A stretch of 64,000 nucleotides of DNA from an uncultured bacterium (GTDB taxonomy: Bacteria; Omnitrophota; Omnitrophia; Omnitrophales; Aquincolibacteriaceae): NCBI GenBank assembly GCA_964434115.1, contig CAYSSX010000004.1, positions 17,684-81,683 on the forward strand, in the 5' to 3' direction. This document shows positions 1 to 64,000 of the stretch, one piece after another. The notes beneath the pieces were generated by a model that was not told where the DNA came from, made no database searches, and saw only the letters and a program-made list of their open reading frames with translations. The position numbers were made by a program, and so were the translations under genes. Within the stretch, counting starts at the first letter, position 1. The number at the start of each line of letters is the position of its first letter.

Positions 1-2716
1 CCGCGGCCTGCTGCTTTTCCAGCTCTGCACCCCGAGCGGCAAGAGTTTGCTGATCCTGGGCAAATTTTGACTGCTGCTGCTGAAGGTTGAACTTCTCAGC
101 GTTAAGGGCTTTCTTTTCTTCGACCAATGCCGTGGATCGGGCTGCCACCTCTTCAACTTTTGCCTGAAGGGCCTTTTCCCGGACTTCGAGCTGCGCCGAA
201 GTATTCTTCAGAGCGGTCTCGCGTTCCTGTAAAGATTGGTCCTGGGACTGAAGGGCTTTGCCGCGGCTGGATTGCTCGGCATCCTGGGCTTTAAGACTTG
301 CCTGCAGGGATTCCAAATCAGCGGCTTTTTTGGATAACGCTTCCGCCCGGGTGTTGAGATCAGTTTCTGCCGTCTGCCGGGCCGCCTGCCACTGATTCTT
401 TTCCTGTGCATAAGCCGCTCTCTGCTTGCCAAACTCTTCAATCTTCTGCCGGAGTTCGGTTTGCTTCGAGGCAAGTTCTTGATCGCGCGTAGCAAGGGTC
501 GCTTCGGTTTGAGCCATCTGCGCGGCACGCGCTTCAAGAGACTGTTTTTCCATTTCAAGCTGGCGGGCCAGTTCATCAAGCTCGCGGCCGCGCTTTTCCA
601 TCTGTTCGGTTTTGAGTTTCATTTCCGCGGCCTCTTGCGCGTATTGAGCGCGGGAAGCGGCAAGAGTCTGCTCGCGGGAATTCAAATCTTTTTCCTGATC
701 CTTTAAGGCGGCCAGGTATTGATTAAGCTGCGCTTGCTTCGACTGAAGCTCCTGACTTTGCTTGCCTGCCGCAGCTTCACGGTTATCCAATTCCCCTTTG
801 CGCGCCTCAAGAGCCATGGAGCGCTGTTCAAGCTCAGCTTCCCACTTTTGACGGTCTGCCGCCAGCCGGGACTGCTCCGACACAAGGGATTGTTTTTCGG
901 CCGTCAAAGCGTCTTTGGTTTGAATGAGCTTAACGATTTTGTCTTGAATGCCGGCTTGCTGTTCCTGAATTTTCGAGCGGTCAAACCCGACTTCGGCAGC
1001 TTTTTGTTCAAGCTCCGCCCGCATCGCCGTCAAGGCCGCTTCATCTTCACGCGCCTTTTTCAAAGAGGCGTCTGCAGCAGCCATCTTCTGATCAAGAGCA
1101 GCCTGCTGAGCAGCAAGATCGGCTTCGGTTTTCTCTTTCTGTGCTTTAAACTCAGCCAGCTGCGTTAACAGCGTGCTCTGAGCCGTACGCTTCTGATTTT
1201 CCCATTCGGCGCGCAGGCTGTCGAATTCCTGCTTTTCACGAACCAGTTTTTCTTTTCCGCCTACAAGCTGGTTCAAGGTTTCCTGAACAGCGCTTTCTTT
1301 GGCTCCCATCTGGAGTCCCTTTGACTCCACTTCCTGCTGCCGGGACTCTATGGCTTTCGCGCGGTTTACGAGATCAGCTTCCCGCTGGCTCACCTGGGCA
1401 AGTTTCTGTTCGTAAGCGGAAATCGTACTCTGGAGTTCGCGCTCTTTTTGGCGGAAAGCGGAATCTGTCAGCACCTGAAGCTTTTGTTCCTGATCCAAAA
1501 GGGCCTGCGTCTTTTCAGCTAAGAGAGCTTCCTCCTGCTTGCGCTTGGTTTCCCAGATCGCCTGGTCTCTCAGAAAAGCCTGTCGTTGTTTCTCGAAATC
1601 TTCTTTAGTGCCGACAATTTCAGCAACCATACTGCGGACATCGCTTGAGCGGGACTGCTCGCTCTGCCCCTGCGCTTCAAAATTCTTTTGGCGGGCCGAA
1701 AGTTCCTGTTCGCGCTGCGCCAAAATCCGGCTTTTCTCTTCCAGTTCGCGCGCCTTGGCTTCAATCGCTTGTTCCTTCGCCTGCTGCTGTCCATCTGCGG
1801 CCTTAAGACTCGCCTCAATCTTCCGCAAATTCTGTTCATGTTCGGCTTTTGCACGCATCCATTCAGCCTTTTCTTTTTCAAGAAGCTGCTGCTCGCGGGC
1901 CAACGCATCCGACTGGTTTTTCATTTCGGCCGATTGGGTCCGGTCGTTTTCGGAAGATTGCGTTTTCTCTTCCATTTCCCGGCCCAGCTCAATTTTCTGC
2001 TGAAGGAGTGCTGTCTTCTCGTTTTCCAAATCCGTCCTAGCTGACGCCAGCTCAACCTCAGCCTGTTTCAAATCAGCTTCCTTCTGCTTCAAGGCTGAGG
2101 CCCACTTCTGGATCTGCTCGCTATTATCTTTTTCCCGTCCTTCAAGTTTCTGCCGAAGCGAAACCTGTTCCTGCTTCAGACGCAGGATCTCATCTTCTTT
2201 ATTACTAAGCAGGCGGGTGAGATCTTCCACTTTCCGGTTAAGAGCGGGATCCGAGGCAGGGACAGCGGATTCCACGGCCATATCTTTCTGAGCCATTCGA
2301 GCTTCATAGGCTTCACGCTCGGCCGTAAGCTGAGCTCTCATCTGTCCAAGTTCAGCTTTCTGAACTTCAAGCTGGCGGCGTTCCTGGTCAAAGGTACCGC
2401 TTTTTTCTTTAAAGGCTTCAGGGGCGTCGTTGCGGGAGCGTTTTCCGTCTTTCTGGAAATCGCGTTTTTCTTTTTTGAGTTCTTCGATTTTTGCAAGAAG
2501 GGCTTGTTTAATGGAATCAATCCGCGCTTGTTTCTCGCGGATCATTTCCATTTCGGCATCACGCTGACGCTCCCATTGGCGGCGGCTTTCCTCAAACTCA
2601 TTGATGTCTTGAACCAAATTTCCCGAGGATGAAAAATTTTGCGCGTAAAGAGTAAGGGGGTCGTTCAAAGCCACAGCTAGGGTAAGGACAAGTGCGGTGA
2701 TATTCGTTTTTTTCAC
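1..2716 (-). CDS. Large secreted coiled-coil protein, partial (C-terminus runs off the window start). Product hypothetical.
   Basis: Reverse-strand translation from GTG at 2716 (alternative ATG at 2755) is one open frame all the way to position 1, more than 900 codons. N-terminus KKTNITALVLTLAVALNDPLTLYAQ is signal-peptide-like. The rest is E/Q/K/A/L/R-rich heptad-like sequence with recurring blocks such as QKEADLKQAEVELASARTDLENEKTALLQQK. It is missing from the ORF track only because there is no in-window stop. Confidence 0.7.
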   Translation of the reverse strand, partial: MKKTNITALVLTLAVALNDPLTLYAQNFSSSGNLVQDINEFEESRRQWERQRDAEMEMIREKQARIDSIKQALLAKIEELKKEKRDFQKDGKRSRNDAPEAFKEKSGTFDQERRQLEVQKAELGQMRAQLTAEREAYEARMAQKDMAVESAVPASDPALNRKVEDLTRLLSNKEDEILRLKQEQVSLRQKLEGREKDNSEQIQKWASALKQKEADLKQAEVELASARTDLENEKTALLQQKIELGREMEEKTQSSENDRTQSAEMKNQSDALAREQQLLEKEKAEWMRAKAEHEQNLRKIEASLKAADGQQQAKEQAIEAKARELEEKSRILAQREQELSARQKNFEAQGQSEQSRSSDVRSMVAEIVGTKEDFEKQRQAFLRDQAIWETKRKQEEALLAEKTQALLDQEQKLQVLTDSAFRQKERELQSTISAYEQKLAQVSQREADLVNRAKAIESRQQEVESKGLQMGAKESAVQETLNQLVGGKEKLVREKQEFDSLRAEWENQKRTAQSTLLTQLAEFKAQKEKTEADLAAQQAALDQKMAAADASLKKAREDEAALTAMRAELEQKAAEVGFDRSKIQEQQAGIQDKIVKLIQTKDALTAEKQSLVSEQSRLAADRQKWEAELEQRSMALEARKGELDNREAAAGKQSQELQSKQAQLNQYLAALKDQEKDLNSREQTLAASRAQYAQEAAEMKLKTEQMEKRGRELDELARQLEMEKQSLEARAAQMAQTEATLATRDQELASKQTELRQKIEEFGKQRAAYAQEKNQWQAARQTAETDLNTRAEALSKKAADLESLQASLKAQDAEQSSRGKALQSQDQSLQERETALKNTSAQLEVREKALQAKVEEVAARSTALVEEKKALNAEKFNLQQQQSKFAQDQQTLAARGAELEKQQAA

Positions 2717-2801
2717 GCGGTCTCTCTGAAGGAAAGGATTGACAAGTGAACTCATTCGAGATGGCTTGTTGGAACAAGTCCCCTGCCTGCAAGCAACGGT
2801 T

Positions 2802-2830
2802 AAATTATCACAGGCTTTTTTTTGAGTCAA
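2802..2830 (-). promoter_or_regulatory. Candidate sigma70-type promoter for the coiled-coil gene.
   Basis: Minus-strand reading gives TTGACT, a 17-nt spacer, then TAATTT, about 50-90 nt upstream of the candidate start codons. Confidence 0.3.
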
Positions 2831-3001
2831 GATACGTTGATCCCCAAAAACACATTGCAACGAATCTAAGGAATGTTGGTTGTGTGCGGTTCGCAGAGTT
2901 CTGGAGAGATCTCTGCTATCCTCATTGAAAATCGGCAGAACCGGCAAATATCTTAAGCAGGGATTTCAAGACTCTAAAGGAGCTGTCCGGGGAAGGAATT
3001 T

Positions 3002-3030
3002 CTGACAAACGAAGGCGGGCTTTGCTATAA
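3002..3030 (+). promoter_or_regulatory. Candidate promoter for tRNA-Arg.
   Basis: CTGACA, an 18-nt spacer, then a perfect TATAAT at 3025-3030, about 20 nt before the mature tRNA 5' end. Confidence 0.4.
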
Positions 3031-3049
3031 TTCGGCTCTCTTTGACCAG

Positions 3050-3123
3050 GCCCCCATAGCTCAAATGGATAGAGCAGCTCCGTCCTAAGGAGAAGGTTGC
3101 ATGTTCAAGTCATGCTGGGGGCA
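3050..3123 (+). tRNA. tRNA-Arg, anticodon CCT.
   Basis: Hand-folded cloverleaf. Acceptor GCCCCCA pairs with TGGGGGC. D arm is GCTC-AAATGGATA-GAGC. Anticodon arm is GCTCC-gtCCTaa-GGAGA, with U33, anticodon CCT and A37. Variable loop is 5 nt. T arm is GCATG-TTCAAGT-CATGC. Discriminator is A. CCA is not encoded. Confidence 0.85.
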
Positions 3124-3188
3124 CTCTTTATTTAGAGGCAGTTTTCTTCCCTCCGCGTCAAGCAGCTCTCTAACCCCGTTTTCCGATC

Positions 3189-3210
3189 ACATGACTTGAA
3201 TGGAGCTGCT
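3189..3210 (-). repeat. Inverted, internally deleted fragment of the adjacent tRNA-Arg.
   Basis: catgacttgaa matches the reverse complement of the tRNA T-arm (11/11), and ggagctgct matches the reverse complement of the D/anticodon-stem junction (9/9). The anticodon region is missing. Confidence 0.45.
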
Positions 3211-3355
3211 TCGCTTTTACAACGGAAACGCGATCTCATGGGAGCGTTGACTTCCTTCGAAGCGGCGGATGGCCGACCGAAAGGCGCATCATGAAGCGGA
3301 AATCTTTTGGTAAAAGAATGGATTGACGCGAAATGGTTCGTGCGCCTGGAGGCGC

Positions 3356-3378
3356 CAAGTCATGCTGGGGCACTCTTT
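3356..3378 (+). repeat. Direct repeat of the tRNA-Arg 3' end; att-like duplication.
   Basis: caagtcatgctggggcactcttt (3356-3378) matches tRNA positions 3106-3129, caagtcatgctgggggcactcttt, with a single G indel. The two copies lie about 230 bp apart. Confidence 0.6.
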
Positions 3379-3387
3379 TTTGCCGGC

Positions 3388-3930
3388 TCAGGCATCATAC
3401 TTCACAAGCGAAAAAACCTCGTACCCCTGCAATTTTTCCCGCCCCTTGAGAGAACAAAGCTCGACCAGAAAGGCCATCAAGACGACCTTGCCACCCAGTT
3501 TTTCAACCAGGCTTGCGGCAGCTTGGGCCGTTCCCCCCGTCGCAAGAAGATCATCTACAACCGCCACGCGCATGCCCGGTTTCAATGCATCCCGATGGAT
3601 TTCAAGAACAGCTTCCCCGTATTCGAGCGCATAGCTGACCTGATGGGTTTCGCACGGAAGCTTTCCCTTTTTCCGGACAGGAACAAATCCTTTTTTTGCC
3701 TTATAGGCCAGCGCCGGACTGAAAATAAATCCGCGCGATTCAATCCCCAGAACAAGATCAACCTGGTATTTTTCAACTTGGTGGGAAAAAGCATCAATGA
3801 TGGAGGCAAAAAGCACGGGGTCTTGCAGCACCGGCGTGATGTCGCGAAAAAGAATACCTTCCTTTGGAAAATCCGGAATGTTGCGAATCGCCGATTTCAG
3901 GGCTGGCAAATCAAGCGCGGGTAAAGGCAT
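3388..3930 (-). CDS. apt: Adenine phosphoribosyltransferase.
   Basis: 180 aa. PRTase motif VAVVDDLLATGGT, with typical Apt length and N-terminal region. The start ATG overlaps the rpoD stop as TGATG. Confidence 0.85.
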   Translation of the reverse strand: MPLPALDLPALKSAIRNIPDFPKEGILFRDITPVLQDPVLFASIIDAFSHQVEKYQVDLVLGIESRGFIFSPALAYKAKKGFVPVRKKGKLPCETHQVSYALEYGEAVLEIHRDALKPGMRVAVVDDLLATGGTAQAAASLVEKLGGKVVLMAFLVELCSLKGREKLQGYEVFSLVKYDA

Positions 3931-5120
3931 CAGGAAAGATAATCGCCGAGGTGGTCTTTTTCTGACTCGAGCTGGGCGCGAATCTTTTTAAGCGAGGCTG
4001 CTTCAATCTGACGGACACGTTCCCGGGTAATTCCGAACTCCTGCGCCACTTGTTCCAGCGTGCGGGGTTCATCGTCATCAAGTCCGAAGCGGAGAATTAA
4101 AATACGCTTTTCCCGGTCATCCAGCTTATTGAGAATGCCCCGGATGCGTTCACTTTTGAGCATCTCGGCCATGTTTGCGTCAGGGGCATGCGAGGAATCA
4201 TCCTCAATAAGATCAATAAGCTCCGCGGTTCCATCAAGGCTGACCGGCGCGTTGAGCGAACTGGGCCGGCCGGCAATATTTTCGATCTCTTTGACCTTAT
4301 TGACCGGCACCTGCATGATTTTGGCGATTTCCTTGCGGGTCGGTACGCGGCTCAGTTTCTGCATCAAACCGTCCCGGACGCGGCGCCACTTGGAAATAAT
4401 GTCATACATATAAACAGGAATACGGATGGTTTTTCCTTGATTGGAAAGCGCCCGCATGATCGCCTGCTTGATCCACCAGGATGCATAGGTTGAAAAACGG
4501 TAGCCGCGTTCCGGGTTAAACTTCTCAACCGCGCGCATAAGTCCGATATTCCCCTCTTCGACAAGGTCGGAAAATGCCAGCCCCATGTTGCTGTAACGCT
4601 TGGCGATCGAAATCACAAGACGGAGATTGGAACGAATCATGTGTTCGCGGGCGCGTGGAGATTCCTCCCCGCCCGCCTGAACTTTTTCCGCCAGTGAAAT
4701 TTCCTCACCCGGCGTAAGAAGGGGGATATTTTCAATCTGGGTGAGGTAAATCTTCATCGGCGTGCGGTCAAGCGTCTGCTCCTCATAATGATACTCAGAG
4801 GCTTCGGGGCTCCCTTCATCATCGCCATCGCGCTTGCGGCGGCGGCGTTCAACGGGAACCTCGAGGGAGGCTTCGTTTTTCAGGAGCTCGCGGGTTTCAC
4901 GCTTGAGGTGTTCTTCAGGACGTTCGTGCTTCTTGGCTGACGGGGCAGCCGGCACCGGCACGGCCTTTACAACTTTTTCTTTTTCGGCTTTGGAAGGAGC
5001 CGCCTTCTTTTTAGAAGACGGCTCCTTCTTGGAGGGAAGCGGCCTGCTTTTTTTTGCGACAGGTTTCTTCGCTTTTTTCTTAACGGGCCGTGACTGCTTG
5101 GAAATCTTTTTTCCCTTCAT
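3930..5120 (-). CDS. rpoD: RNA polymerase sigma-70 family factor (RpoD-like) with a Lys-rich N-terminal extension.
   Basis: Region 2 to 4 motifs are present: YLTQIENIPLLT, NLRLVISIAKRY, DLVEEGNIGLMRAVEKF and TYASWWIKQAI, plus a C-terminal HTH ending TLEQVAQEFGITRERVRQIE. Start is taken as ATG 5120 (MKGKKISKQ...), with GAGGT 5-9 nt upstream. The longer 5225 start would overlap ppdK. Confidence 0.85.
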   Translation of the reverse strand: MKGKKISKQSRPVKKKAKKPVAKKSRPLPSKKEPSSKKKAAPSKAEKEKVVKAVPVPAAPSAKKHERPEEHLKRETRELLKNEASLEVPVERRRRKRDGDDEGSPEASEYHYEEQTLDRTPMKIYLTQIENIPLLTPGEEISLAEKVQAGGEESPRAREHMIRSNLRLVISIAKRYSNMGLAFSDLVEEGNIGLMRAVEKFNPERGYRFSTYASWWIKQAIMRALSNQGKTIRIPVYMYDIISKWRRVRDGLMQKLSRVPTRKEIAKIMQVPVNKVKEIENIAGRPSSLNAPVSLDGTAELIDLIEDDSSHAPDANMAEMLKSERIRGILNKLDDREKRILILRFGLDDDEPRTLEQVAQEFGITRERVRQIEAASLKKIRAQLESEKDHLGDYLS

Positions 5121-5136
5121 AAACCTCAGCCAAAAT

Positions 5137-7827
5137 TTACTTCTTTTTTTGCTTCTTCTCACGTACTGAGGCTTGAGCCGCAGCAAGACGCGCGATCGGA
5201 ACGCGGAAAGGCGAACAGCTGACATAATTCATGCCAACGCGGTGACAAAACTCCACCGAGGCAGGATCCCCGCCATGCTCACCACAGATACCCACTTTAA
5301 GTTCGGGTCTTGTTTTACGGCCTTTTTCCACTCCGAGTTGAACTAAATATCCAACGCCTTCCTGATCCAGGCTCTGGAAGGGGTCTTTTTCGAAGATTCC
5401 CTTCTCAACATACGCCCCAAGGAAGGAACCGGCATCGTCACGAGAGAACCCAAGGGTCATCTGCGTAAGATCGTTCGTCCCAAAAGAGAAAAACTCGGCG
5501 CCTTCCGCGATTTGATCCGCGATAATGGCCGCTCTCGGAATTTCGATCATCGTCCCGATCATGTACGGGATCTTGATGCCTTTTTCCTTGAAGACCTTCT
5601 CGACGACTTCAATGATGTCCTGTTTCAGGAGATCAAATTCCTTTTTCATGCCCACAAGAGGGATCATGATTTCAGGAAATACCTTGATTCCCTTTTTCTT
5701 GACGTTGCAAGCCGCTTCAATGACGGCACGCGCCTGCATCTTGGCGATTTCCGGGTAGCTGATGGCCAAACGGCATCCGCGGTGACCCAGCATCGGGTTG
5801 AACTCATGAAGGGCCGACACCTTCTGACGGACCTTCTCGAGAGAAACCTTCAGAACTTCTGCCATTTCTTTCTGGTTTTCTTCTTCGTGAGGAAGAAATT
5901 CATGAAGGGGCGGATCCAGAAACCGGATCGTCACAGGCAGCCCGTTCATAGCCTCAAAAATCCCTTCAAAGTCTCCGCGCTGCATCGGAAGAAGCTTCGC
6001 GAGAGCCTTTTCACGGCCGGCAAGGTCATCGGAAAGGATCATTTCGCGGACTGCGATAATGCGATCCCCTTCGAAAAACATATGCTCCGTGCGGCAGAGC
6101 CCGATTCCTTCAGCGCCGAACTTGCGGGCAACCTTGGAATCCGCGGGTGTATCCGCGTTGGTGCGCACTTTCATGGTACGCGCCGCATCCGCCCACTTCA
6201 TCAGCGTGGCGAATTCTCCGGAAAGTTCCGGATCCACGGTTTCAAGCTTGCCCTGATAAACTTCGCCGAGGCTTCCATCAAGGGAAATCCAGTCGCCTTC
6301 CTTAACGACCGTATTACCCACGCGGAATTCCTTCCTCGCGTAGTTGATCTGCATTTCGCCGCAGCCTGCAACGCAGCATTTCCCCATCCCGCGCGCCACA
6401 ACGGCCGCGTGAGAGGTCATGCCGCCGCGAGCTGTCAAGATGCCCTTAGCCGCGAACATCCCGCCGATATCTTCCGGGGATGTTTCAATACGGACCAGGA
6501 TGACCTTGTCGCCTTTCGCGGTCCAGGTTTCCGCATCTTCGGCGTTAAACACGACACGGCCGGTCGCCGCGCCAGGAGACGCGGGAAGACCTTTCACAAT
6601 CTTCGTACGCGCCTGCTTTGTGTTAAACATCGGATGAAGAAGCTGATCCAGCACACGCGGGTCAACGCGCATAATGGCTTCGTCCTGCGTAATCTTCTTC
6701 TCTTTCACAAGCTCCACGGCGGTACGGACAGCAGCCGCTGCTGTGCGCTTACCGTTGCGGGTCTGAAGGATGTAAAGCTTTCCTTCTTGAATCGTGAATT
6801 CAATGTCCTGCATGTCCCGGTAATGACCTTCAAGCTTCGTGCGGACAGCCACGAGCTGCTTGTAAATCGCGGGCCAGGTCTTGGACATCTGATCAAGCGG
6901 CATCGGTGTGCGGATACCGGCGACCACGTCTTCACCCTGGGCGTTGACAAGAAACTCGCCGTAGAATTTATTCTCACCGGTGGACGGGTTACGCGTAAAA
7001 CAGACGCCCGTGCCGGAGGTTTCGCCCATGTTTCCGAACACCATGGACTGAATGCTGACGGCCGTACCGAGCAGGCCGAAAATCTCATTCAGCTGGCGGT
7101 AACGGAGCGCACGGGGGTTGTTCCAGGAATTGAACACGGCATTGATCGACAAACGGAGCTGCTCATACGCATCCGTCGGAAAATCCTGGCCGCTTTCTTT
7201 GCGGATGATCGCATTGTACTTCGCGACCAGCTCTTTAAGATCTGCAGCGGTAAGATCCGTATCCAGCTTGACGCCGCGCTTGTGCTTGATTTCATCGAGC
7301 GCGTGTTCAAAAGAATCATGCTCAACGCCCATGACGACATCGCCGAACATCTGCATAAAACGGCGGTAAGCGTCCCACGCGAAACGTTCGTTTTCAGTCT
7401 TGATGATCAAGCCCTGAACGACTTCCGGGCTGAGGCCAAGATTAAGAACCGTGTCCATCATGCCCGGCATCGAAGCCGCAGCGCCGCTTCGCACAGAGAC
7501 GAGAAGAGGATTGTCGCGGTCGCCGAATTTCGCGCCCATGGCCTTTTCAAGTTTCGCCATGTTTTCGCGGACCTGTTTTTCAAGACCTTCCGGCCATTTC
7601 TTGCCGTTCTTGTAAAAAAGATCGCAGGTTTCGGTCGTGATCGTGAAGCCGGCAGGAACCGGGATTCCGATGTTCGTCATTTCGGCAAGGTTGGCACCTT
7701 TGCCGCCGAGAAGCTGTTTCATTTTCGCGTTGCCTTCGGCCTTGCCGCTGCCGAAGAAATAGACGTATTTCGACGCCTTGCCTTTGGAGGCTGGTTTCTT
7801 ACTTTTCGATTTCGACGCTGTTTTCAT
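5137..7827 (-). CDS. ppdK: Pyruvate, phosphate dikinase.
   Basis: 896 aa. Canonical PPDK N-terminus YVYFFGSGKAEGNAKMKQLLGGKGANLAEM. Catalytic His region GGMTSHAAVVARGMGKCCV. PEP-utilizer C-terminal domain. The N-terminus carries an 18-aa K/S-rich extension. Confidence 0.9.
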   Translation of the reverse strand: MKTASKSKSKKPASKGKASKYVYFFGSGKAEGNAKMKQLLGGKGANLAEMTNIGIPVPAGFTITTETCDLFYKNGKKWPEGLEKQVRENMAKLEKAMGAKFGDRDNPLLVSVRSGAAASMPGMMDTVLNLGLSPEVVQGLIIKTENERFAWDAYRRFMQMFGDVVMGVEHDSFEHALDEIKHKRGVKLDTDLTAADLKELVAKYNAIIRKESGQDFPTDAYEQLRLSINAVFNSWNNPRALRYRQLNEIFGLLGTAVSIQSMVFGNMGETSGTGVCFTRNPSTGENKFYGEFLVNAQGEDVVAGIRTPMPLDQMSKTWPAIYKQLVAVRTKLEGHYRDMQDIEFTIQEGKLYILQTRNGKRTAAAAVRTAVELVKEKKITQDEAIMRVDPRVLDQLLHPMFNTKQARTKIVKGLPASPGAATGRVVFNAEDAETWTAKGDKVILVRIETSPEDIGGMFAAKGILTARGGMTSHAAVVARGMGKCCVAGCGEMQINYARKEFRVGNTVVKEGDWISLDGSLGEVYQGKLETVDPELSGEFATLMKWADAARTMKVRTNADTPADSKVARKFGAEGIGLCRTEHMFFEGDRIIAVREMILSDDLAGREKALAKLLPMQRGDFEGIFEAMNGLPVTIRFLDPPLHEFLPHEEENQKEMAEVLKVSLEKVRQKVSALHEFNPMLGHRGCRLAISYPEIAKMQARAVIEAACNVKKKGIKVFPEIMIPLVGMKKEFDLLKQDIIEVVEKVFKEKGIKIPYMIGTMIEIPRAAIIADQIAEGAEFFSFGTNDLTQMTLGFSRDDAGSFLGAYVEKGIFEKDPFQSLDQEGVGYLVQLGVEKGRKTRPELKVGICGEHGGDPASVEFCHRVGMNYVSCSPFRVPIARLAAAQASVREKKQKKK

Positions 7828-7862
7828 GCTTATTCCTCTCCTTGTTTCTTTTTGTAAGTTTA

Positions 7863-10010
7863 TTAAGACGGGATTGTTGAAAGCTGCTGGTCGATCCGCG
7901 AAAGCACGGAAAGATCCGCCAGCTTTTCGGTGTAAAGACGGTTAATCTGCTTCATCAAGGCCTGGCGGTTGCCGCGGATCTGAGCATCCTCGACATTCAC
8001 CATCACCTGATCAAAAAAATCATGCACGGGGCCGTAAAACGCCTGCCCGAAAAGACGCGTGGCCTCTTCAAACCTGCGTTCCTGAACCCGCTCGGCAATA
8101 ACACTCGACTTCGTTTGAATCAATTCATACAGCTTCTTTTCCACGGCTTCGCGAAGGAATTCCGGATTAACCGCAGCCTCAGAACCTTTCGCTCCCTTGG
8201 CAATATTGCTGGTACGTTCCACCACTTTACCGGCCTTGAGAAAATCTTCGGAGGCACTTTCTGAAAGCCGGTTCAGCGCTTCAAACCTTTCATAGACATC
8301 CGCCAAATCATCAGACCCGGAAAGCCACACGGCCTCAAAAATTTCATAGGCCCGGGTCCCTGGTTTAAGCTGGAGCTCAAAAATCATACGGTCTTTGAAA
8401 AACCCTTTGAGCCGGGTCACGAGTTCCGGGACTGTGGGCTGGGGTTTCTCAAAAGTCAATCCCGCGGGCCGGTAAAAATGGGCGGAGGCGTCGATCACCT
8501 TGCTGATATTGAAATGAAACTCAAAAGCCCTGACCAATTTTACAATGCTTCCCGCCGCGCGTCTGAGTGCATAGGGGTCCTGGCTGCCCGACGGCTCCAG
8601 GCCTGTCGCAAAAGCGCCTGTCAAAAGATCAAGACGGTCGGCGATTCCAAGAAGCGCGCCAAGCGGCGTGATTTCTTTCAAAAGTTCCTTATGGGGTTCC
8701 GAAAGATTTTTCGGGAGGTACTGGGTGCCGATCGCTTTTGCAACGGAATCTTTTTCTCCGGAAGCTTTGGCATATTCCCGCCCAACCAGCCCCTGAAGAT
8801 TCGGAAATTCATAGACAAGATGCGTCATTAAATCCGCCTTTGAAAACCGCGCGGCACGAACCAAATCTTCCTTTAAGCTGCCCTGCCCGGCCTCGTCGGT
8901 AATGACGACGGCAAGCTTTTCAAGCCTTTCGGTCTTGTCTTTCATGGATCCCAATTTTCCGAGATACGCGATCTGCGCCAAAAGCGGAAGTTTGCCGGCA
9001 AGCGGCTCCTTGGTATCGGCCTGATAAAAATAACGGGCATCGTGAAGACGCGACATCAAAACGTTTTCATAGTCAAAGCGGATGCGCGCCAGCCCGGATC
9101 TTTTTCCATTCATTACGGCCACAAACCGGTTCTCAAGATTTCCCTTGCCGCCCCGGATCGCAAAAATTTTCTGATTCTTTTTCATGCAGGTCTCAAGAAC
9201 CTCTGCGGGAAGTTTAAGGAAGTCTTTATCGAACGTGCCTTCCAGAAAGAACGGCTCTTCCACAAGCTGGGCGGTCATATGCACAAGCTCTTCATCAAAC
9301 TCTTTCTGCGAAAACTGTGTTTTCAAGGCTCTGCGAATGGCTTCTTCTCTGTCCGAGAGTTTAAGAACCACATGGGCCTTCTTTAAAAGCTTTCCGTAGG
9401 CTTCCCAATCCGAAGATTTCAAAACAAAGGGCTTGGGGGCAAGAAACCGGTGCCCGTAACTGCGGTTGGCGGCTTTGACATCCCCAAGCTGAAGCGGGAA
9501 AACTTTTTTATCCAGGAATGCGGCAATCCAGCGGACCGGCCGCGGGAACGCATAACCCGTGGGTTCCCAGCGCATCCGTTTGGGAAAACCGAGTGCGGCA
9601 AAAATTCCTGCAAGAAGTCCCGGAAGAACGGCCAAAGTGCTTTGCCCTTTTTCCAGTCTTTCAAGAACCACCATTTTGCCTTTCGGCGAATCCTTCACAA
9701 CAACTTCCGAAAGCTGGGCGCTTTTTCCGCGAAGAAAACCTTCGAGTGCGGGTGTCGGCTTACCCTGGACGTCATACGCTTTTTCAAGAGACGGACCTTT
9801 CAATTCCAGGTGCTGATCCTGCTGACGAACAGCGAGGTCTGCGATGAAGAGCGCGATGCGGCGCGGCGTGGCTTCCACCTGAACAGCCTTGTAGGAAAGA
9901 CGGTTTTCCTCAAGCGTCGAGCGAACCTTCGCGCCAAGCTCCGAATAGATAACATCGAGCGCGCCCAGCGGCAATTCTTCAACTCCGATTTCGACAAGAA
10001 GGTTTGGCAT
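7863..10010 (-). CDS. glyS: Glycyl-tRNA synthetase beta subunit.
   Basis: 715 aa with N-terminus MPNLLVEIGVEELP, typical of GlyS. It lies immediately downstream of glyQ on the same strand. Confidence 0.85.
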   Translation of the reverse strand: MPNLLVEIGVEELPLGALDVIYSELGAKVRSTLEENRLSYKAVQVEATPRRIALFIADLAVRQQDQHLELKGPSLEKAYDVQGKPTPALEGFLRGKSAQLSEVVVKDSPKGKMVVLERLEKGQSTLAVLPGLLAGIFAALGFPKRMRWEPTGYAFPRPVRWIAAFLDKKVFPLQLGDVKAANRSYGHRFLAPKPFVLKSSDWEAYGKLLKKAHVVLKLSDREEAIRRALKTQFSQKEFDEELVHMTAQLVEEPFFLEGTFDKDFLKLPAEVLETCMKKNQKIFAIRGGKGNLENRFVAVMNGKRSGLARIRFDYENVLMSRLHDARYFYQADTKEPLAGKLPLLAQIAYLGKLGSMKDKTERLEKLAVVITDEAGQGSLKEDLVRAARFSKADLMTHLVYEFPNLQGLVGREYAKASGEKDSVAKAIGTQYLPKNLSEPHKELLKEITPLGALLGIADRLDLLTGAFATGLEPSGSQDPYALRRAAGSIVKLVRAFEFHFNISKVIDASAHFYRPAGLTFEKPQPTVPELVTRLKGFFKDRMIFELQLKPGTRAYEIFEAVWLSGSDDLADVYERFEALNRLSESASEDFLKAGKVVERTSNIAKGAKGSEAAVNPEFLREAVEKKLYELIQTKSSVIAERVQERRFEEATRLFGQAFYGPVHDFFDQVMVNVEDAQIRGNRQALMKQINRLYTEKLADLSVLSRIDQQLSTIPS

Positions 10011-10024
10011 GGTTTTAGATATTC

Positions 10025-10933
10025 TCAGGATACTGCCGTTTTCTTGGCAGGTTTCTTTTTAAGAAGCGGGTACCCCTGCTTCTCGCGGGATTCCAAATAC
10101 CCTTTGGCGCAGGCACGTGCGAGCGCCCGGACACGGCCGATATAACGGGCGCGTTCATTAACACTGACCGCGCCGCGGGCATCCAAAAGATTAAAAGTGT
10201 GCGATGTTTTCAAACAAAGGTCATACGCCGGCAGCACCAGGCCTTCTTCTATAAGGCGCTTGGCCTGACGTTCATAATCCTCGAAATGGCGCTTGTACAA
10301 TTCCGGATCCGATGCTTCAAAGTTGAATTTCGAAAATTCCCGTTCGGTTTGAAGATGAACATCCCCATAAGTGACTTTGTCATTCCATTGAATGTCGAAA
10401 AGAGAGTGCTTTTTCTGGAGAAACATCGCGATACGTTCGAGGCCGTAAGTGATTTCAGAGGAGATCATTTCAAGATCAATCGAACCGCATTGCTGAAAAT
10501 AAGTGAACTGCGTGATTTCCTGGCTGTCGAGCCAAACTTCCCAGCCAAGTCCCCAGGCCCCTAAAGTCGGCGATTCCCAGTCATCTTCCACAAAACGGAT
10601 ATCGTGTTCGAGAGGATCAATGCCTACAAACTTCAAACTGTCGAGGTAGAGCTGCTGGGAATCTTTCGGGGCGGGCTTCATAATAACTTGATATTGGTAG
10701 TAATGCTGGGTGCGGTGCGGATTTTCCCCGTAGCGGCCATCGGTGGGACGGCGGGAGGGTTCCACATAAGCCGCATTCCAGGGTTCAGGACCCAAAGCTT
10801 TAAGAAAGGTATGCGGTGAAAAAGTTCCGGCCCCAACTTCCAGGTCATAGGGCTGCATAATGAGACAGCCCTTTGAACTCCAGAATTCATTGAGCTTTTG
10901 GATAAGCTGTTGAAAGGTCAAAGGCTTCGGCAT
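10025..10933 (-). CDS. glyQ: Glycyl-tRNA synthetase alpha subunit.
   Basis: 302 aa. N-terminus [35 protein letters not shown] is highly conserved in GlyQ. Confidence 0.9.
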
Positions 10934-10984
10934 AAGGGGCAGGATTTTAGCAAAAGTGCCTCCTTAATGCAAGAAACCTTGTGG

Positions 10985-13900
10985 TTATGCGGCCTTGGCT
11001 GTGGCCTGGTAGGCGGCCAGATACGTCCCAACCGTCTCCGAAAGAAGGCTTTGAATCGACGGCATAAGGTAGCCCTGAGGTCCTGTTGAGGCAGTAACGC
11101 CGGCTTTGCGGAGGAAATCTGCCAGGATTTCTCCCCGTCGTTCGGACCCAAGCTGGTCTTTAAGCTCCACTGCGGCCAAAAGCTGAAGCTGGGTCATTCG
11201 GACCAGCAATCGCGCCTGGTCTTCTTCCCCTAACTTCCGGATTTCATCCGCGTTCAGAAGAAAAGCCGGAATAGACGCATCCAGAGATTCATCCCCCGCG
11301 GGTGCCTGAGCCAGCGAAACCGCCACGCTTTCCTGTTTTAAACGGTTGGCCATCACAGCCTCTTCCTGGGCACGAACTTCAAAAAGACGCTGTGCCGATG
11401 GATTTTTCTGAAAAACACCGTAGGTGAAAAAAGTCTCTTTGATTGCCGAGGCACCTTCTCCGGCAATGTAAACCACCGGCTGGGAAGGCACGTTAACTGC
11501 CCCCTGAACAAAAAGTTCTACAAACAGCTCACGGACCCGCGGCGAGACCGCCTGGAAAATCCTGGCGGGCAGAACGGCCTTCCCCCCTTGTGCAATTAAA
11601 TTGGAAAAGCTGCGGGCCAGACCTGTCTTTTCCCGCGCGTTGATTCTAAGCGGCCGCGCCTGAACAGAAGAGGGCATGAATGTCATCACACCCGGAAGTC
11701 CTTCAGCGGCAAAAGCAACAGGCAGAATTCCTGCGGTCATCTGAACCGCAACCGCCAGCCTTTGCTGTGTGCGGAAGTTACGGTCTTCTTCTGAAGGCGA
11801 AGCCAAACGAAGTTCGGAGCGCGCCATAAAAACAGTAGGTTCACCTCTGGGAGGTACGGCTTCTTTGCGCCAATTCAAATAGTTATCAACCTGGACTTCC
11901 GGTGACTGAAAAAGGATACGCATCGCTGCGGCCATAGTGCCGTGCCCGTAAAGAACAACCGTCTTGCCGGCATACTTTTCGTTGAGCTTGAGCAGAAGTT
12001 CCCGCGCACGGTCCAGCAGGGTAAGAAAATTTTCACCGCCAGGAGCTTTCATTAATGCATTCAGATTCCGGTAAGCTTCCATAAACTTCTTTTCTTCCGC
12101 GCCCATTTCAGCTTCAACTTCCGCAGCATCTTTTCCATCCCACTCCGCAAAATTAATTTCAATGGAGTCCGGCTCCACCTCTGCTTTTGCGGGAAGTCCC
12201 GGAACAGTCTTGACTGCCTCCGCCAAAGAAATCTCTGACGTTTGTTGTGTCCGGCGAAGCGGAGAGCGAAGGAAAACAAGACCTTCTGCTTTTAAGCCTT
12301 GCTGCTGGATCCATTCCGCAAGCTTCGAAGCGCCTTCCACAACCTGTCGTTTCCCATCCTCGTTAAGGAGGTTTTCATCTTTTGCGTCCGAATGTCCGTG
12401 AAACACGCCGCGCTTGTTGGCATCTGTTTCGCCATGAGGAATCAACACAAGGTTAAACGCGAGCGGCGGCTTCTCATAGCCGGGACGATAGCCGATCTGC
12501 CCGTCACGACTTTTGAGTTCAAAGCGGAGTTTCTCCAGCAAAGCCTGATAGGTCTGCATGTTCGCTTCGTCTCCCGGCCGAAGGCTGGCCGCCAAATAGG
12601 CTTCCTGCTCGGGGCCAAGTTCAAAAACGGCCCGTAAACGGTTCCTGTATTCAAGCGCGGGTTCTTTTCCGGAGAAAACCTTGAACATGGCCGCTGACCC
12701 CAAAACCGCAAGTTCACGGGGATCGGAATCACTGCCGGCTTCCGGTTTTTTGAATTTCATGATGATTCCGCGGTCCACACTTTTAATGACAAGGTTTTGG
12801 CTTTCGTCCCAGGAAAAGAAGAAATTGTCCGGACGGTAATCAATGTAAACATAACCGCCCTCCTTCAGGGATTCGATCAACCCCAGCCATTTTTCCGGAA
12901 ACTGTTCCTGGAAACGCTGGATTGCGGCATTATCAGCACCTTGAAGAAATCCAGGCAGGGTTTTCCCTTCTACAAACGTCATCACAATCGCTTCAGGCAT
13001 CGAAATGCCCAATTCATTCTCCTCTTCAAACACCTGCAAATTCCGGGGAATGACCTCCTTTTCTGGAGCATCCCCCACCTTGCTGAAAAAATTGTCATTC
13101 ACATCGATTTCAACAGAAAGCTGTCCCTGCGTGCTCATTTTGTCGACCGCATCCGTGATATCCAGACTCGTGCCGCCAATCACTTTCAGCACCACTTTTT
13201 GGCCGGTCAAAACATTTCGAAAAAGATAGGCGTCTCCAAAAGTACCGGCACCCAGTTTTTTAACAAACTCATAATCTTGGCCTTCAAGCCTGGCTTTATA
13301 CTTTTTAAATAATTCGAAGATGCTTTTTTGCGCACTTATAGGCCGGGTCGAGCCCGCGTCCTTGAAAGCTGGTATTTGTAATTCAATGGAATCGAGGATT
13401 GCTGCGGCTTCATCAAAGCGGGCCGCATCACCCAGCATCCGGGCTTCAAAGAAATTCAGGTTTTGCTGAATCAAAGGTTTTGCAGGATTCTCTATACGAT
13501 AGGCATTTATAAGCGAATGGGCCGCATCGTAATCCCCTTCGTCAACCTGTTTCGCAATCGCACGCAGACGCTGATGCTCCTCAAAATCCAATGATTCTGA
13601 AACCTTTGTTCCTTCTGCCTCGGTGCGGAGTTCGGAACGGAATAGCTGCGGAATTTCTTTTTCAGGGGCTGCAATGTCCCTCAGGCGGCCGATCGCCTCA
13701 GAAAGATCAAGATCCCGAATCTCGGCATCGACCTGCCAGTCTGTAGTCCTGCCCGTAACAGGCACAATGATATGTTTGCCCTCTTCCGCCAGAGCAGGCA
13801 GAACCTTTTCAAATTTTCTACCATAAACCGCATTGGTGAGCGGCAGAAAGGGAGAAAGTTCGGATTCGAGATAACGCTTCACACCCAGCGTTCCCACATA

Positions 13901-16900
13901 CCCGAGTCCAAGACTGAGAATCAAGCGCGCCATCCGGTTGTTGTCCTGATAAGGCACGCGCATGACCGCGTCCGCCATGCCGCGGACAATCGCATAAGTT
14001 GTCGGCTCGCCTGTTGCGGCAATGCCATCCACATAACGAAGTGCCGTGGGATCAAAAACAGCCTGGTCTTTGGGAATCAGGCGGCCCGCTTTAAGAGAAT
14101 TAAAAATATGATCCACGCCAGGAACCTGGGTCAGAAAAACCTGGATGCCCGGACGAATCAGTTTTGCCTGCGCAATCCCGCTGCCCAGTCCAGCCGAACC
14201 TCCCGGAACCCAAAAACGAACCTTGTCAAATTCCGCTTCGCTTCCGACAAATTGAGTAAAGGCCTGAAAGTCCGCGGAAGAAACGGGTGTTTTTCCCTTT
14301 GCCGAAACTTGCAAGCGAAACCACTGATCCAAAGCTTCAAGCATGATGACGGCATACGCCGCAACACCCATCGCAGAACCGTGCCGGATATAATGGGCGC
14401 TGTCAGGATGAGCTTTTGCGTATTGATCCACATACTGACTGGCATCTTTGTAAGCTTCAAAATAAGGGGCCTTGCTTTCGGCATCGATACGTGATCTTTC
14501 AGCCTCACTCGCTCGGGCATAGGCACGCAGTTCATCTTCAGAAAATTGACGGTTGACCACCACCGCGCCTAGATCCTTCATGGCTTTGACTTTTTCAGGG
14601 TTTGCGCCCCGGGGAACAAAAATGACCGCTGAAAGCTGCTGGGCATAAGGCGCATAATAAGGATGCTTTTTAAGCTTCTGCACCAGTGAGGCCACGGCCT
14701 TACCCTGATTTCCGGTAGATTCCGCCACCACCATTTCAAGCTGGGAAAGCTTCTCCGGATTTTCAAAGTAACGCGTAAGAAGGTCCGCTGCGAGGTAAGG
14801 TTTGAAAGAACCTTCCGGAAGTTCCGGCAAATAATAAAGGTAGTAGTGATTGTTACGGCCTGTCAGGCTCTTCATCGTCTGATTCAGCATCTCATTGCGA
14901 ACTAGAGGAATCTGAAACCGGCCTTCACGAAGATCATTCTCGCCAATCTCGCCGATCCCCGTCCAAAAATGCTTGAGGATTTTCTGGGCCCGCTCAATCA
15001 TTTCAAGCGTCACTCCGGGGAAAGGCGTTACCGGGCCTTCCCTGCGCCAGAGATTGCTTTGAACATCCACCAGATCACCCAGAGGGTAGCGAAGCTCTGC
15101 ACGCGGTAAATTGAAATGCGTTTCGTCCAGAAGGAAATGTTCCAGGGATTTCATTCCTTCGTTCAAGGCTTCCGCTTCATACCCCTTTTCTTTTAGCGAA
15201 TCTAAAAAAGTTTTGTGATTGTCATAAACACTGTCAGGCTCCTTGGCAAAAAAAGAGTTTAGAACGCGGGCCTGATGAAGAAGATCCACAAGGTCCCGGC
15301 CTTTCAAGGAATTCTTCTTTGCGCTCCGCAAAATTTTCTCAAAGACAACAACCGCATCAAGGAGTTTCGGGTAATAGATCTCAACGCTTCTTTGCCTTTC
15401 GCTATAACCCCGGGCGATTTCCCGGTCCATCAGGTCGATCAATCCGTCAAGTCTGGCCGCAAAAGGCGAAAGGCTGGAGGGTTTTTCGGATTTCCCAAAT
15501 TTTCTGAGCGCCCTGTCGGTATGAACTTGCGCGGTCGCCAAAATCTCAAGCACGTCTTCGTAAATCGTCACATCACCCATCGTATGCGTTCTGCTGTGCT
15601 CCGCGATTTCAGCAAGCCCTTCGGCAGCTTTCTTTGCCCTGAGCAGGGTGCGTGACTGCATGCCCTGGGATTTATCCAGAGCCAGGGCTTCCAGCGCAGG
15701 TTTCAGCAATCTGTTGAACACATGGTATTGAAAGGTCGGAGTGATCACCGCCAGGGCAAGACGGTAACGGTTGAAAACAACTTCAAGCTCCTGCTTGGCT
15801 GTGAGATCTTCGGGAATTTCAGCCAGTCCAAGTTCCTGGCTGTATTTTTCTTCCAGAAGATGAATACGCTCTTCGGCATACACGGCAGCCCGGCGGGCAC
15901 GGCTGACAGCTGCCGCATTGTTGCCTGGAGACTCCTGGTAATGTGCAGCCGAGGAATCCCAGCGGGAGCGGGCCTCGCGCCAATAGTGATAACTTCGGAC
16001 GAGGGTCACAAAGGAGTCAAAATCATTGTCTTTTCTCGCGCCCGCTTCATACTTCACCATTTGAAGGTCTTTGTGCATCGCGGCAAAAAGGTGCTGAAGC
16101 CCGATCGCGGTGTAAGGCGACAATGCCGCCTGGGTATCCCCCATAGCCAGCGCGAAAGCATAATTTTCCTGGTCATATTTAGGCCAGCCTTCCAGGACTT
16201 CTTTCTCGGCTTCGTCCCGAAAACCAGCCATCATCAGGAGTTTTGCCTGCAGGCCGCGGACCAGGAAAGGAGCCACCCCATCATCTCTTTTAGCCAATAC
16301 TTCCAGCGGTTCAAAAAACGCGGCGAGTTCTTGCGGACTTCCAAACCTTCGCCCTTGGTGCCAAAACTGATAGATCCGGTCCACAACGAGCGCCGCAGGA
16401 TTTTCGATGTCCCAGGGTGTTTTCTGCCGCGGTGTTTTTTTCTTGCTGCCTTGTTCTTTCGGCTTTTCAGGAATCAAACGGATCTGAAAAAGAGTCTGCA
16501 TCAGAAGATCAAGGACAGCATCTGATTCAGTAAAAGCCAAAAGATCTCCTGCCTGCTTTGCTTTTGCAATCGTAGCGTCTTGATCTGTATCTCGCACCCA
16601 GGGCGCCTGCTGCGCACGCAGCTCAGAACGTTTTCCGTCCGAGGGCTCATCCTGAACACCTTCCCGATCCAGACGTTCGGCAGCTTCTTCCTGATCAAGG
16701 TACAGGTTGAGTCTTCCCACCGCTTCCTCAAAAGCCCTTTTGTTGTTAAGTGCTTTTGCCGTTTCGACCTCATTTAACCGGAGACGGAGGTGCCAGGCTT
16801 TCTCAGAATCTCCAAGTTCTGGAGAGACGGCAATAGCTCCAAGGAATGAACTCATCAATTCTGCGGAACGGAAATAGATCACACCGGCTTTCTTTTCCCG

Positions 16901-19900
16901 GTTGTCGCCAACCACGTGGAAAGGAAGAAGCCCTGCCATAAGGCTTGCGTGTGTAAATAAAAGACGTTTGCGCCAGGCAATAGAGTCGGGCTCAAAAGGG
17001 AAAAGCTGATCACTGTCCGGATCCATGATGAATTCCATAAAATCTTTCGAAAATTGACCAATGCGCCCCAGCGTCATCAAGGTCCCGGAAGCTTCGTCAT
17101 CAAAATAATTAGCAAAAACTGCCGGCCCTTTATTCTGAGACGGGAAGTTTACGTCAAAATGAAAAGTATCATGATGGTCTAATGCCAGGTCGTAGTATCC
17201 GAAATAGTTGTGAATGAGTTTGGCAAAATCATAAAGCGGGTCATTTCCTTCCGGGATGTACTTTGGATCGATCAGTTTGAATCCTTGAACTTTTCCGCTT
17301 CGAAGGTATTCAAAGGGATCAATAAGAATATTTCCGGTGTGTAAATCGCCATGCTGCTTGGCTAAATAGGGCGGCTTGAAAAGTTCCGGGTGGAGCTGAT
17401 TGATCCTCCGGAAAACACGAAGCATCGTCGGAAGATTGAGAAGCAGCGGTTCCTTTTCCCCTTTCATCTCCAGATAAGGCGCAGCAAGAAGCTTTTTCAT
17501 CCAAGGAGACTTTTCCGCGGCCTCCCGCCAGCGCTGCTCCAGTTTCTGAAAGTGGTATTTCTCGGCAAAATCTTCCGGAGTTGGACTTTGCTCTTGTGAA
17601 TAAAAATCCGGCGTCAGGGTTCTATAAATATGCTTGATGGTTTCCAAGAGGCTTTGATTGGTTCCAAGATGCCCGCCCATCATACGGCCAAAAGCATCAT
17701 CACCGCTCGGGAAAGCCTGCTGAATCATGCTGGACAAGCTGGGCCATGAAAGATCCTGCATCCTGACTACTGTCCAGCCGTCATGCTCTTCAACGGAATA
17801 AATTTCAGGGAACCACCGCCCCGCAGGATTTCCGGTTTTTTGAAGATCCTGCATGTACCGGGCTTCTGCCAGAAGCTTTCCTTTATCCTCTTGTGTTTTA
17901 GCACGTTTTTCGATAACCGTTGTCCCATCGGTATTAATAATCCTTTGCACCTGACTGTAGGAACCGCCCGCGAGTTCTGTCTTGACCGTTTCATCGATTT
18001 CATAGTCAGAGCTTCGCTGCGTCGGAATCCAGAGCCTGAAAACACGGCCGAAAGATGACGCTTCCATATAGCCATAACTCAACAGGTAAAGCATGGATTT
18101 GTTTCCTGCAAAAGAAGGAAAGAGAGAGATTTCCACATGAGGTTCTTTTCCCATCGTCATGGGTTTCAAAAAAATGATGCCGTCTTTGTCTTCGGGAATC
18201 CCCATCAACATGGAATCAATCCCGCGTTTGAAACGAATGGCATTGGAAGGTTGAAACGGGATATCGCGGCTTAGCTGCCTGTACATTTCCTCGCGTTCGG
18301 ACGCGCTCCAGACTTTCACGCCTTTCTCTGAGGCCCCGGGCAGATTTTCCGTCCGTCCGACAAACGCCCAGCGGATATTCCGGCTTTCAAGCGCTTTCGA
18401 TATCTTTTCTACGGCTTCAAAATTCCGGGTTTCAAGCGCTGCATAAAGTTCTTGAAAAAAACCTTCATCCGGAACCGAATGCATCGGTATCAGGTAGCGC
18501 AAAACATCGTCAAGGGGGGTCGGCCGGATTGTATTTCTCATTTTGGCGTCTTGAGGCCTTTGGACAGAGGGGCCTGTCCCGGGAGCCTCATCTTCGTCAT
18601 GGTGCCACATCCGAGTTGAAGTGAGATTATTTCCCGGAGGTTCGTCCCATGATGGATATAGTTTTTCATAAGCAGTACGGACAGCTTCCGTGAACGTATA
18701 ACGGGTCAAAGCTTCCGAACCGTTGAGCTGAACGATACCGCCGCGGTGATTGTTGATGGACTGAAGCGTCACGCCGGCAACATCGCCAGCCCAAACAGGG
18801 TGCCGGACCTGATGGTCATCCAGAACGAGTAGATTCTCGCTTCTTCCCTCCATCCATTGAATCGCGGAATGAAAAGGATCCCTTTCCTGTCCGGTTTTAG
18901 AACCATAAACCCAGCCCAAACGGATCACGGTGTTCCCAGTTTTACTCAGTACCGCTTTTTCTCCTGCGACTTTTGTCTCACCGTAAAAATTCAGCGGTTT
19001 TGTTTCAGCCTTCGGTTTATAGGGCGCCTCGGTCCCGTCAAAAACATAATCGGTAGAAAAATAAACCATCTGCCCGGGAAATGTTTGGGCAATCCGTTCA
19101 GGCACGGAAACATTCAAGAGCTCCGCGCGGGCCTTATCTTTTTCAGCCTCCTCAACACCCGCAACGCCGGCAGCATAAACCACCACATCAGGTTTCAGTC
19201 GATTTAAAAGGGCGTCCACCTCTCCGTCCTGGGTAACATCCAGCTTGATAAGATCCTCATCTTCTGAGGAAAAGGACGTTCCCATCACCTGGGGATACAC
19301 CCTCCGGAGCAAATCATACACCTCGCGCCCCACCCTGCCGCTGGCACCTAACACAAGCACTTTACGGGGAGGAAAAAGCATTTCGAAAAGCAGACCTTCG
19401 CGCAAAGCGTGCTCCCCGCCGCTGTTTTCCTCCAACGCCTTCAAAAGTTCCCGGCTCAGGAAAAGCCGGTTTGCTGTTTCGTCGTAATAGGCTGCCACTT
19501 GGCCGCGTTCCTCATGGTCGATCCAATCAAAAAGGTAAATCCCGAACTCTTTTTCCCGTATCTTTTTCAACCTCTTCTCGTAGGCTTCCGTGAGCCAGCG
19601 TTCCAGGGCGAAGGGGACGTTCCGCTCTTGGTAAGCCCTTTGTAAGGCTGCCAACAGCGTTCCGGTAAGTTCCGGGTGCGGGGGCTGCGCTTCAATTTCA
19701 GCGCGCCGGTCAGAGAAAACTCTAAGGGGCTCCTCTCCCACCCTTATCCACCTGGGCGATAGGATTGCGGCATCCGCGGCACGTTCACGCAGCGTTTCAG
19801 CATCGCCGAACGCAAGGGGTTTCATGTCAGCGTCTGCACGAAGTTCTGCACGGCTTCCTATTAAATCTTTGGCGGCTGTCAATTTTTCAACCTTGCGAAT

Positions 19901-22900
19901 ACCCTGTGCCTCGGTCCAATGAGCAAGTGCCACGGCTTCGCTCTTCCGGTTCAAAGCCACCAGGCTAGTAATCTTGAGATCAAGCGCGCTTGAGTCCCGG
20001 GGCTCACGGAGCAAAAGGGCTTCAGCCTCCGTCAATGCCTGTTCGAATTTCGGCTGTCCGTTTCTCCTCTGGCGGGTGATGTGCTGTCCCCAGTGATAAA
20101 GCACCCAGCCTTTTTCGACCGCCAGGAAAGGGCTCCAGGGGTCCACGTTTTCAAGGGCTTCGTTCAAAATCTGCAAGGCTTCGTCATACCGGTTGGGCTG
20201 GCTATGGTCATAGCGCCGCGTGTTTGACATCGCGACAATCACACGGGATAAGGTCGAAAGCTGCACATCGTAAGGCATGTCCTCTTCATCCACATTCCGG
20301 ACATCCTCAGCGATTGCTTCATAAACCTGAAAAGCTTCGAAGTTTCTGCCTTGCTGCTGAAGACTCCGCGCTTTCTCAATCCCCACGCTGACACTATGCA
20401 TAAAATCATTGAGTGAGCGGCTGTGCTTACGAACGTATTCAAGCCCTCGGCGATTCATCTCACGCCACACAAACGCACCATAAACATTCATGCGGCGGAT
20501 GAAGTCTTGGGAAAGCGCCGCTTTGTCAGCGTCCTCAAGCCCCAGGGTTTCAAGAACTTCCGGAAAGGCTTTAACCTCTGCATCCTCAAAAACATCTTGG
20601 GGCAATGAGTAAGACTTCAGTTTTTCTCTAACCTTGATCTCCAGATTGTCCAAATCCTTCCAGGCTGAAGCCACCCGGGCTTTGCGGAATCCTTCCGCCA
20701 CGCGGTCCATAAGTGCGTCTAATTGATCAAGCAGCGCTTCGCGGCGGTCCTCAACCAAGCGGGCCGAAACGATTTGCTGAGTCATTTGAATTACCAGTTC
20801 AGATCCTTGAAGGGTTTCCCGGTCATAGGCCGCCGCACCGGCCAAAAGTTTTTCTTCAAGCTTTGGTAAAAGAGAGTCAAAATCAGGAACCGGTTCAATC
20901 TCAGCACTTGATTCCCCGGTCTGAGAAGTTTCCTGCGCTTGGCGCGTCCCAACCGCTGACTTCACTTTCCCAACGGACGGCAAGGCGGCCGTCTCTTCCG
21001 CTCCAAGACGACGGGCCGCGTCTTCAATTTGAGAACGCAAGGCATCGCCGTCAAAAACACTTTCGGCCAGCAGGCTGGACGCAGCGCTCAAAGCGTCACG
21101 GGCTTCTGAAGTTTGCCCTTTTGAAGCATAAACCCCTGACTGCTTAACCCATAGCTCCGCCAGCAAGCGGGTGGTCTCGGGCTCCGGCGAAATCAGCCAA
21201 ACGAGATTGTCCGCGGTCAAAAGGGTGTCTTCCAAAAATTCCGCTTCATGATAAATTCCGAGAAGATAGCGGACAGCCCGGTTTCTTTCCGCATTGTCGC
21301 GGTCCAAATCCCAGACAATGGCCGTAAAAACAGTTTGTGCAAGATCCTCTTTTCCGGCTGCCCAATTCGATTCTGCCAGGGCCAGAGCGTCGGGTGTTCC
21401 ATTCACCGCGCCATCCACAGCCCATGGGGAAGAAGCCCTTTCTTCAAATTCCTCCTGCAGTAAAACAACAAGGTCCGCGAGCCTACGCTGCCACAAACGT
21501 CTGTCTAAATTATCTAAAAATTCTTTCTCTTGAATAACCCGCCCGAACTCAAGCGCTTCCGGACGCTGCGGAATGGTTTGTCCCGTCAAAATCATCCGCT
21601 TCCAATGATCCCGAAGCTGCTTTTCAAGAACCGCAAACCCCTCGGTCAAATCCCTTATGGCGCGGGCATGTTTCTGCTGGGCCTCCAGTTTTTTCGCTTC
21701 CAGAGCTTCACGGGCTGATCGGGCAGCTGCGGCCTGCTGTTCTTTTTGGACGCGAAGCGTCTCAAGCTGCTGCTGAATAAGGGAGCGGGCTTCGACAACC
21801 CATACTGCCTGAACCGTTTGCTCAGAAAAAAGCCCGGCCATTTCATGTTCCAGAGAAGCCTCGCGGAAAATTCGCGACTCATCCGCTTTTAATTCGCGGT
21901 CAAAATCCTGAAGGATTTGTTCAAGACGCCGGACGCTTTCTGCTTTTGCTGCCTGACGGCGCAGAAATTCCATTTTTGTTGAAAAGGAACGCCGGAAACG
22001 ATCGACCGCGTCGGTAAGTTTTTGTTCAGGGGTTACTTGCGCTTGAGTTTCTTCTGGAGTAACAGCGGCAGGCACCGGAAGGACTTCCATTTCTTCTTGC
22101 TCAGCAGGCAGTAAAATTTCATCTTTCTTCAAAACTTGCGCCGGCTCGCCGGTTTCATCTTGATCCGCCACCGGGGCTTCAGATCTCCCCCGGAATCCGG
22201 AAAGGGACTCCAGGAGTCCGCGGTAAAGACGCGCCGCAAGCTGAAGAACCGCTGCTTTTAAGGCACTCAAAACATTCCGGATTTTTTCTCTCAAAGGCAG
22301 GCGCATATCCTGCGGCCAGGCCTTGCCAAGCTCTGCACTGTCCGCACCCTCCCGAAGGAGAATGCTACGTTCAATCAGTGCCAGTTCATAAGCCAATCTG
22401 TTTTCAAGAATCTTTTCAATCCGTTCAGCACGCCGGAGCTGCTCGCCCTTATAAACCCCCGAAGCTTCACCTCCGAACACTAAGGAAGAGACGGTGGCAA
22501 AAAGGCCGGGCTCATCGTCTTTTTTCCTTTTAAATTTTTCTTTGAATTCTTTAGTCAGTTTTTGGCGGGCTTTCAAACGCTGGGAGGGCTTCCGATCAGA
22601 CGACTGCGTCCGGTACTCCGCGGCGGCTGCCCGAATGGCTTCCACCCGATCATCATAATCATCGAGAATAATGCGCCGGTAAACAAGACGAAACCGGTAA
22701 AAGGCCAGCACGGTCACCACGGCGGTTCCGGCCAAAGCTCCCGCCCAGAAAAGAGTCTCGTTAGTCTCAAAATCCCTCAGCTCGGAACGGGCGCCGGCGC
22801 CGTCTTCTCCTTCTGGGAGATCCTCTCGCGCGGCCTTGGCAAAAGACGCGAGAAGCCTTCTTTGCTGGGTTTGATTCCCTGAACTGAGAACCGTCCGGCG

Positions 22901-25900
22901 CTTGGGAATCCAGGTGTTCAAAAGCTGCTGTGCCAGACGGTAGTACCGCCGGGCTTTAATGGAAACCCCGCGAAGAATCTGCTCCGCGGCATTCAGATCC
23001 CCATGTTCAAAAGCAACACGGGCCGCTTCATAGGTTTCTTCAGAACGGATTTTTTCCCGCCACACACGCGACAGATCAAACGGGTATTTGTATTTCGATT
23101 TCAATTCCTTTTCCAGACTAACAGCCTCGCGGGTTCCCCCCGCATACTCCCCGCCTTCCATTTCATAAATGTAGGCATCCTTGATCTGCGTCCGGGTTTT
23201 GGAATGCACAATAAAAATCAATTTCTTCTCTTCCGGAAAATGCAGAAGCGTCACCGGATGATCGCGGTATTCGCCGGGGAGCTGATAATCTCTTCCTTTA
23301 ATTTGAAGACGTCCGGCATTGTCGCCCCGGGCGTGAATCGTAAACCCGGTCACTTGCCCCGCATGTTTCTCGAAAGTTTCACTTTGAATCCGAAGCTTAT
23401 ACGAATCCAAAGATTTTCCCTGGAAATCACGGAGCACAAGAAAGTCGTGGGTGGCTTTGGGCCGGCTTTTGTTTTCAGCCAATCTCACGGACACAACACG
23501 CTGCGGGGTTTTGGCTGTTTCGCCGGCAGTTTCTGTTTTTTCCATTTCAAAAACATACGGAGCTGCGGGCGGAAGATTTTTCCACTCATCGGTTCTGATC
23601 AAAACGCCATTTTCCAGGGCCGCCGACATCCAAACGCCGTCTTTGGATGCATCCGCGACCTGAACACCGGTAATCGGAGCGCCTAACGAAGCCCTTCCGT
23701 AACTATCCGCTTTAAAACGTGTGATCGTGCCTGTGAAACTGCCGATCTTGTCATAAAACCCTTCGCGGGCAACATCCACAAGAGCGCCGCTTTCATTGCG
23801 CTTCAAAATAAGGTCATAAGTCTTGTCTCCCACCTTCACGGAAACAGGCGTTCTTCCCTCCAGGGTGACTTCCGCTTTTTTTAGTCCGGCGGCGCCCGGG
23901 GCGACATAAATATTTTTTCCGGGAACGCGGACATACGCCGTGTCATGAGCACTCCCGCGCTGGGATTTTTCGCGTCCCAGCAGAAACCCCTTCACCACGC
24001 CTCGGAAATCCTCGGAAGGCGCCCAAATTCCATCCATGCGCATGACAAAAAAGCCTTTCCGTTTTTTCCCCTCCTCATCGTAAACCTCGTAGACAGGATG
24101 CACCGTTGCGGAGGCATCAATCACCTTGAGAAGATTTCCCTGGGCATCCGTGATGACGCGGAATTTATTCTGTGGATTCTGAACATCAAAGTTCTGGGTG
24201 GTCAAAACCCAAAAGGTCTCTTCCGGAAATTGCGGGTGGGTAAAGGTGTAGTCCGGGGAAACAAAAAAAGAATCGTTGCTGCGCGAGAATCCGAGGGTCT
24301 CGGACTCAATAAAACTGAAAAGATAATTATTGTCTTCAACCGTGTTTTCATAGAGACGGATCTGGCGGAGCCCCTTGTCTCCCGGAAGAGCATCTTCTTC
24401 AAGGATGACGGTTTTACCTTCAAGCGATTTTGGGAAACTCAACTTCACAGCGTCTCTCGACAGCGGCAGCCAGGGATTGGCCCCTTTAAAGAAATCCGAG
24501 CCCAGAGGGATTTTAATCCGGGTCCTGTCATCATCCGCCGCAGGAAGATCTTCTGCCTGAAGGGCCCGGAGAAGTTCTTCCCGCTCTCTCGGAGAAGAAA
24601 ACGGGCGAACGGAATCGCTTTTAGGCCTCGCAGAGAACCTTTTAGGCTGGGGACGAAGCGGGGTTGCGGTTTTTCTGATCGTTTGCTTACGGGCTTCCCT
24701 GCGGCGCTCAGACTCTGCAGCTTCAACACGGCCGAGGGCGTCAGCAATAAGGCGGTCGGCATAGGGGGATTCCATATTCCGGCGGCTAAAATCCAAAAGC
24801 TGGCCAAGAGTTGATCTTTCGCGCTGTTCTTCCAGCAGAGGGAGCAGCTTTGAGAGATTTCCATCAAGCCAATCCGTTAAGGTTGAAAAAAGAATCCGGA
24901 CCGTATTGAGATCGCTCTCTTTCCCAATAAGCTCTCGAACCTCGGTTTCGTAGCGGACAAATTTGAGGAAGACATTAATCGTGGGGTCTTGTTTTTTACG
25001 TCCAGGAGTTTTTTTGAGTCCTGTTAACAGGTCAATGTCATCATAGACAGCGGCCAAATCCTTCCAGGGTTTTTGAGCGCGTAATTCTGACCGCTGGGTT
25101 TCCTGGACACTTTTAAGCGAGGTCTCAACCTGGTCCCCATAGGCCCATGTTGAATAAGTTCGGCTAAACTCAAGGAGCTGGCCCAGCGTCTCAACATCTT
25201 TGTTCTGTTCCAGCAATGAAAGAATATCGTACAGGTGTTTCTCAAACCAATCCGTAAGCGTTGAATAGAAAGTGCTCTTATTTTTACGAATGCTCCGGCG
25301 ATCACTTCCTGCAGTCAGCAGAGCTTCAAGTTCTTTTTGATGCCGTATGAACTTCAAGAAAATTTCAGCTTCGCTGGGCCTGAACGTTTTACTGCTTCCA
25401 GCGAGCCGGTCAACAGCCTTATACGCCTCGTCCAAATCCTTCCAGACTTTTTGAACACGCAATTCGGCCCGCGAAGATTCCGTTTTTTGCTGAAATTTGA
25501 AAGAGGTCCGGGGAAGCGCACCCAGTTCAGCCCCCCGCTGAACAATCGCCTGTTCAAGAGCTTCACGGCGTGACGCGATAGCCGCCGGCAGATCCCCTTG
25601 CCAATCACTCATCCACTGCGCCGCGCGAATCTGAAAACGAGAAAGGTCAAAGGGTCCTGTTTTCCCAGTCATAGCCGCCTGATACTTTTCCGAGCCTGAG
25701 AAATCTGAAAAATGCGGGGAGAGCACGGCATACGGCAGGTTATGTTTGCGGAAAGCCTCTGTCATTCCTTTGCGGTGAAAGCCGCCCGCAACAATAACGA
25801 CACTTCCCGCAGGCGAAGCCGGATCCAAAAGCCTGCTGATCACGGGTGCGGCCATCACCGTGTCCCGTTTCATGGCCAGCGTGTAAAAACGCGCCGCCTG

Positions 25901-27196
25901 ATCCGCGAGGGTTCTTAGTTCGGAAGGGATTTTTTTCTGGCGCGGGAAACGCTCCTGCCAAGACTGATACTCCTCCTGGGTGAGTTCCAGAGAGAAAAGT
26001 TTTTTCAAAAGCAGGTAATCACGGAACGCTTCCAGGATGTCTTTTTCTGAAGTTTTCTTCTGAAGCTTCTCAAAAATCCGGTTTCTTAAGAGTTCTTTCT
26101 CCTTAAAAAGCAAAGGCGCCTCAACCTCTTCTGCCAAAACACATCCCCCCTGCTGAAGAACCAGCTGTGGGTAATCTTCAAAACGGAAGCCCTTGGCGGA
26201 CGCTTGCTGATAAAATTTTTCCCAGACTCGCCGCCGATCCAGCCCCGAAGCTTCGCCGCTTTTTTTTCTGAGAAGAAATTGCAGATCTTCAGTTTCCGCG
26301 GTAAGGCTATTTTCCTCAATCCAATTCAGGAGTCCGGCCGTTTCCTTCTCAACCGCAGCCTCTTCAACCAGAGACTGCCGTCTCATGGCTTCAAAAAAAC
26401 GGACAAGCATCGGCCACTGGAGCTGAAGCTTCGGATCCCCCCATTTCGCGCCTAAAATCTCCCGGGATTTTTTTTGAAGATCATTAAGATCCTGTTCAAG
26501 GCTTGCCTTTCCCTTTTCGTAATCGACCCAAGCGCTGAAAGAACGGTAAAGCTCCGGAGTCATGCTGCGGGAGGCTGCCCTTTCGATCTCTCCCAGGTGT
26601 TTCTCAAGGAGTTTTGAGGATTTCTCACGGGAAGCCATAACCGTCTGATAAACATTCAAATTACTCAGATAAAGATCTTTGCTTTCTAAACCAAATGCTT
26701 GGGCGGGGGATGCGTTTGGAGTTTCAGAATCCCTTTGCGAGAGCAGAAAAAGCTCGGGGCCTCCGGCCTCTGATTCCTGAAGTAAAAACTCGGCCGCTTG
26801 CCTATTGAGTTTTCTATCCTCGAAAAAACGAAGTCTGTCAATTTCCAGCTCACCGATTCCCCCTTCTATAAAAATCTGGCGGACACCTTTCTTTTCCTGC
26901 AAAAAATCCAGCATCCCTTCCATATTTTTTTGAGCTTCCTGAATCCCATGCGGATCCTGAATAAAAAGAATGCTTTTTTCGGGAAGTTCACGGAGGCCCT
27001 TCGGAAGCCAGACTTCATCAAGGGTTCCTAATAAAGCGGGTAAGCTGCGAAGATCGTTTGGCGCAATCAGGGTTTCTGCGGCTCTCGGAGAAGGCATCAC
27101 AATCTGCGGAACCTGCGCTAAGCCCGTATCTTGAAAAAGCAGGCAAAGGGCTGTCAATATCGCGAGTTGTTTTTTTGCCCGGAAAAACAATTTCAT
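10985..27196 (-). CDS. Giant multidomain protein, 5403 aa, with a signal peptide, a single TM helix and mosaic enzyme-like domains.
   Basis: A single uninterrupted ORF of 16,212 nt; codon counting confirms 5403 aa. N-terminal signal peptide MKLFFRAKKQLAILTALCLLFQDTGLAQ. TM helix at aa 1481-1504. Recognisable domains are listed as separate features below. Confidence 0.85.
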   Translation of the reverse strand: MKLFFRAKKQLAILTALCLLFQDTGLAQVPQIVMPSPRAAETLIAPNDLRSLPALLGTLDEVWLPKGLRELPEKSILFIQDPHGIQEAQKNMEGMLDFLQEKKGVRQIFIEGGIGELEIDRLRFFEDRKLNRQAAEFLLQESEAGGPELFLLSQRDSETPNASPAQAFGLESKDLYLSNLNVYQTVMASREKSSKLLEKHLGEIERAASRSMTPELYRSFSAWVDYEKGKASLEQDLNDLQKKSREILGAKWGDPKLQLQWPMLVRFFEAMRRQSLVEEAAVEKETAGLLNWIEENSLTAETEDLQFLLRKKSGEASGLDRRRVWEKFYQQASAKGFRFEDYPQLVLQQGGCVLAEEVEAPLLFKEKELLRNRIFEKLQKKTSEKDILEAFRDYLLLKKLFSLELTQEEYQSWQERFPRQKKIPSELRTLADQAARFYTLAMKRDTVMAAPVISRLLDPASPAGSVVIVAGGFHRKGMTEAFRKHNLPYAVLSPHFSDFSGSEKYQAAMTGKTGPFDLSRFQIRAAQWMSDWQGDLPAAIASRREALEQAIVQRGAELGALPRTSFKFQQKTESSRAELRVQKVWKDLDEAYKAVDRLAGSSKTFRPSEAEIFLKFIRHQKELEALLTAGSDRRSIRKNKSTFYSTLTDWFEKHLYDILSLLEQNKDVETLGQLLEFSRTYSTWAYGDQVETSLKSVQETQRSELRAQKPWKDLAAVYDDIDLLTGLKKTPGRKKQDPTINVFLKFVRYETEVRELIGKESDLNTVRILFSTLTDWLDGNLSKLLPLLEEQRERSTLGQLLDFSRRNMESPYADRLIADALGRVEAAESERRREARKQTIRKTATPLRPQPKRFSARPKSDSVRPFSSPREREELLRALQAEDLPAADDDRTRIKIPLGSDFFKGANPWLPLSRDAVKLSFPKSLEGKTVILEEDALPGDKGLRQIRLYENTVEDNNYLFSFIESETLGFSRSNDSFFVSPDYTFTHPQFPEETFWVLTTQNFDVQNPQNKFRVITDAQGNLLKVIDASATVHPVYEVYDEEGKKRKGFFVMRMDGIWAPSEDFRGVVKGFLLGREKSQRGSAHDTAYVRVPGKNIYVAPGAAGLKKAEVTLEGRTPVSVKVGDKTYDLILKRNESGALVDVAREGFYDKIGSFTGTITRFKADSYGRASLGAPITGVQVADASKDGVWMSAALENGVLIRTDEWKNLPPAAPYVFEMEKTETAGETAKTPQRVVSVRLAENKSRPKATHDFLVLRDFQGKSLDSYKLRIQSETFEKHAGQVTGFTIHARGDNAGRLQIKGRDYQLPGEYRDHPVTLLHFPEEKKLIFIVHSKTRTQIKDAYIYEMEGGEYAGGTREAVSLEKELKSKYKYPFDLSRVWREKIRSEETYEAARVAFEHGDLNAAEQILRGVSIKARRYYRLAQQLLNTWIPKRRTVLSSGNQTQQRRLLASFAKAAREDLPEGEDGAGARSELRDFETNETLFWAGALAGTAVVTVLAFYRFRLVYRRIILDDYDDRVEAIRAAAAEYRTQSSDRKPSQRLKARQKLTKEFKEKFKRKKDDEPGLFATVSSLVFGGEASGVYKGEQLRRAERIEKILENRLAYELALIERSILLREGADSAELGKAWPQDMRLPLREKIRNVLSALKAAVLQLAARLYRGLLESLSGFRGRSEAPVADQDETGEPAQVLKKDEILLPAEQEEMEVLPVPAAVTPEETQAQVTPEQKLTDAVDRFRRSFSTKMEFLRRQAAKAESVRRLEQILQDFDRELKADESRIFREASLEHEMAGLFSEQTVQAVWVVEARSLIQQQLETLRVQKEQQAAAARSAREALEAKKLEAQQKHARAIRDLTEGFAVLEKQLRDHWKRMILTGQTIPQRPEALEFGRVIQEKEFLDNLDRRLWQRRLADLVVLLQEEFEERASSPWAVDGAVNGTPDALALAESNWAAGKEDLAQTVFTAIVWDLDRDNAERNRAVRYLLGIYHEAEFLEDTLLTADNLVWLISPEPETTRLLAELWVKQSGVYASKGQTSEARDALSAASSLLAESVFDGDALRSQIEDAARRLGAEETAALPSVGKVKSAVGTRQAQETSQTGESSAEIEPVPDFDSLLPKLEEKLLAGAAAYDRETLQGSELVIQMTQQIVSARLVEDRREALLDQLDALMDRVAEGFRKARVASAWKDLDNLEIKVREKLKSYSLPQDVFEDAEVKAFPEVLETLGLEDADKAALSQDFIRRMNVYGAFVWREMNRRGLEYVRKHSRSLNDFMHSVSVGIEKARSLQQQGRNFEAFQVYEAIAEDVRNVDEEDMPYDVQLSTLSRVIVAMSNTRRYDHSQPNRYDEALQILNEALENVDPWSPFLAVEKGWVLYHWGQHITRQRRNGQPKFEQALTEAEALLLREPRDSSALDLKITSLVALNRKSEAVALAHWTEAQGIRKVEKLTAAKDLIGSRAELRADADMKPLAFGDAETLRERAADAAILSPRWIRVGEEPLRVFSDRRAEIEAQPPHPELTGTLLAALQRAYQERNVPFALERWLTEAYEKRLKKIREKEFGIYLFDWIDHEERGQVAAYYDETANRLFLSRELLKALEENSGGEHALREGLLFEMLFPPRKVLVLGASGRVGREVYDLLRRVYPQVMGTSFSSEDEDLIKLDVTQDGEVDALLNRLKPDVVVYAAGVAGVEEAEKDKARAELLNVSVPERIAQTFPGQMVYFSTDYVFDGTEAPYKPKAETKPLNFYGETKVAGEKAVLSKTGNTVIRLGWVYGSKTGQERDPFHSAIQWMEGRSENLLVLDDHQVRHPVWAGDVAGVTLQSINNHRGGIVQLNGSEALTRYTFTEAVRTAYEKLYPSWDEPPGNNLTSTRMWHHDEDEAPGTGPSVQRPQDAKMRNTIRPTPLDDVLRYLIPMHSVPDEGFFQELYAALETRNFEAVEKISKALESRNIRWAFVGRTENLPGASEKGVKVWSASEREEMYRQLSRDIPFQPSNAIRFKRGIDSMLMGIPEDKDGIIFLKPMTMGKEPHVEISLFPSFAGNKSMLYLLSYGYMEASSFGRVFRLWIPTQRSSDYEIDETVKTELAGGSYSQVQRIINTDGTTVIEKRAKTQEDKGKLLAEARYMQDLQKTGNPAGRWFPEIYSVEEHDGWTVVRMQDLSWPSLSSMIQQAFPSGDDAFGRMMGGHLGTNQSLLETIKHIYRTLTPDFYSQEQSPTPEDFAEKYHFQKLEQRWREAAEKSPWMKKLLAAPYLEMKGEKEPLLLNLPTMLRVFRRINQLHPELFKPPYLAKQHGDLHTGNILIDPFEYLRSGKVQGFKLIDPKYIPEGNDPLYDFAKLIHNYFGYYDLALDHHDTFHFDVNFPSQNKGPAVFANYFDDEASGTLMTLGRIGQFSKDFMEFIMDPDSDQLFPFEPDSIAWRKRLLFTHASLMAGLLPFHVVGDNREKKAGVIYFRSAELMSSFLGAIAVSPELGDSEKAWHLRLRLNEVETAKALNNKRAFEEAVGRLNLYLDQEEAAERLDREGVQDEPSDGKRSELRAQQAPWVRDTDQDATIAKAKQAGDLLAFTESDAVLDLLMQTLFQIRLIPEKPKEQGSKKKTPRQKTPWDIENPAALVVDRIYQFWHQGRRFGSPQELAAFFEPLEVLAKRDDGVAPFLVRGLQAKLLMMAGFRDEAEKEVLEGWPKYDQENYAFALAMGDTQAALSPYTAIGLQHLFAAMHKDLQMVKYEAGARKDNDFDSFVTLVRSYHYWREARSRWDSSAAHYQESPGNNAAAVSRARRAAVYAEERIHLLEEKYSQELGLAEIPEDLTAKQELEVVFNRYRLALAVITPTFQYHVFNRLLKPALEALALDKSQGMQSRTLLRAKKAAEGLAEIAEHSRTHTMGDVTIYEDVLEILATAQVHTDRALRKFGKSEKPSSLSPFAARLDGLIDLMDREIARGYSERQRSVEIYYPKLLDAVVVFEKILRSAKKNSLKGRDLVDLLHQARVLNSFFAKEPDSVYDNHKTFLDSLKEKGYEAEALNEGMKSLEHFLLDETHFNLPRAELRYPLGDLVDVQSNLWRREGPVTPFPGVTLEMIERAQKILKHFWTGIGEIGENDLREGRFQIPLVRNEMLNQTMKSLTGRNNHYYLYYLPELPEGSFKPYLAADLLTRYFENPEKLSQLEMVVAESTGNQGKAVASLVQKLKKHPYYAPYAQQLSAVIFVPRGANPEKVKAMKDLGAVVVNRQFSEDELRAYARASEAERSRIDAESKAPYFEAYKDASQYVDQYAKAHPDSAHYIRHGSAMGVAAYAVIMLEALDQWFRLQVSAKGKTPVSSADFQAFTQFVGSEAEFDKVRFWVPGGSAGLGSGIAQAKLIRPGIQVFLTQVPGVDHIFNSLKAGRLIPKDQAVFDPTALRYVDGIAATGEPTTYAIVRGMADAVMRVPYQDNNRMARLILSLGLGYVGTLGVKRYLESELSPFLPLTNAVYGRKFEKVLPALAEEGKHIIVPVTGRTTDWQVDAEIRDLDLSEAIGRLRDIAAPEKEIPQLFRSELRTEAEGTKVSESLDFEEHQRLRAIAKQVDEGDYDAAHSLINAYRIENPAKPLIQQNLNFFEARMLGDAARFDEAAAILDSIELQIPAFKDAGSTRPISAQKSIFELFKKYKARLEGQDYEFVKKLGAGTFGDAYLFRNVLTGQKVVLKVIGGTSLDITDAVDKMSTQGQLSVEIDVNDNFFSKVGDAPEKEVIPRNLQVFEEENELGISMPEAIVMTFVEGKTLPGFLQGADNAAIQRFQEQFPEKWLGLIESLKEGGYVYIDYRPDNFFFSWDESQNLVIKSVDRGIIMKFKKPEAGSDSDPRELAVLGSAAMFKVFSGKEPALEYRNRLRAVFELGPEQEAYLAASLRPGDEANMQTYQALLEKLRFELKSRDGQIGYRPGYEKPPLAFNLVLIPHGETDANKRGVFHGHSDAKDENLLNEDGKRQVVEGASKLAEWIQQQGLKAEGLVFLRSPLRRTQQTSEISLAEAVKTVPGLPAKAEVEPDSIEINFAEWDGKDAAEVEAEMGAEEKKFMEAYRNLNALMKAPGGENFLTLLDRARELLLKLNEKYAGKTVVLYGHGTMAAAMRILFQSPEVQVDNYLNWRKEAVPPRGEPTVFMARSELRLASPSEEDRNFRTQQRLAVAVQMTAGILPVAFAAEGLPGVMTFMPSSVQARPLRINAREKTGLARSFSNLIAQGGKAVLPARIFQAVSPRVRELFVELFVQGAVNVPSQPVVYIAGEGASAIKETFFTYGVFQKNPSAQRLFEVRAQEEAVMANRLKQESVAVSLAQAPAGDESLDASIPAFLLNADEIRKLGEEDQARLLVRMTQLQLLAAVELKDQLGSERRGEILADFLRKAGVTASTGPQGYLMPSIQSLLSETVGTYLAAYQATAKAA
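11897..12463 (-). other. Histidine phosphatase (phosphoglycerate-mutase superfamily) domain, aa 4912-5100 of the giant protein.
   Basis: LVLIPHGETDAN matches LVRHGETxxN, with Arg apparently replaced by Pro. The second catalytic His is present in VVLYGHGTMAA. Confidence 0.5.
12497..13279 (-). other. Eukaryotic-type protein-kinase-like domain (atypical), aa 4640-4900 of the giant protein.
   Basis: Gly loop LGAGTFGDA, checked in DNA at 13235-13252. VVLKVI matches VAIK. IDYRPDNF matches HRDLKPEN, with the catalytic D and N retained. IKSVDRG matches IKIxDFG, with DFG changed to DRG. Confidence 0.5.
13877..14869 (-). other. PLP-dependent fold-type II (Trp-synthase beta / threonine-synthase-like) domain, aa 4110-4440 of the giant protein.
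   Basis: PEGSFKPY matches the PLP-lysine motif PxGSFKDR. ESTGNQGKAVA matches SxGNxG. VPGGSAGLGSGIA is a Gly-rich phosphate-binding loop. Confidence 0.5.
16937..17509 (-). other. Aminoglycoside/choline-kinase-type phosphotransferase-like domain, aa 3230-3420 of the giant protein.
   Basis: Brenner-type catalytic motif HGDLHTGNILID, with a downstream LIDP metal-binding-like motif. Checked directly in the DNA at 17330-17353. Confidence 0.5.
18677..19366 (-). other. RmlD-like (dTDP-4-dehydrorhamnose reductase / NAD(P)-dependent epimerase) domain, aa 2611-2840 of the giant protein.
   Basis: VLVLGASGRVGREV matches the Rossmann GxxGxxG. MVYFSTDYVFDG matches the RmlD FSTDYVFDG motif. NFYGETKVAGEKAV matches the catalytic YxxxK region. 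Confidence 0.6.
22685..22756 (-). other. Predicted single transmembrane helix of the giant protein (aa 1481-1504).
   Basis: LFWAGALAGTAVVTVLAFYRF is followed by RLVYRR (positive-inside). This predicts about 1480 aa outside the membrane and about 3900 aa in the cytoplasm. Confidence 0.5.
24722..25480 (-). repeat. Two tandem ~125-aa repeats in the N-terminal extracytoplasmic part of the giant protein (aa 573-825).
   Basis: Copy 1 (aa 573 onwards) is RAELRVQKVWKDLDEAYKAVDRLAG...STLTDWFEKHL...LGQLLEFSRT. Copy 2 (aa 700 onwards) is RSELRAQKPWKDLAAVYDDIDLLTG...STLTDWLDGNL...LGQLLDFSRR. The DNA copies are about 80% identical. A third short RSELRAQQAPWVR copy lies at 16592-16630. Confidence 0.7.
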
Positions 27197-27413
27197 TATT
27201 TTAAGCCTCTCTGAAACCGTAGCAGGATGAGTCTGAAACTTTATCGCTATTGCTGGCTGGAGAATAAGTGGCTAAAAAGATACGTGCCAAAGGCCCGTTT
27301 TTCAAGCGAGCGGGCAAATATTCAACGGGATTTCTTAAGTCCCTCAGTGAGTAAAACAAACCCTCGATAAGAATGTTTTAAAACGGCAGGGCCTGATCAA
27401 CGTTGATCGTTTC

Positions 27414-27453
27414 AAACAAAACAAAAAAAGCCCCTCCCGAAGGAGGGGCTTTG
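27414..27453 (-). terminator. Rho-independent terminator downstream of comEA.
   Basis: Minus-strand reading gives GCCCCTCC-ttcg-GGAGGGGC (8-bp GC stem) followed by TTTTTTTGTTTTG. Confidence 0.6.
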
Positions 27454-27478
27454 CCGACCTGTTTCCTCACGCTTGTTT

Positions 27479-27799
27479 TTAAAGTGTGATTTGGTCTTTG
27501 ATTTTTTCGTACTTAACCTGCCCAATGCCCTTGACCTCTTTGATTTCTTCAAGGGTTTTAAAACCACCGCGCTCTGTTCGGTACGCGATGATCCTCTGGG
27601 CAAGCGAAGGGCCGATTCCTTTCACAGCTTCCAACTGGGCCGCATCAGCCTTATTCAGACTGACCAGCGGGTTTGCCGCAGCCGCGCTCTTCACATCTGC
27701 CAGCGCAGCCGGAATCCCCAATATTCCCGTGTGGATCCAGGCAAGTGAAAACACCGCAAGGATGCCTGTCACAATCTTGTTTCTGGAATTGCTTTTCAT
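27479..27799 (-). CDS. comEA: ComEA-like helix-hairpin-helix DNA-binding competence protein.
   Basis: 106 aa. N-terminal TM/signal segment. HhH repeats: VSLNKADAAQLEAVKGIGPSLAQRIIAYRTERGGFKTLEEIKEVKGIGQVKYEKI. Confidence 0.8.
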   Translation of the reverse strand: MKSNSRNKIVTGILAVFSLAWIHTGILGIPAALADVKSAAAANPLVSLNKADAAQLEAVKGIGPSLAQRIIAYRTERGGFKTLEEIKEVKGIGQVKYEKIKDQITL

Positions 27800-27856
27800 G
27801 GTAAAGCCTCCTTTTTCTTACTGAAGTGCCGAAACTTTACCTATTTTATTATTTTT

Positions 27857-27949
27857 TGTCAATATTTTTTTTAATTTAAATAAATATAGATTCAATCTTA
27901 AGGGTTCGTCATATTTTTCTTGCCTGACCTAGCCTTTTTGTCTACGATG
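27857..27949 (+). promoter_or_regulatory. AT-rich divergent promoter region between comEA and the XRE gene.
   Basis: Two candidate promoters. One is TTGTCA, 17 nt, then AATAAA/TAAATA. The other is TTGCCT, 17 nt, then TACGAT, ending 6 nt before the XRE ATG with no SD, which suggests a leaderless transcript. Confidence 0.3.
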
Positions 27950-27954
27950 CGCGC

Positions 27955-28512
27955 ATGTTGAAAAATCTTGGACAGAGAATACGGCAGCTTCGCAAATCTA
28001 AAAGCGTTACGCTGGTGGAAATGGCTCAAAAAACCGGCGTGGCACAGGCCACTCTTTCGCGTATTGAAACCGGGACCATGACCGGAACATTGGAAAGTCA
28101 TGAAAAAATTGCGGAAGTGCTCGGCATTGGTCTTGCGGAACTCTACTCAGGTGTCGATCGCCGCTATGAAGAAATCACTCATTTGCCGGTCACTGAAAAC
28201 CGGAAAGTCACCCATCACACCAATCAGTTTCAAATTGAACTCCTGACCCAGGAAAGCTCCAAGAAAAAAATCACGCCTGTCCTGATCACGATTCAGGGCG
28301 AAAGCACAATCCCGGCCGAGAGCCTGGAGCGCGGTGTGGAAAAGTTTTATTTCGTTTTGGAAGGTGAAGTCAAAGTTGTTCTGGATTCGAAAACCTATTT
28401 CCTGAAAGAAAATGAAACCCTTTATTTTGACGCATCCCTTTCCCACCAGATTTCAAACGAAGGCAAATCCCGCGCCCGGATATTAGCGGCAGTCTCTCCC
28501 TCCAAGTTTTAA
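27955..28512 (+). CDS. XRE-family HTH transcriptional regulator with a C-terminal cupin domain.
   Basis: N-terminal HTH: LGQRIRQLRKSKSVTLVEMAQKTGVAQATLSRIETG. C-terminal cupin beta-barrel: FYFVLEGEVKVVLDSKTYFLKENETLYFDA. Confidence 0.8.
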   Translation: MLKNLGQRIRQLRKSKSVTLVEMAQKTGVAQATLSRIETGTMTGTLESHEKIAEVLGIGLAELYSGVDRRYEEITHLPVTENRKVTHHTNQFQIELLTQESSKKKITPVLITIQGESTIPAESLERGVEKFYFVLEGEVKVVLDSKTYFLKENETLYFDASLSHQISNEGKSRARILAAVSPSKF

Positions 28513-28523
28513 TTTTTTAGAAT

Positions 28524-28844
28524 TCAGCGAGTCTGTTTTGCGAGCCACTGTAAATAGGCCTTGCTTCCCGCTGTTACGGGCAAAGCAAGCACTTCAGGGG
28601 TTTCGTAGGAGTGAACATTGAGGATGGCCTTGCGCAGCCGCGCGAAACGCGGCTTTGTTGATTTAATAAAAAGCAAAAACTCCCGCTCTCTATATCTTTT
28701 TCCCTTCCAGTCGTAATGGGATTCCGCCGCGGCGCTCACCGTAACACAGGCGGCCAATCGCAAATCCAAAAGGGTTGACGCTATTTTACGGGCTTCTTTA
28801 AGAGAGGGTGCTGTCGTTAGAACAAGGAGTGCGGAAACAGGCAA
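28524..28844 (-). CDS. cutA: Divalent-cation tolerance protein CutA.
   Basis: 106 aa. VLTTAPSLKEARKIASTLLDLRLAACV...YDWKGK...FLLFIKST...HSYETPEVLALPV matches the CutA1 pattern. Confidence 0.75.
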   Translation of the reverse strand: MPVSALLVLTTAPSLKEARKIASTLLDLRLAACVTVSAAAESHYDWKGKRYREREFLLFIKSTKPRFARLRKAILNVHSYETPEVLALPVTAGSKAYLQWLAKQTR

Positions 28845-28846
28845 GG

Positions 28847-29059
28847 TTAACGGCTATTCAGGGCTGCCAAATACCCGGTTTCAGGACCTTCGAGGGTAAT
28901 GTGTCCTTCGCGGGCAAGCCAGCCAAGGCTAAGAAGAATGAGTTCGCGGCTTTTACCGATTCTTTTGAAGAGCTGATCAAGCGTGGCGGATCCGTTTTCA
29001 TCAAGATAATGCCAAATGTCACCAGCCGTAATGCCTATCTCCGTAATGGTGATCATCAT
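28847..29059 (-). CDS. Small winged-helix domain protein (DUF2582-like).
   Basis: 70 aa. IWHYLDENGSATLDQLFKRIGKSRELILLSLGWLAREGHITLE resembles short wHTH proteins of unknown function. Confidence 0.5.
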   Translation of the reverse strand: MMITITEIGITAGDIWHYLDENGSATLDQLFKRIGKSRELILLSLGWLAREGHITLEGPETGYLAALNSR

Positions 29060-29225
29060 CGCTCCTTAAGGGATTCAAAACGGGTCACTTGGTCAACAAT
29101 CTTTACAAATATAACAAAAGAAACCCAGGCTTTCAAACCTTATTTGCCGGGTATTTCCCACTTTGTCCGGGTGAACGGCTTGAAACAGGGTTTTGTATCC
29201 TTTTGAATATTCCCCCTAAGTCCTT

Positions 29226-29258
29226 ACCCAAAAAGGCTTAGCGTCACCGGCTAAGGGC
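29226..29258 (-). terminator. Rho-independent terminator overlapping the uvrA stop codon.
   Basis: Minus-strand reading gives CTTAGC-cggtgac-GCTAAG followed by CCTTTTTGGG. The hairpin's 5' arm is the last two sense codons (L S); the R codon and TGA stop fall in the loop. Confidence 0.5.
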
Positions 29259-32048
29259 CAGCTTCTTCACCGCCAAAACATCTTTCAAAAAACGTCCGGT
29301 ATAAGAGTCTTTAACAGCGGCGACCGCTTCCGGAGTTCCCTCTGCGATAATGCTTCCGCCGCGAGCTCCCCCTTCAGGCCCCAAATCGATTAAATAGTCG
29401 GCCATTTTGATCACATCCAGATTGTGTTCAATCACAATGACCGTATTTCCCTGTTCCCGGAGCTGGAACAACGCCTTGAGGAGATTTTCAATGTCCGCAA
29501 AATGAAGTCCAGTGGTAGGCTCATCAAGAAGATAGAGGGTTTTGCCGGTCGATTTTTTACTCAGTTCAAAAGCCAGTTTAATCCGCTGCGCCTCCCCGCC
29601 CGAAAGCGTTGTCGAAGGCTGCCCTAATTTTAAATACCCAAGGCCAATCGTTTGGAGAAGTTCTAAACGCTCCCGGATAAAAGAAATCTCAGAAAAGAAT
29701 TCAATCGCATCACTCACCGTAAGATCCAAAACCTCTGAAATGTTTTTACCCCGGTAACGGATCTCCAAAGTCTGCTCATTGTACCGTCTGCCCCGGCAGG
29801 TCTCGCATTGAACATAAATGTCCGGCATGAAACTCATCTGGAGCTTTTCAGCGCCCTCGCCCCGGCAGGTTTCACAGCGTCCGCCCTTAAGATTGAAACT
29901 GAATCTCGAAGGCGTATAACGGCGGGCACGGGATTCATGGACTTCACTGAAAAGTTTCCGGATCAGCCCAAAGAGGTCCGTATAAGTCGCCGGGTTGGAG
30001 CGCGGGGTTCGCCCTATCGGCGCCTGGTCAATCGCAATCACCTTGTCAATTTTTTCCGCACCCTTAAGGGCCGCGAACTTTCCGACCGAGTACTGCGTTT
30101 TCCAGATACGGTTATGAAGCTCTTTGTAAAGCGTATCGTAAATCAGCGTACTTTTACCCGATCCGGAAACGCCTGTGACACAAACCAAAAGCCCGAGGGG
30201 AATTTTCGCATTGAGATTCTTCAGGTTATGTTCCCTGCATCCTTTGATTTCCAAAACAGCACTTTTCTGAACGGGTTTGCGTTCCGAAGGGACCTCGATT
30301 TTGGCTTTGCCAAAAAGGTATTTCACAGTTAAGGAACGTTCACACCCTTCGAGGGTCTCCACAGGGCCCGCGGCGACCACTTCTCCGCCATGCCGGCCCG
30401 CCCCCGGGCCGAGGTCGATCAGGTAATCTGCACGCCGCATCGTTTCTTCATCATGTTCAACCACCAGAACCGTATTTTTTAAGTCCCGCAGGCGCTCCAG
30501 AGCCGTGATTAGCTTGCTGTTGTCGCGGGGGTGAAGGCCAATGCTCGGCTCATCCAGGACATAAAGGATTCCGGTCAACCCCACGCCGATTTGAGCCGCA
30601 AGACGAATCCTCTGCAATTCGCCGCCGGCCAAGGTCGCCACGGTGCGGTCCAAAGACAAATAGCCCAGTCCGATATCGAGAAGAAAACGCATGCGCTGCC
30701 GGATTTCCTTCAGAACCGGTGTTGTCACAGGCTTCAAACGGTCGGGAAACTCCAGCTTGTCAAAAAAAGGTCCGGCGGTTTCAACGGCCTGCTCCGTAAG
30801 CTCCACAATATTCTTTCCCTTGATTCTGACCCCAAGGCTTTCTTTTCTCAGACGTTTTCCGCGGCACTCTCCGCATTGATCTTCTTTCAAAAATTTCCGG
30901 ACCTTCTGGCGGATCTCCTCGGAATTACTTTCATGGAACAGCCTCTCCAGTTCCTCGATAAGCCCGGAATGTTCCCCATCACCAATAAAAAAAGCCTCTT
31001 TTGCTTCTTCCGGCCATTCTTTGAAGGGGGTTCCAACTTCAAAGTGATAGGCTTTCACAAGGTCGTAAAGCAGATCTTCAATAAAATATTTATTAAAAGA
31101 AAAGAAGATTTCTTCGCTGAGGGCACCGCTTAAAAGCGGACGCGTTTCATCCTTGATTAACCCATGCATCAAAAGGTTGGAATACTTTCCCAGTCCTTTG
31201 CACTTTGTGCAGGCTCCATACGGGCTGTTAAAAGAAAACATATTCGGCGTAAAATCCGGGTAACTTGTCTGGCACTTGAGGCAGCTGCGTTTTGTCGAGA
31301 AATAACGATTCTGCAGTTTAAGCGGCCTCTTGGGGGTCACGATGAGCACGCCTCCCTCCGCTAAGGCCGCGGCGGCCTGGACAGCCGTGTGGATACGCTT
31401 TGAGTTTTTTTCAGAGGCCGTCACGTGATCCATCAGAATTTCAATGTCATGGCGGTGGGTCTTCCGGAGTTTAAGATCGGGAGAAAGCTCCACGCTCTTA
31501 CCGTCGATTCTCGCCGAGGCATACCCGCGCTTCAGCACGTCCTGGAAAAGCTTTTGGAACTCCCCTTTGCGGCCCCGGATCATGGGCGCAAAAATCTGAA
31601 TCTCTTCGTCCTTGCACTCCCGAAGAACACTGGCGGCAATCTCATCCGGCCTCTGGCTCGTCACGGGTTCATTACAGATATGGCAGTGGACATCCCCCGC
31701 TTTGGCGTACAGAAGGCGAAGATAATCATAAATTTCGGTGACCGTCGCAACCGTGGACCGGGGATTATGCGTGATTGATCTCTGCTCAATGGAAATACTC
31801 GGGGAAAGCCCGGAAATATAATCAACTTCCGGCTTTTTCATTTTTTCAAGAAACTGACGGGCGTAGGAGGATAAACTTTCCAGGTAGCGGCGCTGACCTT
31901 CCGCGTAGATCGTGTCAAAGGCCAGCGATGATTTCCCGGATCCGGAAAGACCGGTAATCACCACGAGTTTGTTGCGGGGAATATCTAAATTAATCCCTTT
32001 AAGATTATGCTCGCGGGCGCCGCGGATTTTAATGAAGGTTTCAGCCAT
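29244..32048 (-). CDS. uvrA: Excinuclease ABC subunit A.
   Basis: 934 aa. Two ABC ATPase modules: Walker [13 protein letters not shown] and [11 protein letters not shown], and signatures [12 protein letters not shown] and [12 protein letters not shown]. Zn-finger Cys pairs are present. Confidence 0.95.
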
Positions 32049-32081
32049 AACACGACTCTTTCCGGGGGAGAAATGTCAAAA

Positions 32082-32912
32082 TCAAGTTCCCATTTTCAAG
32101 GAGGCGAAATGCTTCCGGAGACAGGCCAGCGCCGCATAAATGGCAAGCGCGCTCGTTTTCGGATTTTCTTTCGACGGTTCGTTGTCGGCAGCAATCCTAA
32201 GGCGTCCGTTCCGGTGTTCAATGACGACCTCGTGCTGATTTCCGGTGTAAGCCTTTGAAGTCCAGACTTCCACCCGGGTCTTAGCCGCACCCATACCGGC
32301 CAAACTCAAAACCGCCGCGACATTGACGTTTTGAGGGAAGGCTTTCACCGCCTGCAACGCGCTTCCCTTAAACACACAGACCTCTTGATCTCCGCGCAAA
32401 GAAGGAAAAGATTTCATTTTGAAATACGGTGCGCCCAATAGTCCGGCCGGAGGTTTCCGGGTTTTCAGCGTGACACTTCGCAGCCCCGCTTCACGCGCGG
32501 CCAGCAGGCCGTCAATCCCCGCAATGGCTCCAGAAGGAACGAGTATTTGTCCGGTAAAAGCCCGCAGGATTCGGGCGTCCTTCTCAAGGGCTTTCAAAAT
32601 TCCACCCACGCTCATGATGAGGATCGTTTTTTTTGAGACCGCCCTATGCGTCAGGATTTCACAGGCCGCATCCTGGGACGCCGCCTCCAGAATCACATCC
32701 GACTCTTTGAGAATTTCCTCAAGAGTCATTTCCCTGCAGGGCGGTTTAACACGCCGGGACAAAGCGCGCAGATTTTCCTGATGATGATCACAGATTCCCG
32801 ACAGGTGCGCTTCACGCGGGAATTCCCGCTGAATAGCCATGGCTAAATAGGAACCCATGGCGCCGCAGCCGACGAGGCCGACTTTTAAGGGTTTGATTTT
32901 ACTTTTAGTCAC
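32082..32912 (-). CDS. nadX: L-aspartate dehydrogenase (NadX family).
   Basis: 276 aa. Rossmann N-terminus [15 protein letters not shown]-terminal Asp-DH domain motifs [23 protein letters not shown] and [14 protein letters not shown]. Start is GTG. Confidence 0.75.
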
Positions 32913-32931
32913 AAAAGCCTGGGGTTACGGG

Positions 32932-33315
32932 CTAAACCTCGGGGGGAAACGAGGCCAAAGGATGAGACGTTACGGACACAATCTGATTTTCTCCGTTGAC
33001 CCGGACGACCCGGGGAACGTGCTTTTTAATTTCCTCTTCATTCAGAAGAGCGAAGCTCATGATAATAATCAAATCGCCTTTCTTTCCATACTTGGCGGCG
33101 CCGCCGTTGAGGCAGATCTCACCCGGCTTACCGGCAATACAATAGCTTTCAAGCCTTGCAGCGTTGGTCAGATTGGCAATAAGCACTTTTTCGCCCGGAT
33201 AAATATTCACCGCTTCCAGCAGCTTCGCATCCACCGAGATGCTTCCTTCGTAATCGAGATGGACATCCGTAACGGTTGCACGGTGGATCTTTCCATTCAC
33301 AAACTGTCTTTGCAT
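32932..33315 (-). CDS. panD: Aspartate 1-decarboxylase.
   Basis: 127 aa. GKIHRATVTDVHLDYEGSISVD and ICLNGGAAKYGKKGDLIIIMSF match the PanD pyruvoyl-enzyme pattern. SD AGGGAGG lies 5 nt upstream. Confidence 0.9.
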   Translation of the reverse strand: MQRQFVNGKIHRATVTDVHLDYEGSISVDAKLLEAVNIYPGEKVLIANLTNAARLESYCIAGKPGEICLNGGAAKYGKKGDLIIIMSFALLNEEEIKKHVPRVVRVNGENQIVSVTSHPLASFPPEV

Positions 33316-33350
33316 ACTGCCTCCCTTTGCTTCGATGAGGGTTTTCCGGA

Positions 33351-34214
33351 TTATTTTCTGGAATGAATTTTTACATTGTCAATAAGCCGCGTTCCGCCCA
33401 CAAAGCAAGCGGTCACGGCCAGCATTGCTGACTGCGAAACTTTTAAAGGCTCCAAGGTCTCGGGGTCTACGATTTCAAGATAATCGACCCGGTCCACCTG
33501 ACGGGAAAGATCCCGGCGGGCAGTTTTCAAAACAGTCAAAAGCCCTTTTTTTTCTTTTTCAACTTTTGCCTTCATTTCAAACAGAACCCGTGAAAGGGCC
33601 AAAGCTCGGGCACGGTTTTCAGGACTCAAATAACGGTTCCGTGAACTCATGGCAAGACCGTCTTTTTCGCGGACAATCGGGCAGATCCGGATCTCGACAT
33701 CCATATCCAAATCCGACACCATACGGCGGATCACGGCCGCCTGCTGAAAATCCTTGGCTCCAAAATACGCCCGGTGAGGCTTGGCTAAATTCAGGAGCTT
33801 GGCCACCACCGTGGCAACCCCATCAAAATGGCCGGGACGGAATTTTGCACAAAGGCCGCGGGTTAACCCGCGCTCCCTTTCCTGCCCCACAAGAACCCGG
33901 GTTTGAAAACCGGAAGAATAGATTTTTGAAGGATCCGGAAAGAATAAATAATCCGCTTGAACGCTTTCCAGAAGTTTTTTATCCCGCAAAAAAGTGCGCG
34001 GGTATTTTTTAAAATCTTCTTTCGGGCCGAATTGAAGCGGGTTCACAAAAATACTGACAGCCGCAATCTCATTCTCCCGCTTTGCGGTACGAACCAGCGA
34101 AAGATGCCCTTCATGAAGAGCGCCCATGGTCGGAATAAAACCAACCCGCTTTTTTGAAAGGCGTTCTTTCTCCATCAGAGCCTGAAAGGCCTTAGGGTTT
34201 CGGACAACCTTCAA
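33351..34214 (-). CDS. panC: Pantoate--beta-alanine ligase.
   Basis: 287 aa. VGFIPTMGALHEGHLSLV contains the HIGH motif of PanC. Typical length. Confidence 0.9.
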   Translation of the reverse strand: MKVVRNPKAFQALMEKERLSKKRVGFIPTMGALHEGHLSLVRTAKRENEIAAVSIFVNPLQFGPKEDFKKYPRTFLRDKKLLESVQADYLFFPDPSKIYSSGFQTRVLVGQERERGLTRGLCAKFRPGHFDGVATVVAKLLNLAKPHRAYFGAKDFQQAAVIRRMVSDLDMDVEIRICPIVREKDGLAMSSRNRYLSPENRARALALSRVLFEMKAKVEKEKKGLLTVLKTARRDLSRQVDRVDYLEIVDPETLEPLKVSQSAMLAVTACFVGGTRLIDNVKIHSRK

Positions 34215-34671
34215 GGCAGGCCTCCAGAAGCTTGGATGCGCTCTGCTGAAGAACAGGGTGCTTCCACCCGGGAGCGATATCCGAAAGCGGTTTTAAAACA
34301 AACGGCCTTTCCTGCATTCGGGGATGCGGCAGGGTCAGCGATTCGGATTCAAGCACCTCATCATCATAAGCCAGAAGATCCAGGTCCAGGGTCCTGGGGG
34401 CATTCGCCTCCCCCCGTTCACGGCCCAATTTTTTTTCAACTTCCAGAAGAACGGTCAGGACTTCCTCGGGCGGCAAAACTGTTTCAAACTCCCATACCGC
34501 ATTCACGTAAAGCCCCTGCCCTTCTGGGCCTCCCACAGGGACCGTTTCGTAATGGGGAGAAGCTTTCAAAAACCGGAGTCCTGGATGCTGGCAGAGAAGG
34601 CTTCGGGCCTCAAACAGAAAGCCAAAACGCCGGCCAAGGTTAGAACCGGCACCCACAAAAATACGGGACAT
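34192..34671 (-). CDS. folK: 2-amino-4-hydroxy-6-hydroxymethyldihydropteridine pyrophosphokinase (HPPK).
   Basis: 159 aa. FVGAGSNLG, PRTLDLDLL and PHPRMQERPFVLKPLSDIAP are hallmark HPPK motifs. It overlaps panC by 23 nt. Confidence 0.85.
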   Translation of the reverse strand: MSRIFVGAGSNLGRRFGFLFEARSLLCQHPGLRFLKASPHYETVPVGGPEGQGLYVNAVWEFETVLPPEEVLTVLLEVEKKLGRERGEANAPRTLDLDLLAYDDEVLESESLTLPHPRMQERPFVLKPLSDIAPGWKHPVLQQSASKLLEACLEGCPKP

Positions 34672-34757
34672 TCAAACTCCTTAATGGTTAATGCCAAGGA
34701 AGAAACCTTAGGCGAACAGCTGGGTATGTGTCCTAGAGGCGGGGATTATAACAAAGC

Positions 34758-34955
34758 CTAGGTGATTTGGAAAGCAAAGGCAGGATCCAGGAGATGGAGT
34801 TCATAAGCCTTGAGCTTGAGTTCATCCCGGACCCAGGAGATGCGGGTCCTCAAGTAGAGGGAATAAACATCCAGAAATTCATCCTGTTTTTTTTCAATCT
34901 CTTCCCGGAGATCCTTCTCATCGTCAATGCGGAGTACGAGGTAGGGCATTTTCAT
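34758..34955 (-). CDS. Small hypothetical protein carrying the shared ~45-aa C-terminal module (copy 3).
   Basis: 65 aa. KQDEFLDVYSLYLRTRISWVRDELKLKAYELHLLDPAFAF is homologous to the C-termini of the two upstream ORFs. Confidence 0.45.
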   Translation of the reverse strand: MKMPYLVLRIDDEKDLREEIEKKQDEFLDVYSLYLRTRISWVRDELKLKAYELHLLDPAFAFQIT

Positions 34956-34959
34956 GGGA

Positions 34960-35136
34960 TTAAAACGCGCCTTGGAATTCGCTTCTCAGACTGAAGCTGG
35001 GTTCAATATCGAGAATTTCACCCAGAAGTCCCATGCATTTCTGCTGAAGATCTTCACGGCGTGTTTCCTGCCAGAGAGAATAGAGTTTTAACAAACGTTT
35101 GGCTTTCGCCTTAAATTTACGCGCACTTCTTCTCAT
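34960..35136 (-). CDS. Small hypothetical protein carrying the shared C-terminal module (copy 2).
   Basis: KAKRLLKLYSLWQETRREDLQQKCMGLLGEILDIEPSFSL. The longest ORF starts at 35196 but overlaps the upstream gene by 80 nt, so the internal Met at 35136 is preferred. Confidence 0.4.
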   Translation of the reverse strand: MRRSARKFKAKAKRLLKLYSLWQETRREDLQQKCMGLLGEILDIEPSFSLRSEFQGAF

Positions 35137-35938
35137 GGTCAAAGCCTCCGTCCCCATAAAATTCTCTTTCAGGATTAAACCGGAATTCCGGATCAAGCGA
35201 TTGCAGATCTTTCGCCAAATCGTGAATCTCCCGGATTAGAATCGGGTTTTTGGTTTCGAGCCACTGTCCGTAGAGATCCAGGAAGCGGTCCATTTTGCTT
35301 TTCTTCTGAAACCCATTTTCATAACTCCGGACCTCCCCCATAAACTGATCGAAGGCCTGATCCTTAAAACTGGTGACAAAGTGGAAGTATTCGCGGCGGA
35401 CTTTTTTCAGGACTTCCTGATACTGATCAAAATACTGCGCGAGCTTCATCAGAACATCGCCGACACCCGTGCGCTTCCGGTAAATGCGTTTGTGGTAAGC
35501 CGCAGCCTGTTCGTAATAGAGCTTGGCCACTTCCTGGTGATGTTTAGAAGAGCGGGAAAAAATCTTTTTCCGGACCTTGTTATTCAGATCATCAAAAACG
35601 GCGGTATGCATCAGAAGATGATCCGCATTCACCTTGAAAATAAAATACCGGATCGTGCGGTCTTCCGTGGCTCTTACCCAGCGGAGAATGTCGCTGGTAT
35701 CCGTCGAAAGATAGGGTTCCGCCATTTCGTGGTATTCCGGCAGGGAAACCGCGAATAAAAGATGCGCCATGTAAACATTCACATCTTCATCATAAGTGTA
35801 ATAGTTCGAAGGAAAATTGCTTTCACTGCGGCATTTGATGATGGCATTCAGAAGGTAGCGGATGGCAGAATCCCGCTCCTGCTTCGTGATGTCAAAGTAG
35901 AAGCAGTTGTCCACGTTCTCTTGTTTTTTCATGGCCAT
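35117..35938 (-). CDS. Hypothetical protein (273 aa) whose C-terminus is copy 1 of the shared module.
   Basis: No recognisable family. C-terminus KMDRFLDLYGQWLETKNPILIREIHDLAKDLQSLDPEFRF. Confidence 0.5.
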   Translation of the reverse strand: MAMKKQENVDNCFYFDITKQERDSAIRYLLNAIIKCRSESNFPSNYYTYDEDVNVYMAHLLFAVSLPEYHEMAEPYLSTDTSDILRWVRATEDRTIRYFIFKVNADHLLMHTAVFDDLNNKVRKKIFSRSSKHHQEVAKLYYEQAAAYHKRIYRKRTGVGDVLMKLAQYFDQYQEVLKKVRREYFHFVTSFKDQAFDQFMGEVRSYENGFQKKSKMDRFLDLYGQWLETKNPILIREIHDLAKDLQSLDPEFRFNPEREFYGDGGFDHEKKCA

Positions 35939-36144
35939 TGCTCCCGCCGGGTATCCAGCATAAAGACTTTTAAAGCATCTTTAAGTAATCTCTTCTCTTG
36001 AATTACACTCAAAACCTAACATGCCCCTAGAGACCTGTCAAATCAGAGTTGAATTTTATTGATATTTAATGACTATTTTTAGGTGTTTTTGAACTTAATA
36101 GATCTTTATTTGTTAGTTTTATAAGAGGGTTTGTAAGGCAGGGC

Positions 36145-36909
36145 TTAGACTTGGCGCAAGAGGGCGGGTTGAATAGAATCCATGAACTGCCGGCTTTTGA
36201 GAGCTCCTGAAAGCCGGTACAGAAGAAAATGTTCCATGAGCTTTTTGAGCTCCATTTCAGAGGCTGCCTGGGCAGGCCTTTTAATCGCTTCCTCCAGGCC
36301 ATGAGCCGCATAAAAACGCATTTGCCTTAGCGCCTCAGAACTCAGGGAACGGGCATCCGCAAAAGCCCGGGAACAGCGGACACAAAGAACTCCTCCCTGA
36401 GACACTGAAAAAAATCCGGCTTCAGGAACAGGTTCACGGCATTGCAGACAGTCATTCAGGTGAGGAAGCCAGCCGATCTCACTCAAAAGTTTGACTTCGA
36501 AAACCCGGGCGATTTTTTCTCCGGGAATGGCCGGCAGATAGCGGAAGCAGACTTCCAAAAGGCTAAAAAGGGATTCGTGGGGATCCTGAATTTCCGTGAG
36601 AACATCCACCAGCTCGGAAAAGTAGCTGGCGTAAGCAATCGTATCAAGCCGGGTTCTGAGAACATCAAAGCTGTCAATGATGGATGCCTCAGAAATCAAA
36701 TGAAGCTCGGAACGGATCTTTTCATAAAAAATAATGTCCGCGTGCGTGAAGAGTTCAAACAAAGCGCCGCGCATTTCCCGTTCTTTACGCACGCCTTTGG
36801 CAATGCCGCGGATTTTTCCAAAGTCACGCGTAAAGAGTGTCACAATCAGGGAACTGGACCGGAAAGGCTGGGTTTTGATCACAAAGGCTTCTGTTTTCCG
36901 GATCGCCAT
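36145..36909 (-). CDS. recO: DNA repair protein RecO.
   Basis: 254 aa. N-terminal OB-fold region (EAFVIKTQPFRSSSLIVTLFTRDFGKIRGIAKG) and a C-terminal zinc motif (CLQCREP...CVRC). Confidence 0.8.
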   Translation of the reverse strand: MAIRKTEAFVIKTQPFRSSSLIVTLFTRDFGKIRGIAKGVRKEREMRGALFELFTHADIIFYEKIRSELHLISEASIIDSFDVLRTRLDTIAYASYFSELVDVLTEIQDPHESLFSLLEVCFRYLPAIPGEKIARVFEVKLLSEIGWLPHLNDCLQCREPVPEAGFFSVSQGGVLCVRCSRAFADARSLSSEALRQMRFYAAHGLEEAIKRPAQAASEMELKKLMEHFLLYRLSGALKSRQFMDSIQPALLRQV

Positions 36910-36917
36910 AGGCTAGC

Positions 36918-37379
36918 TCATTTCTTCCCAATGCCGGCTGAGTCAAGCACAGCCTCTTGAATGCGGAACATCCTGCGGCGGCGGGCCGGGGTATGGTCTT
37001 CAAAGCCCGCAAAATGCAAAAGGCCATGGCAGATGTAAAAACACAGTTCGTACCAGAACGTATGGCCCTGATGGCGGGCTTCCCTTTTTGCGGTTTCAGC
37101 TGAAATCACCAGATCGCCCAGAAATGGAACACCCTTCAAAACCGGAGCGGGACCCTCCCCTTCAAAATGGCAGAAGGAAATAACATCCGTCGGCGTGTCC
37201 TCGCCAAGGTAGGCTTTGTGTATGGGACGAATCCCGGCATCATCCGTCAAAAGCAGGCTGAGCGAGGAGGGGGGCCATCCCATGGCCTTGAGAATAGCCC
37301 GGGTATCCCGCCGGAGTTTTTCTGGGGAAACATTGCGGACCTGCGGGTGAATTTGGACTTCAACCTGATGGGATCCCAT
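36918..37379 (-). CDS. ybeY: Endoribonuclease YbeY (rRNA maturation factor).
   Basis: Zn-binding motif HGLLHFAGFEDH and DVISF. Start taken at ATG 37379 (MGSHQVEVQIHP), 8 nt after the stop of the upstream 7TM-HD gene. The longest ORF, from 37526, would overlap that gene. Confidence 0.8.
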   Translation of the reverse strand: MGSHQVEVQIHPQVRNVSPEKLRRDTRAILKAMGWPPSSLSLLLTDDAGIRPIHKAYLGEDTPTDVISFCHFEGEGPAPVLKGVPFLGDLVISAETAKREARHQGHTFWYELCFYICHGLLHFAGFEDHTPARRRRMFRIQEAVLDSAGIGKK

Positions 37380-37386
37380 GCCGAGC

Positions 37387-39615
37387 TTAGTGGAACTTCT
37401 GAAATTGCGCGGTTTTGAAAAGATCCGGTTTATCCGCTGCTTCGGGTTTTTCCGGATAGCTGACTCGGGTGTGAAAAATAGCCATAAGATCATGAACAAA
37501 ACTTTCCTGAATTTTAAAAAGATCACGAAGCGTCAGGTCGCACTCGTCAAGCTGGCCGTCGATAAATTTATCATTAATGATTTTCCTGACAAGGGTCCGG
37601 ATACTTTCAGGTGTTGGTTCTTTCAAGGACCGGGAAGCCGCTTCCACAGAGTCGGAAAGAAGCGCAACCGCGGTTTCCTTACTCTGCGGCTTGGGGCCGG
37701 GATAACGGAAGTCATCCGGGTTGACCGTTTCACCGGGAGCGGCCTGATCCACGGCCCTGCGGTAAAAATAATACACAACCCCCGTCCCCTGATGCTCAGG
37801 AATAAACCGGAGCACGCTTTCCTTCAGTTTGTATTTCTTGCCGAGCTCGAGCCCTTCCTTGACATGATTGATAATCACAAGACTGCTCATCGTCGGGGTC
37901 AGTTTTTCATGCTTGCTTAAGTGCTTCAGAGACTGGTTCTCGGTAAAAAATTCCGACCGGGCAATTTTTCCGATATCGTGAAAATAACAGCCCACGCGAG
38001 CGAGCAAGGAATTGGCCCGGATGGCCTCGCAGGCCCCTTCCGCAAGACGGCTCACCACAAGGCTGTGATGATAGGTCCCCGGCGCCTCAATAATCATCCG
38101 TTTTAAAAGCGGATGATTGAGGTCAGACAACTCCAAAAGGGTGATGTCCGTAGCCAGATTAAACACCGCTTCAAAAACCGCAAGCAAAAGGAACAGGCAC
38201 GGCATGGTGATTAAGAAACCGTTCACAAACCCATACGCACTGATCTGCAGAGCCTCCATAGGCGCGTGGTCCTGATAAAGATGAAAGGCAAAAATAACAA
38301 TGGCCTGGGCAAGCCCGACCGCTCCGCCTACCCTGAGAAACTCCACCCGCTTGCGGACTTTCAAGGCCGAGAAGGCCCCCACCATCCCTGAAAAAAGAAC
38401 GGACAAGATAATATCCGGAGCAAATTCCGCGGCCGGGGCAGCCAGCATCGTCATCGTCAAGGCCGAAACGGCTCCGAGGCGCGGGTTAATAAGGAAGACC
38501 ATTAAAAGCGGCGCAAGCGATGCGGGGATGAAATAGGGGGAAGCGCCAGGCCAGACCCGGATCACTTTACAAAGCACTATCGTCACAAGAAAAATGGTCA
38601 GAATCAGAATATTCATTCTGAAAGAAAGCAGGATTTTCTTTTCAAAGATGAAAAGGTAGGCATAGAAAAAAGCGTACGCCAGAAGCACCAGAAGCGTGAT
38701 GGCGGAAAGTTTTTGAAGGATTTCCCGTTCCGTGCTTTTTTTCTGAACCTGATCAATGATGCGCTTCGCCTCGGGAGTCACCAGCATACCGCGTTGAATG
38801 ACAAGCTCATCACGCTTGAGAGTCTCTTCGGCCGGCGGAACAGCCGCGGCAGCGGCATTTTTTCTTAACTGCGTTTCATTCTCATCGTAGACAAGGTTGA
38901 CTTTAACCAAAGCGCCATAAACTTCCAAAAAGGCGTTCCGCAGGGTTTTCTTGCGCGCGATGGGATCCGGCAGAAGAACCGGTGTTTTTTCGAGAATTTC
39001 GGAAAGCGACGGCACGTTATCAACAAGCCGTACTTTCTCCTCTTTAAGATCTTTTTTGAAAACGCTGACTTTGTCGCGGCGCGTCTCCAAAAGCTCCCGC
39101 TTTTCCCGGGGATCCAGCACTCCGGCTGAAAAAGTCTGATTCAGAAGAGACAGCAGCGTTTTTTGAATTTCGTCCAGGGAAGACTCGGCCAAAAAGGCCT
39201 TCGCGGAAACTTCCGAAAGTTCAAAAGGAAATTCCGCCTTGGGTTCCTGCGGCGCGGCCGATTGAATATTTTTTAAGGTCTCAAGAAGCTTGTCGACCTC
39301 AAGGGCGGCATGTTTTTCCACATCCCGCTGAAACACATAAACGGGAGGGACTGCTTGAGCGGCGTTTTTCCTGGCCTCTGCTGTTTTGGCTTCGTTGACA
39401 AACGTGATCGTAAGGGGTGAAAAGTAGGTTCTGGGGGCAGGTTCACCAAGGGTGAAACTGTGTTTTCCGATCACCGGCTCGAAATCAAAAAAAAGAATTC
39501 CGGAGGTAAAAAGCCCCGCGCAGGCGAAAAGGGCTATCCGCCAAACCCAGACAAGCGGATCCGCCGTTTTTTTAAGGGGAACGGAGCGATGGGGTTTGGG
39601 AGAATTTTTTCTCAT
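37387..39615 (-). CDS. 7TM receptor with intracellular HD hydrolase (YqfF-like).
   Basis: 742 aa. N-terminal extracytoplasmic domain, about 7 TM helices (aa ~300-470), and a C-terminal HD domain with HHSLVVSRLAE...GCYFHDIGK. Confidence 0.8.
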   Translation of the reverse strand: MRKNSPKPHRSVPLKKTADPLVWVWRIALFACAGLFTSGILFFDFEPVIGKHSFTLGEPAPRTYFSPLTITFVNEAKTAEARKNAAQAVPPVYVFQRDVEKHAALEVDKLLETLKNIQSAAPQEPKAEFPFELSEVSAKAFLAESSLDEIQKTLLSLLNQTFSAGVLDPREKRELLETRRDKVSVFKKDLKEEKVRLVDNVPSLSEILEKTPVLLPDPIARKKTLRNAFLEVYGALVKVNLVYDENETQLRKNAAAAAVPPAEETLKRDELVIQRGMLVTPEAKRIIDQVQKKSTEREILQKLSAITLLVLLAYAFFYAYLFIFEKKILLSFRMNILILTIFLVTIVLCKVIRVWPGASPYFIPASLAPLLMVFLINPRLGAVSALTMTMLAAPAAEFAPDIILSVLFSGMVGAFSALKVRKRVEFLRVGGAVGLAQAIVIFAFHLYQDHAPMEALQISAYGFVNGFLITMPCLFLLLAVFEAVFNLATDITLLELSDLNHPLLKRMIIEAPGTYHHSLVVSRLAEGACEAIRANSLLARVGCYFHDIGKIARSEFFTENQSLKHLSKHEKLTPTMSSLVIINHVKEGLELGKKYKLKESVLRFIPEHQGTGVVYYFYRRAVDQAAPGETVNPDDFRYPGPKPQSKETAVALLSDSVEAASRSLKEPTPESIRTLVRKIINDKFIDGQLDECDLTLRDLFKIQESFVHDLMAIFHTRVSYPEKPEAADKPDLFKTAQFQKFH

Positions 39616-39621
39616 GCGGTT

Positions 39622-40569
39622 TTAAGCTTTTCCGCTCTCGTACCTTTCGTAGGCAAGAATGATTTCCTGCACCAGCGGATGACGAACCACATCGGTGTGG
39701 GTCAAGTAGACAAAACCAACGCCCGGAATGCCCGACAGAATTTTCTGAATCTCAACAAGACCGGATTTTTTTCCGCCCGGAAGATCGATCTGCGTAACGT
39801 CACCCGTAACAATCGTTTTCGAAAACTGGCCGAGACGCGTCAAAAACATCTTCATCTGGGCATGCGTGCAGTTCTGGCCTTCGTCGAGAATGACAAACGC
39901 ATCACTCAAAGTCCGGCCGCGCATGTAGGCGAGCGGTGCCACTTCGATAATCCCCCGCTCCAGACACTTTGCGGCTTCTTCATAGTCCATCATGTCATAC
40001 AACGCATCATAAAGCGGGCGAAGGTAGGGATTCACCTTTTCCTGCAGGTCTCCAGGCAGAAACCCGAGGCTTTCACCTGCTTCTACAGCAGGCCTGGTTA
40101 AAATAATACGGGCCACCTGTTTTTTCTTGAGCGCGTCAATCGCCGCAGCCATGGCGAGATAAGTTTTCCCTGTACCCGCGGGGCCGATACTCACCACAAT
40201 GTCATTGGCAGCAATAGTCTCCAGATACACGGCCTGATTCTTGGTCTTTGGATGAATCGATTTGCCGCGGTGGAAAAAACTGCCGGGGTGATGATCCCCT
40301 TGATAACCCGAGGCTTCGGAAGAACGGGAGGTCTCACGGCTTGACCTGCGCGCGGGACCTTCGGGTTTCTTTCTTATGTCCGCAAGCTGTTTGGTAAAAA
40401 ACCGGAAAGCGGCCTCAACATCTTTTTTAACGCCAATAATTTTGAGCCTGTGATTGCGGGCGGAAACCCGTACATGAAATTCTTTTTCAGCATGACGGAG
40501 CGTTTCATCAAGAGTCCCGTAAAGAGCAATCGCTTCTTCATTTGAATTGAGTTTCAGGTTTTTTTCCAA
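39622..40569 (-). CDS. phoH: PhoH-like ATPase (YbeZ).
   Basis: 315 aa. Walker [10 protein letters not shown] and a conserved PhoH core ([35 protein letters not shown]). Lies in the conserved phoH / 7TM-HD / ybeY neighbourhood. Confidence 0.85.
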
Positions 40570-40579
40570 AACATCTCCT

Positions 40580-42343
40580 TTAGCTCTTGATCATAATGCC
40601 AAGTTCCCGGAGCTGGTTAACTGACACCTCGCCCGGCGCCTCGGTCATGAGGCAGGTTCCCTTTTGGGTCTTCGGAAAAGCAATCACTTCACGAATGGAA
40701 TCGCGTTTAAGCAGAATGGCCACGAAGCGGTCCAGCCCCATCGCGAGGCCGCCATGAGGGGGTGCCCCATAAGTAAGCGCCTTCAGGAGAAAACCAAATT
40801 TCTGTTCGGCATCTTCCTTGGTAAGTCCCAGGAGGCCGAAGAGTCTTTCCTGAACGTCCTGACGGTGAATACGGATACTGCCTCCGCCGATTTCTGTCCC
40901 GTTCAGCACAAGGTCATAGGCGCGGGCCTTCACTTTGAGCGGGTCTTTTTCAAGAATCTCAAGATCTTCAAGCCTTGGCGACGTGAAAGGATGATGCATG
41001 GCCTGATAGCGTTTATTTTCCGGGTCCCATTCCACAAGAGGAAAATTTTTCACCCACAAAATTTCAAATTTGTTTTCGTCAATGAACCCGTACTGCGCCG
41101 CAAGATGACAGCGTAAGGCCCCGAGAGCAACCGCTGAAACATGCGGGTCGCTTGCAACCATAAAAATAATATTCCCCGGCTTCGCCTGCAGGACATCGAG
41201 AATCTTTTTAACCCGGTCCGCATCAAAAAATTTGGCAATCGGCGCTTCTACCTGGCCTCCGGGAAGAACCTTTAACCAGGCCAATCCCTTGGCCCCGTAG
41301 GTTTTGATCCACTCGGTCAAATCATCAAAGGTTTTCCGGGAAAATTCCACGCCTGCGGGAACTGGGAAACAAATCCCCCGGATTTTTCCACCCTGCTCAA
41401 TCACCGAATCGAAAACCTTAAAACCGCTCCCCTTAAAGACCCCGCTCAAATCGTGGAGTTCCAAACCAAAGCGAAGATCCGGTTTATCAGAACCATAACG
41501 GTTCATAGCATCGTCGTAATCCATGGCGCGGAAGGGGCGGGGCAGTTTCAGGCCCTTGACCTTCTCCACCACGTCCGCGACCATGCCTTCGACAAGCTGC
41601 ATCACATCCTCTTCATCCACAAAAGACATTTCCAGGTCAATCTGGGTATGCTCCGGCTGACGGTCACTGCGAAGGTCTTCATCGCGGAAACAGCGGGCAA
41701 ACTGAAAATAGCGGTCGTAGCCCGCGACCATCAGAAGCTGCTTGAAAAGCTGAGGCGACTGCGGAAGCGCGTAAAACGTCCCTTGATTCAGGCGTGAGGG
41801 AACAAGAAAATCGCGCGCGCCTTCCGGCGTGCTCTTGGTCAGGTACGGGGTCTCGATTTCAAGAAACTCCTGTTTGTCGAGGTAATCCCGGGCAATCTTG
41901 CTGACGCGGTAGCGGAGCGTCAAGGCCTCGACCATTTGCTGGCGGCGCAGGTCCAGGAAACGGTATTTCAAACGCAGCTCTTCATTCACTGAAAGCTCGC
42001 CAAGTTCAAAAGGGGGCGTAGGACAGGCGTTCAGGACTTCGAGATGATCCGCGACCACTTCGATTTCGCCGGTGGGAATTTTTTTATTTTCTGTGCCTTG
42101 CGGGCGCTTGCCGACTTTGCCCCGGACCTGGACCACGAATTCCGTGCGCAGGCTTTCCGCAAGCTTATGAACCGAGGCGCTGTGATCGGAGTTAAAAACG
42201 ACCTGGGTTACGCCCCAGCGGTCGCGAAGATCAATAAAAAGCAAATGCCCGTGATCGCGGCGGGTATCCACCCACCCCACCAAGGTCACTTCCCTGTCTA
42301 CAGAATGGCTGGTCAGCTGTCCGCAATTCGAAGTCCGCATCAT
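40580..42343 (-). CDS. aspS: Aspartyl-tRNA synthetase.
   Basis: 587 aa. N-terminal anticodon-binding OB fold and class II motifs (FRDEDLRADRQPE-like, [12 protein letters not shown]). Typical bacterial AspRS length. Confidence 0.9.
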
Positions 42344-43650
42344 ACGATTTTTTTTCCTTGTTTAGTCATCAGATAATTAAGAAGTTCGCCAAATTGAATC
42401 GTGTCTTCCGTGTGTGAATCCATGTTCTTTAATTTCCACTGTTTGCTTTTCATTTCATCCTCGCCCGCGATCAACGCATAACGGACGCCGGCTTTGCTGG
42501 CCTTTTTGAGGTGATCCCCCAGCTTCAAAGAAGGCTTAGCCACTTCCGCCAAAAATCCGAACTGCCGGAGACTTCGCGCGGTCTCCTCCACCTGAGCCGA
42601 AGCCCGGTGCAGGGAATCCTCACAAAGGGGAATCATATAAATACTGTTTTCCTTCATTTGCCCGGAGATGCTCGGGGTATTTTTTTCGAGCACCATTAAA
42701 AGCCTCTCCACTCCAAGACTGAAACCGGTGCAGGGAACACTGGAGCTGCCTATCTGCTCATAAAGGTTGTCATAGCGGCCGCCGCCGGCAAGGGCATCCT
42801 GCGCCCCCAGCGACGCGGAGGCAACCTCAAACACAACACCGGTGTAGTAATCCAGCCCGCGGACAAGCTTGGGTTCAACCTCCACCGGAACTCCTGACTC
42901 GGTAAGTTTCCGGCAAAGATTCAGAAAGTAATCACTGGGAGGCGCTACATCTTTCCAAGGCAGAGCATCCACAAGGGCACGGGTTTGAGGAATTTTACTG
43001 TCAAAAATCCGCAGCACGTTCTTATCAAGGCGGTAAAGAGAATCGGGATCCAGCTGGGTCTTGTGAGATTCAAAGTAATCGCGGATGCGTGCTTTGACCT
43101 TGCCGCCCTCAACTCCATTAATCAGGCTTAGATCATTGAGGCGAAATTTAAGATTTTTGATTTCGAGAAACTCAAGGAGATCACGAAGAACCTGAATCAT
43201 GACCCAGTCGCCCCCCGGGCCTCCTTGGGAGTCATGCGCAGGGACATTGACCAGCTCGGCGCCGATCTGGTGAAACTGGCGCTTGCGGCCTGCCTGGGGC
43301 CTTTCCGCACGGAACATAGGGCCCATGTAATACAAAGCAAGGGACGGCGCTGTTTTCAGAAGTCCATGCTCAGCTACGGCCCGGGCGACGGATGCCGTCA
43401 TCTCGGGACGCATGGTCATGAGGCGTTCGCCCCGGTCCTGAAAGGTGTACATCTCTTTGTGGACAATGTCGGTGGTTTCGCCAATCGCGCGGGTAAAAAG
43501 TTCGGTGGGTTCTAAAATCGGAGTCCGGATTTCGCGAAAACGCTTCACAGAAAAAAGCGTACGGGCCTTTTCTTCAAGCCACTGCCATTTTTCGACCTCG
43601 CCGGGAAGAATATCATCCATCCCCGGAAATGCCTGATATTTAACAGCCAT
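42340..43650 (-). CDS. hisS: Histidyl-tRNA synthetase.
   Basis: 436 aa. Class II motifs (FRAERPQAGRKRQFHQIG, GGGRYDNL) and a C-terminal anticodon-binding domain. 4-nt ATGA overlap with aspS. Confidence 0.9.
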   Translation of the reverse strand: MAVKYQAFPGMDDILPGEVEKWQWLEEKARTLFSVKRFREIRTPILEPTELFTRAIGETTDIVHKEMYTFQDRGERLMTMRPEMTASVARAVAEHGLLKTAPSLALYYMGPMFRAERPQAGRKRQFHQIGAELVNVPAHDSQGGPGGDWVMIQVLRDLLEFLEIKNLKFRLNDLSLINGVEGGKVKARIRDYFESHKTQLDPDSLYRLDKNVLRIFDSKIPQTRALVDALPWKDVAPPSDYFLNLCRKLTESGVPVEVEPKLVRGLDYYTGVVFEVASASLGAQDALAGGGRYDNLYEQIGSSSVPCTGFSLGVERLLMVLEKNTPSISGQMKENSIYMIPLCEDSLHRASAQVEETARSLRQFGFLAEVAKPSLKLGDHLKKASKAGVRYALIAGEDEMKSKQWKLKNMDSHTEDTIQFGELLNYLMTKQGKKIV

Positions 43651-43759
43651 CCAAAAATCCTTTGGTTAAAAACGGGAGATCATACCACAGGCCCCCACCC
43701 CCCGCAATAACGGGATAGGCACAAAAAACACCAGAAACAGTTTGGGAGTCAGGAGTTAA

Positions 43760-43795
43760 AAAGAGAAAACCGCAACCAGGCAGAATCCTGGCCGG
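43760..43795 (-). terminator. Possible weak intrinsic terminator after rpsU.
   Basis: Minus-strand reading gives CCAGG-attctg-CCTGG followed by TTGCGGTTTTCTCTTTTT. Confidence 0.3.
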
Positions 43796-43842
43796 AGAGG
43801 AACAATTTGCAGATTTCAGTGAAAAGAGGAAAAGCGAAACGC

Positions 43843-44016
43843 TTAGAACTTTCTTTTCTTGGAAGTGCGCTGCTTGCGGCGTCTTTTTTCGCTGGGCTTC
43901 TCGTAATGCTTGCGGGCTTTGAGAACCTTCAGAATGCCCTCACGCTCAATTTTCTTCTTGAGCTTTTTCAGCGCTTTTTCGAGAGGTTCATTATCAGTAA
44001 TCTGGACTTTTAACAC
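43843..44016 (-). CDS. rpsU: 30S ribosomal protein S21.
   Basis: Minus-strand translation from GTG 44016 gives VLKVQITDNEPLEKALKKLKKKIEREGILKVLKARKHYEKPSEKRRRKQRTSKKRKF (57 aa), a classic S21. It is absent from the ORF track because of the 60-aa cutoff. The plus-strand ORF at 43807-44013 is its antisense shadow. Confidence 0.85.
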   Translation of the reverse strand: MLKVQITDNEPLEKALKKLKKKIEREGILKVLKARKHYEKPSEKRRRKQRTSKKRKF

Positions 44017-44152
44017 GCGTTTCAGACCTTTCTTTGCAAGTTATCAGTGGGGTTAAAGTTGGGCTATTATATAGGAATCTTTTCCGAGGTCAAGCCGGCG
44101 TTCAAGACACTTTCCGTTTACCCGGAAGCCGCGAGGGGTTAGAATACCCTCC

Positions 44153-44851
44153 ATGAACCCAGCCTTCGAGGCCCTGATCCGCCTCTTTTATCCATCCCAT
44201 TGCGGTTTATGCAACGCTTTCCTGGAGATTCAGCAAAGCACCCTCTGCCTGGATTGTGCCGTCAAGCTTGAGGAAAAGCGTTTTGATCCCCTGGACGCGC
44301 TTTTGGATCCCAAGCTCTACAGCGAGGCCTCTTGGGATGAAGCCTGGACCCTTTTTCCTTACGAATCCCCTGTAAAAGACTTGCTGACCTCAGCCAAGTT
44401 TTCAGCAAAACCCAGGCTTATGAAGGCTTTTCAAGCGTATCTCAGAAATCTGGGCCTGGTTATTCTAGCGGAAGGAACTTATGACTGCGTAGTTCCGGTG
44501 CCTCAGGGAAGACAGCACTGGGTGGAGAGGCGCTTTAACCCAGCTGAACTGATCGCCCTTTTCATCGCCAACGGAAAAATTCCTGTAGAAACCTCAATTT
44601 TGGCCAAACGGCCGGGAATTTTAGCCCAAAGTTCCCTCACTCGAGAGGAAAGACTTGCAAATCCTTGGGGAGCTTTTAAGATGTTGCGACCCGGCAAGGT
44701 TCAACACCGGTCTATTCTGGTGGTTGATGACATCCTGACCACCGGGGCTACCGCCGGAGAATGCTGCCGTATTCTCAAAGAGGCTGGGGCCAAAAAGGTG
44801 GGGCTTATCACCCTGGCCCGGACCGTGGCCGCAAAGACCCCGACAAAGTAA
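44153..44851 (+). CDS. comF: ComF family protein (phosphoribosyltransferase-like competence protein).
   Basis: 232 aa. N-terminal Cys pairs (CGLC...CLDC). C-terminal PRTase motif ILVVDDILTTGATAGE. Confidence 0.8.
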   Translation: MNPAFEALIRLFYPSHCGLCNAFLEIQQSTLCLDCAVKLEEKRFDPLDALLDPKLYSEASWDEAWTLFPYESPVKDLLTSAKFSAKPRLMKAFQAYLRNLGLVILAEGTYDCVVPVPQGRQHWVERRFNPAELIALFIANGKIPVETSILAKRPGILAQSSLTREERLANPWGAFKMLRPGKVQHRSILVVDDILTTGATAGECCRILKEAGAKKVGLITLARTVAAKTPTK

Positions 44852-44860
44852 AGGAAGAAA

Positions 44861-45958
44861 ATGAAAGTTCTTGACCGCTATGTCACGCGCGAATTGCTCA
44901 TGCCGGTGATTTTCTGCGCACTGACGCTTGTTTTCCTCGTCCTGATTGCGGACCTTTTTAATAACATCGATGACCTGCTTAACCACAAGCTTCCGTTCAA
45001 AGTTATTGCTCAGTATTACCTCTCCCTAACGCCCTACGCTTTCAGCCAAACCATTGCCTGGGCCACGTGGCTCGGAACGGTCTTTCTTCTCGTAAGCTTC
45101 GGCCTGAACAACGAAACGCAAGCCATGAAGGCCGCCGGCCTCAAAATTTCAGCCATTATGCGCCCGGTTCTTTTCTTGGGATTCCTTATCGGGATTCTCG
45201 TTTTTATCGTCAATGACCGCATTCTTCCTCAAAGTTACCGCATCTCAAGCGAAATCAAGGAAGTTCATATCGACAACAAGAAAAACACCACCGATGCCAA
45301 AAGCTATGAGAACGTCACTTTCTTTTCCGGCGGCTCAAAGCTTTACTATTTCCGGAAATTCCTGCCCGGAACCAATGAAGTCCGGGATGCCGTTATTTTG
45401 TGGATGGATTCCGAGGAAGGTAACTCCCGGCAGAAAATGGTCGCGGAACGGGGGGCATGGAAAGACTCGAAATGGATTTTTGAGAATGTCCTGGAATACC
45501 AGATGGACTCTCAAGGACGAATCCTCGGCGAGCCGAGAACTTATCCTTCCAAAGAATATTTGGAGCTTGAAGTGACGCCGCATGACCTTGTGCTTGCGGC
45601 AACAGAAAGTTCTTTCCTGTCTTACAAAGAACTTAAAAGTACGGTTAAAAAGCTGAAGGACAACGGGGTGAATGTGGATTCCGAGCAGGTGGAACTGCAT
45701 CACCGTCTTGCGTCCCCGTGGGAAGGTCTGGTCATGATGCTCGTCGCCATCCCAGTTCTCGCACGGACGCGTAACCGCAAAGCGATCGCGGGAAGCGTGC
45801 TTTTGTGCGTCGGCCTGGTCTTTACTTACCATGTCACCGAAGCGATCGGCCTTGCCTTGGGGAAGGCCGGAAAAATCTTTCCCTTCCTGAGTGCCTGGGC
45901 CGCCAATATCGTCTTTGCCATCGGCGCCCTTTTCACCCTCGATAAAGCCAACTACTAA
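44861..45958 (+). CDS. LptF/LptG family LPS export permease (YjgP/YjgQ).
   Basis: 365 aa. N-terminus MKVLDRYVTRELLMPVIFCALTLVFLVLIADLFNNIDDLL, three N-terminal TM helices, a periplasmic beta-jellyroll and C-terminal TM helices. Confidence 0.8.
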   Translation: MKVLDRYVTRELLMPVIFCALTLVFLVLIADLFNNIDDLLNHKLPFKVIAQYYLSLTPYAFSQTIAWATWLGTVFLLVSFGLNNETQAMKAAGLKISAIMRPVLFLGFLIGILVFIVNDRILPQSYRISSEIKEVHIDNKKNTTDAKSYENVTFFSGGSKLYYFRKFLPGTNEVRDAVILWMDSEEGNSRQKMVAERGAWKDSKWIFENVLEYQMDSQGRILGEPRTYPSKEYLELEVTPHDLVLAATESSFLSYKELKSTVKKLKDNGVNVDSEQVELHHRLASPWEGLVMMLVAIPVLARTRNRKAIAGSVLLCVGLVFTYHVTEAIGLALGKAGKIFPFLSAWAANIVFAIGALFTLDKANY

Positions 45959-46281
45959 TTCTTTTTTACCGGCCCCGCAGGTTTTTCTTCTTTTTGCCCA
46001 AAAGATATTTTCTTATTCTTTAATTCCGGAGGGGTCGGCATTCCGCCGAGGCTTTGCGAGAGGAGTCTGAATCTTTCTTCGAGTTCTTTGATGCGGGCCT
46101 GTTTTGCAGCGGCCTCAGGGTCTAGGGTGACCGAAGGGGCAGCCTGAGCCGTCTCGGTCTCCGTGACCTGAGAGGACTGAGGAAAGTCACGGCCGGAAGG
46201 AATTTCGGCCCTTGCAGTCCCTGCCATTAGAAACACTCCCAAAAAAGCAGGAAGTAATTTAAATTTTGGTCCCATCTTCAA
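45955..46281 (-). CDS. Hypothetical small secreted protein.
   Basis: 108 aa. Signal peptide MKMGPKFKLLPAFLGVFLMAGTARA. Overlaps the 3' end of glgC by 23 nt. Confidence 0.4.
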   Translation of the reverse strand: MKMGPKFKLLPAFLGVFLMAGTARAEIPSGRDFPQSSQVTETETAQAAPSVTLDPEAAAKQARIKELEERFRLLSQSLGGMPTPPELKNKKISFGQKEEKPAGPVKKN

Positions 46282-47551
46282 TCACGGCACCTTTCGGAAT
46301 AATCACAATCCCGTCACGGATGTGATAATTCTGGCCGTCTTCTTCCTGAACGTTTTTGCGGTTCGTAATCGAAACGTGATTCCCGATCCTGACGTTCTTA
46401 TCAATGATGCAGTTTTGAAGACGGCAGTTCTGGCCGATACCCAGCGCATACTTGCTCTTTCCTTTGCCGTGTTCATAAAAGTCATTCCCCATAATAACGC
46501 TGCGGCGGACGACGCTTCCGCTCCGGATCATGGACCGGACTCCGATCACAGAATCTTCGATATGCGCGCCTTCGATAAAGCTTCCCTCGCCAAGCATAAT
46601 CCGGTCAAGCTGGCCTGAAAAAACACGGGTCGGCGGAAGAAAGCGGGCACGCGTAAAAATGCGTCCTTTGGGTGACATAAAATCAAACAGCGGGTTTCTT
46701 TGAGTCAATTCAATACTGGCCTCAAAGAACGCTCCAATGGTTCCGATATCGCGCCAGTAGTCATCGAAGACATAACCAAAGGCTTTATAACGGTCAATGG
46801 CCTTGGGAATAATCTCTTTCCCAAAATCCGTTTCCTTGCCTTTCAAAAGATCCACCAGGACGGGAGCCCGGAAAACATAAACCCCCATGGACGCCAGGTA
46901 TTGTTCTTTCTTGCCCTTAAGGTTAAACGTTTCGCGGATATTCTGCGGAATAATAAAAGGACTGATTTTGTCATTCATGGAAGGCTTCTCAAGAAAGGTT
47001 TTAACCTTTCCATCCGAACCAATCTGCATGATCCCGAAACCGCTGACTTCTTTTTTGGAAACCGGCACGGTGGAAATCGTGACATCCGCCTTGCGCTCTT
47101 CATGAAAACGGAGAATCTCCGTGTAGTCCATACGGTAAAGATGATCCCCGGACAGAATCAGAACACTGTCGCTGTCCTCAAGATGATAGTGCGGCAGATG
47201 CTTGCGCACCGCGTCCGCGGTCCCTTGAAACCAGTCAAGGCTTGCGGGCGTTTGTTCGGCGGCCAGAAGTTCGATGCTGGTTTCACTAAACGGTTCATAG
47301 GGGTACGTTCTGTGAATGTGCCGGTGAAGCGAAACGGAATTAAACTGCGTGAGCACAAAAATCCTGCGCAGGCCGGAATTAATCGAGTTGGAAATGGGAA
47401 CATCCACGAGGCGGTACTTAGCACCGATCGGTACCGCGGGTTTGGAGCGATAGCCTGTGAGCGGAAAAAGGCGCTTCCCCTGTCCTCCGCCCAAAATAAT
47501 AGTCGTCACACGATTTTTCATAAGGCCTTCCTGCAGGTCTGGGTTCGTCAA
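46259..47551 (-). CDS. glgC: Glucose-1-phosphate adenylyltransferase.
   Basis: 430 aa. TTIILGGGQGKRLFPLTGYRSKPAVPIGAKYRLVDVPISNSINSG is the canonical GlgC N-terminus, with a C-terminal left-handed beta-helix. The start could alternatively be the Met at 47521. Confidence 0.9.
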   Translation of the reverse strand: MTNPDLQEGLMKNRVTTIILGGGQGKRLFPLTGYRSKPAVPIGAKYRLVDVPISNSINSGLRRIFVLTQFNSVSLHRHIHRTYPYEPFSETSIELLAAEQTPASLDWFQGTADAVRKHLPHYHLEDSDSVLILSGDHLYRMDYTEILRFHEERKADVTISTVPVSKKEVSGFGIMQIGSDGKVKTFLEKPSMNDKISPFIIPQNIRETFNLKGKKEQYLASMGVYVFRAPVLVDLLKGKETDFGKEIIPKAIDRYKAFGYVFDDYWRDIGTIGAFFEASIELTQRNPLFDFMSPKGRIFTRARFLPPTRVFSGQLDRIMLGEGSFIEGAHIEDSVIGVRSMIRSGSVVRRSVIMGNDFYEHGKGKSKYALGIGQNCRLQNCIIDKNVRIGNHVSITNRKNVQEEDGQNYHIRDGIVIIPKGAVIEDGTKI

Positions 47552-47581
47552 AACGACGAAACAATTTTAAAAGCCGGGGCT

Positions 47582-47878
47582 TTAAAGCGGTTGGTCTTTC
47601 TGGCAGTCGCTCCACACTACCTTGCGGAAAGTATCGTTTTCATCCATTAAAATCTCCAAACGCCGGCGGAGTTTTTTGATAAAAACGGCATCCTGCGGAT
47701 ACTTCTCTTTATTCACCAAAAGATCAATTCTCATCAGGTAATCATGAATCAAACGGCTGTTTTTCCGGATTTGGGCGCGGAGGATTTCCGATTCTTTTTC
47801 CGTGAGCCGTAAGGACTGCTCGTCGAGCTTAGGCTGGGTTTTAACGGGCGGGATGTCGGTGCCCAGATGGAACATCAT
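47582..47878 (-). CDS. Hypothetical protein.
   Basis: 98 aa. Its start overlaps the upstream gene's stop by 4 nt, suggesting translational coupling. No recognisable motif. Confidence 0.4.
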   Translation of the reverse strand: MMFHLGTDIPPVKTQPKLDEQSLRLTEKESEILRAQIRKNSRLIHDYLMRIDLLVNKEKYPQDAVFIKKLRRRLEILMDENDTFRKVVWSDCQKDQPL

Positions 47879-48366
47879 AGGGCGCTCCTCGCCAAAAGGT
47901 TTTCCAGATCGGTTAAAAAATCCGTCTTGAAATAAACGCGGTCGCAGCCGGCGCGCTGAGCTTCTTCCTTCACGCTGCGCTTGGACTGTGAAACAAATCC
48001 AAAAATAGGAAACTTTGCAGCCTGAGAAGATGTCTTGAGCGCCTCTAACAGCCGGAAAGCTTCGGCTTCACAGCCGTCGAAATCAAGAAACATCATCACG
48101 GGCTTGGTTTCCTGTAAGTGCTGAAGCAGCGATGCCGCACGGCTCGCGTTATGGACTTGCAGGTGGCACTTGCGCGCCGCGGCCGCAATTTTCGTGGCGA
48201 CCGGAACACTGGAGACAAGGCCGAGCACGAGCCCTGCTGACGGCTGCGTTTTTCCGGAGGAGAAAAGGTCGTCGTGAAAATCCGAGGCAAAGGATTTGCC
48301 CATAAGTGTTTTGGGAAGATCCTGCAGTAAAAAAGTTTTTTCAAGCTGCAAAGGAAAAGGTCTCAT
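47875..48366 (-). CDS. Response-regulator receiver (CheY-like) domain protein, atypical.
   Basis: 163 aa. VLGLVSS...PVMMFLDFDG...IFGFVSQSK...EEAQRAGCDRVYFK resembles a REC fold, with a phospho-acceptor-like Asp in DFDG. Confidence 0.4.
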   Translation of the reverse strand: MRPFPLQLEKTFLLQDLPKTLMGKSFASDFHDDLFSSGKTQPSAGLVLGLVSSVPVATKIAAAARKCHLQVHNASRAASLLQHLQETKPVMMFLDFDGCEAEAFRLLEALKTSSQAAKFPIFGFVSQSKRSVKEEAQRAGCDRVYFKTDFLTDLENLLARSAL

Positions 48367-48415
48367 ATCACGCCTTCGAATTAACTGAAATCCAAATCAA
48401 AAGCACTCTGAGAGA

Positions 48416-49762
48416 TTAACTCGATTTGGGAGCTGAATCAAGGTTTTGATTCGCAAGTTTGCGTATGACCTCAATCTTCGCCTTCGCATCCTCGCGCAAA
48501 GCCTTTGGGAAACGTACTTTTTGGAGAAGAGATTCCGCTTCCGCCCAATGACGCTCTTCAATCTGCGCCATGGCCTGCTCGTAAAACTTTCTCTGCTCCG
48601 CGGTCTTTTCCGGCAAAAGCGTCTCAAGCACCGCTTTTTTGGCCCTTAAGTCCTCCGAGATCGGGACAAGGTTGCCGATGGGCGGCGTTGGCGGCGTTAA
48701 AATATCCATCAAGGTCGCGCCAATGTCCCGGTCAATTTGCCGGATCGATTCCGGGTAGTTCGGCGCCGAACTGTCAGGCTTCACCGATTGCTCAAAGCCC
48801 GCTATTTTCTGTTCCAACTGTCCCGCGCTTTCCCAGGCCTCGGCCCAGGATTTTTTTTGCAGCAGTTCGCGGACAGCCAAATAGTCACGGCTAATTTCCT
48901 CTTCGCGCGACCGCAGCTGGCCTTCGATCAGCATCGTATTGAGGGCGCCGATTTTGGAGAGGGTATCATTGATGAATGGCCTCAGCATGGTGAGCGCCAC
49001 ACCGCGGTGCTTCATCGGATCCGGGCTGTAAAGCGGGAAGGCAAGCGCATTCACCCAGGAGTCGCGGGCTTTCAGAATATCTCCCGCAAGAAAAGCCTCT
49101 GACCCGGGCAGATACTGCGCTTTAAAAAGATCCATAATTTTTCCCTGGTAGCTTCTCGGGAAAGTGATTTTGTAGAATTGCTGCTGTTCAGCCAGCATTT
49201 TGGAAAAAGTTTCAATCGTCCATGCCTGCGAAGGCAGTTTTTGAACGGTTCCGGTCTGGAAGGACGCTTCTTTGGAAAGAATACCGGCTTGTTCCGGTGA
49301 AGGCTCTGGCGATTCCTGTACCGTGACGGCTTTAGAAAGCAGTTGTTCTTCTTCAGGAGAAAGACCCTGGACTGCTGCGGCCGGCGCCGAGGGAGCCGCC
49401 TCTCCGGCAGGTCCTTGAATGCCGGCAGGCGCCTCGATTTTCTTGTTTTCAGCCCGGCTCTTCAAGGAACCCATGACGGGTTTCAGAAAATTCCAGGCAA
49501 GAAATAAAAGAAGAACGGCGGCCAGAAAAAGAAAAACGGGCTTGAATGCCGCTCCCAAATTCACGGAAGGTTTGGGGAACGGCAAAGACACCGGTTTAAA
49601 AGATGCTTTTTCAGGCTTGGAAACCGGGGTCGCTTTCGCGGGACCACCGGTGTCAGGCTTCACGGACGTGCTCCAAAAACAGGAAGGGCACTCCACGATC
49701 TCGCGCTCTTCCGATTCAAAGCGTTTTCCGCAATGCGTGCAAAGGTATTTTTTCAGTGCCAT
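48416..49762 (-). CDS. Hypothetical membrane protein with an N-terminal zinc ribbon.
   Basis: 448 aa. CTHCGKRFESEEREIVECPSC, then a Pro/Ala/Ser-rich linker, a TM helix (FKPVFLFLAAVLLLFLAWNF) and a large C-terminal domain of unknown function. Confidence 0.5.
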   Translation of the reverse strand: MALKKYLCTHCGKRFESEEREIVECPSCFWSTSVKPDTGGPAKATPVSKPEKASFKPVSLPFPKPSVNLGAAFKPVFLFLAAVLLLFLAWNFLKPVMGSLKSRAENKKIEAPAGIQGPAGEAAPSAPAAAVQGLSPEEEQLLSKAVTVQESPEPSPEQAGILSKEASFQTGTVQKLPSQAWTIETFSKMLAEQQQFYKITFPRSYQGKIMDLFKAQYLPGSEAFLAGDILKARDSWVNALAFPLYSPDPMKHRGVALTMLRPFINDTLSKIGALNTMLIEGQLRSREEEISRDYLAVRELLQKKSWAEAWESAGQLEQKIAGFEQSVKPDSSAPNYPESIRQIDRDIGATLMDILTPPTPPIGNLVPISEDLRAKKAVLETLLPEKTAEQRKFYEQAMAQIEERHWAEAESLLQKVRFPKALREDAKAKIEVIRKLANQNLDSAPKSS

Positions 49763-49817
49763 AACTCTCTCTTTAGGTTAATGACGTATCGACGAAGCGT
49801 AAGGGTTTCTCCACCCT

Positions 49818-50816
49818 TCAATTATCAAAGACGTTCTCATTGCCTTTATTATTCTGAGGAATAAAAATTTTTCCGTCCGTCTGAGTCATGTCGGTTTCAT
49901 CCGTCTTTTTCTCATACGACGGAATGCCGTTTTTATACATGTTTTTGGAAATCCGCCGGCCATTCTCGCCGTACACACTGCTCTCGCCGTCGAGTTTTCC
50001 GTTTTTATAGGAAAGCTGGGATTGAATCTTCCCGTTTTGATAGTAAATCTTGGTCACGCCGTCCTGTTTCCCATCCACAAAACTCCATTCGGCATACAGC
50101 TTCCCGTTGGGATAAAAGGTCTTTGTAATGCCGTTCTGAGGATTGAGCGGCGGCAGCATGGGGTCCCGTTTGGGCTTATTGCCAATCGTTTCTTTAAGCT
50201 GAGAGGTAATATCCTGCTGATTTGAACTCTTAAAAAAGGGCGAATTGGGGTCAAAAATGTACCCCACAATGGCCATGACCGCCGCCAGCGCCAAAAACTG
50301 CAGAAAAAGTTTTCCCGCGCTGAGCTTGTCGGATTTACTTCCTTTTTCATAAACCACTTCGTCCCGGCTGTCATCTTCGTCAAAGAAATTTCCTTTGCGC
50401 TTAAGCCCGCCCGTTTCGAGAAAAATCTTGGCTTGGCCGACCTGCCGCCCGTCCTTAAACTTGCCTTCCTTTTTGAGAATCCCGCTGGAGTAATAAACCC
50501 GGGCAACGCCCGTAAGACGGCCGTTCACATAAGGCAGCTCGGACTGAACAATCCCGTTCCTGTAAAACGACCGGACCAAACCGTGGAATTGCCCTTTCCG
50601 GCAGATGGACTCCACCCACAATTCGCCGCTTTCGTAAAACTCCTGGGAAATTCCTTCTATTTTTCCGGCCACATACTCCATCTTCTTGCGGACCGCGCCG
50701 GACTCATAATATTCCACGGTGGGTCCTTCCTGAACGTCATCAACAACGGTCAGAACCCGCTTGGTGGCACCTGAAACGTAATATTCCTTTTTTACTTTTT
50801 CGAACCCTGTTCCCAT
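49818..50816 (-). CDS. MORN-repeat-variant (YwqK-like) membrane protein.
   Basis: 332 aa. Repeated Y-E/Y-SG-x-L-x-x-E/G-x-Y/F-K-x-G-x-x-x-G MORN-variant units on both sides of a central TM helix (LFLQFLALAAVMAIVGYIF). Confidence 0.6.
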   Translation of the reverse strand: MGTGFEKVKKEYYVSGATKRVLTVVDDVQEGPTVEYYESGAVRKKMEYVAGKIEGISQEFYESGELWVESICRKGQFHGLVRSFYRNGIVQSELPYVNGRLTGVARVYYSSGILKKEGKFKDGRQVGQAKIFLETGGLKRKGNFFDEDDSRDEVVYEKGSKSDKLSAGKLFLQFLALAAVMAIVGYIFDPNSPFFKSSNQQDITSQLKETIGNKPKRDPMLPPLNPQNGITKTFYPNGKLYAEWSFVDGKQDGVTKIYYQNGKIQSQLSYKNGKLDGESSVYGENGRRISKNMYKNGIPSYEKKTDETDMTQTDGKIFIPQNNKGNENVFDN

Positions 50817-50971
50817 AGCCCCATCCGATTCATGCCTTAAGGTTACTTTTTAAAACAGCGATAATCTAACACAAGTTTACTTGGCGGCTCCAAAGCTTGC
50901 AAAACCCTTGGGTTACGGCTAGGCTCTGAGAGCGGAACCAACCTTTTTAAAACAGAACTGTGGAAGCTCCT

Positions 50972-51685
50972 ATGTTCTTGTTCCTAAAGCTTTATCTAGC
51001 CCATCTCATCGGCGATTTCATCCTCCAGTTTGAGGAACTTTACCGTCTCAAAGTGAGAAGCTGGACCGGGCATGTCCTTCACGTCCTCATCCACGCCGCG
51101 GTTTCCGCCCTGTTCGTGATCCCCTTGTGGGGGCACCCTGGGGTGTGGCTCTTTATTGCCGGCGTGACGCTGATCCACCTGGCAGAGGACCTCCTTAAAT
51201 ACGCCCTGCAGCAAAAACACCCCCATTGGCGGTTTGTCCTTTTCACCGGAGACCAGCTGGTGCATGCCGGGGTCATTGCCGCGGTCTTCCTTTTTCCGAT
51301 CCACTTGCTTAAGGCGGGTTTCCCCAGCCATCCGGGACTTGATTTTTATTACTCCCAGGATGTCTGGACCCTTCTGGCCATTCTTTTTGTGTTCATCACT
51401 TTCGGCGCCGCGTACTTCCTTCACGCCTTCCGGCTCAACTATTTAAAGGACAGCCGGCAGGATCATTTCATCACGCGTTTTGAGATGATCCATGGCTTCA
51501 TTGAGCGCTCTCTCGTTGCAGGATTTTTTCTTTTCTTTCACCCAGGCATTGCTTTGGCCGTGTCTTTCGCGGCAGGCCTGCCCCGTTTCTTTTTTAGCAA
51601 ACTGCGCAGCAAAACAGATTTCGCACTGAGCGCGGGCTTTGCCGCGGCGCTCGGACTTCTCTTTAAAAACTGGATCCATTTTTGA
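50972..51685 (+). CDS. DUF3307 family membrane protein.
   Basis: MFLFLKLYLAHLIGDFILQ is the typical DUF3307 N-terminus, in a polytopic membrane protein. The start is chosen at the second ATG because GGAAG lies 7 nt upstream of it. Confidence 0.55.
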   Translation: MFLFLKLYLAHLIGDFILQFEELYRLKVRSWTGHVLHVLIHAAVSALFVIPLWGHPGVWLFIAGVTLIHLAEDLLKYALQQKHPHWRFVLFTGDQLVHAGVIAAVFLFPIHLLKAGFPSHPGLDFYYSQDVWTLLAILFVFITFGAAYFLHAFRLNYLKDSRQDHFITRFEMIHGFIERSLVAGFFLFFHPGIALAVSFAAGLPRFFFSKLRSKTDFALSAGFAAALGLLFKNWIHF

Positions 51686-51687
51686 AC

Positions 51688-52944
51688 ATGTCTGATCAAA
51701 CCGTCGCGAATCTCAAAAAGGTCCTGGCTGTGAATGCCAAGATCAATTCCACGCTCAACCTTGACGAACTGCTGGGTGTCATCATGACGGTTGCCGCGGA
51801 AGTCATGGATACAGAGGCCTCTTCTCTCATGCTGGTGGATGAAGCCTCTCAGGAACTGGTCTTTCGCGTGGCGCTCGGAGAAAAGGGCCGCGATCTGGTT
51901 GAAAAATTCCGCCTCAAGATCGGCGAAGGCATTGGCGGGCATGTTGCAAAAACAGGAGACTCAGTCATTGTGAATGACCCGCAGAACGATCCCCGCTTCG
52001 CCAAGCGCTTTGACAAGGCAACGGGCTTTTCAACGCAGGCCATTGTCTGTGTTCCGGTCAAAATCCGCGGCAAGGTCACGGGCGTCCTTCAAGCCATTAA
52101 CCCGCGCGGAAGAAAAATATTCGCCCCTGAGGACCTGGAGCTTTTTGAAACTTTTTCCGAACAGGCCGCGCTTTCCCTTGAAAACGCCCGGATTCACGGG
52201 GAATTGATCCGCCAGGAAAAAACAAAGCAGGAACTTTTGATTGCCCGCGACATTCAGCAGAACTTTCTTCCGGATCTCACCGAGAAAAATTTCCCCGCGG
52301 ACATTGCGGCTGAAAGCCTCCCCGCTTTGGAGGTCGGCGGTGATTTTTACGATGTCCTGCCGCTGGACGGCCGGAGGACCGGGCTTGTCATTGGTGATGT
52401 TTCAGGCAAAGGTGTTCCCGCGGCTCTCTACATGGTGAGGGTCATTTCCGAATACCGTTTTCTGGCCCCTCGGTGCAAAGGCCCGGCGGAACTTCTCACG
52501 GCCCTCAATCAATCGCTTGCCGCAAAGACCCAAAGAGGCATGTTTGTCACCCTTCTCTGCCTGTTCGTGGAAAATGATTCCGGGAAACTGCATTACGGGT
52601 TGGCGGGCCATCTGCCGCTGCTCAAAAGATCCGTGTCCGGAGAAACCGCCTTTTTGGGAGACGCCTCGGGGCTGCCCCTCGGGCTCATGCCCGAAGCCGA
52701 ATACAGCGAGGCCTCGCTTCAAACTTCGCCGGGAGATTTATTTTTGTTTTACACCGATGGGGTGACTGAGGCGAGAAACATCAAAGGGCAGGAATTCGGA
52801 GCGGAAAGCCTTGAAAATTTTATCAAAAACTCAAACGGGTCCGCCAAAGAAAGCGTCCAAGGCCTGATCGCTCATCTTCAGAAATTTACTTCGGGGGCCC
52901 CTCAGCACGACGACACCACAGCGCTCGCCCTTCGGATTCCCTAA
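51688..52944 (+). CDS. GAF-domain PP2C-type serine phosphatase (RsbU/SpoIIE family).
   Basis: N-terminal GAF domain (LDELLGVIMTVAAEVMDTEASSLMLVDE...). C-terminal PP2C/SpoIIE domain (VGGDFYDV, GDVSGKGVPAALYM, FLFYTDGVTEA). Confidence 0.85.
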   Translation: MSDQTVANLKKVLAVNAKINSTLNLDELLGVIMTVAAEVMDTEASSLMLVDEASQELVFRVALGEKGRDLVEKFRLKIGEGIGGHVAKTGDSVIVNDPQNDPRFAKRFDKATGFSTQAIVCVPVKIRGKVTGVLQAINPRGRKIFAPEDLELFETFSEQAALSLENARIHGELIRQEKTKQELLIARDIQQNFLPDLTEKNFPADIAAESLPALEVGGDFYDVLPLDGRRTGLVIGDVSGKGVPAALYMVRVISEYRFLAPRCKGPAELLTALNQSLAAKTQRGMFVTLLCLFVENDSGKLHYGLAGHLPLLKRSVSGETAFLGDASGLPLGLMPEAEYSEASLQTSPGDLFLFYTDGVTEARNIKGQEFGAESLENFIKNSNGSAKESVQGLIAHLQKFTSGAPQHDDTTALALRIP

Positions 52945-54062
52945 GGAATTGGAGCAAGCGTCTTCGGCAAAGTTAAGAGGAACGTGGTTCCCTGACCCGC
53001 CTCGCTTTGGATATGAATTTCCCCGCGGTGGCTTTTAACGGTCTTATCAATAATCATAAGTCCGAGCCCCGTTCCCTTGCGGCCCTTGGTTGAGAAAAAG
53101 GCTTCAAACAGCTTCGCGCGCACTTCCTCGCTCATCCCGACTCCATTGTCTGAAATGGAAATCTCATAAGACCCGGTGTCTTTGGACTTCGCGGCCACCC
53201 GTACCCAGCGGTTCTCTTTGGCCGTATCCACGGCCTCAATCGCGTTTTTGACCAGATTTAAAAGCGTCCGGTACAGCGCGCGTCGGTCCGCATCCACTTT
53301 CGGAAAATCCTGCTCCGTCGAAAAGCCGAGTTCGATCTTGTAATCCGCGGCTTTGTCCGTTAAATCTTCACGCAGATCGCGGAAAATTTCCTCAAGGTCT
53401 GTTTTTTCGGTTTCAAGGGCATAGTCCTTGGTCAAACTAAGCATGTCGAGCGTAAAACCATCGAGCTCCTTCAGCGCACGTTCAATATTGCGCATGCCCC
53501 GCTGAAGAAAATGTTCTTTTTTGTTTTCCATGCCGCGCTTGATGAAATCATAGGAAAGCCGTGCCAGCTGCATAATGTTTTTGATTTCATGGAGCACCAT
53601 GCCGGTCGTTTGTCCGACCGCCGCAAGACGTTCCATTTTGAGGTTTTCCTCAAACAGAAGCAGTGTCTTGAGTGAGCCTGCCATTTGGGCAGCCAGGCCC
53701 ACGGCAAGATCCAGGTCTTCCCGGACAAAGGCAGGCGCTCCGGGCCTGGTAAAAACCGCAACCCCGAGGACGGTATTCCCGGCAAACAGAGGCACGAAAA
53801 GCAGGCTGTCTTTCAGCCGGGGTTTGCCGTCCACAGCCACTTCCTGGGCTTCCGGCTGGACGGCTTTGGCGGCCGCCGGCTGATCAGGGACCGTCGAGGT
53901 CTCAAGCCAGAGACGGTCTTCGCGGCCCGAGAGAAAAAGATGTCCTTCCGGGGCATTCACAAATTTAGAAGTGCTTTCGAGAAAAAAACCGCACAAAGAG
54001 ACGCGATCCGTTAAGGATTGGTAAATTTTCCCGATTTCGTGGGCGGATTGAAAATCGTGCAT
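52941..54062 (-). CDS. GAF-domain sensor histidine kinase.
   Basis: 373 aa. N-terminal GAF domain. H-box LHEIKNIMQ. N, G1 and G2 boxes: NLVKNAIEA, DNGVGM and GTGLGL. Confidence 0.85.
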   Translation of the reverse strand: MHDFQSAHEIGKIYQSLTDRVSLCGFFLESTSKFVNAPEGHLFLSGREDRLWLETSTVPDQPAAAKAVQPEAQEVAVDGKPRLKDSLLFVPLFAGNTVLGVAVFTRPGAPAFVREDLDLAVGLAAQMAGSLKTLLLFEENLKMERLAAVGQTTGMVLHEIKNIMQLARLSYDFIKRGMENKKEHFLQRGMRNIERALKELDGFTLDMLSLTKDYALETEKTDLEEIFRDLREDLTDKAADYKIELGFSTEQDFPKVDADRRALYRTLLNLVKNAIEAVDTAKENRWVRVAAKSKDTGSYEISISDNGVGMSEEVRAKLFEAFFSTKGRKGTGLGLMIIDKTVKSHRGEIHIQSEAGQGTTFLLTLPKTLAPIP

Positions 54063-54180
54063 TCGGCCAATCTAATCCATGCTTTCCGGGAATGCAAGTC
54101 CTTCCCCGTTCAGGAACCTCAATTTTGAAGCCCTTTCAGCCGAACTTTAATACAGCCCAACCACGCTTAGAAGGAGTTGT

Positions 54181-54519
54181 ATGACTATTCAAATCGCTCA
54201 CAAAGAACCGGATATCCTTTGGGTGACCTTTGAAGGAGAGATGGATTACCACGTTTCCACTCACTTGAGGGACCAGATGAACAAAGTGCTGGAGACGAAA
54301 CCCTCCAAAATCCTCCTCGATTTCGCCAAGGTCACTTACATGGACAGCTCCGGCATCGCCGCGTTTGTGGAGTTTTCGCAAAAAGCAAAGGCCTTCCGCT
54401 CCCGGATTGTTTTTACCAGTCTTACGGAACCGGTGCGGCAGGTTTTTACGCTGGCCAAACTTCATCTTTTCTTCTCGATCGCGGGCTCGGAACAGGAAGC
54501 TCTCAAACTCCTGGCCTGA
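54181..54519 (+). CDS. STAS-domain anti-sigma-factor antagonist (SpoIIAA/RsbV-like).
   Basis: 112 aa. ILLDFAKVTYMDSSGIAAFVEF contains the conserved phosphorylatable Ser in the DSSG context. SD AAGGAG lies 6 nt upstream. Confidence 0.8.
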   Translation: MTIQIAHKEPDILWVTFEGEMDYHVSTHLRDQMNKVLETKPSKILLDFAKVTYMDSSGIAAFVEFSQKAKAFRSRIVFTSLTEPVRQVFTLAKLHLFFSIAGSEQEALKLLA

Positions 54520-56705
54520 TGAAGCGGCTGACTCCGGTTATTATTCCGCTTTTTTTTCTTGTGACCGCAGGCTTCCTCTTCGCCCGGATGCCGGAAGCCC
54601 TTGAGTCCGTCCGCCTCAAATATTTTGACACCCTGATGCGCTGGGAGCCCCGCGCCTACCAGGACCTTCCCGTCCGTATTATTGATATCGATGACGCAAC
54701 ACTTCAAAAGTTCGGGCAATGGCCTTGGCCGCGCAGTCTGACGGCCCGCCTGGTGGACAGGCTTCGTGAAGAAAAAGTTTCGGTCATCGCCTTTGACGTT
54801 CTCTTTGCTGAACCGGACCGCACCTCACCGGCAAATCTCGCCGCCCTCTGGTCCGGACAAACGAACAGTGACACCCTTGAAAAAATCCTGACTGAGCTTC
54901 CGGATCACGATCACCTTCTTGCCGAGGCCATTGGCAAAACCAAAGCCGTCACCGCGTTTACTCTGAGTTCCCGCAACACAGGCGGCACCCCGGCTCTTAA
55001 ATCAGGTTTCAGTTTTGCCGGGGACGACCCGCGCATGTACCTCCCGGATTTTCCAGGCACAGTCACAACACTTCCCGAGCTTGAAAACGCGGCCGCCGGA
55101 AACGGAATTATCACTTATCTCGCCGAGTATGACGGCACTGTCCGGGGGGTTCCTCTGGTCTACCAGCTGAGAGGCTCTCTTTACCCGGCCCTGGTGATGG
55201 AAGCTGTACGGATTCATATCGGAACCCGCAATTACAGCCTTCAATCCACGGCCTCCAGCGGAGAAATTCAAATGGGCGAACACGCGGGCCTTCTGAGAGT
55301 CAAAGTCGGCAAAACGATTATCCCGACCGACCCCACGGGAAGACTGCGGCTTTATGACTCAGGATACATTGCCCCAAGAACCGTCCCCGCCTGGCAGGTT
55401 CTGGAAAATAAAATTCCCCTGGGCGGCCTGGAAGGAAAAATCGTTTTCATTGGCACCAGCGCAGCGGGCCTCAAGGATATCCGCGCAACGCCGCTGAACC
55501 CTGCGGCGGCCGGCGTGGAAGTTCATGCCCAGCTCGCAGAGCAAATTTTAAGCGGCGTTTATCTCTACCGTCCTGACTGGGCGGAAGGAGCCGAATTCAC
55601 TTTCTTTCTTGCGGTGGGCTTGCTCATGATTATTTTCATGGGACGCTTGGGGGCTGCAGGCTCGGCCGTGCTTGGGGCTCTTTCGGTCGCCGCCTTTTAC
55701 GGCTTCAGCCTTTACGGTTTTCATCATCTCCGCTGGCTTGTCGACCCAACGCTTCCGTCCATTGCTTCGCTTGTTATTTATACGGTGTCGTCCCTGATTC
55801 ACTTTTTGCGTACGGACCGTGAGAAACAGCAGATCCGAAGCGCCTTTGGCCGCTACCTGGCGCCTTCCCTTGTGAAAGAACTGGCCCAGCACCCGGACCG
55901 TCTTAAACTCGGCGGGGAAATGAAAGTCATGTCCGTTCTTTTCGCGGATATCCGGAATTTCACGGCCCTTGCCGAGCGCATGAAACCAGAGGAGCTGACT
56001 GTGTTTCTAAACCGCTTCCTCACCCCCATGACAAGCACCATCCTTCAGCACAACGGCACTATCGACAAGTACATGGGCGATTGCGTGATGGCTTTCTGGA
56101 ACGCACCGGTAGAAGATCCCGAACACGCTTTTCACGCCTGTCTAACGGCCCTGGAAATGCAGAAGGCCCTTGTCGGGCTTAATAAAAACCAGGAGCCTGT
56201 GAACATGGGCATCGGCATTAACACAGGATCGTGCTGCGTCGGCAATTTGGGGTCGGACCAGCGCTTTGACTACTCCGTGATTGGCGACACGGTGAATATC
56301 GCATCACGCCTGGAGGGGTTGTCACGGCTTTACGGCGTTAATATTTTGGCAGGTCCTGAAACTTTTGCTCTGACAGGCCACCTGTTCTTTTTTCTCGAAG
56401 CGGACCAAGTGCGGGTCAAAGGCCGCCAGGGATCTGTCCGTGTTTACACTTTGATTGGAAAAATTGAAGAATTCGATGCGGCCTTGCGTCAGTCGTGGTC
56501 TGAGCAGCATTCTGAAATGCTTTCTGCCTACCGCTCCCGCGAATGGGACAAAGCCGAGCGCGCGGCACAAGCCTGCCTTAAAACAGGGGGGTCGGCATTG
56601 AGTCTTGCACCGCTCTATCAGTTTTATTTGGAGAAAATTGAGGCTTTCCGGAAAGAACCGCCGGCCGCGGGATGGGAAGGAATTACGGTCGCGTCCGCAA
56701 AATAA
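54519..56705 (+). CDS. CHASE2-domain membrane adenylate/guanylate cyclase (class III).
   Basis: 728 aa. N-terminal TM, a periplasmic CHASE2 region, a TM bundle, then a cyclase domain (FADIRNFTALAE, KYMGDCVMAFWNAP, GINTGSCCVGNLGSDQRFDYSVIGDTVNIASRLEG). The start ATG overlaps the STAS stop as TGATG. Confidence 0.85.
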   Translation: MKRLTPVIIPLFFLVTAGFLFARMPEALESVRLKYFDTLMRWEPRAYQDLPVRIIDIDDATLQKFGQWPWPRSLTARLVDRLREEKVSVIAFDVLFAEPDRTSPANLAALWSGQTNSDTLEKILTELPDHDHLLAEAIGKTKAVTAFTLSSRNTGGTPALKSGFSFAGDDPRMYLPDFPGTVTTLPELENAAAGNGIITYLAEYDGTVRGVPLVYQLRGSLYPALVMEAVRIHIGTRNYSLQSTASSGEIQMGEHAGLLRVKVGKTIIPTDPTGRLRLYDSGYIAPRTVPAWQVLENKIPLGGLEGKIVFIGTSAAGLKDIRATPLNPAAAGVEVHAQLAEQILSGVYLYRPDWAEGAEFTFFLAVGLLMIIFMGRLGAAGSAVLGALSVAAFYGFSLYGFHHLRWLVDPTLPSIASLVIYTVSSLIHFLRTDREKQQIRSAFGRYLAPSLVKELAQHPDRLKLGGEMKVMSVLFADIRNFTALAERMKPEELTVFLNRFLTPMTSTILQHNGTIDKYMGDCVMAFWNAPVEDPEHAFHACLTALEMQKALVGLNKNQEPVNMGIGINTGSCCVGNLGSDQRFDYSVIGDTVNIASRLEGLSRLYGVNILAGPETFALTGHLFFFLEADQVRVKGRQGSVRVYTLIGKIEEFDAALRQSWSEQHSEMLSAYRSREWDKAERAAQACLKTGGSALSLAPLYQFYLEKIEAFRKEPPAAGWEGITVASAK

Positions 56706-58373
56706 TCAGGAAGCGCCTGCCTGAAGACTCGCTGTTCCGGACCCTGTATCACTTTTGCCTTGCGTCGAGTTTTCAATGCTCAGGGTGTGATTCACAGAAT
56801 CCCCGCCGTTTTGAAAGCTCAAATTTAAACTCCCGGTCGTATCGCCAGAATAGTCTGCAGACAACCCAGTGATGTTTTTTATAGCGTCTCCGCTAAGCCC
56901 TGTAAAAGAGACAATCGAACTTAAGGCGAAGTTGAATGCGCTCCCGCTGTTAAATTGGGTGCTGGTCACTTGCACGTTGGAATTTCCCCCGCCAATCGTG
57001 CGGCTTCCAAAATTAATGTCGACAGTGAGGGTGTAGCTCCCATGGGTCATGGTTCCGCTTCCTGTATAGTGGGAAGTTCCAACTTCTGTCCTCGCCCGGA
57101 GCTGATCAAACGTGGCCTGCCCGGTGAGTTGCTGAGTGATGGTGGTGGAGGTACCGGTTCTATCCCCAGCATCAAGGGACGATGTCGTCGATTGAGTAAA
57201 AAGATCATTGTTGATTTGATTGACTTGAGAAAGGTCCCGCAAAAAGTCATAGGCCACCACTTTATCCTGCTGTGCCTGTTGAGTGGCGCTTTTCATATCC
57301 GGTAGAGCAGGTCTTTCTTGCGGTGCCCCGCCCATCATCGGCTTTAAATGTCCTGGAGACATGGTTTCCCCCGCTGAACCAGGCACTGGAGGAGCTCCCG
57401 GAGGAGGGCCCATCAAAGCTGTTTTGCCCGTGCTTCCAGAAGCCGGAGCACTTTCACCCTCGCTGGCGGCGGGACGGGCCGGCTTATCCCCATCCTTCCG
57501 GTCGGCAGGCGCGGCTGAATTATCCCTTTCCGGGGACTTCGGCTCTTCACTTTTTGCCGGATCCTTGGTTTGACCTGAACTTTTATCGTCTGTGCTTTCG
57601 GATTTTGTTTCCTTGGCGGGTTCTGCCGCCTGGGACTCTGCCGGGTTCACAGACGCGATCATTTGTTCCACTTGTTCCCGGGGCACTTCAAAAGCCGCGG
57701 TGGGCGCAATGTTTTCGCCTCCAATGAAAGTCCCGAAGCCGGATTTTTTGACTTCCGTCTCCACATTTTTTCCATTCACATCGTTGCTGACAATAATCCG
57801 GCCTTGGCGATGGCCCGTATTGTTTTTCTCACCCGGGCCTAAAAGCAAAATCAGCGAACTGTCTCCTTCCACTTTCCCGTAGAAAATAGTGCCGCGCACG
57901 CCGACGGATCCTGTCGGCAGCTTGATTTCCACATTGCTCGGCTTTTTGTGCGCAATCTGGCCCGTAATAAAACGGAAGACTCCCTTGACGACACGCGCGT
58001 CAATTTTCCCGTCAAAGGTCGCGGGATCATAAACAAAAGTATCAATGACAATGGCGCTATTGGGCCCTATCGTAAAAACCGTCTCATCCAGAAGCAGGAT
58101 CTGCAACTGGCCTTTGCCATCCGTGCTGACCTCGTCTCCAAGATAAATCGGCTCACCGCTGCCGGCAATACGCCCCACCTGGCCTGATTTGGCGATTTGA
58201 ACAGACCCTCGTGCGGCCGCGACAACCCCGACAAGGCCTGTTGGGAGAGTCGCCGAAACCGGTGCTGCCGCAGGCATCACTTGGGCAAAAAGAACATTTT
58301 GAGCAGGAAAAGATAGAAGCAGGCTGACCAAAAAGGAAAGGGTTTGAAAAGCGTTCTTTTTAAGGGTTTTCAT
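56706..58373 (-). CDS. Secreted FecR-domain protein with a Pro/Ser-rich linker and a Ser/Thr/Gly-rich C-terminal domain.
   Basis: 555 aa. Signal peptide. FecR-like beta-sandwich (IYLGDEVSTDGKGQLQILLLDETVFTIGPNSAIVID). Low-complexity PAPS linker. C-terminal T/S/G-rich, probably beta-rich, region. Confidence 0.55.
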   Translation of the reverse strand: MKTLKKNAFQTLSFLVSLLLSFPAQNVLFAQVMPAAAPVSATLPTGLVGVVAAARGSVQIAKSGQVGRIAGSGEPIYLGDEVSTDGKGQLQILLLDETVFTIGPNSAIVIDTFVYDPATFDGKIDARVVKGVFRFITGQIAHKKPSNVEIKLPTGSVGVRGTIFYGKVEGDSSLILLLGPGEKNNTGHRQGRIIVSNDVNGKNVETEVKKSGFGTFIGGENIAPTAAFEVPREQVEQMIASVNPAESQAAEPAKETKSESTDDKSSGQTKDPAKSEEPKSPERDNSAAPADRKDGDKPARPAASEGESAPASGSTGKTALMGPPPGAPPVPGSAGETMSPGHLKPMMGGAPQERPALPDMKSATQQAQQDKVVAYDFLRDLSQVNQINNDLFTQSTTSSLDAGDRTGTSTTITQQLTGQATFDQLRARTEVGTSHYTGSGTMTHGSYTLTVDINFGSRTIGGGNSNVQVTSTQFNSGSAFNFALSSIVSFTGLSGDAIKNITGLSADYSGDTTGSLNLSFQNGGDSVNHTLSIENSTQGKSDTGSGTASLQAGAS

Positions 58374-58433
58374 GGCTCTAGAGAAAGGGTACCCCCAGGG
58401 CGGGGCCTTTTCAATCCAGGAGGCTTTAAAAGG

Positions 58434-59972
58434 CTAAAATTCCAGCTTTTTACTGAGCATCAGCTGGTACTTATTATTGAGGTAGGTGTAATTGGTGATA
58501 TTGGACAGGGACCGGTAGTACTCGTAACTGAACGTAAAGAGAATGTCCTTAAAGGGTTTCGGCAAAACCTTCCCAATCAGGAGCGTCTCCAATGGCGCAC
58601 CATAAGTGACGCGGTACCGGAGAGAGTTATCGTGCCTGAGACGTCCGGCAATGGCCACTTCGGGCTCATCGTAGACATCTCGCCCGAGATCCACTCCATT
58701 AATAATGAACTGCCCTTTTCCCAAAAGCCAGGTGTGTCCCAGCCGGATCATCAGGCGCTGATAGGCATTGTAATCAGCTTTCGCATTTTTCTTGCCGTAG
58801 ACCAAGCTCACATGAGCGCTCATGGCGGGAGTCAAAACCACGTTTGCGCCGTTTTCCAGCTCAAAATAATTCCCACGCCGTTCATGCGCCGTCGTGTTTT
58901 CTGAAATATCCGAAAAGTCCTGGCGTTCAATGCGGCTCTCCGAAAAAACATTCACTCTTTTTCCAACGCCGCGGCTCAGATTAAAGCTTCCGCCTTGAGA
59001 CCGGAGAAAAGTCTCGTCCGACAAGAAAACATGGCTGGCATAAAACTGCGGGGTGAATTGAAACCACTTGGGTTTCCAAACGCCCCCGAGGTTGTATTGA
59101 AAAGAACCCAGTGACAAAGACCGCACCCTCTTTTGTTCCTGCAAATAATGCGTGAAAGTGGCGAACACCTCATGCCCTTCCTGAAAACCAAGATCATGAT
59201 GGACTTCCGCGCCGCTGATCACCAAGAGACTGGGGTCACTCTTGCGGGCGCTTGACCCTGACACGGGCAGCAGGGAGTCCGCGAACAGGCGGTTTTTCGA
59301 AGACGGAGCCGCGTTGCGGTTGGAATCGATTTCAAACCCCGTGCTTTGCCGGAAAACCAGATGGGTTCTGCGGACGCGGTAGGCGATGCGCTTGTGATAC
59401 TCATTAATTTCCGCGCGCAGGCTGTCAGGAATATCTTTCTGCTGAAGAAGGACATCAATTTCGCGGCGGGCCTCACTCCAATTATCAAGACGAAAAAGAA
59501 CCACCGCGTAAAACAGGCGGACTCTTGCCAGGGTAGGATCGATCAAGAGGATCCGCTCAAGGGTGGCCGCAGCGCCAAGGAGATTATTTTCCGCCACCTG
59601 ATTCTGCGCATATTGAAAATTAAGCAGAATGTCGTCGGGACTTTTTAAAACATCCTGATAAGTCACCTTCTCGAGGGTCTGGATCGTGCCCTTTTTCCGG
59701 GCTTCAGCCGCCGTACGCTGAACTTCGGTCTGAGTTTTCGTTTCCTGGCGCAAAAAACCGATTTCGTTTTCCTTCTGCTCGGCATACCCCGGAGATGAAA
59801 AACAAAAAACGGCTCCCCAAAAGACAAAAAACAAGCCGATTCCGGAAAAGCGGACTTGCAGCCTTCTAAGAAGTGAACGGGATGGGGTTAATCTGGATAA
59901 AATCATCTTTATAAGGACGGCCACCCGCGCCAAAAAGTGAAGCGGACTAATTTGGTCTGACTGCGGAGACAA
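58434..59972 (-). CDS. Outer-membrane protein with N-terminal TPR-like region and C-terminal beta-barrel (Slam/DUF560-like).
   Basis: 512 aa. Signal peptide (GIGLFFVFWGAVFCFSSPGYA). TPR-like helices in the first ~170 aa. Alternating amphipathic beta strands thereafter. C-terminal ...KKLEF with a terminal Phe, an OMP signature. Confidence 0.5.
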   Translation of the reverse strand: MSPQSDQISPLHFLARVAVLIKMILSRLTPSRSLLRRLQVRFSGIGLFFVFWGAVFCFSSPGYAEQKENEIGFLRQETKTQTEVQRTAAEARKKGTIQTLEKVTYQDVLKSPDDILLNFQYAQNQVAENNLLGAAATLERILLIDPTLARVRLFYAVVLFRLDNWSEARREIDVLLQQKDIPDSLRAEINEYHKRIAYRVRRTHLVFRQSTGFEIDSNRNAAPSSKNRLFADSLLPVSGSSARKSDPSLLVISGAEVHHDLGFQEGHEVFATFTHYLQEQKRVRSLSLGSFQYNLGGVWKPKWFQFTPQFYASHVFLSDETFLRSQGGSFNLSRGVGKRVNVFSESRIERQDFSDISENTTAHERRGNYFELENGANVVLTPAMSAHVSLVYGKKNAKADYNAYQRLMIRLGHTWLLGKGQFIINGVDLGRDVYDEPEVAIAGRLRHDNSLRYRVTYGAPLETLLIGKVLPKPFKDILFTFSYEYYRSLSNITNYTYLNNKYQLMLSKKLEF

Positions 59973-60050
59973 AAAAAAACTAAAAGTTGCAAATCTTCAC
60001 TACAAAAATAAAAAAGAAGATGTTAATATAACGCCTTTCCAAAACCTTTT

Positions 60051-60698
60051 ATGGCACAACTCTTTCCAAAACACTCAAACACTCTTGCGAAGCTCGGCAC
60101 GCTCGGCGTCTTATTGACCCCGTTTGTGGTGGGCATCATCCTTTATGTCCTTTCGCGTTCTGTTTACTCAACAGATGTCGGAATGTCAAAGGAACAGCCG
60201 ATTCCTTTCAGCCACAAGCACCACGTTGAAGGGCTGGGCATCGACTGCCGCTACTGCCATACGTCTGTTGAGAAATCTTCTTTCGCGGGCATTCCACCGA
60301 CCAAGACTTGTATGAACTGCCATTCCGGGATATGGACCAACGCTCCGATGCTTGAGCCGGTCCGGGAAAGTTTTCGCACGAATCAATCTTTGACTTGGAA
60401 CCGCGTCCACAATCTCGGAGATTTTGTTCAGTTCAATCACAGCATCCATATATCCAAAGGCGTGGCTTGCACAACCTGCCACGGCCAGGTCAACGAAATG
60501 CCCTTGATGCGCCGCGCCAACCGCCTGCAAATGGAATGGTGCTTGTCATGTCACCGGGCTCCTGAAAAATTTATTGGTCCCAAAGATAAGGTTTTTGATC
60601 CCCACTGGAAAGCGGCCAACCAGGCAGAACTTGGCCCGGAACTTGTTTCTCAATACAATGTTAAGAAACTCACCAACTGCAGCGTCTGCCACAGATAA
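60051..60698 (+). CDS. actA: Membrane-anchored pentaheme cytochrome c (alternative complex III ActA-like).
   Basis: 215 aa. N-terminal TM anchor and five CxxCH motifs (CRYCH, CMNCH, CTTCH, CLSCH, CSVCH). Confidence 0.8.
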   Translation: MAQLFPKHSNTLAKLGTLGVLLTPFVVGIILYVLSRSVYSTDVGMSKEQPIPFSHKHHVEGLGIDCRYCHTSVEKSSFAGIPPTKTCMNCHSGIWTNAPMLEPVRESFRTNQSLTWNRVHNLGDFVQFNHSIHISKGVACTTCHGQVNEMPLMRRANRLQMEWCLSCHRAPEKFIGPKDKVFDPHWKAANQAELGPELVSQYNVKKLTNCSVCHR

Positions 60699-60708
60699 GG
60701 TGTCATTC

Positions 60709-63700
60709 ATGAACGAAGACCATCCGATTTCAAAAATCCGGGAAAAGCTGGCCAAATTGAAAGGCCCTCTTTTCTGGCGCAGTCTGGATCAGGTGGCTGA
60801 AACCGAGGAATTTACCCGGTTTCTGAAAGAAGAGTATCCTTACGGCGCGGCCGTGTCGGATTCCCCTGTGGATAGACGTGAGTTCTTGAAATTGATGGGC
60901 GCTTCCTTAGTTATGGCAGGGCTTGCCGGCTGCAAACCCCGTGATCTTGAAAAAATCATCCCGTATGTAAAAGCTCCGGAGGACATGATCCCGGGCAAAC
61001 CCCTCTTTTTTGCCACGGCCATGCCCTTTCAAGGGTCTGCCCTCGGGCTTCTTGTTGAAAGCCATATGGGACGCCCCACAAAAGTGGAGGGCAATCCCCA
61101 GCATCCTGACAGCCTGGGAGCCACCAGCGCTTTTGCCCAAGCCTCTATTTTGGGCCTTTATGATCCTGACCGCTCCAAAGCTGTCCGTAATGGCTCTCAA
61201 GCTTCCACTTGGGCCCGTTTTACAGAAGAACTTTCCAGTGAAATGGCTTTATTGAAAGCTTCTGAGGGCGAGGGATTAAGTATTTTGACAGAAACCGTGG
61301 TTTCCCCCACACTCGGCGCCCAGATCAAAAAGCTTCTTGCGGAATACCCCAAGGCTAAATGGCATCAATATGAACCTGTCAACCGCGACAGTCTTCGCGG
61401 GGGTTCGAAACTGGCTTTAGGGGAATACAGGGACCTTCTCTATGATTTTAAGAAGGCCGACGTTGTGGTTTCATTTAACAGTGACTTTCTTACAGAGCTT
61501 CCGGGAAGTCTGCGTTACGCGCGCGATTTTACACTTAGGCGCCAGGTCATCGCAGGAACGGGATTGGACAAAAATGCTTCCGCCCTCCCCCTCAACCGTC
61601 TTTATGTTATTGAAAGCACCCCGACCTCAACGGGAACCGTTGCGGATCACAGAATCCCTAAAAAGCCTTCTGAAATTCCCGCTTTGGTAGCGGCCCTTGC
61701 CGCGAAGCTGGGAATTGAAGTTCCTCAAGGGGTTTTTGCCGCCCTCAAACCGAATGAGGAACCTTTAATCGCCGCTTTGGCCGAAGACCTGAAAGCCAAT
61801 CCTTCTAAAACCATTGTTGTCGCGGGCCCCGATCAGCCAGCCGCTGTTCATGCTCTTATTCACGCCATTAACGGGTCACTCGGGAATTTCGGTTCCACGA
61901 TTACCGCGATTGCCCCAGTTGAAGAAAATCCGGAAGAACAGACAGCCTCTATCCGGGATTTAACCCAGGATCTTGTTAAAGGAAAAGTCCAGCTCCTTGT
62001 GGTTCTTGGCGGAAATCCGGTCTACAACGCACCGGCCGACCTTGAGTTCAGCAGTAATTTCCAGCTCGCGGAACGCCGCGTTCACCTGAGTCTGTATGAC
62101 GACGAAACATCCGCTCTTTCCCACTGGCACATTCCGCAGGCTCATTACCTTGAAAGCTTTTCGGACGGCCGCGCGAGCGATGGCACTTTGACGTTTATGC
62201 AGCCCTTGATCGCGCCGCTTTATGATGGAAAATCCGCTCATGAATTTTTGGCCGCCATGCTCGGAGAGCCGGCAGCAAAGGATTACGACCTTGTCAGAAG
62301 CCGTTGGCAGGAATCCTGGAAAGAAGGGGATTTTGAGAAACAGTGGCGCAGGGCTCTCCATGAAGGTCTTGTAAAAGACAGTGCCTTTGAAGCGAAAAAG
62401 GTTTCTGTCAAAACCGCTTTCTCGCAAGCTGAACTTAAAGAGGGCCTTCCTGCTCTTTCCGGCAATGACTTAGAAGTTCTTTTCCGCCCTGACCTCACGG
62501 TGTGGGACGGGCGTTTCGCAAATTACGGATGGCTTCAGGAACTTCCCAAGCCTATGACGACCCTGACCTGGGACAATGCGGCGCTTGTGAGTCCGGCCAC
62601 CGCTGAGAAGCGTTCTCTCCAAAACGAAGACGTTGTGGTTCTTGAGCTGGGCGGCCGTGCGGTTGAAGCACCTGTATGGATCACGCCCGGACAAGCGGAG
62701 GACACGGTCACCGTTCATTTGGGCTATGGCAGAACGAAGGCTGGTAAAGTCGGGGATGACATCGGTTTTAATACCTATAAACTGAGAACTTCCGCGCGCC
62801 CTGAATTTGCTCAGGGGCTTAGCCTCACCAAAGTCGGTTCCAAGCGCAAATTGGCGGCGGCCCAGGACCATCATTCCATGGAAGGCCGTAATCTTGTACG
62901 GAAAGCCAATCTTGCGGAATTCCAGCATCATCCTGAGTTTGCTTTGGGTCATGGCCACGGCACGGGAAACACTTCGCTTTATCCCAAGTACAATTATTCC
63001 GAATACGCCTGGGGCATGGCCATTAACCTTAACGCCTGCATCGGCTGTAATGCCTGTGTGGCGGCTTGCCAATCCGAAAACAACATCCCCGTTGTCGGGA
63101 AAAGCCAGGTTCTTCTTGGCCGCGAAATGCATTGGCTGCGCATTGACCGTTATTACGAGGGCGGTCTGGACAGCCCTGAAATCCACCATCAGCCGGTCAT
63201 GTGCATGCACTGCGAGAACGCCCCCTGCGAGCCGGTGTGTCCCTTCGGAGCCACAGGCCACAGCAATGAAGGCCTCAATGAGATGACCTACAACCGCTGC
63301 GGCGGGACCAAATACTGTGCGAATAACTGTCCCTACAAAGTCCGCCGTTTTAATTTCCTGGAATACACCGACAGGAACACGGAAACGCTGAAAATGCAGC
63401 GCAACCCGGATGTCACCGTCCGCGCCAGGGGCGTCATGGAAAAATGTACTTTCTGCGTGCAGAGAATTAACCACGCGCGCATTGATGCGAAGATTGATGG
63501 CCGCAAAATCCGTGACGGAGACATCCGCACAGCCTGTCAATCCGCGTGCCCGACAAACGCCATTGTTTTCGGGGACATCAATGATCCTGAAAGCCAAGTG
63601 TCAAAACTCAAATCAGCGCCTCTTAACTACGGCATCCTGACTGAGCTTAATACCTTCCCCCGCTTAACTTATTTGGCCAAAGTGATGAACCCTAATCCAA

Positions 63701-63738
63701 AACTGACAGAGAATGCAGCCCATGGCCTCCACGCCTGA
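60709..63738 (+). CDS. actB: Alternative complex III subunit B (molybdopterin-oxidoreductase-like domain fused to a 4Fe-4S ferredoxin domain).
   Basis: Tat signal RREFLKLMGASLVMAGLAGC. Large molybdopterin-family domain. C-terminal ferredoxin Cys clusters (CIGCNACVAAC, CMHCENAPCEPVCP, CGGTKYCANNCP, CTFCVQR...CQSACP). Start taken at ATG 60709 (SD AAGGTG) rather than the track's 60574, which overlaps actA. Confidence 0.85.
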   Translation: MNEDHPISKIREKLAKLKGPLFWRSLDQVAETEEFTRFLKEEYPYGAAVSDSPVDRREFLKLMGASLVMAGLAGCKPRDLEKIIPYVKAPEDMIPGKPLFFATAMPFQGSALGLLVESHMGRPTKVEGNPQHPDSLGATSAFAQASILGLYDPDRSKAVRNGSQASTWARFTEELSSEMALLKASEGEGLSILTETVVSPTLGAQIKKLLAEYPKAKWHQYEPVNRDSLRGGSKLALGEYRDLLYDFKKADVVVSFNSDFLTELPGSLRYARDFTLRRQVIAGTGLDKNASALPLNRLYVIESTPTSTGTVADHRIPKKPSEIPALVAALAAKLGIEVPQGVFAALKPNEEPLIAALAEDLKANPSKTIVVAGPDQPAAVHALIHAINGSLGNFGSTITAIAPVEENPEEQTASIRDLTQDLVKGKVQLLVVLGGNPVYNAPADLEFSSNFQLAERRVHLSLYDDETSALSHWHIPQAHYLESFSDGRASDGTLTFMQPLIAPLYDGKSAHEFLAAMLGEPAAKDYDLVRSRWQESWKEGDFEKQWRRALHEGLVKDSAFEAKKVSVKTAFSQAELKEGLPALSGNDLEVLFRPDLTVWDGRFANYGWLQELPKPMTTLTWDNAALVSPATAEKRSLQNEDVVVLELGGRAVEAPVWITPGQAEDTVTVHLGYGRTKAGKVGDDIGFNTYKLRTSARPEFAQGLSLTKVGSKRKLAAAQDHHSMEGRNLVRKANLAEFQHHPEFALGHGHGTGNTSLYPKYNYSEYAWGMAINLNACIGCNACVAACQSENNIPVVGKSQVLLGREMHWLRIDRYYEGGLDSPEIHHQPVMCMHCENAPCEPVCPFGATGHSNEGLNEMTYNRCGGTKYCANNCPYKVRRFNFLEYTDRNTETLKMQRNPDVTVRARGVMEKCTFCVQRINHARIDAKIDGRKIRDGDIRTACQSACPTNAIVFGDINDPESQVSKLKSAPLNYGILTELNTFPRLTYLAKVMNPNPKLTENAAHGLHA

Positions 63739-64000
63739 TCCTAAAGACGCCGTAAAACCCGTCCCCTACATCGATGCCTCTGCCCATACCTATGGGGGAA
63801 TCAGCGATAAAATAGCGGACTTTGTTCTGAAGCGCCCGATTGGCAAAGGCTGGCTTGCGGGGCTGGGAGTTGCCTCCGCGGGCCTCACGCTGCTGATCTG
63901 CGCAATCCTGCTTGTCCTCCTCAAGGGCGTCGGCGTCTGGGGTATCAACCAGCCTGTAGGCTGGGGTTTTGACATCATCAACTTTGTTTGGTGGATCGGT
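63722..64000 (+). CDS. actC: Alternative complex III subunit C (NrfD/PsrC-like membrane subunit), N-terminal fragment.
   Basis: MASTPDPKDAV...GVWGINQPVGWGFDIINFVWWIG is a typical NrfD-family first TM helix. It continues beyond the window. The start could be ATG 63713. Confidence 0.75.
   Translation, partial: MASTPDPKDAVKPVPYIDASAHTYGGISDKIADFVLKRPIGKGWLAGLGVASAGLTLLICAILLVLLKGVGVWGINQPVGWGFDIINFVWWIG

Follow-up and report, generated by a model that had tools for sequence, protein, structure and literature searches.

The giant open reading frame (ORF) at positions 10985..27196, on the minus strand of the 64,000-nucleotide stretch of DNA analyzed here (the window), belongs to a very large and apparently undescribed family of Omnitrophota proteins built like beads on a string. 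Members of this family share one layout. A signal-peptide-like segment and a conserved head with the TIKI/erythromycin-esterase fold and an invariant His-Glu-Arg-His set are followed by variable modules, which include enzymes, anchors, and unrecognized domains. Between the modules stands a strict motif, R-[S/A]-E-h-R, located in otherwise unconserved, low-confidence linkers, and the gain, loss, duplication, or replacement of a module takes place exactly at such motifs. We put at roughly one in two the probability that the protein is a bacterial polyprotein, in which the motifs would act as endoproteolytic processing sites that release separately targeted modules.

The ORF runs without interruption from an ATG start through 5403 codons to its stop. 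So many stop-free codons would not be expected by chance in DNA of ~51% GC. The single uninterrupted frame reported in the first-pass annotation is confirmed both by the ORF call and by two orthologues, a co-linear one (P0041) and a shorter syntenic one (P0001). P0041, a protein of 5436 aa that was independently assembled, on 6 contigs, is co-linear with the giant ORF at 52-58% identity. Misassembly of the giant ORF is unlikely because GC content is even along it and because P0041 comes from an independent assembly. The nearest relatives carry the name Candidatus Omnitrophota, and the earlier view that an uncharacterized gene from an uncultivated lineage with giant genes was at hand proved right on both counts. 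The further view that the architecture fits no described family holds only in part: the gene is uncharacterized, but related genes number in the thousands and its general class, the 'multi-enzyme metabolic cluster', has already been described. Upstream of the ORF lie two overlapping sigma-70-like promoter matches (27261..27305, minus strand; consensus matches only) and a strong terminator-like hairpin (27427-27452, minus strand) that closes a ComEA-like ORF. Family genes occur 3-4 times per genome and are found in core housekeeping operons (glyQS here and the pyr operon elsewhere).

The multi-enzyme giants of the Omnitrophota resemble this gene in that they come from the same phylum, as judged by nearest relatives, and consist of one ORF tiled with unrelated enzyme Pfam domains and containing signal peptide/TM segments (bioRxiv 10.64898/2026.06.07.730766; 10.1101/2023.11.21.568195; PMC10066038). 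Unlike them, the giant ORF at 5403 aa falls under the literature thresholds of 7,000-10,000 aa. West-Roberts et al. suspected cleavage of the Omnitrophota giant proteins at sites that were not known, and stated that the N-terminal regions of the giants 'generally lack identifiable domains' except for C39 and S8 (bioRxiv 10.1101/2023.11.21.568195). Neither the inter-module motif nor the TIKI/Ere-like N-terminal domain (N-domain) is reported in the searchable Omnitrophota giant-gene literature, and the words motif, cleavage, linker, and polyprotein are absent from the text of Nielsen & Lui 2026 (bioRxiv 10.64898/2026.06.07.730766). A literature search for the motif itself turned up nothing beyond the varSelRF R package and a PL7 alginate-lyase signature with no relation to it. 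The first-pass annotation had likewise overlooked both of these family-defining features.

The chain begins with a signal-peptide-like segment (aa 1-~27, 27116..27196, minus strand; MKLFFRAKKQLAILTALCLLFQDTGLA/QV), in line with the earlier claim of a signal peptide. As read from sequence and hydropathy, it has a basic n-region, a hydrophobic core of ~11 residues, and a site with small residues at -3/-1. In the N-domain model the segment is a helix (residues 2-21) followed by a disordered stretch. The family-defining N-domain comes next (aa ~47-520, 25637..27058, minus strand). Its model shows an alpha/beta core, with a parallel beta-sheet between helices, that is structurally similar to TIKI/Ere/ChaN/TraB members, with weak Foldseek matches (E 0.07-0.26). 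The invariant residues are H83, E111-G112, R444, and G471-G472-x-H474; of these, H83, E111, R444, and H474 are shared by 153/153 family sequences. H83 and E111 are separated by 28 residues, as is the His85/Glu113 catalytic pair of BcR135 (PMC6254334), the two being compared by spacing and not by 3D superposition. The second His, H474, lies within a GxxH-type motif, GGFH. In other words, the N-domain shares with the TIKI/TraB/PrgY/erythromycin-esterase/ChaN/RRSP superfamily its core fold, the spacing of His and Glu, and the second His. It differs from that superfamily in three ways: its sequence has no detectable similarity to any member (Pfam, PDB sequences), a helical insertion of ~285 residues splits its core, and it heads multi-module chains (best 150 matches). 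No Pfam or NCBIfam model, including TraB, Erythro_esteras, and Cofac_haem_bdg, matched at E<=0.1, and the N-domain profile found no match among PDB sequences. The family profile, on the other hand, scores the window ORF at 644 bits (E 3e-195; aa 27-545 of the stop-to-stop frame) and places the domain at or near the N-terminus in all of the best 150 matches; the family comprises >9,000 sequence clusters. No close relative emerged when genomes were scanned with the N-domain of the window ORF. The indexed database search is limited by its word index: the N-domain alignment returned 1 match, and the PALP module described below returned 0 despite its 64%-identical counterpart in P0001, a result that carries no weight as to free-standing homologues.

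The motif is the second family-defining feature. R-[S/A]-E-L-R occurs 8 times in the giant ORF against 0.05-0.44 expected, and 0 times in the 13,189 residues of the window's other genes. The first copy, RAELR at aa 576-580 (25457..25471; all copies on the minus strand), is located just past the N-domain and adjoins a tail of the N-domain model (559-575) with pLDDT<50. It is followed by RSELR at aa 702-706 (25079..25093), RSELR at aa 1470-1474 (22775..22789), RAELR at aa 2449-2453 (19838..19852), RSELR at aa 3523-3527 (16616..16630), RAELR at aa 4032-4036 (15089..15103), RSELR at aa 4520-4524 (13625..13639), and RSELR at aa 5126-5130 (11807..11821), the last with pLDDT<50 in the C-module model. 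All eight are kept in P0041, though their 30-aa flanks are only ~35% identical. The copies use differing codons, and the constraint therefore acts on the peptide.

Evidence from the rest of the family points the same way. When all 5-mers were scanned without bias in 143 independent members, RSEMR, RSEVR, RSELR, RSEAR, RSEIR, RSETR, RSESR, and RAEVR ranked at the top, with 90-540x enrichment. Across 152 family proteins there are 1,054 motif copies, whose number increases with protein length (r = 0.73); the first lies at a median position of aa 615, again just past the N-domain, and the median spacing is 220 aa. Motif density is 1.53 per 1000 aa in family genes vs ~0.06 in ordinary neighbors (80 loci). 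The motif is also strict. RSEhR is enriched 182x and RAEhR 34x, but enrichment is lost with Lys at position 5 (0.6x), with Asp at position 3 (0.7x), or without the first Arg (1.1x). Variation at position 4 is confined to small or aliphatic residues, and Arg, Glu, and Arg are fixed. The flanks carry little information: small residues precede the motif, and S/A/T and then acidic residues follow it. The correspondence with modules is not complete: some long members carry few or no canonical motifs (P0087, P0008), and two domain boundaries in the giant ORF, RmlD/APH and kinase-like/HisPhos, have none.

That the motifs bound modules is seen when family members are compared with one another. BLAST homology blocks begin within +-10 aa of a motif in 28% of cases vs 4.8% in controls. 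P0001, a syntenic positional orthologue of 2351 aa, lacks aa 1475-4031, precisely from motif to motif, so that the site corresponding to motif 3 joins the PALP module directly. In P0041, module 6 has been replaced between conserved motifs, and the replacement has no BLAST match to that of the giant ORF at E<=1e-8. Tandem repeat units also each begin with a motif. The repeat-containing N-terminal region noted earlier corresponds to a tandemly duplicated unit of ~126 aa, the first copy of which forms module 2 (aa 581-701, 25094..25456, minus strand) and is 40% identical (E 6e-27) to the second copy at aa 703-~830. The second copy opens module 3 (aa 707-1469, 22790..25078, minus strand), which continues as a large module of no known fold, has no Pfam or PDB match, and is conserved in P0001 (48%) and in P0041. 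An apparent natural gene fission at one related locus (L056) was rejected, the split being an N-run assembly gap.

The remaining unrecognized parts of the chain are large. The first-pass annotation had described long linkers of no recognizable family, and such stretches do exist: no Pfam, NCBIfam, or PDB sequence match was obtained for aa 1-2450 or for aa 3528-4031. The first of these regions includes module 4 (aa 1475-2448, 19853..22774, minus strand), which consists of a TM anchor and ~950 aa, mostly helical/coiled by eye, belongs to no known family, and is not in P0001. The second is module 6 (15104..16615, minus strand). The chain ends in an alpha/beta domain (aa ~5183-5403, 10988..11650, minus strand; terminating in ATAKAA) for which no convincing PDB relative was found by fold. 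A universal C-terminal domain is not claimed because HMM homologues of this segment occur in only 5/152 members and profile-profile comparison gave partial links (83% and 30% probability).

Pfam matches bear out the earlier description of the protein as a mosaic of enzyme-like modules. Of the five enzyme domains called, four lie above Pfam cutoffs, while the fifth, an ePK-like kinase, is sub-threshold. The RmlD-like NAD(P) SDR domain (aa ~2612-2843, 18668..19363, minus strand) matches RmlD_sub_bind (PF04321; E 2e-43, 148.8 bits vs a cutoff of 27) and has the motifs GASGRVG, STDY, and YGETK. It is labeled 'RmlD-like' and not RmlD because it falls below the NCBIfam rmlD equivalog TIGR01214 (148 bits vs a cutoff of 224). 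It shares a module with an APH/choline-kinase-like phosphotransferase domain (aa ~3074-3328, 17213..17977, minus strand; PF01636, 26.0 bits vs 23.2; HGDLHTGN). The PLP fold-type II (PALP) domain (aa ~4128-4426, 13919..14815, minus strand; PF00291, E 4e-15, above cutoff; GSFK, STGNQG, GGSAG) reaches no NCBIfam equivalog, and its module is 64% identical to that of P0001. The ePK-like region (aa ~4642-4818, 12743..13273, minus strand) scores 22.9 bits against the Pkinase cutoff of 31.7 (PF00069) but keeps the GxGxxG, VxLK, and DxxPxN motifs (GAGTFG, VVLK, DYRPDN); it is missing from P0001. In the same module is a histidine phosphatase branch 1 domain (aa ~4916-5092, 11921..12451, minus strand; PF00300, E 8e-23, 81.5 bits vs 21.7). 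Its signature, IPHGETDAN, keeps the His but has Pro instead of the canonical Arg of RHG, a substitution also present in P0001. An assignment of the set to one pathway (threonine, cobalamin, or sugar-nucleotide) was rejected, all NCBIfam matches being far under equivalog cutoffs. Nor is there specific support for a signaling or cell-surface-modification machine, as had been suggested: other family members carry unrelated cargo, namely PGI, FBPase, glutamate dehydrogenase, PGM, and methyltransferases. The common denominator of the family is therefore a delivery/processing architecture and not a pathway.

On which side of the membrane do the modules reside? The earlier model placed the N-terminal part outside, followed by one TM helix and a cytoplasmic string of enzymes. 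A strong hydrophobic TM-like helix is indeed present at the start of module 4 (aa 1481-1499, 22700..22756, minus strand; Kyte-Doolittle 1.83), followed by YRFRLVYRR. A fixed topology is unsafe, however, given a second hydrophobic segment, resembling a signal peptide or anchor, where the last module starts (aa 5147-5165, 11702..11758, minus strand; preceded by RNFRTQQR, ending AFA/AE, and with equivalents in P0041 and P0001), and given a conflict with P0001. The latter has no TM ahead of its PALP and HisPhos modules, and the same modules would therefore lie in opposite compartments if both proteins are read as single chains. Family-wide, TM-like segments identified by hydropathy start within 60 aa after a motif in 36% of cases vs 12.7% expected.

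The polyprotein reading would account for these features as follows. One chain would be translated, comprising an exported-type head and enzyme, anchor, and other modules, and endoproteolytic cuts at R-[S/A]-E-h-R would free the modules as separate proteins. Each would carry its own targeting, with the hydrophobic anchor or signal-like segment tending to sit right after a motif. For this gene, cleavage is predicted to yield an exported head, pieces anchored in the membrane, a C-terminal domain that is either anchored or exported, and three soluble cytoplasmic products: the RmlD-like reductase with the APH-like kinase, the PLP enzyme, and the kinase-like domain with the histidine phosphatase. 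The processing enzyme could be the N-domain itself, at least for sites within its reach. It is the only candidate protease present throughout the family, and its fold includes the proven sequence-specific endopeptidases TIKI and RRSP, although the superfamily also includes esterases and non-enzymes (PMC6254334); this role is more weakly inferred than cleavage itself. A cis-protease role is doubtful on topological grounds: in the simplest arrangement the signal peptide would export the N-domain and the middle of the chain would be cytoplasmic, which would put motifs 4-8 out of the domain's reach. No protease gene was linked to the family in the window or among the recurrent neighbors of 80 related loci, which are the pyr operon, dxs, fabF, sensor kinases, and a permease.

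The strongest competing model, which we consider rather unlikely, is essentially that of the first-pass annotation. Here the chain would stay uncleaved as a membrane-anchored multi-enzyme scaffold, and the motif would be a hinge or docking element (for the N-domain, a chaperone, an insertase, or another partner) that organizes or regulates the tethered enzymes. Giant Omnitrophota proteins are usually read as single membrane-associated chains, peptides of one giant ORF have been detected in the literature, and the lack of a linked protease at the window and the 80 loci fits as well. Taken by itself, this gene read as a single chain also obeys the positive-inside rule, based on hydropathy. A docking motif alone, however, leaves unexplained the clustering of anchors just after motifs, the placement of homologous modules on opposite membrane sides in orthologues, and the functionally unrelated cargo across members. 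The strict Arg, Glu, and Arg, the small or aliphatic position 4, and the disordered linkers are typical of protease recognition sites.

A second, improbable model is that of an exported effector array, in which the chain would be secreted or inserted into a host or prey, its modules would be released there at the motifs, and its TM-like segments would insert into the target membrane. The model draws on MARTX toxins, which resemble the family in their conserved flanks, interchangeable central modules, and processing sites in linkers (candidate sites here), and whose effector RRSP shares the N-domain fold. Omnitrophota have been proposed to be episymbionts or predators, with giant genes tied to that lifestyle, and enzymes dependent on ATP or NAD(P)H would be sensible in a host cytoplasm. 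Unlike MARTX, the family has a different site motif and no RTX repeats or inositol-phosphate-activated cysteine protease domain (Pfam/NCBIfam), and no secretion-system linkage was found. The core-genome context (glyQS and pyr operons, 3-4 copies per genome) and the metabolic-type cargo resembling central metabolism (PGI, FBPase, GDH, PGM) argue further against it.

It is very improbable that the motif is a passive scar of DNA-level cassette shuffling, a recombination site with no protein function. The exact gain, loss, and replacement of cassettes at the motif would fit, but synonymous codons are free to differ between copies, so that no DNA-level repeat is implied; position 4 is limited while Arg-Glu-Arg is strict, and 8/8 sites survive ~50% sequence divergence, all of which indicates selection at the peptide level. 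An assembly chimera or a set of fused pseudogenes is extremely improbable in view of the 5436-aa co-linear orthologue from independent assemblies, the shorter syntenic P0001, the even GC, and the same layout in thousands of family members.

The polyprotein reading has counterparts among known systems. The flavivirus polyprotein threads through the membrane and is cleaved at short basic motifs, by the viral protease on one side and by signal peptidase on the other. Viral polyproteins and the giant ORF are alike in having one translation product, short strict Arg sites with a small next residue, internal signal or anchor segments after sites, and products on both membrane sides (predicted here). 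They are unlike in that the present gene is cellular, chromosomal, and part of a multi-copy family, and its cleavage sites are putative. In multi-core RiPP precursors such as the cyanobactin precursor PatE, cassettes are flanked by protease recognition sequences. Both these precursors and the present family have repeated hypervariable cassettes, each bounded by a conserved short sequence, but the giant ORF and its relatives have whole folded domains of 100-1000 aa as cassettes and not peptides of 6-8 residues. A broader proposal, which we advance only tentatively, is a phylum-wide polyprotein system in Omnitrophota and a few neighboring candidate phyla. In such a system, metabolic enzymes, anchors, and exported domains would be cut at R-[S/A]-E-h-R by the TIKI-fold head or by a co-evolving dedicated protease, and the motif-bounded cassettes would be the units of gene-content evolution.

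The giant genes of Omnitrophota are a recognized puzzle. Whether their products act as a single chain or are cut is a published question, and the missing cleavage points are said to block analysis. The motif described here, strict, enriched many-fold, and located at module boundaries, offers concrete candidates for these points and makes cleavage of the giant proteins directly testable. It also allows the giants to be split in silico for structure and function prediction, for targeted proteomics, and for testing of enzyme-site pairs. Whatever the mechanism, the N-domain defines a family of >9,000 sequence clusters that lacks a Pfam model. If cleavage is true, a free-living or episymbiotic bacterial lineage would routinely make housekeeping enzymes as polyproteins, and cassette exchange at the sites would be a mode of genome evolution. 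If the phylum-wide system is true, it would be a cellular counterpart to viral polyprotein expression and would provide a cleavage code for the Omnitrophota giants.

The giant open reading frame (ORF) runs without interruption from an ATG start through 10985-27196 (minus strand) and encodes 5403 aa, as the first-pass annotation had proposed. The protein was split into nine pieces, each scanned with Pfam and NCBIfam. Four of the five enzyme domains that had been read from the sequence were recovered: RmlD_sub_bind (E 2e-43), APH (26.0 bits versus a cutoff of 23.2), PALP (E 4e-15), and His_Phos_1 (E 8e-23). The fifth, Pkinase, stayed below threshold (22.9 versus 31.7 bits). No domain reached an NCBIfam equivalog cutoff, and they are therefore called "-like" rather than given enzyme names. 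Diagnostic residues were found by reading the sequence (GASGRVG/YGETK, HGDLHTGN, GSFK/STGNQG, and GAGTFG/VVLK/DYRPDN), the only exception being the histidine-phosphatase signature, which is PHG instead of the canonical RHG. In other words, proline replaces the canonical arginine in IPHGETDAN (12424-12450; aa 4916-4924). The identical substitution is present in P0001, a shorter syntenic orthologue (IPHGVTDAN), and suggests that this module may have an altered chemistry or substrate. Long linkers of no recognizable family had also been reported, and aa 1-2450 and 3528-4031 indeed matched neither Pfam or NCBIfam models nor PDB sequences. The N-terminus is signal-peptide-like, and the expected repeats of the N-terminal region proved to be a ~126-aa unit duplicated in tandem. 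A strong hydrophobic helix at aa 1481-1499 agrees with the transmembrane (TM) helix described earlier, but it is not the only one, as a second, weaker helix lies at aa 5147-5165.

A short motif that the first-pass annotation had overlooked, R[SA]ELR, recurs between the recognizable domains of the window protein. Eight copies are present (R at aa 576, 702, 1470, 2449, 3523, 4032, 4520, and 5126) against 0.05 expected, and none was found outside the giant ORF in all six frames of the window. With position 4 left free, the count was again eight, against 0.44 expected, and zero in 13,189 residues of other genes. Synonymous codons vary among the eight copies, indicating that the constraint acts on the peptide and not on the DNA.

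The window gene belongs to a very large family encoding modular chains. A search with the N-terminal 1470 aa returned eight relatives of 1.6-2.4 kaa, three of which are named in the source databases, all as Candidatus Omnitrophota/Omnitrophica. Their similarity to the window protein is limited to the first ~550 aa and their enzyme domains differ; seven of the eight bear the same kind of motif at 30-170 times expectation. The shared N-terminal domain (aa ~47-520), which no Pfam model matches, was searched exhaustively as a profile against 1.84 billion representatives. It matched 9,639 clusters (6,324 at E<=1e-30), and in the best 150 of the 9,639 (protein lengths 565-7,823 aa) it is located at the N-terminus or close to it. 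Species-representative genomes were also scanned and yielded 80 loci, nearly all from Omnitrophota MAGs, with a few labelled Auribacterota, Elusimicrobia, or Planctomycetales. Family genes often number three to four per genome and are sometimes in tandem; pairs on the same contig are L045/L077, L011/L048, and L023/L075. Large edge-truncated ORFs with up to 16 motif copies were also seen upstream of N-domain genes. At L056 (~12580-12700) one family gene appears as two ORFs, but this is due to a string of N (scaffold gap or masked sequence) and not to genuine fission.

How general is the motif? An unbiased 5-mer enrichment was performed downstream of the N-domain in 143 members independent of the motif's discovery. 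RSEMR (539x), RSEVR (287x), RSELR (227x), RSEAR, RSEIR, RSETR, RSESR, and RAEVR ranked at the top and were also the most frequent 5-mers outright. The 152 family proteins contain 1,054 copies, with at least one in 139, and the count rises with protein length (r = 0.73). The first 500 aa contain only four copies. A protein's first copy directly follows the N-domain (median residue 615), the median spacing is 220 aa, and the distance from the last copy to the C-terminus has a median of 278 aa. Residue requirements are strict: RSEhR is enriched 182x and RAEhR 34x, whereas lysine at position 5 (0.6x), aspartate at position 3 (0.7x), and loss of the first arginine (1.1x) show no enrichment. Position 4 is L/V/A/M/I/T/S, and the flanks are almost information-free, with small residues before and S/A/T then acidic residues after. 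At the 80 loci, motif density was 1.53 per 1000 aa in N-domain ORFs versus 0.30 in other ORFs. Of the 57 copies in the latter, 47 fall in eight ORFs with at least two copies each; seven of these eight are cut by the locus edge, one of the eight is a neighboring family gene, and one is an N-domain gene continued across an assembly gap. The remaining density (~0.06 per 1000 aa) is roughly at chance level. P0063 (6474 aa) has lineage-specific variants instead (R[NPKVQ]ELR x11 and HxELR x7), and a few long members, such as P0087 (3052 aa), lack any motif.

The modules are delimited by R-[S/A]-E-h-R in disordered linkers and are exchanged at those points. BLAST homology blocks among family members begin within 10 residues of a motif in 28% of cases versus 4.8% in position-shuffled controls. 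The locus of P0001 (2351 aa) shares the order uvrA, HTH-cupin, ComEA-like ORF, family gene, glyQ, glyS, PPDK, and rpoD with the window, making it the positional orthologue. P0001 matches modules 1-3 of the window protein and then, at RSELR, passes straight to PALP, HisPhos, and the C-terminal module. Thus, aa 1475-4031 of the window protein correspond to three cassettes between two motif copies. The orthologue with conserved domain order that the first-pass annotation called for was found in P0041 (5436 aa), which is co-linear with the window protein at 52-58% identity. All eight motif positions are conserved in it while the 30-aa flanks are only ~35% identical, and module 6 has given way, between the same pair of motifs, to a stretch without a BLAST match at E<=1e-8. 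Because P0041 occurs on six independently assembled contigs, a chimeric assembly is strongly disfavored. Among the cargo modules of twelve other members are glutamate dehydrogenase, PGI, FBPase, phosphoglucomutase, UDP-glucose pyrophosphorylase, a sugar transferase, methyltransferases, DUF218, dockerin, and HEAT repeats, indicating that the family is defined by architecture and not by pathway.

The N-domain was modelled confidently by AlphaFold from a 22-sequence alignment (pLDDT 82.8, pTM 0.76) as an alpha/beta core interrupted by a ~285-residue helical insertion, with pLDDT below 50 in the tail just ahead of the first motif. It likely has a TIKI-superfamily fold, the superfamily to which its fold relatives were assigned in the RRSP structure paper (PMC6254334). 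Members share a His-Glu catalytic pair (His85/Glu113 in BcR135); TIKI and RRSP are sequence-specific endopeptidases, and Ere proteins are esterases (PMC6254334). H83, E111-G112, R444, and G471-G472-x-H474 are invariant in 153 of 153 N-domain sequences, and the 28-residue H83-E111 spacing equals that of the BcR135 pair. We conclude that the domain has a predicted, conserved hydrolase-type active site, and infer that it may be a protease.

The last motif of the window protein lies at pLDDT below 50. Next come a hydrophobic segment resembling a signal or anchor, RNFRTQQR-LAVAVQMTAGILPVAFA|AE, and an alpha/beta domain that was modelled with confidence. This C-terminal module has clear homologues in only four other proteins of the 152 and partial profile links to other C-terminal clusters. 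Alanine ends 106 of the 152 family proteins, 92 of them with -AA or -SA, after an amphipathic helix; the window protein ends in ATAKAA (10988-11005). This ending looks like a conserved C-terminal tag, which might, as a guess, be a PDZ-protease or ClpX-type recognition signal. All TM and signal calls are hydropathy-based. Read as one chain, the window protein has a signal peptide, lies outside to aa 1480, crosses the membrane, lies inside from 1500 to 5146, and is outside again after the hydrophobic segment. P0001, read likewise, has a signal peptide, is outside to ~aa 2102, and lies inside after one TM segment. As single chains, the two proteins would thus have their homologous PALP, HisPhos, and C-terminal modules on opposite sides of the membrane. 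Family-wide, 36% of TM-like segments start within 60 residues after a motif versus 12.7% expected. This appears to place anchors at the N-terminal beginning of modules, the position expected in a free-standing protein.

The most likely model, with a probability of about 0.5, is that the chain undergoes endoproteolytic processing at the motifs, which would make it a polyprotein with separately targeted products. That the invariant TIKI-fold head is itself the processing enzyme is more tentative, and doubtful because the head, once exported, would have no access to the five motifs of the apparently cytoplasmic region. Cleavage there would need a separate cytoplasmic protease or co-translational action; no linked protease gene was found in the window or among recurrent neighbors at the 80 loci. 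Alternatively, the protein could stay uncleaved as a tethered multi-enzyme scaffold in which the motif serves for docking or as a hinge, which we consider less likely, or it could be a MARTX-like exported effector array, which is quite improbable. Very little favors the motif being a DNA-level recombination scar, as its codon diversity and strict residue preferences contradict this. An assembly artefact has a negligible chance given P0041.

The giant ORF lies in ordinary chromosome; neither protease genes nor signs of mobile elements were found around it in the window. Its downstream neighbors on that strand are glyQ, glyS, pyruvate-phosphate dikinase, and rpoD. Immediately upstream of the giant ORF lies a 106-aa ComEA-like ORF (27479-27799, minus; signal peptide then helix-hairpin-helix region, as judged by eye) that ends in a strong terminator-like hairpin (27427-27452, minus); a divergent HTH-cupin regulator and uvrA are also upstream. 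A gene with Pfam HHH_3 matches holds the ComEA-like position beside P0001, and a further 1817-aa ORF without a Pfam match starts a few genes downstream of P0001 (L001 25115-27056, plus). Further genes on the upstream side of the window include those of the panCD/aspartate dehydrogenase region, recO, ybeY, and tRNA synthetases. Family genes sit inside core housekeeping operons: that of the window is upstream of glyQS, and one subgroup immediately follows a pyrimidine-biosynthesis operon (carA, carB, pyrC, pyrK/pyrD, pyrF; e.g., L018, L033, L034, L039, L048). The window also contains a single tRNA gene (3050-3123, plus; Rfam RF00005, 58 bits) and a signalling-gene cluster (51682-58373) of a GAF-SpoIIE phosphatase, a GAF-HATPase kinase, a CHASE2-adenylate/guanylate cyclase, and a FecR-domain protein. 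At 60051-63738 (plus), a multihaem cytochrome c7/c3-like ORF precedes a 1054-aa 4Fe-4S/molybdopterin-binding-like ORF; the pair suggests that this genome has a module for respiration or extracellular electron transfer. Minus-strand ORFs of 448, 273, and 163 aa (48416-49762, 35117-35938, and 47875-48366) lacked any Pfam match at E<=1e-3 to 1e-4.

Very long, multi-enzyme proteins bearing signal-peptide/TM segments have been published for Omnitrophota (Nielsen & Lui 2026; West-Roberts et al. 2023; Seymour et al. 2023, PMC10066038). West-Roberts et al. (bioRxiv 10.1101/2023.11.21.568195) suspected cleavage, stated that the cleavage points are unknown, and noted that identifiable domains are generally missing from N-terminal regions. 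The words motif, cleavage, linker, and polyprotein are all absent from the Nielsen & Lui preprint text (bioRxiv 10.64898/2026.06.07.730766), and the searchable literature neither ties Omnitrophota to TIKI, TraB, or Ere nor mentions the motif in such a context. Within that literature, the phenomenon is known, and what is new is the motif and the head domain. The motif makes the question of whether, and where, the giant proteins of Omnitrophota are cleaved directly testable.

Follow-up and report, generated by a model that had tools for sequence, protein, structure and literature searches.

The giant ORF and its surroundings

The 64,000-nucleotide stretch of DNA analyzed here (the window) comes from an uncultured member of Candidatus Omnitrophota and contains on its minus strand an open reading frame of 5,403 residues. 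The question raised by this giant ORF is whether its product acts as a single membrane-spanning chain. The initial annotation had read it as a receptor, with a huge exported N-terminal part, one hydrophobic helix and a set of cytoplasmic enzymes. The gene is chromosomal and bacterial and has housekeeping genes around it. A terminator-like hairpin and an SD-like GAGAGG, located 9 nt 5' of the ATG, lie upstream of the ORF and mark the start of its own transcription unit. Five unrelated enzyme domains are joined in this one ORF to an N-terminal leader domain. The features identified are listed in Table 1, where M1 to M9 denote the nine modules delimited by the junction motif described below.

Table 1. 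Position of the features identified in the giant ORF (window coordinates; aa, residues of the ORF)
Feature	Residues (aa)	Window position	Strand	Basis or remark
Giant ORF, nine modules M1-M9	5,403 aa	10985..27196	(-)	
Sec-type signal-peptide-like N-terminus, MKLFFRAKKQ - LAILTALCLLF - QDTGLA/QV	1-26	27119..27196	(-)	sequence inspection
Leader domain (M1), TIKI/erythromycin-esterase/ChaN-like fold	~48-560	25517..27055	(-)	alignment, AF2, Foldseek
Junction motif 1, RAELR (M1/M2)	576-580	25457..25471	(-)	
Junction motif 2, RSELR (M2/M3)	702-706	25079..25093	(-)	
M3	707-1469	22790..25078	(-)	
Junction motif 3, RSELR (M3/M4)	1470-1474	22775..22789	(-)	
M4, putative anchor helix and ~950-aa region	1475-2448	19853..22774	(-)	
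Hydrophobic helix, apolar core 1481-1500	1481-1504	22685..22756	(-)	conserved at the aligned site in P0109
Arg-rich flank RFRLVYRR, predicted cytoplasmic	1501-1508	22673..22696	(-)	RIRYVYRR in P0109
Junction motif 4, RAELR (M4/M5)	2449-2453	19838..19852	(-)	
RmlD_sub_bind / NAD-dependent epimerase-type domain (M5)	2612-2843	18668..19363	(-)	Pfam, E 2.3e-43
APH-type phosphotransferase domain (M5)	3074-3328	17213..17977	(-)	E 9.4e-6, 26 bits; cut-off 23.2
Junction motif 5, RSELR (M5/M6)	3523-3527	16616..16630	(-)	
Junction motif 6, RAELR (M6/M7)	4032-4036	15089..15103	(-)	
PLP-dependent enzyme domain, PALP (M7)	4128-4426	13919..14815	(-)	E 3.7e-15
Junction motif 7, RSELR (M7/M8)	4520-4524	13625..13639	(-)	
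Protein-kinase-like domain (M8)	4642-4818	12743..13273	(-)	22.9 bits, under Pfam gathering score 31.7
Histidine phosphatase, His_Phos_1 (M8)	4916-5092	11921..12451	(-)	E 8.2e-23
Junction motif 8, RSELR (M8/M9)	5126-5130	11807..11821	(-)	
Weaker hydrophobic element at M9 start, LAVAVQMTAGILPVAFA/AE	5147-5168	11693..11758	(-)	signal-peptide-like

No Pfam or NCBIfam match was obtained for aa 1-2449, and the ~950-aa region of M4 likewise matched no family in these two collections. M3 consists of a helical head, a very basic linker (aa 831-870, net charge +12), a beta-rich body and a helical tail, and M2 is a 40%-identical copy of the M3 head. For the beta-rich fold the AF2 model was poor (pLDDT 64, pTM 0.40) and Foldseek returned nothing meaningful. 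A word-indexed protein search found no homologs of M4 and M7. This result is a limitation of the tool and carries no evidence, since the ortholog P0001 is 66% identical to M7.

The hydrophobic helix

The helix was found exactly where it had first been placed (22685-22756 on the minus strand, aa 1481-1504 of the 5,403-aa ORF), starting seven residues past junction motif 3. Its 20-residue apolar core, aa 1481-1500, is TLFWAGALAGTAVVTVLAFY. The N side is the acidic DFETNE, and the RLVYRR noticed earlier after the helix lies within RFRLVYRR, so that R1501, R1503, R1507 and R1508 are all on the C side. With acidic residues before the helix and four Arg after it, the flanks agree with the N-out, C-in orientation originally proposed.

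The helix is the top Kyte-Doolittle 19-residue window of the giant ORF (1.83). On a Hessa-type insertion scale, with values simply summed, it scored +0.7 kcal/mol and was the only window near zero, the next best being at least +5.3. The hydropathy peak was rejected as statistical evidence for a helix, as 74% of composition shuffles reached the same value. A 20-residue run without charged, polar or Pro residues appeared in 4% of the shuffles, and the helix is the only such run in the 5,403 residues. The colinear ortholog P0109 has, at the position that aligns with the core, an apolar run of equal length between the same flanks (ETN...W...YRxRxVYRRxILxxYDxR). Because both the run and its flanks are kept in P0109, the predicted helix is, on sequence grounds, genuine. 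That the segment belongs to a soluble protein, either as a buried helix or as an apolar run arisen by chance, as the shuffled peaks and the slightly positive insertion sum might suggest, is extremely improbable, since the run stays apolar in P0109 while its sequence diverges, as expected of a lipid-facing anchor, the Arg-rich flank is kept as well, no second such run exists in the ORF, and the site is a linker directly past a junction, outside any recognised domain.

The helix had also been described as the lone one. There is one strong helix, at aa 1481-1500, but a further hydrophobic element is present at aa 5147-5168. Its KD value is 1.61 in the giant ORF and is higher in two orthologs (1.82 and 1.75), and it looks like an internal signal peptide ending AFA/AE, the slash marking the presumed cleavage point.

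The N-terminus and the leader domain

A signal peptide of aa 1-27 had been assigned to the N-terminus. Its n-, h- and c-region features are present, namely MKLFFRAKKQ, an 11-residue h-region and an A-x-A-type site, but the site GLA/QV makes cleavage more likely after residue 26 than after residue 27. In the AF2 model a helix (aa 2-25) is followed by a disordered linker (aa 22-47). A positively charged n-region and then an apolar stretch were found in 143 of 154 relatives.

The leader domain was modelled by AF2 with a pLDDT of 81.8 and carries a large helical insertion of ~280 residues. Its residues H83, E111, R444 and GGFH474 are invariant, and H83, E111 and GGFH474 were present in 14 of 14 sequences. 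The top PDB matches in Foldseek, Bcr135 (3b55/2rad) and EreC, were weak (E 0.04-0.7, TM-score 0.2-0.28). PF04187 gave a weak match in nine of 14 members, with a best E of 2.2e-4 and bits under the gathering score. The domain had no match in NCBIfam, and PDB sequence-profile searches with the whole domain and with the domain minus its insertion gave no real matches.

Compared by sequence only, H83, E111 and GGFH474 follow one another as they do in Bcr135 and RRSP. The leader's His83...Glu111...His474 echoes the His-Glu pair of the TIKI/Ere/ChaN/TraB superfamily (His85/Glu113 in Bcr135), and its invariant residues echo the 2His/2Glu site of that superfamily (PMC6254334). The likeness applies to the leader domain only, whose matches all fall below thresholds and which has the ~280-residue helical insertion. 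TIKI-fold enzymes include site-specific endopeptidases (PMC6254334). With its invariant His/Glu/His the N-terminal domain is of a catalytic type, so not all catalytic domains would lie inside; their supposed cytoplasmic location suits the five Pfam-detectable enzymes, which are C-terminal to the helix, but not the TIKI/Ere-like domain.

A pentapeptide at every module boundary

The nine modules are delimited by R[S/A]ELR, which was found at all eight boundaries. The giant ORF has eight copies of R[SA]ELR against 0.036 expected, with a maximum of one in 2,000 shuffles, and the motif had no match in the 13,242 aa of the window's other 31 genes. All eight sites are outside Pfam domains and past linkers of low pLDDT; the residues ahead of junction motif 1 (566-576) and junction motif 3 (1459-1469) have pLDDT below 50. 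M5 and M8 each hold two enzymes with no motif between them. The colinear ortholog P0109 keeps eight of eight sites while their flanks diverge.

The Arg codons differ among the sites (CGG, CGT, CGC and AGG), and selection thus acts on the peptide. At site 6 all five codons differ from those of the 88%-identical relative L002, where the sequence is RSELR, and the peptide motif is kept. An origin at the DNA or RNA level, such as a sense codon used as a stop, re-initiation at L/V/M or a recombination scar, was rejected because the Arg and Leu codons vary, most Leu codons are CTT, CTC or TTA, and the codons of site 6 have all changed. No enrichment of a vestigial start Met was detected after the motif.

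The motif and targeting signals across the family

The giant ORF belongs to a very large and apparently undescribed family of Candidatus Omnitrophota with more than 10,000 cluster representatives. Members have in common an N-terminal signal peptide and a TIKI/erythromycin-esterase-like domain, which are followed by variable modules. The leader domain has 10,233 representatives and was always N-terminal among the 150 matches listed. When 154 members were sampled, R-[S/A]-E-[L/V/A/M/I]-R was present in 92 of them (~60%), and 487 strict motifs were counted compared to 6.3 expected. RSELR (161 copies) and RSEVR (120) were the commonest 5-mers of the sample, ahead of the domain signature TGGFH. In the family logo only small residues flank the motif at -2, -1 and +1. 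The median spacing of motifs was 224 aa and the first one occurred at a median position of 622, just past the leader domain. The remaining 62 of the 154 members had no motif, and no alternative recurrent motif was found in those 62, indicating that the leader domain is not strictly tied to the motif. A family-wide C-terminal module was considered and dropped, as only four of the 154 members matched M9. Pfam scans of motif-rich and Tat-carrying relatives found almost no domains, and a literature search on the motif, an Omnitrophota polyprotein and Velamenicoccus proteomics found nothing relevant.

Transmembrane and signal segments were called by simple hydropathy and regex rules, not by trained predictors; by these rules 57 TM- or signal-like segments begin no more than 40 aa past a motif, compared to 24.2 +/- 4.9 at random positions. 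Tat-type signals directly after a motif numbered 16 against 1.9 expected (maximum 7), for example RSEVRMDRRQFLASVAAVALGG, and lipobox signal peptides in the same position numbered 3 against 0.28, for example RSELRVRSVIQRVTIFAAVAAMAGLVGC. No other TM-like segment was present in 63 of the 131 members with a signal-peptide-like N-terminus. Among members with such segments, charge orients the first one N-in in 22 and N-out in 13, a mixture which one exported chain cannot accommodate.

Orthologs with and without the helix

P0001, from another Omnitrophota genome, is syntenic with the giant ORF (ybeY-recO...uvrA-[gene]-glyQS-ppdK-rpoD-apt). It consists of M1, M3, M7, part of M8, and M9, with the junctions exactly at RSELR. 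The helix module M4 is present in P0109 and absent from P0001, in which a single RSELR, and no TM segment, stands between the beta-rich M3 and the PLP module. Since P0001 has no helix, reading both proteins as single chains would put 66%-identical domains outside the membrane in one organism and inside it in the other. In P0048 an M3-like module is located between two motifs deep inside the protein, again with no adjacent TM segment. An ectodomain, TM helix and output domain conserved as a unit was therefore not found in P0001 and P0048.

Cleaved modules or a continuous chain

We lean slightly towards the giant ORF being a modular polyprotein that would be cut at R-[S/A]-E-L-R, with the helix anchoring M4. 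From the observed motif, its boundary position and conservation, and the helix with its flanks, we infer proteolysis, the place where it would occur and what would become of each module. Predicted disordered linkers connect the nine modules, and each linker carries the pentapeptide R-[S/A]-E-L-R. This would be recognised by an endopeptidase that cuts the modules apart in the cytoplasm while the chain is being made or shortly afterwards, and each module would then follow its own N-terminal signal. M1, with its signal peptide and TIKI-like hydrolase domain, would be exported by Sec, and M9, which has its own signal-peptide-like start, would probably be exported too. M2, M3 and M5-M8, which lack a signal, would remain in the cytoplasm; the positive-charge clusters in M3 argue against its export. 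After the cut the helix would be a few residues from the new N-terminus of M4. The short acidic tail DFETNE and the Arg-rich C-flank RFRLVYRR suggest that M4 would insert with its tail outside and its ~950-residue body inside, tethered to the inner membrane. The helix thus probably anchors one module of a multi-module protein and is not the TM segment of a giant receptor.

Independent modules, a junction motif in flexible linkers and targeting signals after junctions are all polyprotein features found here. Against a polyprotein, the uncleaved chain is self-consistent in the giant ORF and in P0109 (signal peptide out, helix in, M9 out). The 62 members that lack the motif and the enzyme pairs of M5 and M8, undivided by any motif, also weigh against it. 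Moreover, internal Tat signals can work without a free N-terminus, as in actinobacterial Rieske proteins, so the statistics of signals after the motif prove the autonomy of modules and not cleavage. The leader domain, a candidate protease by its fold and the only universal one, would be periplasmic; its own signal peptide would take it across the membrane, away from any cutting in the cytoplasm. No protease gene was found among the neighbours of the giant ORF in the window.

An unlikely alternative is that the chain is threaded first and cut later, as in flaviviruses. M1-M3 would then be outside, M4-M8 inside and M9 outside, and RSExR would be cut on both sides, the periplasmic sites by the exported TIKI-like leader and the cytoplasmic ones by another enzyme. 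The signal-peptide-bearing, always-first leader domain would in this way be given a protease role, which is consistent with the endopeptidases among TIKI-fold enzymes (PMC6254334) and with the invariance of H83/E111/H474, and the topology is self-consistent in the giant ORF. However, two proteases of the same specificity would be needed in two compartments, and PLP-, ATP- and NAD-dependent enzymes would be exported in P0001 and in the 63 TM-less relatives. Tat signals after the motif would be pointless on a chain already outside, and the basic clusters of M3 speak against its export.

It is more doubtful still that no cleavage occurs and that RSExR is a conserved linker motif to which a partner such as a chaperone, scaffold or kinase binds in a helix-anchored multi-enzyme assembly. 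The motif is a short linear one in disordered linkers, the published reading of such proteins is that of fused multi-enzyme chains, and internal signal sequences are able to act without a free N-terminus. The lipoprotein signal peptides directly after the motif, however, work only once they are processed at the lipobox Cys, and in many relatives topological parity does not hold. Orthologous modules would also swap compartments between P0001 and the giant ORF. Finally, two Arg flanked by small residues are typical of protease sites, and the motif resembles them.

The receptor reading itself, a single uncleaved bitopic chain with aa 27-1480 periplasmic or at the surface, a spanning helix and inside enzymes that respond to the ectodomain, is unlikely, and we regard it as improbable to a greater degree than the two preceding models. 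The signal-peptide-like N-terminus and the N-out/C-in charge bias at the helix fit it, the order of signal peptide, helix and M9 signal is self-consistent here and in P0109, and recent surveys of Omnitrophota giants take architectures with a signal peptide and TM helices as single chains. The coupling of a ~1,450-aa ectodomain through the helix to the enzymes nevertheless finds no support, as P0001 joins the same modules without a helix. No HAMP, sensor or transducer domain was found in the giant ORF with Pfam and NCBIfam, and between the helix and the kinase-like domain come ~3,100 residues with four motif boundaries. Within the supposed ectodomain lie aa 831-870 (+12) and aa 1408-1447 (+10), the two most positively charged clusters apart from the helix module. 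Three of the eight copies of the identical junction motif would be outside and the other five inside, and the hydrophobic segments of relatives do not alternate as a single chain requires. PknB-type receptor Ser/Thr kinases likewise have one TM helix and a kinase-like domain on the cytoplasmic side. In receptor kinases, however, the kinase is directly next to the membrane and is conserved along with its sensor domain, whereas here four junctions separate the helix from the kinase-like domain and the syntenic ortholog does without the helix module. A bolder form of the polyprotein idea, in which the chain leaves the cell intact behind its signal peptide and is cut up inside a host or prey, with the internal signals coming into use there, is at best barely credible.

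Relation to other giant and polyprotein systems

Among the nearest systems are the 'multi-enzyme metabolic cluster' giants of Omnitrophota (Nielsen & Lui 2026 bioRxiv; West-Roberts et al. 2023 bioRxiv). They come from the same phylum and have a signal peptide, TM helices and many unrelated Pfam domains tiled along one ORF. The 5.4-kaa ORF differs in being under the 10-kaa cut-off of both studies. [quoted passage not shown] West-Roberts et al. (2023) ask whether such proteins are cleaved and write that module-wise analysis was blocked for want of known cleavage points. In the 2026 survey, proteins are given topologies of up to hundreds of helices, which assumes a single chain.

The junction pentapeptide addresses this question of whether the huge Omnitrophota ORFs make single giant proteins or cut pieces. 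It is possible, though we hold this only tentatively, that the Omnitrophota giants of this family are cellular polyproteins, or 'protein operons', cut at R-[S/A]-E-x-R. If so, one ORF would give many ordinary-sized proteins for the cytoplasm, the membrane, the periplasm (by Sec or Tat) and the lipoprotein pathway, and bacteria would, should this be confirmed, be using the polyprotein strategy on a large scale for ordinary cellular proteins. If the motif also runs through the 10-150-kaa giants, the predicted hundred-helix topologies would be artefacts of single-chain reading. The pentapeptide would provide concrete candidate cut sites and allow annotation and structure prediction module by module, and the helix would be better annotated as the anchor of one module than as the TM segment of a giant receptor. 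The motif also predicts exact neo-N-termini for proteomics; trypsin would mask cuts adjoining Arg.

In viral polyproteins (flavivirus, picornavirus and potyvirus) one ORF encodes many unrelated mature proteins with short junction motifs and flexible linkers. Flavivirus products owe their topology to internal signal and anchor sequences, and are cut beside basic residues. The giant ORF is like these in having unrelated modules in one ORF and short conserved junction motifs in flexible linkers, and like flaviviruses in that internal signals or anchors would set the topology of single products after the putative cleavage. It differs from them in that the gene lies on a bacterial chromosome with housekeeping genes around it, R-[S/A]-E-x-R is not known as a viral site, and no chymotrypsin-like or papain-like protease module to perform the presumed cleavage was found in the giant ORF.

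MARTX proteins (Vibrio RtxA) are also modular and several thousand residues long, with internal modules that are swapped between strains and released by cuts in the inter-module linkers, as would be the case for the giant ORF. They have glycine-rich repeat arms, type I secretion and an inositol-phosphate-activated cysteine protease domain cutting after Leu, none of which was found here. In contrast to MARTX, the modules of the giant ORF family resemble ordinary metabolic or regulatory enzymes, some with Tat or lipoprotein signals. The MARTX effector RRSP has the TIKI fold (PMC6254334).

Modular organization of the giant ORF

The giant ORF spans window 10985-27196 on the minus strand and encodes 5,403 aa. 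The pentapeptide R[S/A]ELR occurred in it eight times, compared with 0.036 copies expected and a maximum of one in 2,000 shuffles, and split it into nine modules, M1 to M9. All eight copies lay between recognizable units and none overlapped a Pfam domain; at both junctions with AF2 models the pLDDT was below 50 just before the motif. The remaining 31 window genes, 13,242 aa in total, had none. The Arg codons varied across the motif sites (CGG, CGT, CGC and AGG). At site 6, CGT GCA GAG CTT CGC corresponded to CGA TCT GAA CTG AGA in the syntenic locus L002 (88% identical); all five codons differed and the peptide stayed within the motif in both. Selection therefore acts on the peptide, so the motif cannot stem from codon reassignment, from signals for re-initiation or from a scar in the DNA.

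M2 and the head of M3 each open with xQKxWKDL directly after a junction motif, and the syntenic ortholog P0001 has a single copy of this duplicated unit. C18, which belongs to the signal peptide, and C352 are the sole cysteines of the giant protein.

Features of the giant ORF and of neighbouring sequence
Feature	Window position	Strand	Residues (aa)	Description
M1				Signal peptide and leader domain
Leader domain	25517-27055	-	N-terminal ~550	
M2	25094-25456	-	581-701	Duplicate of M3 head, 40% identical
M3				Beta-rich
M3 head	24737-25078	-	first ~115 of M3	Copied in M2
Linker in M3	24587-24706	-	831-870	Very basic, Pro/Ser-rich, low complexity, RRREARKQTIRKTATPLRPQPKRFSARPKSDSVRPFSSPR; net +12 in 40 residues
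M4				Helix and ~950 aa, no family match
Hydrophobic helix	22685-22756	-	1481-1504	Encoded within the 16.2-kb ORF
M5				RmlD-like and APH
M6				No family match
M7				PLP-dependent enzyme
M8				TPR-like, kinase-like, histidine phosphatase
M9			5147-5168 (opening segment)	Opens with signal-peptide-like segment
Upstream hairpin	27424-27452	-		Terminator-like GC hairpin and T-run, aaagcccctccttcgggaggggcttttttt
Large ORF downstream of apt	1-2755	-	at least 918	Runs past window start
LptF/LptG-family gene	44861-45958	+		

The leader domain and its family

When the first 1,600 residues of the giant protein were used as query, 13 large proteins (1.6-2.8 kaa) were recovered, and all source-named matches among them were from Candidatus Omnitrophota. 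A profile built from the N-terminal ~550 residues that these proteins share matched 10,233 cluster representatives (50% identity), 7,152 of them at an E of 1e-30 or better. In 150 of the 150 matches listed, with protein lengths of 537 to 7,823 aa, the leader domain was N-terminal and stood behind a signal-peptide-like segment.

No Pfam or NCBIfam model covered the leader domain. Its AF2 model was good (pLDDT 81.8): a helix at the N-terminus, then a disordered linker, then an alpha/beta core carrying a ~280-residue helical insertion. The nearest PDB structures, Bcr135 (3b55/2rad/2qgm) and the erythromycin esterase EreC, were weak matches (E 0.04-0.7, TM-score 0.2-0.28). Once the insertion was removed, 9 of 14 members gave sub-threshold matches to PF04187 (ChaN, Tiki superfamily). 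H83, E111, R444 and GGFH474 were invariant, and the order of H83, E111 and H474 is reminiscent of the His-Glu pair of Bcr135 (His85/Glu113) and of the 2His/2Glu site in hydrolases of the TIKI fold; some of these hydrolases are site-specific endopeptidases (PMC6254334). We treat the leader domain as a likely, putative member of the TIKI-fold superfamily.

The junction pentapeptide and the conserved leader domain define a family of polyprotein-like ORFs in bacteria that is very large and appears to be undescribed so far. A full-text search of the openly searchable literature turned up nothing relevant on the motif or on an Omnitrophota polyprotein. West-Roberts et al. (2023) left it open whether Omnitrophota giants are cleaved, with cleavage points unknown, and suggested that C39 and S8 domains might act as the proteases. 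Nielsen & Lui (2026) described 'multi-enzyme metabolic cluster' giants and gave DeepTMHMM topologies to whole chains; cleavage, motifs and linkers go unmentioned in their text. The pentapeptide and leader domain make the question of whether the giants are cut directly testable.

Motifs and targeting signals across the family

RSELR (161) and RSEVR (120) topped the 5-mer counts in a family sample of 154 sequences (450,153 aa), each more frequent than the once-per-protein signature TGGFH (115). Strict motifs numbered 487 compared with 6.3 expected, with the logo R-[S 77% / A 22%]-E-[L, V, A, M, I]-R and flanking information only as small residues at -2, -1 and +1. The median spacing between copies was 224 aa; for the first copy the median position was 622, shortly past the leader domain. 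The motif was absent from 62 of the 154 members, a subfamily with phosphoglucomutase-type domains, and a search of these for another recurrent motif found none. Members of this subfamily (e.g. P0011, P0009 and P0012) carry the signature HIQDAHCNYEAQ, a signal peptide and the leader domain, often with no TM segment. Two motifs stood 18-22 residues apart in some relatives (P0008, aa 1346-1368; P0153, aa ~3171-3193 and 3716-3742; e.g. RSELRPESRDSGIPLETGRSELR); should the motif prove to be a cut site, such pairs would yield short spacer peptides.

Hydrophobic segments starting within 40 residues past a motif numbered 57, compared with 24.2 +/- 4.9 (maximum 39) at random positions, and many of them have the unmistakable form of N-terminal signals. 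The motif was followed by a twin-arginine signal in 16 cases vs 1.9 expected (maximum 7), as in RSEVR-MDRRQFLASVAAVALGG, RSEVR-AIDRRAFLGAAAGAAALLGLGS and ...QRRQFLKRAAVTAVGLG, and by a lipoprotein signal in 3 vs 0.28 expected (e.g. RSELR-VRSVIQRVTIFAAVAAMAGLVGC); Sec signals were also present (...FLAPLSAWA/QQ). Among 131 members with a signal-peptide-like N-terminus, 63 had no further TM-like segment across thousands of residues. Where one existed, the flank charge of the first predicted N-in in 22 cases and N-out in 13; the N-in cases do not fit a single exported chain, for which N-out would be needed. By these signals, the modules behave as separate proteins.

Orthologs and a proposed model of processing

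P0001 (2,351 aa) occupied the same chromosomal position as the giant ORF, in the common order ybeY, recO, folK, panC, aspartate dehydrogenase, uvrA, HTH-cupin, this gene, glyQ, glyS, ppdK, rpoD, apt. It consisted of M1, M3, M7, the phosphatase part of M8, and M9, each junction falling exactly at RSELR. The helix-bearing M4 was missing, as were M2, M5, M6 and the kinase-like portion of M8; these are thus optional, motif-bounded insertions. The M7 PLP enzyme was 66% identical between the two proteins. If each protein were a single chain with a functional signal peptide, the PLP enzyme and the phosphatase, together with M9, would end up across the membrane from their counterparts in the other organism. 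In the relative P0048 (6,894 aa), an M3-like module lay deep inside, between two motifs, with no TM-like neighbour.

We lean towards a polyprotein that is cut between its modules in the cytoplasm. An endopeptidase recognizing R-[S/A]-E-x-R would separate the modules there; M1 would be exported by its own signal peptide, and M9 probably likewise, with M2, M3 and M5-M8 staying cytoplasmic. M4, its helix N-terminal after the cut, would insert with a short acidic tail out and the body in. The motif, the module boundaries, the targeting signals and the ortholog comparison are observations, on which proteolysis, its compartment and the enzyme are inferred. It is unlikely that the chain is threaded first and cut later, as in flaviviruses, with the exported TIKI-like domain as a periplasmic protease. 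Somewhat less likely still is that the multi-enzyme chain stays uncut and tethered to the membrane, with the motif serving as a binding site. A single-chain topology is self-consistent for the giant protein and its colinear ortholog P0109 taken alone, and internal Tat signals are known to function in some proteins, so decisive evidence must be experimental.

Membrane topology

The initial annotation proposed a receptor-like protein, with a signal peptide and a lone helix placing 1,450 residues outside and the kinase, phosphatase and sugar modules inside. The signal-peptide features and Arg-flanked helix that it described are present: the N-terminus MKLFFRAKKQ-LAILTALCLLF-QDTGLA/QV contains the elements of a Sec signal peptide, and its ATG is the first start of the ORF, with an SD-like GAGAGG 9 nt upstream. 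The coupled ectodomain fails, as the modules are bounded by motifs and P0001 lacks M4. Exported segments usually avoid positive-charge clusters (the positive-inside rule), and the strongest two outside M4, +12 (aa 831-870, the strongest of the whole protein) and +10 (aa 1408-1447), lie in M3, within the supposed ectodomain. We consider the receptor reading improbable. As a topology remark the initial annotation was ordinary and half right.

The helix begins 7 residues past motif 3. Nowhere in the protein except in its apolar core, TLFWAGALAGTAVVTVLAFY (aa 1481-1500), do 17 or more residues follow one another without a charged, strongly polar or Pro residue. This core gave the top Kyte-Doolittle 19-residue window (1.83). 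On a Hessa-type scale (simple sum) it was the sole near-zero window (+0.7), the next best being +5.3 or more. The hydropathy peak was rejected as evidence above chance, since 74% of composition shuffles matched it; the 20-residue apolar run was matched in 4%. The helix was judged real because of comparative support: P0109 (5,436 aa, 44-68% identity per module) has an apolar run of equal length and different sequence at the aligned position, within the kept flanks ETN..W...YRxRxVYRRxILxxYDxR. The flanks here are DFETNE on the N side and RFRLVYRR, four Arg within eight residues, on the C side. We regard the helix as a true anchor in the membrane whose C-terminal side is predicted to be cytoplasmic, an orientation that holds under every model considered; a location outside the membrane is very improbable.

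The helix is the one strong such element but not quite alone: aa 5147-5168 (LAVAVQMTAGILPVAFA/AE) form a weaker one (KD 1.61), with counterparts in P0109 (1.82) and P0001 (1.75) that end in AQA/A or ALA/A, like signal peptides.

Neighbouring sequences

At L002 1-6580 (CAYRBY010000065.1), compared with window 15793-18045, the counterpart of aa 3611-3801, inside M6, was swapped for ~100 nt with a frame change. The break was not at a junction motif; either the giant gene is split there into two ORFs or the assembly is in error. The large ORF at the window start has a signal-peptide-like N-terminus, KKTNITALVLTLAVALNDPLTLYA/QN, but neither a Pfam match nor an RSExR motif; a 1,817-aa gene takes this position in the syntenic locus L003. 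Since the hairpin lies ~230 nt upstream of the giant gene start, this gene probably starts its own transcript, possibly running on into glyQ/glyS. Given the LptF/LptG-family gene, an LPS-bearing outer membrane is probable in the source organism, so that 'periplasm' would be the right term for exported modules.

Follow-up and report, generated by a model that had tools for sequence, protein, structure and literature searches.

The gene cluster described here, which lies within a 64-kb stretch of Omnitrophota DNA (the window), may be a cAMP signalling node of which the initial annotation covered a part; we put this reading forward tentatively. The gene arrangement first observed was confirmed, and the interpretation placed on it was partly supported.

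Composition of the cluster

Pfam recovered the four genes initially reported across 51688-56705, namely those for a GAF-PP2C protein (+), a GAF-like histidine kinase (-), a STAS protein (+) and a CHASE2 class III cyclase (+). That span held but was too short, as the genes for a DUF3307 protein (50960-51685), a FecR protein and a TPR/barrel protein (56706-59972) also belong to the cluster. The kinase gene is adjacent, as had been noted, but it lies on the opposite strand, convergent with the PP2C gene, which it overlaps by 4 nt, and divergent from the STAS gene. The cluster from 50960 to 59972 was counted as nine parts:

50960-59972, whole conserved cluster: DUF3307 (+), GAF-PP2C (+), histidine kinase (-), STAS (+), cyclase (+), FecR (-), TPR/beta-barrel protein (-)
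50960-51685, +, DUF3307 polytopic membrane protein, directly 5' of the GAF-PP2C gene (Pfam PF11750, E 2.9e-15)
51682/51688-52944, +, GAF-PP2C (SpoIIE/RsbU-type) serine phosphatase (Pfam SpoIIE, E 2.5e-49; GAF, E 1.2e-19)
52941-54062, -, soluble GAF-like sensor histidine kinase (Pfam HATPase_c, E 1.1e-25; weak GAF, E 2.2e-6)
54063-54180, no strand, intergenic spacer of 118 bp separating the divergent kinase and STAS genes, presumed site of both promoters
54181-54519, +, single-domain STAS protein, 112 aa, DSSG with Ser56 (Pfam STAS, E 2.1e-19)
54517-54521, +, STAS/cyclase stop-start overlap TGATG (translational coupling), read from the sequence
54519-56705, +, membrane CHASE2 receptor with class III (IIIb-like) adenylate cyclase (Pfam CHASE2, E 2.7e-54; Guanylate_cyc, E 1.6e-25)
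56706-58373, -, FecR-domain periplasmic protein, convergent, abutting the cyclase stop (Pfam FecR, E 2.9e-9)
58434-59972, -, TPR and probable beta-barrel outer-membrane protein (Pfam TPR_19, E 4e-6)

The STAS protein aligned end to end with SpoIIAA. Its residues D55-S56-S57-G58 sit on the DSSG phospho-serine motif of that protein, bearing out the phospho-serine context that had been proposed, and YMDSSGIA was unchanged in 8/8 STAS homologues. The protein matched the NCBIfam anti-sigma factor antagonist model (ant_ant_sig; 65.9 bits against a cut-off of 53.45) and, weakly, the MlaB model. It has the single domain and the conserved, predicted phosphorylatable serine of a partner-switch component. 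Purifying constraint on it was comparable to that on the cyclase (55-85% identity among STAS proteins, 52-63% among cyclases), and no second STAS gene was found in the 64-kb window.

The ATG of the STAS gene is preceded, at a distance of 7 nt, by a GGAG Shine-Dalgarno sequence. At the other end of the gene, the stop codon (54517-54519) and the cyclase ATG (54519-54521) have one base in common (...GCC TGA TG AAG...), as originally described, and overlaps of the same kind (TGATG, TAATG or ATGA) occur in L081, L083, L085, L091, L092 and L093. The motifs TTGCAAG, CCTCAAT and TTTCAGCCGAA in the kinase/STAS intergenic region were common to three or four clade members; neither a sigma-70 nor a terminator signal was detected above chance in this region. 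Synteny of lptFG-glgC is common to this locus and a relative, L171.

The metal motifs of the phosphatase (GGDFYD, GDVSGKG, YTDG and HDDTT) were intact and were kept in its orthologues, and from them the protein is predicted to be the PP2C/SpoIIE-type serine phosphatase of a partner switch. It also gave a weak NCBIfam SiaA match (E 6e-9; 35 bits against a 700-bit family cut-off). With its DSSG STAS protein and a SpoIIE/RsbU-type PP2C whose metal sites are intact, the cluster resembles the RsbU-RsbV-RsbW and SpoIIE-SpoIIAA-SpoIIAB systems; unlike them, it has neither an RsbW/SpoIIAB-type kinase/anti-sigma factor nor an alternative sigma factor within the 64-kb window.

Predicted cyclic AMP production and sensing

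The cyclase has a transmembrane segment at 3-25, a periplasmic CHASE2 domain, further transmembrane segments at ~354-430 and then the cytoplasmic cyclase domain. An initial concern that catalytic residues might be lacking was dispelled, as D477, D521, K517, N593 and R597 were invariant in 25 orthologues; the class III set is thus complete, with its pair of metal-binding Asp, the Lys that specifies the substrate, and the Asn and Arg of the transition state. Cya2 and P. aeruginosa CyaB were the closest solved structures. K517 (the Lys of TIDKYMGD) aligned with CyaB (3R5G) and with the Lys of 6FHT, a 'Bacteriophytochrome, Adenylate cyclase' fusion, and a Glu occupies this position in the chain of 2W01, which is otherwise near-identical to 6FHT. 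Ser586 (FDYSVIGD) lies at the site of the Thr in CyaB DYTIIG. We take this cyclase to be IIIb-like. Given the ATP-specifying Lys and the complete catalytic set, the predicted product is therefore cAMP; of the two outputs first suggested, cAMP or cGMP, the former stood and the latter did not.

The same CHASE2 and class III cyclase architecture is present in CyaD1, CyaD2 and CyaK of Sinorhizobium meliloti (PMC5498481), and CHASE2-FecR operons have been described in Burkholderia (PMC5192318). In Burkholderia BiofilmReg a CHASE2 sensor gene is paired with a periplasmic FecR gene, as here, but the CHASE2 protein is a histidine kinase (PMC5192318); both the S. meliloti and the Burkholderia CHASE2 systems were described without STAS or PP2C. 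The FecR protein of the present cluster has an N-terminal hydrophobic segment (12-30) that is a signal or anchor. FecR genes adjoin the cyclase in ~28/80 unrelated CHASE2-cyclase loci from other phyla, and also at those Omnitrophota loci whose downstream flank is long enough. Matches of the TPR/barrel protein to TPR_Slam and DUF2860 were below their cut-offs; its L089 orthologue matched DUF2860 and a beta-barrel porin model. TPR/barrel and FecR genes occur together beside CHASE2 cyclases in several phyla. The TM-flanked CHASE2 domain and the adjacent FecR and outer-membrane protein genes point to a CHASE2-FecR envelope sensing module. At the upstream end, the DUF3307 protein has about five hydrophobic segments, and its gene accompanies GAF-PP2C and cyclase genes at all PP2C-linked Omnitrophota loci, the rearranged L087 included.

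All of the best solved matches to the GAF domain of the phosphatase bind cyclic nucleotides, with E values for the top matches from 1.9e-26 to 2e-16. The best was Lcd1 (5W10; E 1.9e-26, 37% identity), a cAMP receptor (PMC8846402, PMC11800159), and others were CyaB2 (1YKD; cAMP, E 6.8e-24), PDE10A GAF-B (cAMP), and PDE5 and PDE2A (cGMP). An NKFDE-like stretch reads N-P-x5-F-x2-E-D in the PP2C GAF and N-R-x5-F-x2-E-D in Lcd1. By sequence, the domain thus belongs to the cNMP-binding GAF group, and the phosphatase is probably cAMP-sensing. The most similar domains, the cAMP-binding GAFs of Lcd1 (Leptospira interrogans) and CyaB2 (Anabaena), serve different outputs, a diguanylate cyclase and an adenylate cyclase respectively, whereas here the output is a PP2C and cAMP binding is predicted. 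As its GAF is of the cNMP type, the phosphatase is likelier to act downstream of the cyclase, as a cAMP receptor, than to feed into it, and cAMP is probably an input to the phosphatase/STAS pair, more than merely an output.

Serine kinase and histidine kinase

As initially stated, no RsbW-type kinase is encoded in the 64-kb window; an HMM of 82 RsbW-type kinases searched against all frames gave a best E of 0.71, and Pfam scans of the window returned no HATPase_c_2. This component of a partner-switching system is therefore missing from the window. The statement that no sigma factor is present also held as regards alternative sigma factors in the window, in which the lone sigma gene is RpoD-like (3930-5225) and lies ~46 kb away. 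The recommended genome search for an RsbW homologue was answered in part, in that 0/57 RsbW homologues fell on the source contig or its sister contigs. A rib-rsbW-STAS-mlaEFD cluster that has RsbW and no PP2C of its own is conserved in other Omnitrophota, and there is experimental precedent for a STAS kinase encoded at an unlinked site (PMC13555669). The RsbW-type kinase of the rib-rsbW-STAS-mlaEFD cluster would be the best candidate for the serine kinase that resets the STAS protein.

The core of the adjacent kinase matched ZraS, ThkA and KinB, its phospho-accepting His lining up with theirs, and its best NCBIfam matches were AtoS, PrsK and ZraS. Its H-box, ERLAAVGQTTGMVLHEIKNIMQ, was near-invariant in 8 kinase orthologues, in which the His (HEIKN) was invariant, and aligns with HEIRNPL of ZraS; the N, G1, F and G2 boxes are all present (NLVKNAIEA, DNGVGM, FEAFFSTK and GTGLGL). 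Judged by these motifs, the protein is a genuine histidine kinase. An assignment as an HsbR- or RsbW-type serine kinase was rejected (E 6.8 against the RsbW HMM; canonical DHp H-box). Pfam found no Response_reg domain, and hence no cognate response regulator, in any gene of the window; the kinase may provide a parallel output, or an input, through an unlinked response regulator.

The GHKL fold is common to RsbW-type and histidine kinases. We considered a non-orthologous replacement in which the GAF-like histidine kinase would phosphorylate Ser56 of the STAS protein, either directly or via phospho-His. The kinase gene stands where related PP2C-RsbW-STAS clusters have RsbW, and it and the STAS gene were jointly present in 9/9 clade loci and jointly absent from 6/6 other Omnitrophota cyclase loci; such co-occurrence, however, amounts to one event. 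The near-invariant DHp H-box and ordinary N/G1/F/G2 boxes match ZraS, AtoS and KinB rather than RsbW, and the kinase gene is transcribed divergently from the STAS gene. From a literature search aimed elsewhere, we know of no canonical histidine kinase that phosphorylates a STAS serine. We consider this replacement very improbable.

Conservation of linkage and proposed signal flow

The proposed STAS-cyclase linkage was kept, together with the gene overlap, in every clade member, but was confined to one monophyletic Omnitrophota clade; the STAS-linked cyclases are themselves monophyletic, and 0/86 other CHASE2-cyclase loci had a STAS neighbour. In L171 the PP2C and cyclase genes overlap by 4 nt with no STAS or kinase gene between them, and PP2C-cyclase linkage without STAS was also found in L089 and in rearranged L087. 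PP2C orthologues beside the cyclase at STAS-free loci scored 474-485 bits, as against at most 326 bits for RsbW-linked PP2Cs. The GAF-PP2C is thus the older, wider and conserved partner of the cyclase, and the kinase-STAS pair was inserted once into this older GAF-PP2C-cyclase operon. As linkage and even coupling occur without STAS, the phosphatase-cyclase relation is independent of this STAS protein. An independent analogue was found in Parvibaculum (L026), where a cNMP_binding-PP2C protein is encoded 2 kb from a CHASE2 cyclase, and ~10/80 loci have cNMP-binding proteins encoded close to the cyclase.

The nearest STAS relatives (43-47% identity) occur in GAF-PP2C/RsbW/STAS/MlaEFD clusters, Omnitrophota included, and the next-closest PP2C relatives (~39% identity) are from RsbW/STAS/MlaEFD clusters as well. 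The STAS relatives were not beside sigma/anti-sigma pairs, an arrangement that would have spoken against the initial interpretation; their neighbours were RsbW and MlaEFD. As is proposed for the present cluster, the GAF-PP2C/RsbW/STAS/MlaE-MlaF-MlaD clusters (L094, L163, L173 and L175, from uncultured bacteria including Omnitrophota) have a non-sigma target. They differ in that RsbW lies directly 5' of STAS and the Mla ABC transporter 3', whereas here an opposite-strand histidine kinase lies 5' and the cyclase 3'.

SiaD is a diguanylate cyclase, and its kinase, SiaB, is encoded within the sia operon; to our knowledge, SiaC is outside the STAS family. The SiaABCD system of P. aeruginosa is similar in that a nucleotide cyclase is governed by products of its own operon, namely a PP2C, a kinase and a small phosphoprotein that acts as the switch (PMC7647112). 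Also in P. aeruginosa, HsbA, a STAS protein of the anti-sigma antagonist type, has been reported to interact with the nucleotide cyclase HsbD (PMC5085249, PMC6482189). The likeness to HptB-HsbR-HsbA-HsbD lies in a single-domain STAS gene near a nucleotide cyclase gene and a PP2C phosphatase that sets, or here is predicted to set, the STAS phospho-state. HsbD is a GGDEF diguanylate cyclase, whereas the cyclase here is a Guanylate_cyc class III enzyme; a phosphorelay feeds HsbR, which combines a receiver, a PP2C and a serine kinase, but the present cluster has a GAF-PP2C and no linked serine kinase; and HsbA acts also via FlgM and sigma factors, whereas no sigma/anti-sigma gene is nearby here. 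For the STAS-cyclase contact implied by the HsbR-HsbA-HsbD resemblance drawn initially, the sign observed is the gene overlap; neither a receiver-PP2C-kinase fusion nor a GGDEF domain is present.

On the initial interpretation, the STAS protein would regulate the cyclase from upstream in the manner of HsbA-HsbD or SiaC-SiaD, with cAMP purely as output; the GAF-PP2C and another kinase would set the STAS phospho-state in response to a non-cAMP ligand, and one form of STAS would activate or inhibit the cyclase. All clade members keep the stop-start overlap, neither Ser56 nor any PP2C catalytic motif has been lost, control of nucleotide cyclases by STAS-like proteins has precedents (PMC5085249, PMC7647112), and relatives of this STAS protein act on Mla transporters, which are non-sigma targets. 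We nonetheless find this direction rather unlikely. The GAF-PP2C is linked to the cyclase, even by translational coupling, in lineages without a nearby STAS gene, its GAF is of the cNMP-binding type, and other CHASE2-cyclase loci lacked a STAS neighbour. In the cytoplasmic half of the STAS-linked cyclases, moreover, no clade-specific residue or indel was found, and thus no mark of a newly acquired STAS docking site. Upstream regulation by STAS would be compatible with a cAMP node if feedback exists.

A single insertion is also at the base of a further explanation, that the kinase-STAS cassette became fixed in a short PP2C-cyclase junction and bears no direct relation to the cyclase. The STAS protein would then be a second PP2C substrate or an MlaB-like paralogue, acting on a distant RsbW or Mla-type ATPase, and its overlap with the cyclase gene would be operon compaction. 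One insertion accounts for all cases, the closest STAS relatives are RsbW- and Mla-linked in Omnitrophota also, the weak MlaB match is in keeping with such a paralogue, and the cyclase cytoplasmic domain bears no co-adaptive signature. However, the cassette and overlap have been kept although the cyclases are only 52-63% identical, with STAS comparably constrained (55-85%), and the insertion lies exactly between a STAS-acting phosphatase and the conserved partner of that phosphatase. We consider this explanation unlikely. As there was a single insertion and overlapping genes are hard to separate, conserved adjacency weakly supports physical contact, and by gene overlap alone the cyclase is a candidate target of the switch.

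Domain content and gene order make a cAMP node with the PP2C as receptor quite possible. An envelope signal would pass from the outer-membrane TPR/barrel protein to the periplasmic FecR-like protein and through CHASE2 to cyclase activity. The resulting cAMP would bind the adjacent PP2C at its GAF domain and switch the phosphatase on, the PP2C would remove phosphate from Ser56 of the STAS protein, and dephospho-STAS would engage a partner. As the STAS gene is translationally coupled to that of the cyclase, the cyclase cytoplasmic domain would be the most economical partner, giving cAMP-dependent feedback; this is the least certain step, and STAS feedback onto the cyclase is plausible. The cluster suggests that a partner-switch module has been wired to cAMP signalling in one Omnitrophota lineage.

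Gene content and layout of the cluster

ORF listing, translation and Pfam searches recovered all four genes named in the initial annotation, each with the domains assigned to it there. The limits proposed for the cluster (51688-56705) were too narrow, however, as DUF3307, FecR and TPR/barrel genes also belong to it. The clustering is real and not a chance arrangement.

Genes of the signalling cluster (window positions 50960-59972)
50960-51685: DUF3307 membrane protein, abutting the phosphatase gene
51682/51688-52944, + strand: GAF-PP2C phosphatase (Pfam SpoIIE, E 2.5e-49; GAF, E 1.2e-19)
52941-54062, - strand: GAF-like histidine kinase, 373 aa (weak GAF; HATPase_c, E 1.1e-25)
54181-54519, + strand: STAS protein, 112 aa (STAS, E 2.1e-19)
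54519-56705, + strand: CHASE2 + Guanylate_cyc protein (the cyclase), 728 aa (E 2.7e-54 and 1.6e-25)
56706-58373, - strand: FecR-domain protein, converging on the cyclase
58434-59972, - strand: TPR and probable beta-barrel protein, converging on the cyclase

The kinase gene is convergent with the phosphatase gene, overlapping it by 4 nt, and divergent from the STAS gene across a 118-bp spacer; it therefore lies outside the STAS-cyclase transcript. The reported stop/start overlap reads GCC-TGA-TG-AAG in the DNA, so that the STAS stop and the cyclase ATG have one base in common. A GGAG Shine-Dalgarno sequence lies upstream of the STAS ATG. None was obvious in the sequence preceding the cyclase ATG, which fits translational coupling of the two genes. 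No promoter or terminator signals above chance emerged from a consensus scan, and the sole match in an Rfam search was a tRNA. The kinase-STAS intergenic region contained no CRP-like or sigma-54-like site, only short shared motifs. When this spacer (54063-54180) was compared with its equivalents in three related loci (L081, L083 and L091), TTGCAAG recurred in all four lineages at a distance of about 35-45 nt from the start of the kinase gene, CCTCAAT and TTTCAGCCGAA were common to two or three, and no CRP-like palindrome was seen.

By Pfam scans, the other long ORFs of the window are ordinary chromosomal genes: those for an RpoD-like sigma factor, PPDK, glyQS, uvrA, panC, folK, recO, phoH, aspS, hisS, lptFG, glgC and an alternative-complex-III-like cytochrome/FeS cluster. 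The one STAS gene was the sole match to a STAS HMM over the window, and no response-regulator domain was seen among the window genes in the Pfam scans. An unusual multi-enzyme protein of 5,404 aa is encoded at 10985-27196 (-); its N-terminal 1,732 aa had no Pfam match, and beyond these come RmlD/epimerase, APH-like phosphotransferase, PLP-dependent (PALP), weak protein-kinase and histidine-phosphatase domains. No Pfam match was obtained either for an incomplete ORF (1-2947, -; 982 aa or more) that extends past the window start. Three ORFs of 98, 163 and 448 aa (47582-49762, -) had no significant Pfam match, the largest showing only weak N-terminal zinc-ribbon matches; all three keep their place between glgC and the signalling cluster in every related Omnitrophota locus. 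On the other side lie the genes for a multihaem cytochrome c7-type protein and, after it, a 1,054-aa molybdopterin/4Fe-4S protein (60051-64000, +), with NrfD next in relatives. This set resembles an alternative-complex-III-type module, and its position beside the signalling cluster is conserved in the STAS-containing clade.

Conservation of the STAS, cyclase and phosphatase genes

The STAS protein aligned over its full length with SpoIIAA structures. Residues D55-S56-S57-G58 fall on the DSSG motif that bears the phospho-Ser of SpoIIAA, and YMDSSGIA was invariant in all homologues, so the phospho-Ser context proposed initially held up on alignment.

All STAS relatives of 47-85% identity show the same order: DUF3307, GAF-PP2C, the inverted kinase gene, STAS, cyclase, and then inverted FecR and barrel genes. 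This STAS-cyclase arrangement is shared by loci L081-L085 and L090-L093, and in every member the STAS/cyclase junction overlaps (TGATG, TAATG or ATGA). As synteny in these loci spans 20 kb and a neighbour-joining tree groups the STAS-linked cyclases into a single clade, the conservation reflects a single event. The linkage has been kept since then, over a divergence of the cyclases to 52% identity and of the STAS proteins to 55%. Beyond this clade we found no STAS neighbour (phmmer and STAS HMM) in any of 80 CHASE2-cyclase loci, among the matches listed, from Alphaproteobacteria, Elusimicrobiota and other phyla exclusive of Omnitrophota. Nor was there one in six further Omnitrophota loci, the Omnitrophota gene contexts having been obtained separately by exact-protein look-ups. 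The linkage is thus conserved within one Omnitrophota clade and not outside it; judged by these comparisons, attachment of the STAS to the cyclase is a young, single-clade innovation.

The cyclase itself is predicted to be a functional enzyme producing cAMP, as its catalytic residues are invariant and it carries a characteristic Lys/Ser pair. D477 and D521 (metal ligands), K517 (in TIDKYMGD), N593 and R597 were invariant in an alignment of 25 orthologues, which disposes of the possibility, raised initially, that the catalytic set might be missing. The best alignments of the catalytic domain were with the Cya2-derived pair 6FHT/2W01 and with Pseudomonas aeruginosa CyaB (3R5G). K517 aligned with a Lys of 6FHT ('Bacteriophytochrome, Adenylate cyclase'), which is Glu in the otherwise near-identical 2W01, and S586 (in FDYSVIGD) corresponds to the Thr of DYTIIG in CyaB. 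Class IIIb adenylate cyclases are marked by Lys plus Ser/Thr. The output first given as cAMP or cGMP can therefore be narrowed to a predicted cAMP. Hydropathy indicated a transmembrane segment at 3-25, a periplasmic CHASE2 domain, further transmembrane segments at about 354-430 and, on the cytoplasmic side, the cyclase domain. FecR and TPR/barrel genes accompany CHASE2 cyclases in about 28 of the 80 loci from other phyla (among the matches listed), and also in Omnitrophota loci with enough downstream flank. CHASE2-FecR operons (PMC5192318) and CHASE2 receptor cyclases (PMC5498481) are on record.

The phosphatase has an older connection to the cyclase. In Omnitrophota, DUF3307 and GAF-PP2C genes also occur beside the cyclase without any STAS or kinase gene. 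The phosphatase stop overlaps the cyclase start (ATGA) in L171, which has the same lptFG-glgC synteny as the window; the phosphatase gene precedes the cyclase by 366 bp in L089; and L087 groups phosphatase, cyclase, FecR, barrel protein and DUF3307 in a different chromosomal context, with the phosphatase inverted. These three phosphatases are true orthologues of the window protein (474-485 bits, about 55% identical), compared with 326 bits or less and about 39% identity for other PP2Cs. The cyclase linkage of orthologous phosphatases in the absence of a STAS shows an ancestral operon of GAF-PP2C followed by cyclase, into whose junction a divergent kinase-STAS cassette was inserted in one lineage.

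Other arrangements were seen among the Omnitrophota loci. In L089 (12239-13819), cyclase and FecR are separated by genes for a single-domain response regulator and a hybrid kinase (receiver-HisKA-HATPase_c); here two-component genes entered the cluster for a second time, independently. In a second locus type (L088:8416-10004, L170:5617-7175 and L172:6401-7962), Lactamase_B and DUF6901 genes replace DUF3307 and GAF-PP2C upstream of the cyclase. The DUF6901 gene overlaps the cyclase start in L088, and DUF6901 may be another cyclase partner; in L170 a cNMP_binding-FHA protein gene is divergent from the cyclase.

The linked histidine kinase and RsbW-type kinases

The core of the linked kinase matched ZraS, ThkA and KinB with the phospho-accepting His aligned, and its best NCBIfam matches were AtoS, PrsK and ZraS. 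Among eight orthologues the H-box ERLAAVGQTTGMVLHEIKNIMQ was near-invariant and its His invariant, and the protein matched an RsbW HMM only at E 6.8. By these comparisons it is a canonical soluble histidine kinase and not an RsbW- or HsbR-type Ser kinase. The possibility that it is a disguised RsbW was rejected as the main reading, given the H-box, the invariant His and the ZraS/AtoS/KinB matches. The absence of an RsbW-type kinase noted initially was borne out within the 64-kb window, where an HMM built from 82 such kinases found none in any frame (best E 0.71). Likewise, none of 57 homologues of an Omnitrophota RsbW lay on the 332,831-bp source contig or on sister contigs. With no RsbW within 64 kb, the cluster lacks one defining component of a canonical partner switch.

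STAS relatives at the next level of similarity (47% identity or less), drawn from a metagenome scan, have different neighbours. An RsbW-type HATPase_c_2 kinase lies upstream in about 52 of 76, often with a GAF-PP2C further upstream. MlaE, MlaF and MlaD lie downstream in about 37, sometimes with an ABC auxiliary lipoprotein, and about 14 are tandem STAS pairs. None has a sigma-factor neighbour. The initial annotation had reasoned that STAS orthologues beside sigma/anti-sigma pairs would speak against it; since the orthologues do not adjoin such pairs, that objection falls away. On contigs with an NCBI-assigned Omnitrophota RsbW, the order is ribBA-ribH-nusB-ribD-ribE, RsbW, STAS, MlaE, MlaF, MlaD, and this arrangement contains no phosphatase. 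It is plausible that the unlinked RsbW-type kinase of this module also phosphorylates the cyclase-linked STAS paralogue; in Anabaena, experiments provide a precedent for unlinked STAS kinases (PMC13555669).

The closest outgroup STAS relatives (L094:7366-10410, L163:5882-11887, L173:8001-11110, L175:8001-11067 and many of L094-L169) lie in clusters ordered (GAF-PP2C), RsbW-type kinase, STAS, MlaE, MlaF, MlaD, (ABC_trans_aux). Here the STAS takes the place of MlaB, and the whole looks like a partner switch that acts on an Mla-type lipid ABC transporter. In many lineages, MlaB-like STAS genes are flanked by genes for RsbW-type kinases and PP2C phosphatases. Such clusters lend direct genomic support to phospho-regulation of MlaB, which the paper on the MlaFB structure (PMC7367683) leaves as an open question, and this observation may be of interest beyond the present locus. 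In L098 (10603-12549), a 648-aa CHASE2-PP2C (SpoIIE) fusion ends an RsbW-STAS-MlaEFD cluster; in this fusion the phosphatase of a partner switch is driven directly by a CHASE2 envelope sensor, with no cyclase in between. A further STAS group stands apart from these: tandem STAS-STAS pairs without an adjacent RsbW-type kinase occur in L114, L118, L120, L123, L126, L129, L133, L136, L141, L146, L150, L151 and L159.

Direction of signalling and relation to known systems

Partner switches were initially understood as regulators of sigma factors. A growing number of STAS proteins directly control enzymes; diguanylate cyclases, a glycosyltransferase and the MlaF ATPase are among the targets. The resemblance to HsbR-HsbA-HsbD noted initially extends to the combination, in a non-sigma switch, of a nucleotide cyclase with a PP2C and a small phosphoprotein, a feature also of SiaABCD (PMC5085249, PMC7647112). 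It fails on three counts: the window cyclase is class III rather than GGDEF, its PP2C carries a GAF instead of a receiver or kinase domain, and no Ser kinase is linked. The cluster is a member of neither system; its genes form a set like that of a partner switch, attached to a cAMP cyclase.

That much of the initial annotation stands. It placed phosphatase and STAS upstream of the cyclase, but the cyclic nucleotide is probably not an output only. The PP2C metal-binding motifs (GGDFYD, GDVSGKG, YTDG and HDDTT) are intact and conserved, and the best solved matches of its GAF domain were all cyclic-nucleotide-binding GAF domains: Lcd1 of Leptospira (5W10; E 1.9e-26, 37% identity; PMC11800159), then Anabaena CyaB2 (1YKD), PDE10A GAF-B, PDE5 and PDE2A. 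The Lcd1 GAF domain is a cAMP receptor that activates its attached enzyme (PMC8846402). In a Parvibaculum locus (L026:14208-15563), a cNMP_binding-PP2C protein is encoded 2 kb downstream of a CHASE2 adenylate cyclase, with a FecR protein beside it, and in another alphaproteobacterial MAG a GAF-HD (HD_5) protein is encoded immediately upstream of one (L009:8630-9868); both are candidate cAMP effectors or phosphodiesterases. Proteins that bind cyclic nucleotides are common neighbours of CHASE2 cyclases, L170 included. Together with the STAS-free phosphatase-cyclase linkage, these observations favour a flow from cAMP to the phosphatase. We suggest that the phosphatase instead, or also, acts downstream of the cyclase as a cAMP receptor, cAMP probably being an input to it.

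In the proposed circuit, an envelope signal would act on the CHASE2 cyclase, its cAMP would act on the GAF-PP2C, and the phosphatase would yield dephospho-STAS, which would act on a partner. The conserved gene overlap makes the cyclase itself the simplest such partner, which would give feedback. This is the weakest link of the proposed flow. The cytoplasmic half of the STAS-linked cyclases showed no clade-specific residue or indel when searched for the footprint of a new STAS interface; the clade has only two diagnostic positions, both in the periplasmic CHASE2 domain. A phosphatase/STAS pair acting upstream of the cyclase and a phosphatase acting downstream of it are not mutually exclusive.

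The searched literature yielded no description of a class III adenylate cyclase to which a STAS protein is linked or translationally coupled, of a PP2C/STAS pair gated by cAMP, or of a PP2C with a cAMP-type GAF hard-wired to such a cyclase. Searches combining STAS or partner switching with adenylate cyclase, CHASE2, cAMP or GAF returned only two-hybrid methods passages and domain catalogues, and PP2C fusions with GAF or cNMP domains are catalogued as architectures only (PMC2887360).

A wider reading, which we hold to be rather unlikely, is that a cAMP-gated partner switch also serves MlaB-like STAS proteins. An RsbU-type, STAS-dephosphorylating phosphatase would sense the cyclase product directly through its GAF domain; in this clade a dedicated STAS paralogue would close a feedback loop onto the cyclase; and across Omnitrophota the RsbW-STAS-MlaEFD module, which lacks a phosphatase, would rely on the cyclase-linked one. 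CHASE2/FecR/outer-membrane sensing would then tune outer-membrane lipid transport through cAMP and phosphorylation of MlaB-like STAS proteins. If true, this would join three systems without previous connection and make phospho-regulation of MlaB-type STAS proteins testable.

We know of no cultured representatives of Omnitrophota. If the proposed flow from cyclase to phosphatase to STAS is true, it would be the first link of cAMP signalling with STAS partner switching, and its four expressible soluble domains would offer a biochemical way into Omnitrophota signalling.
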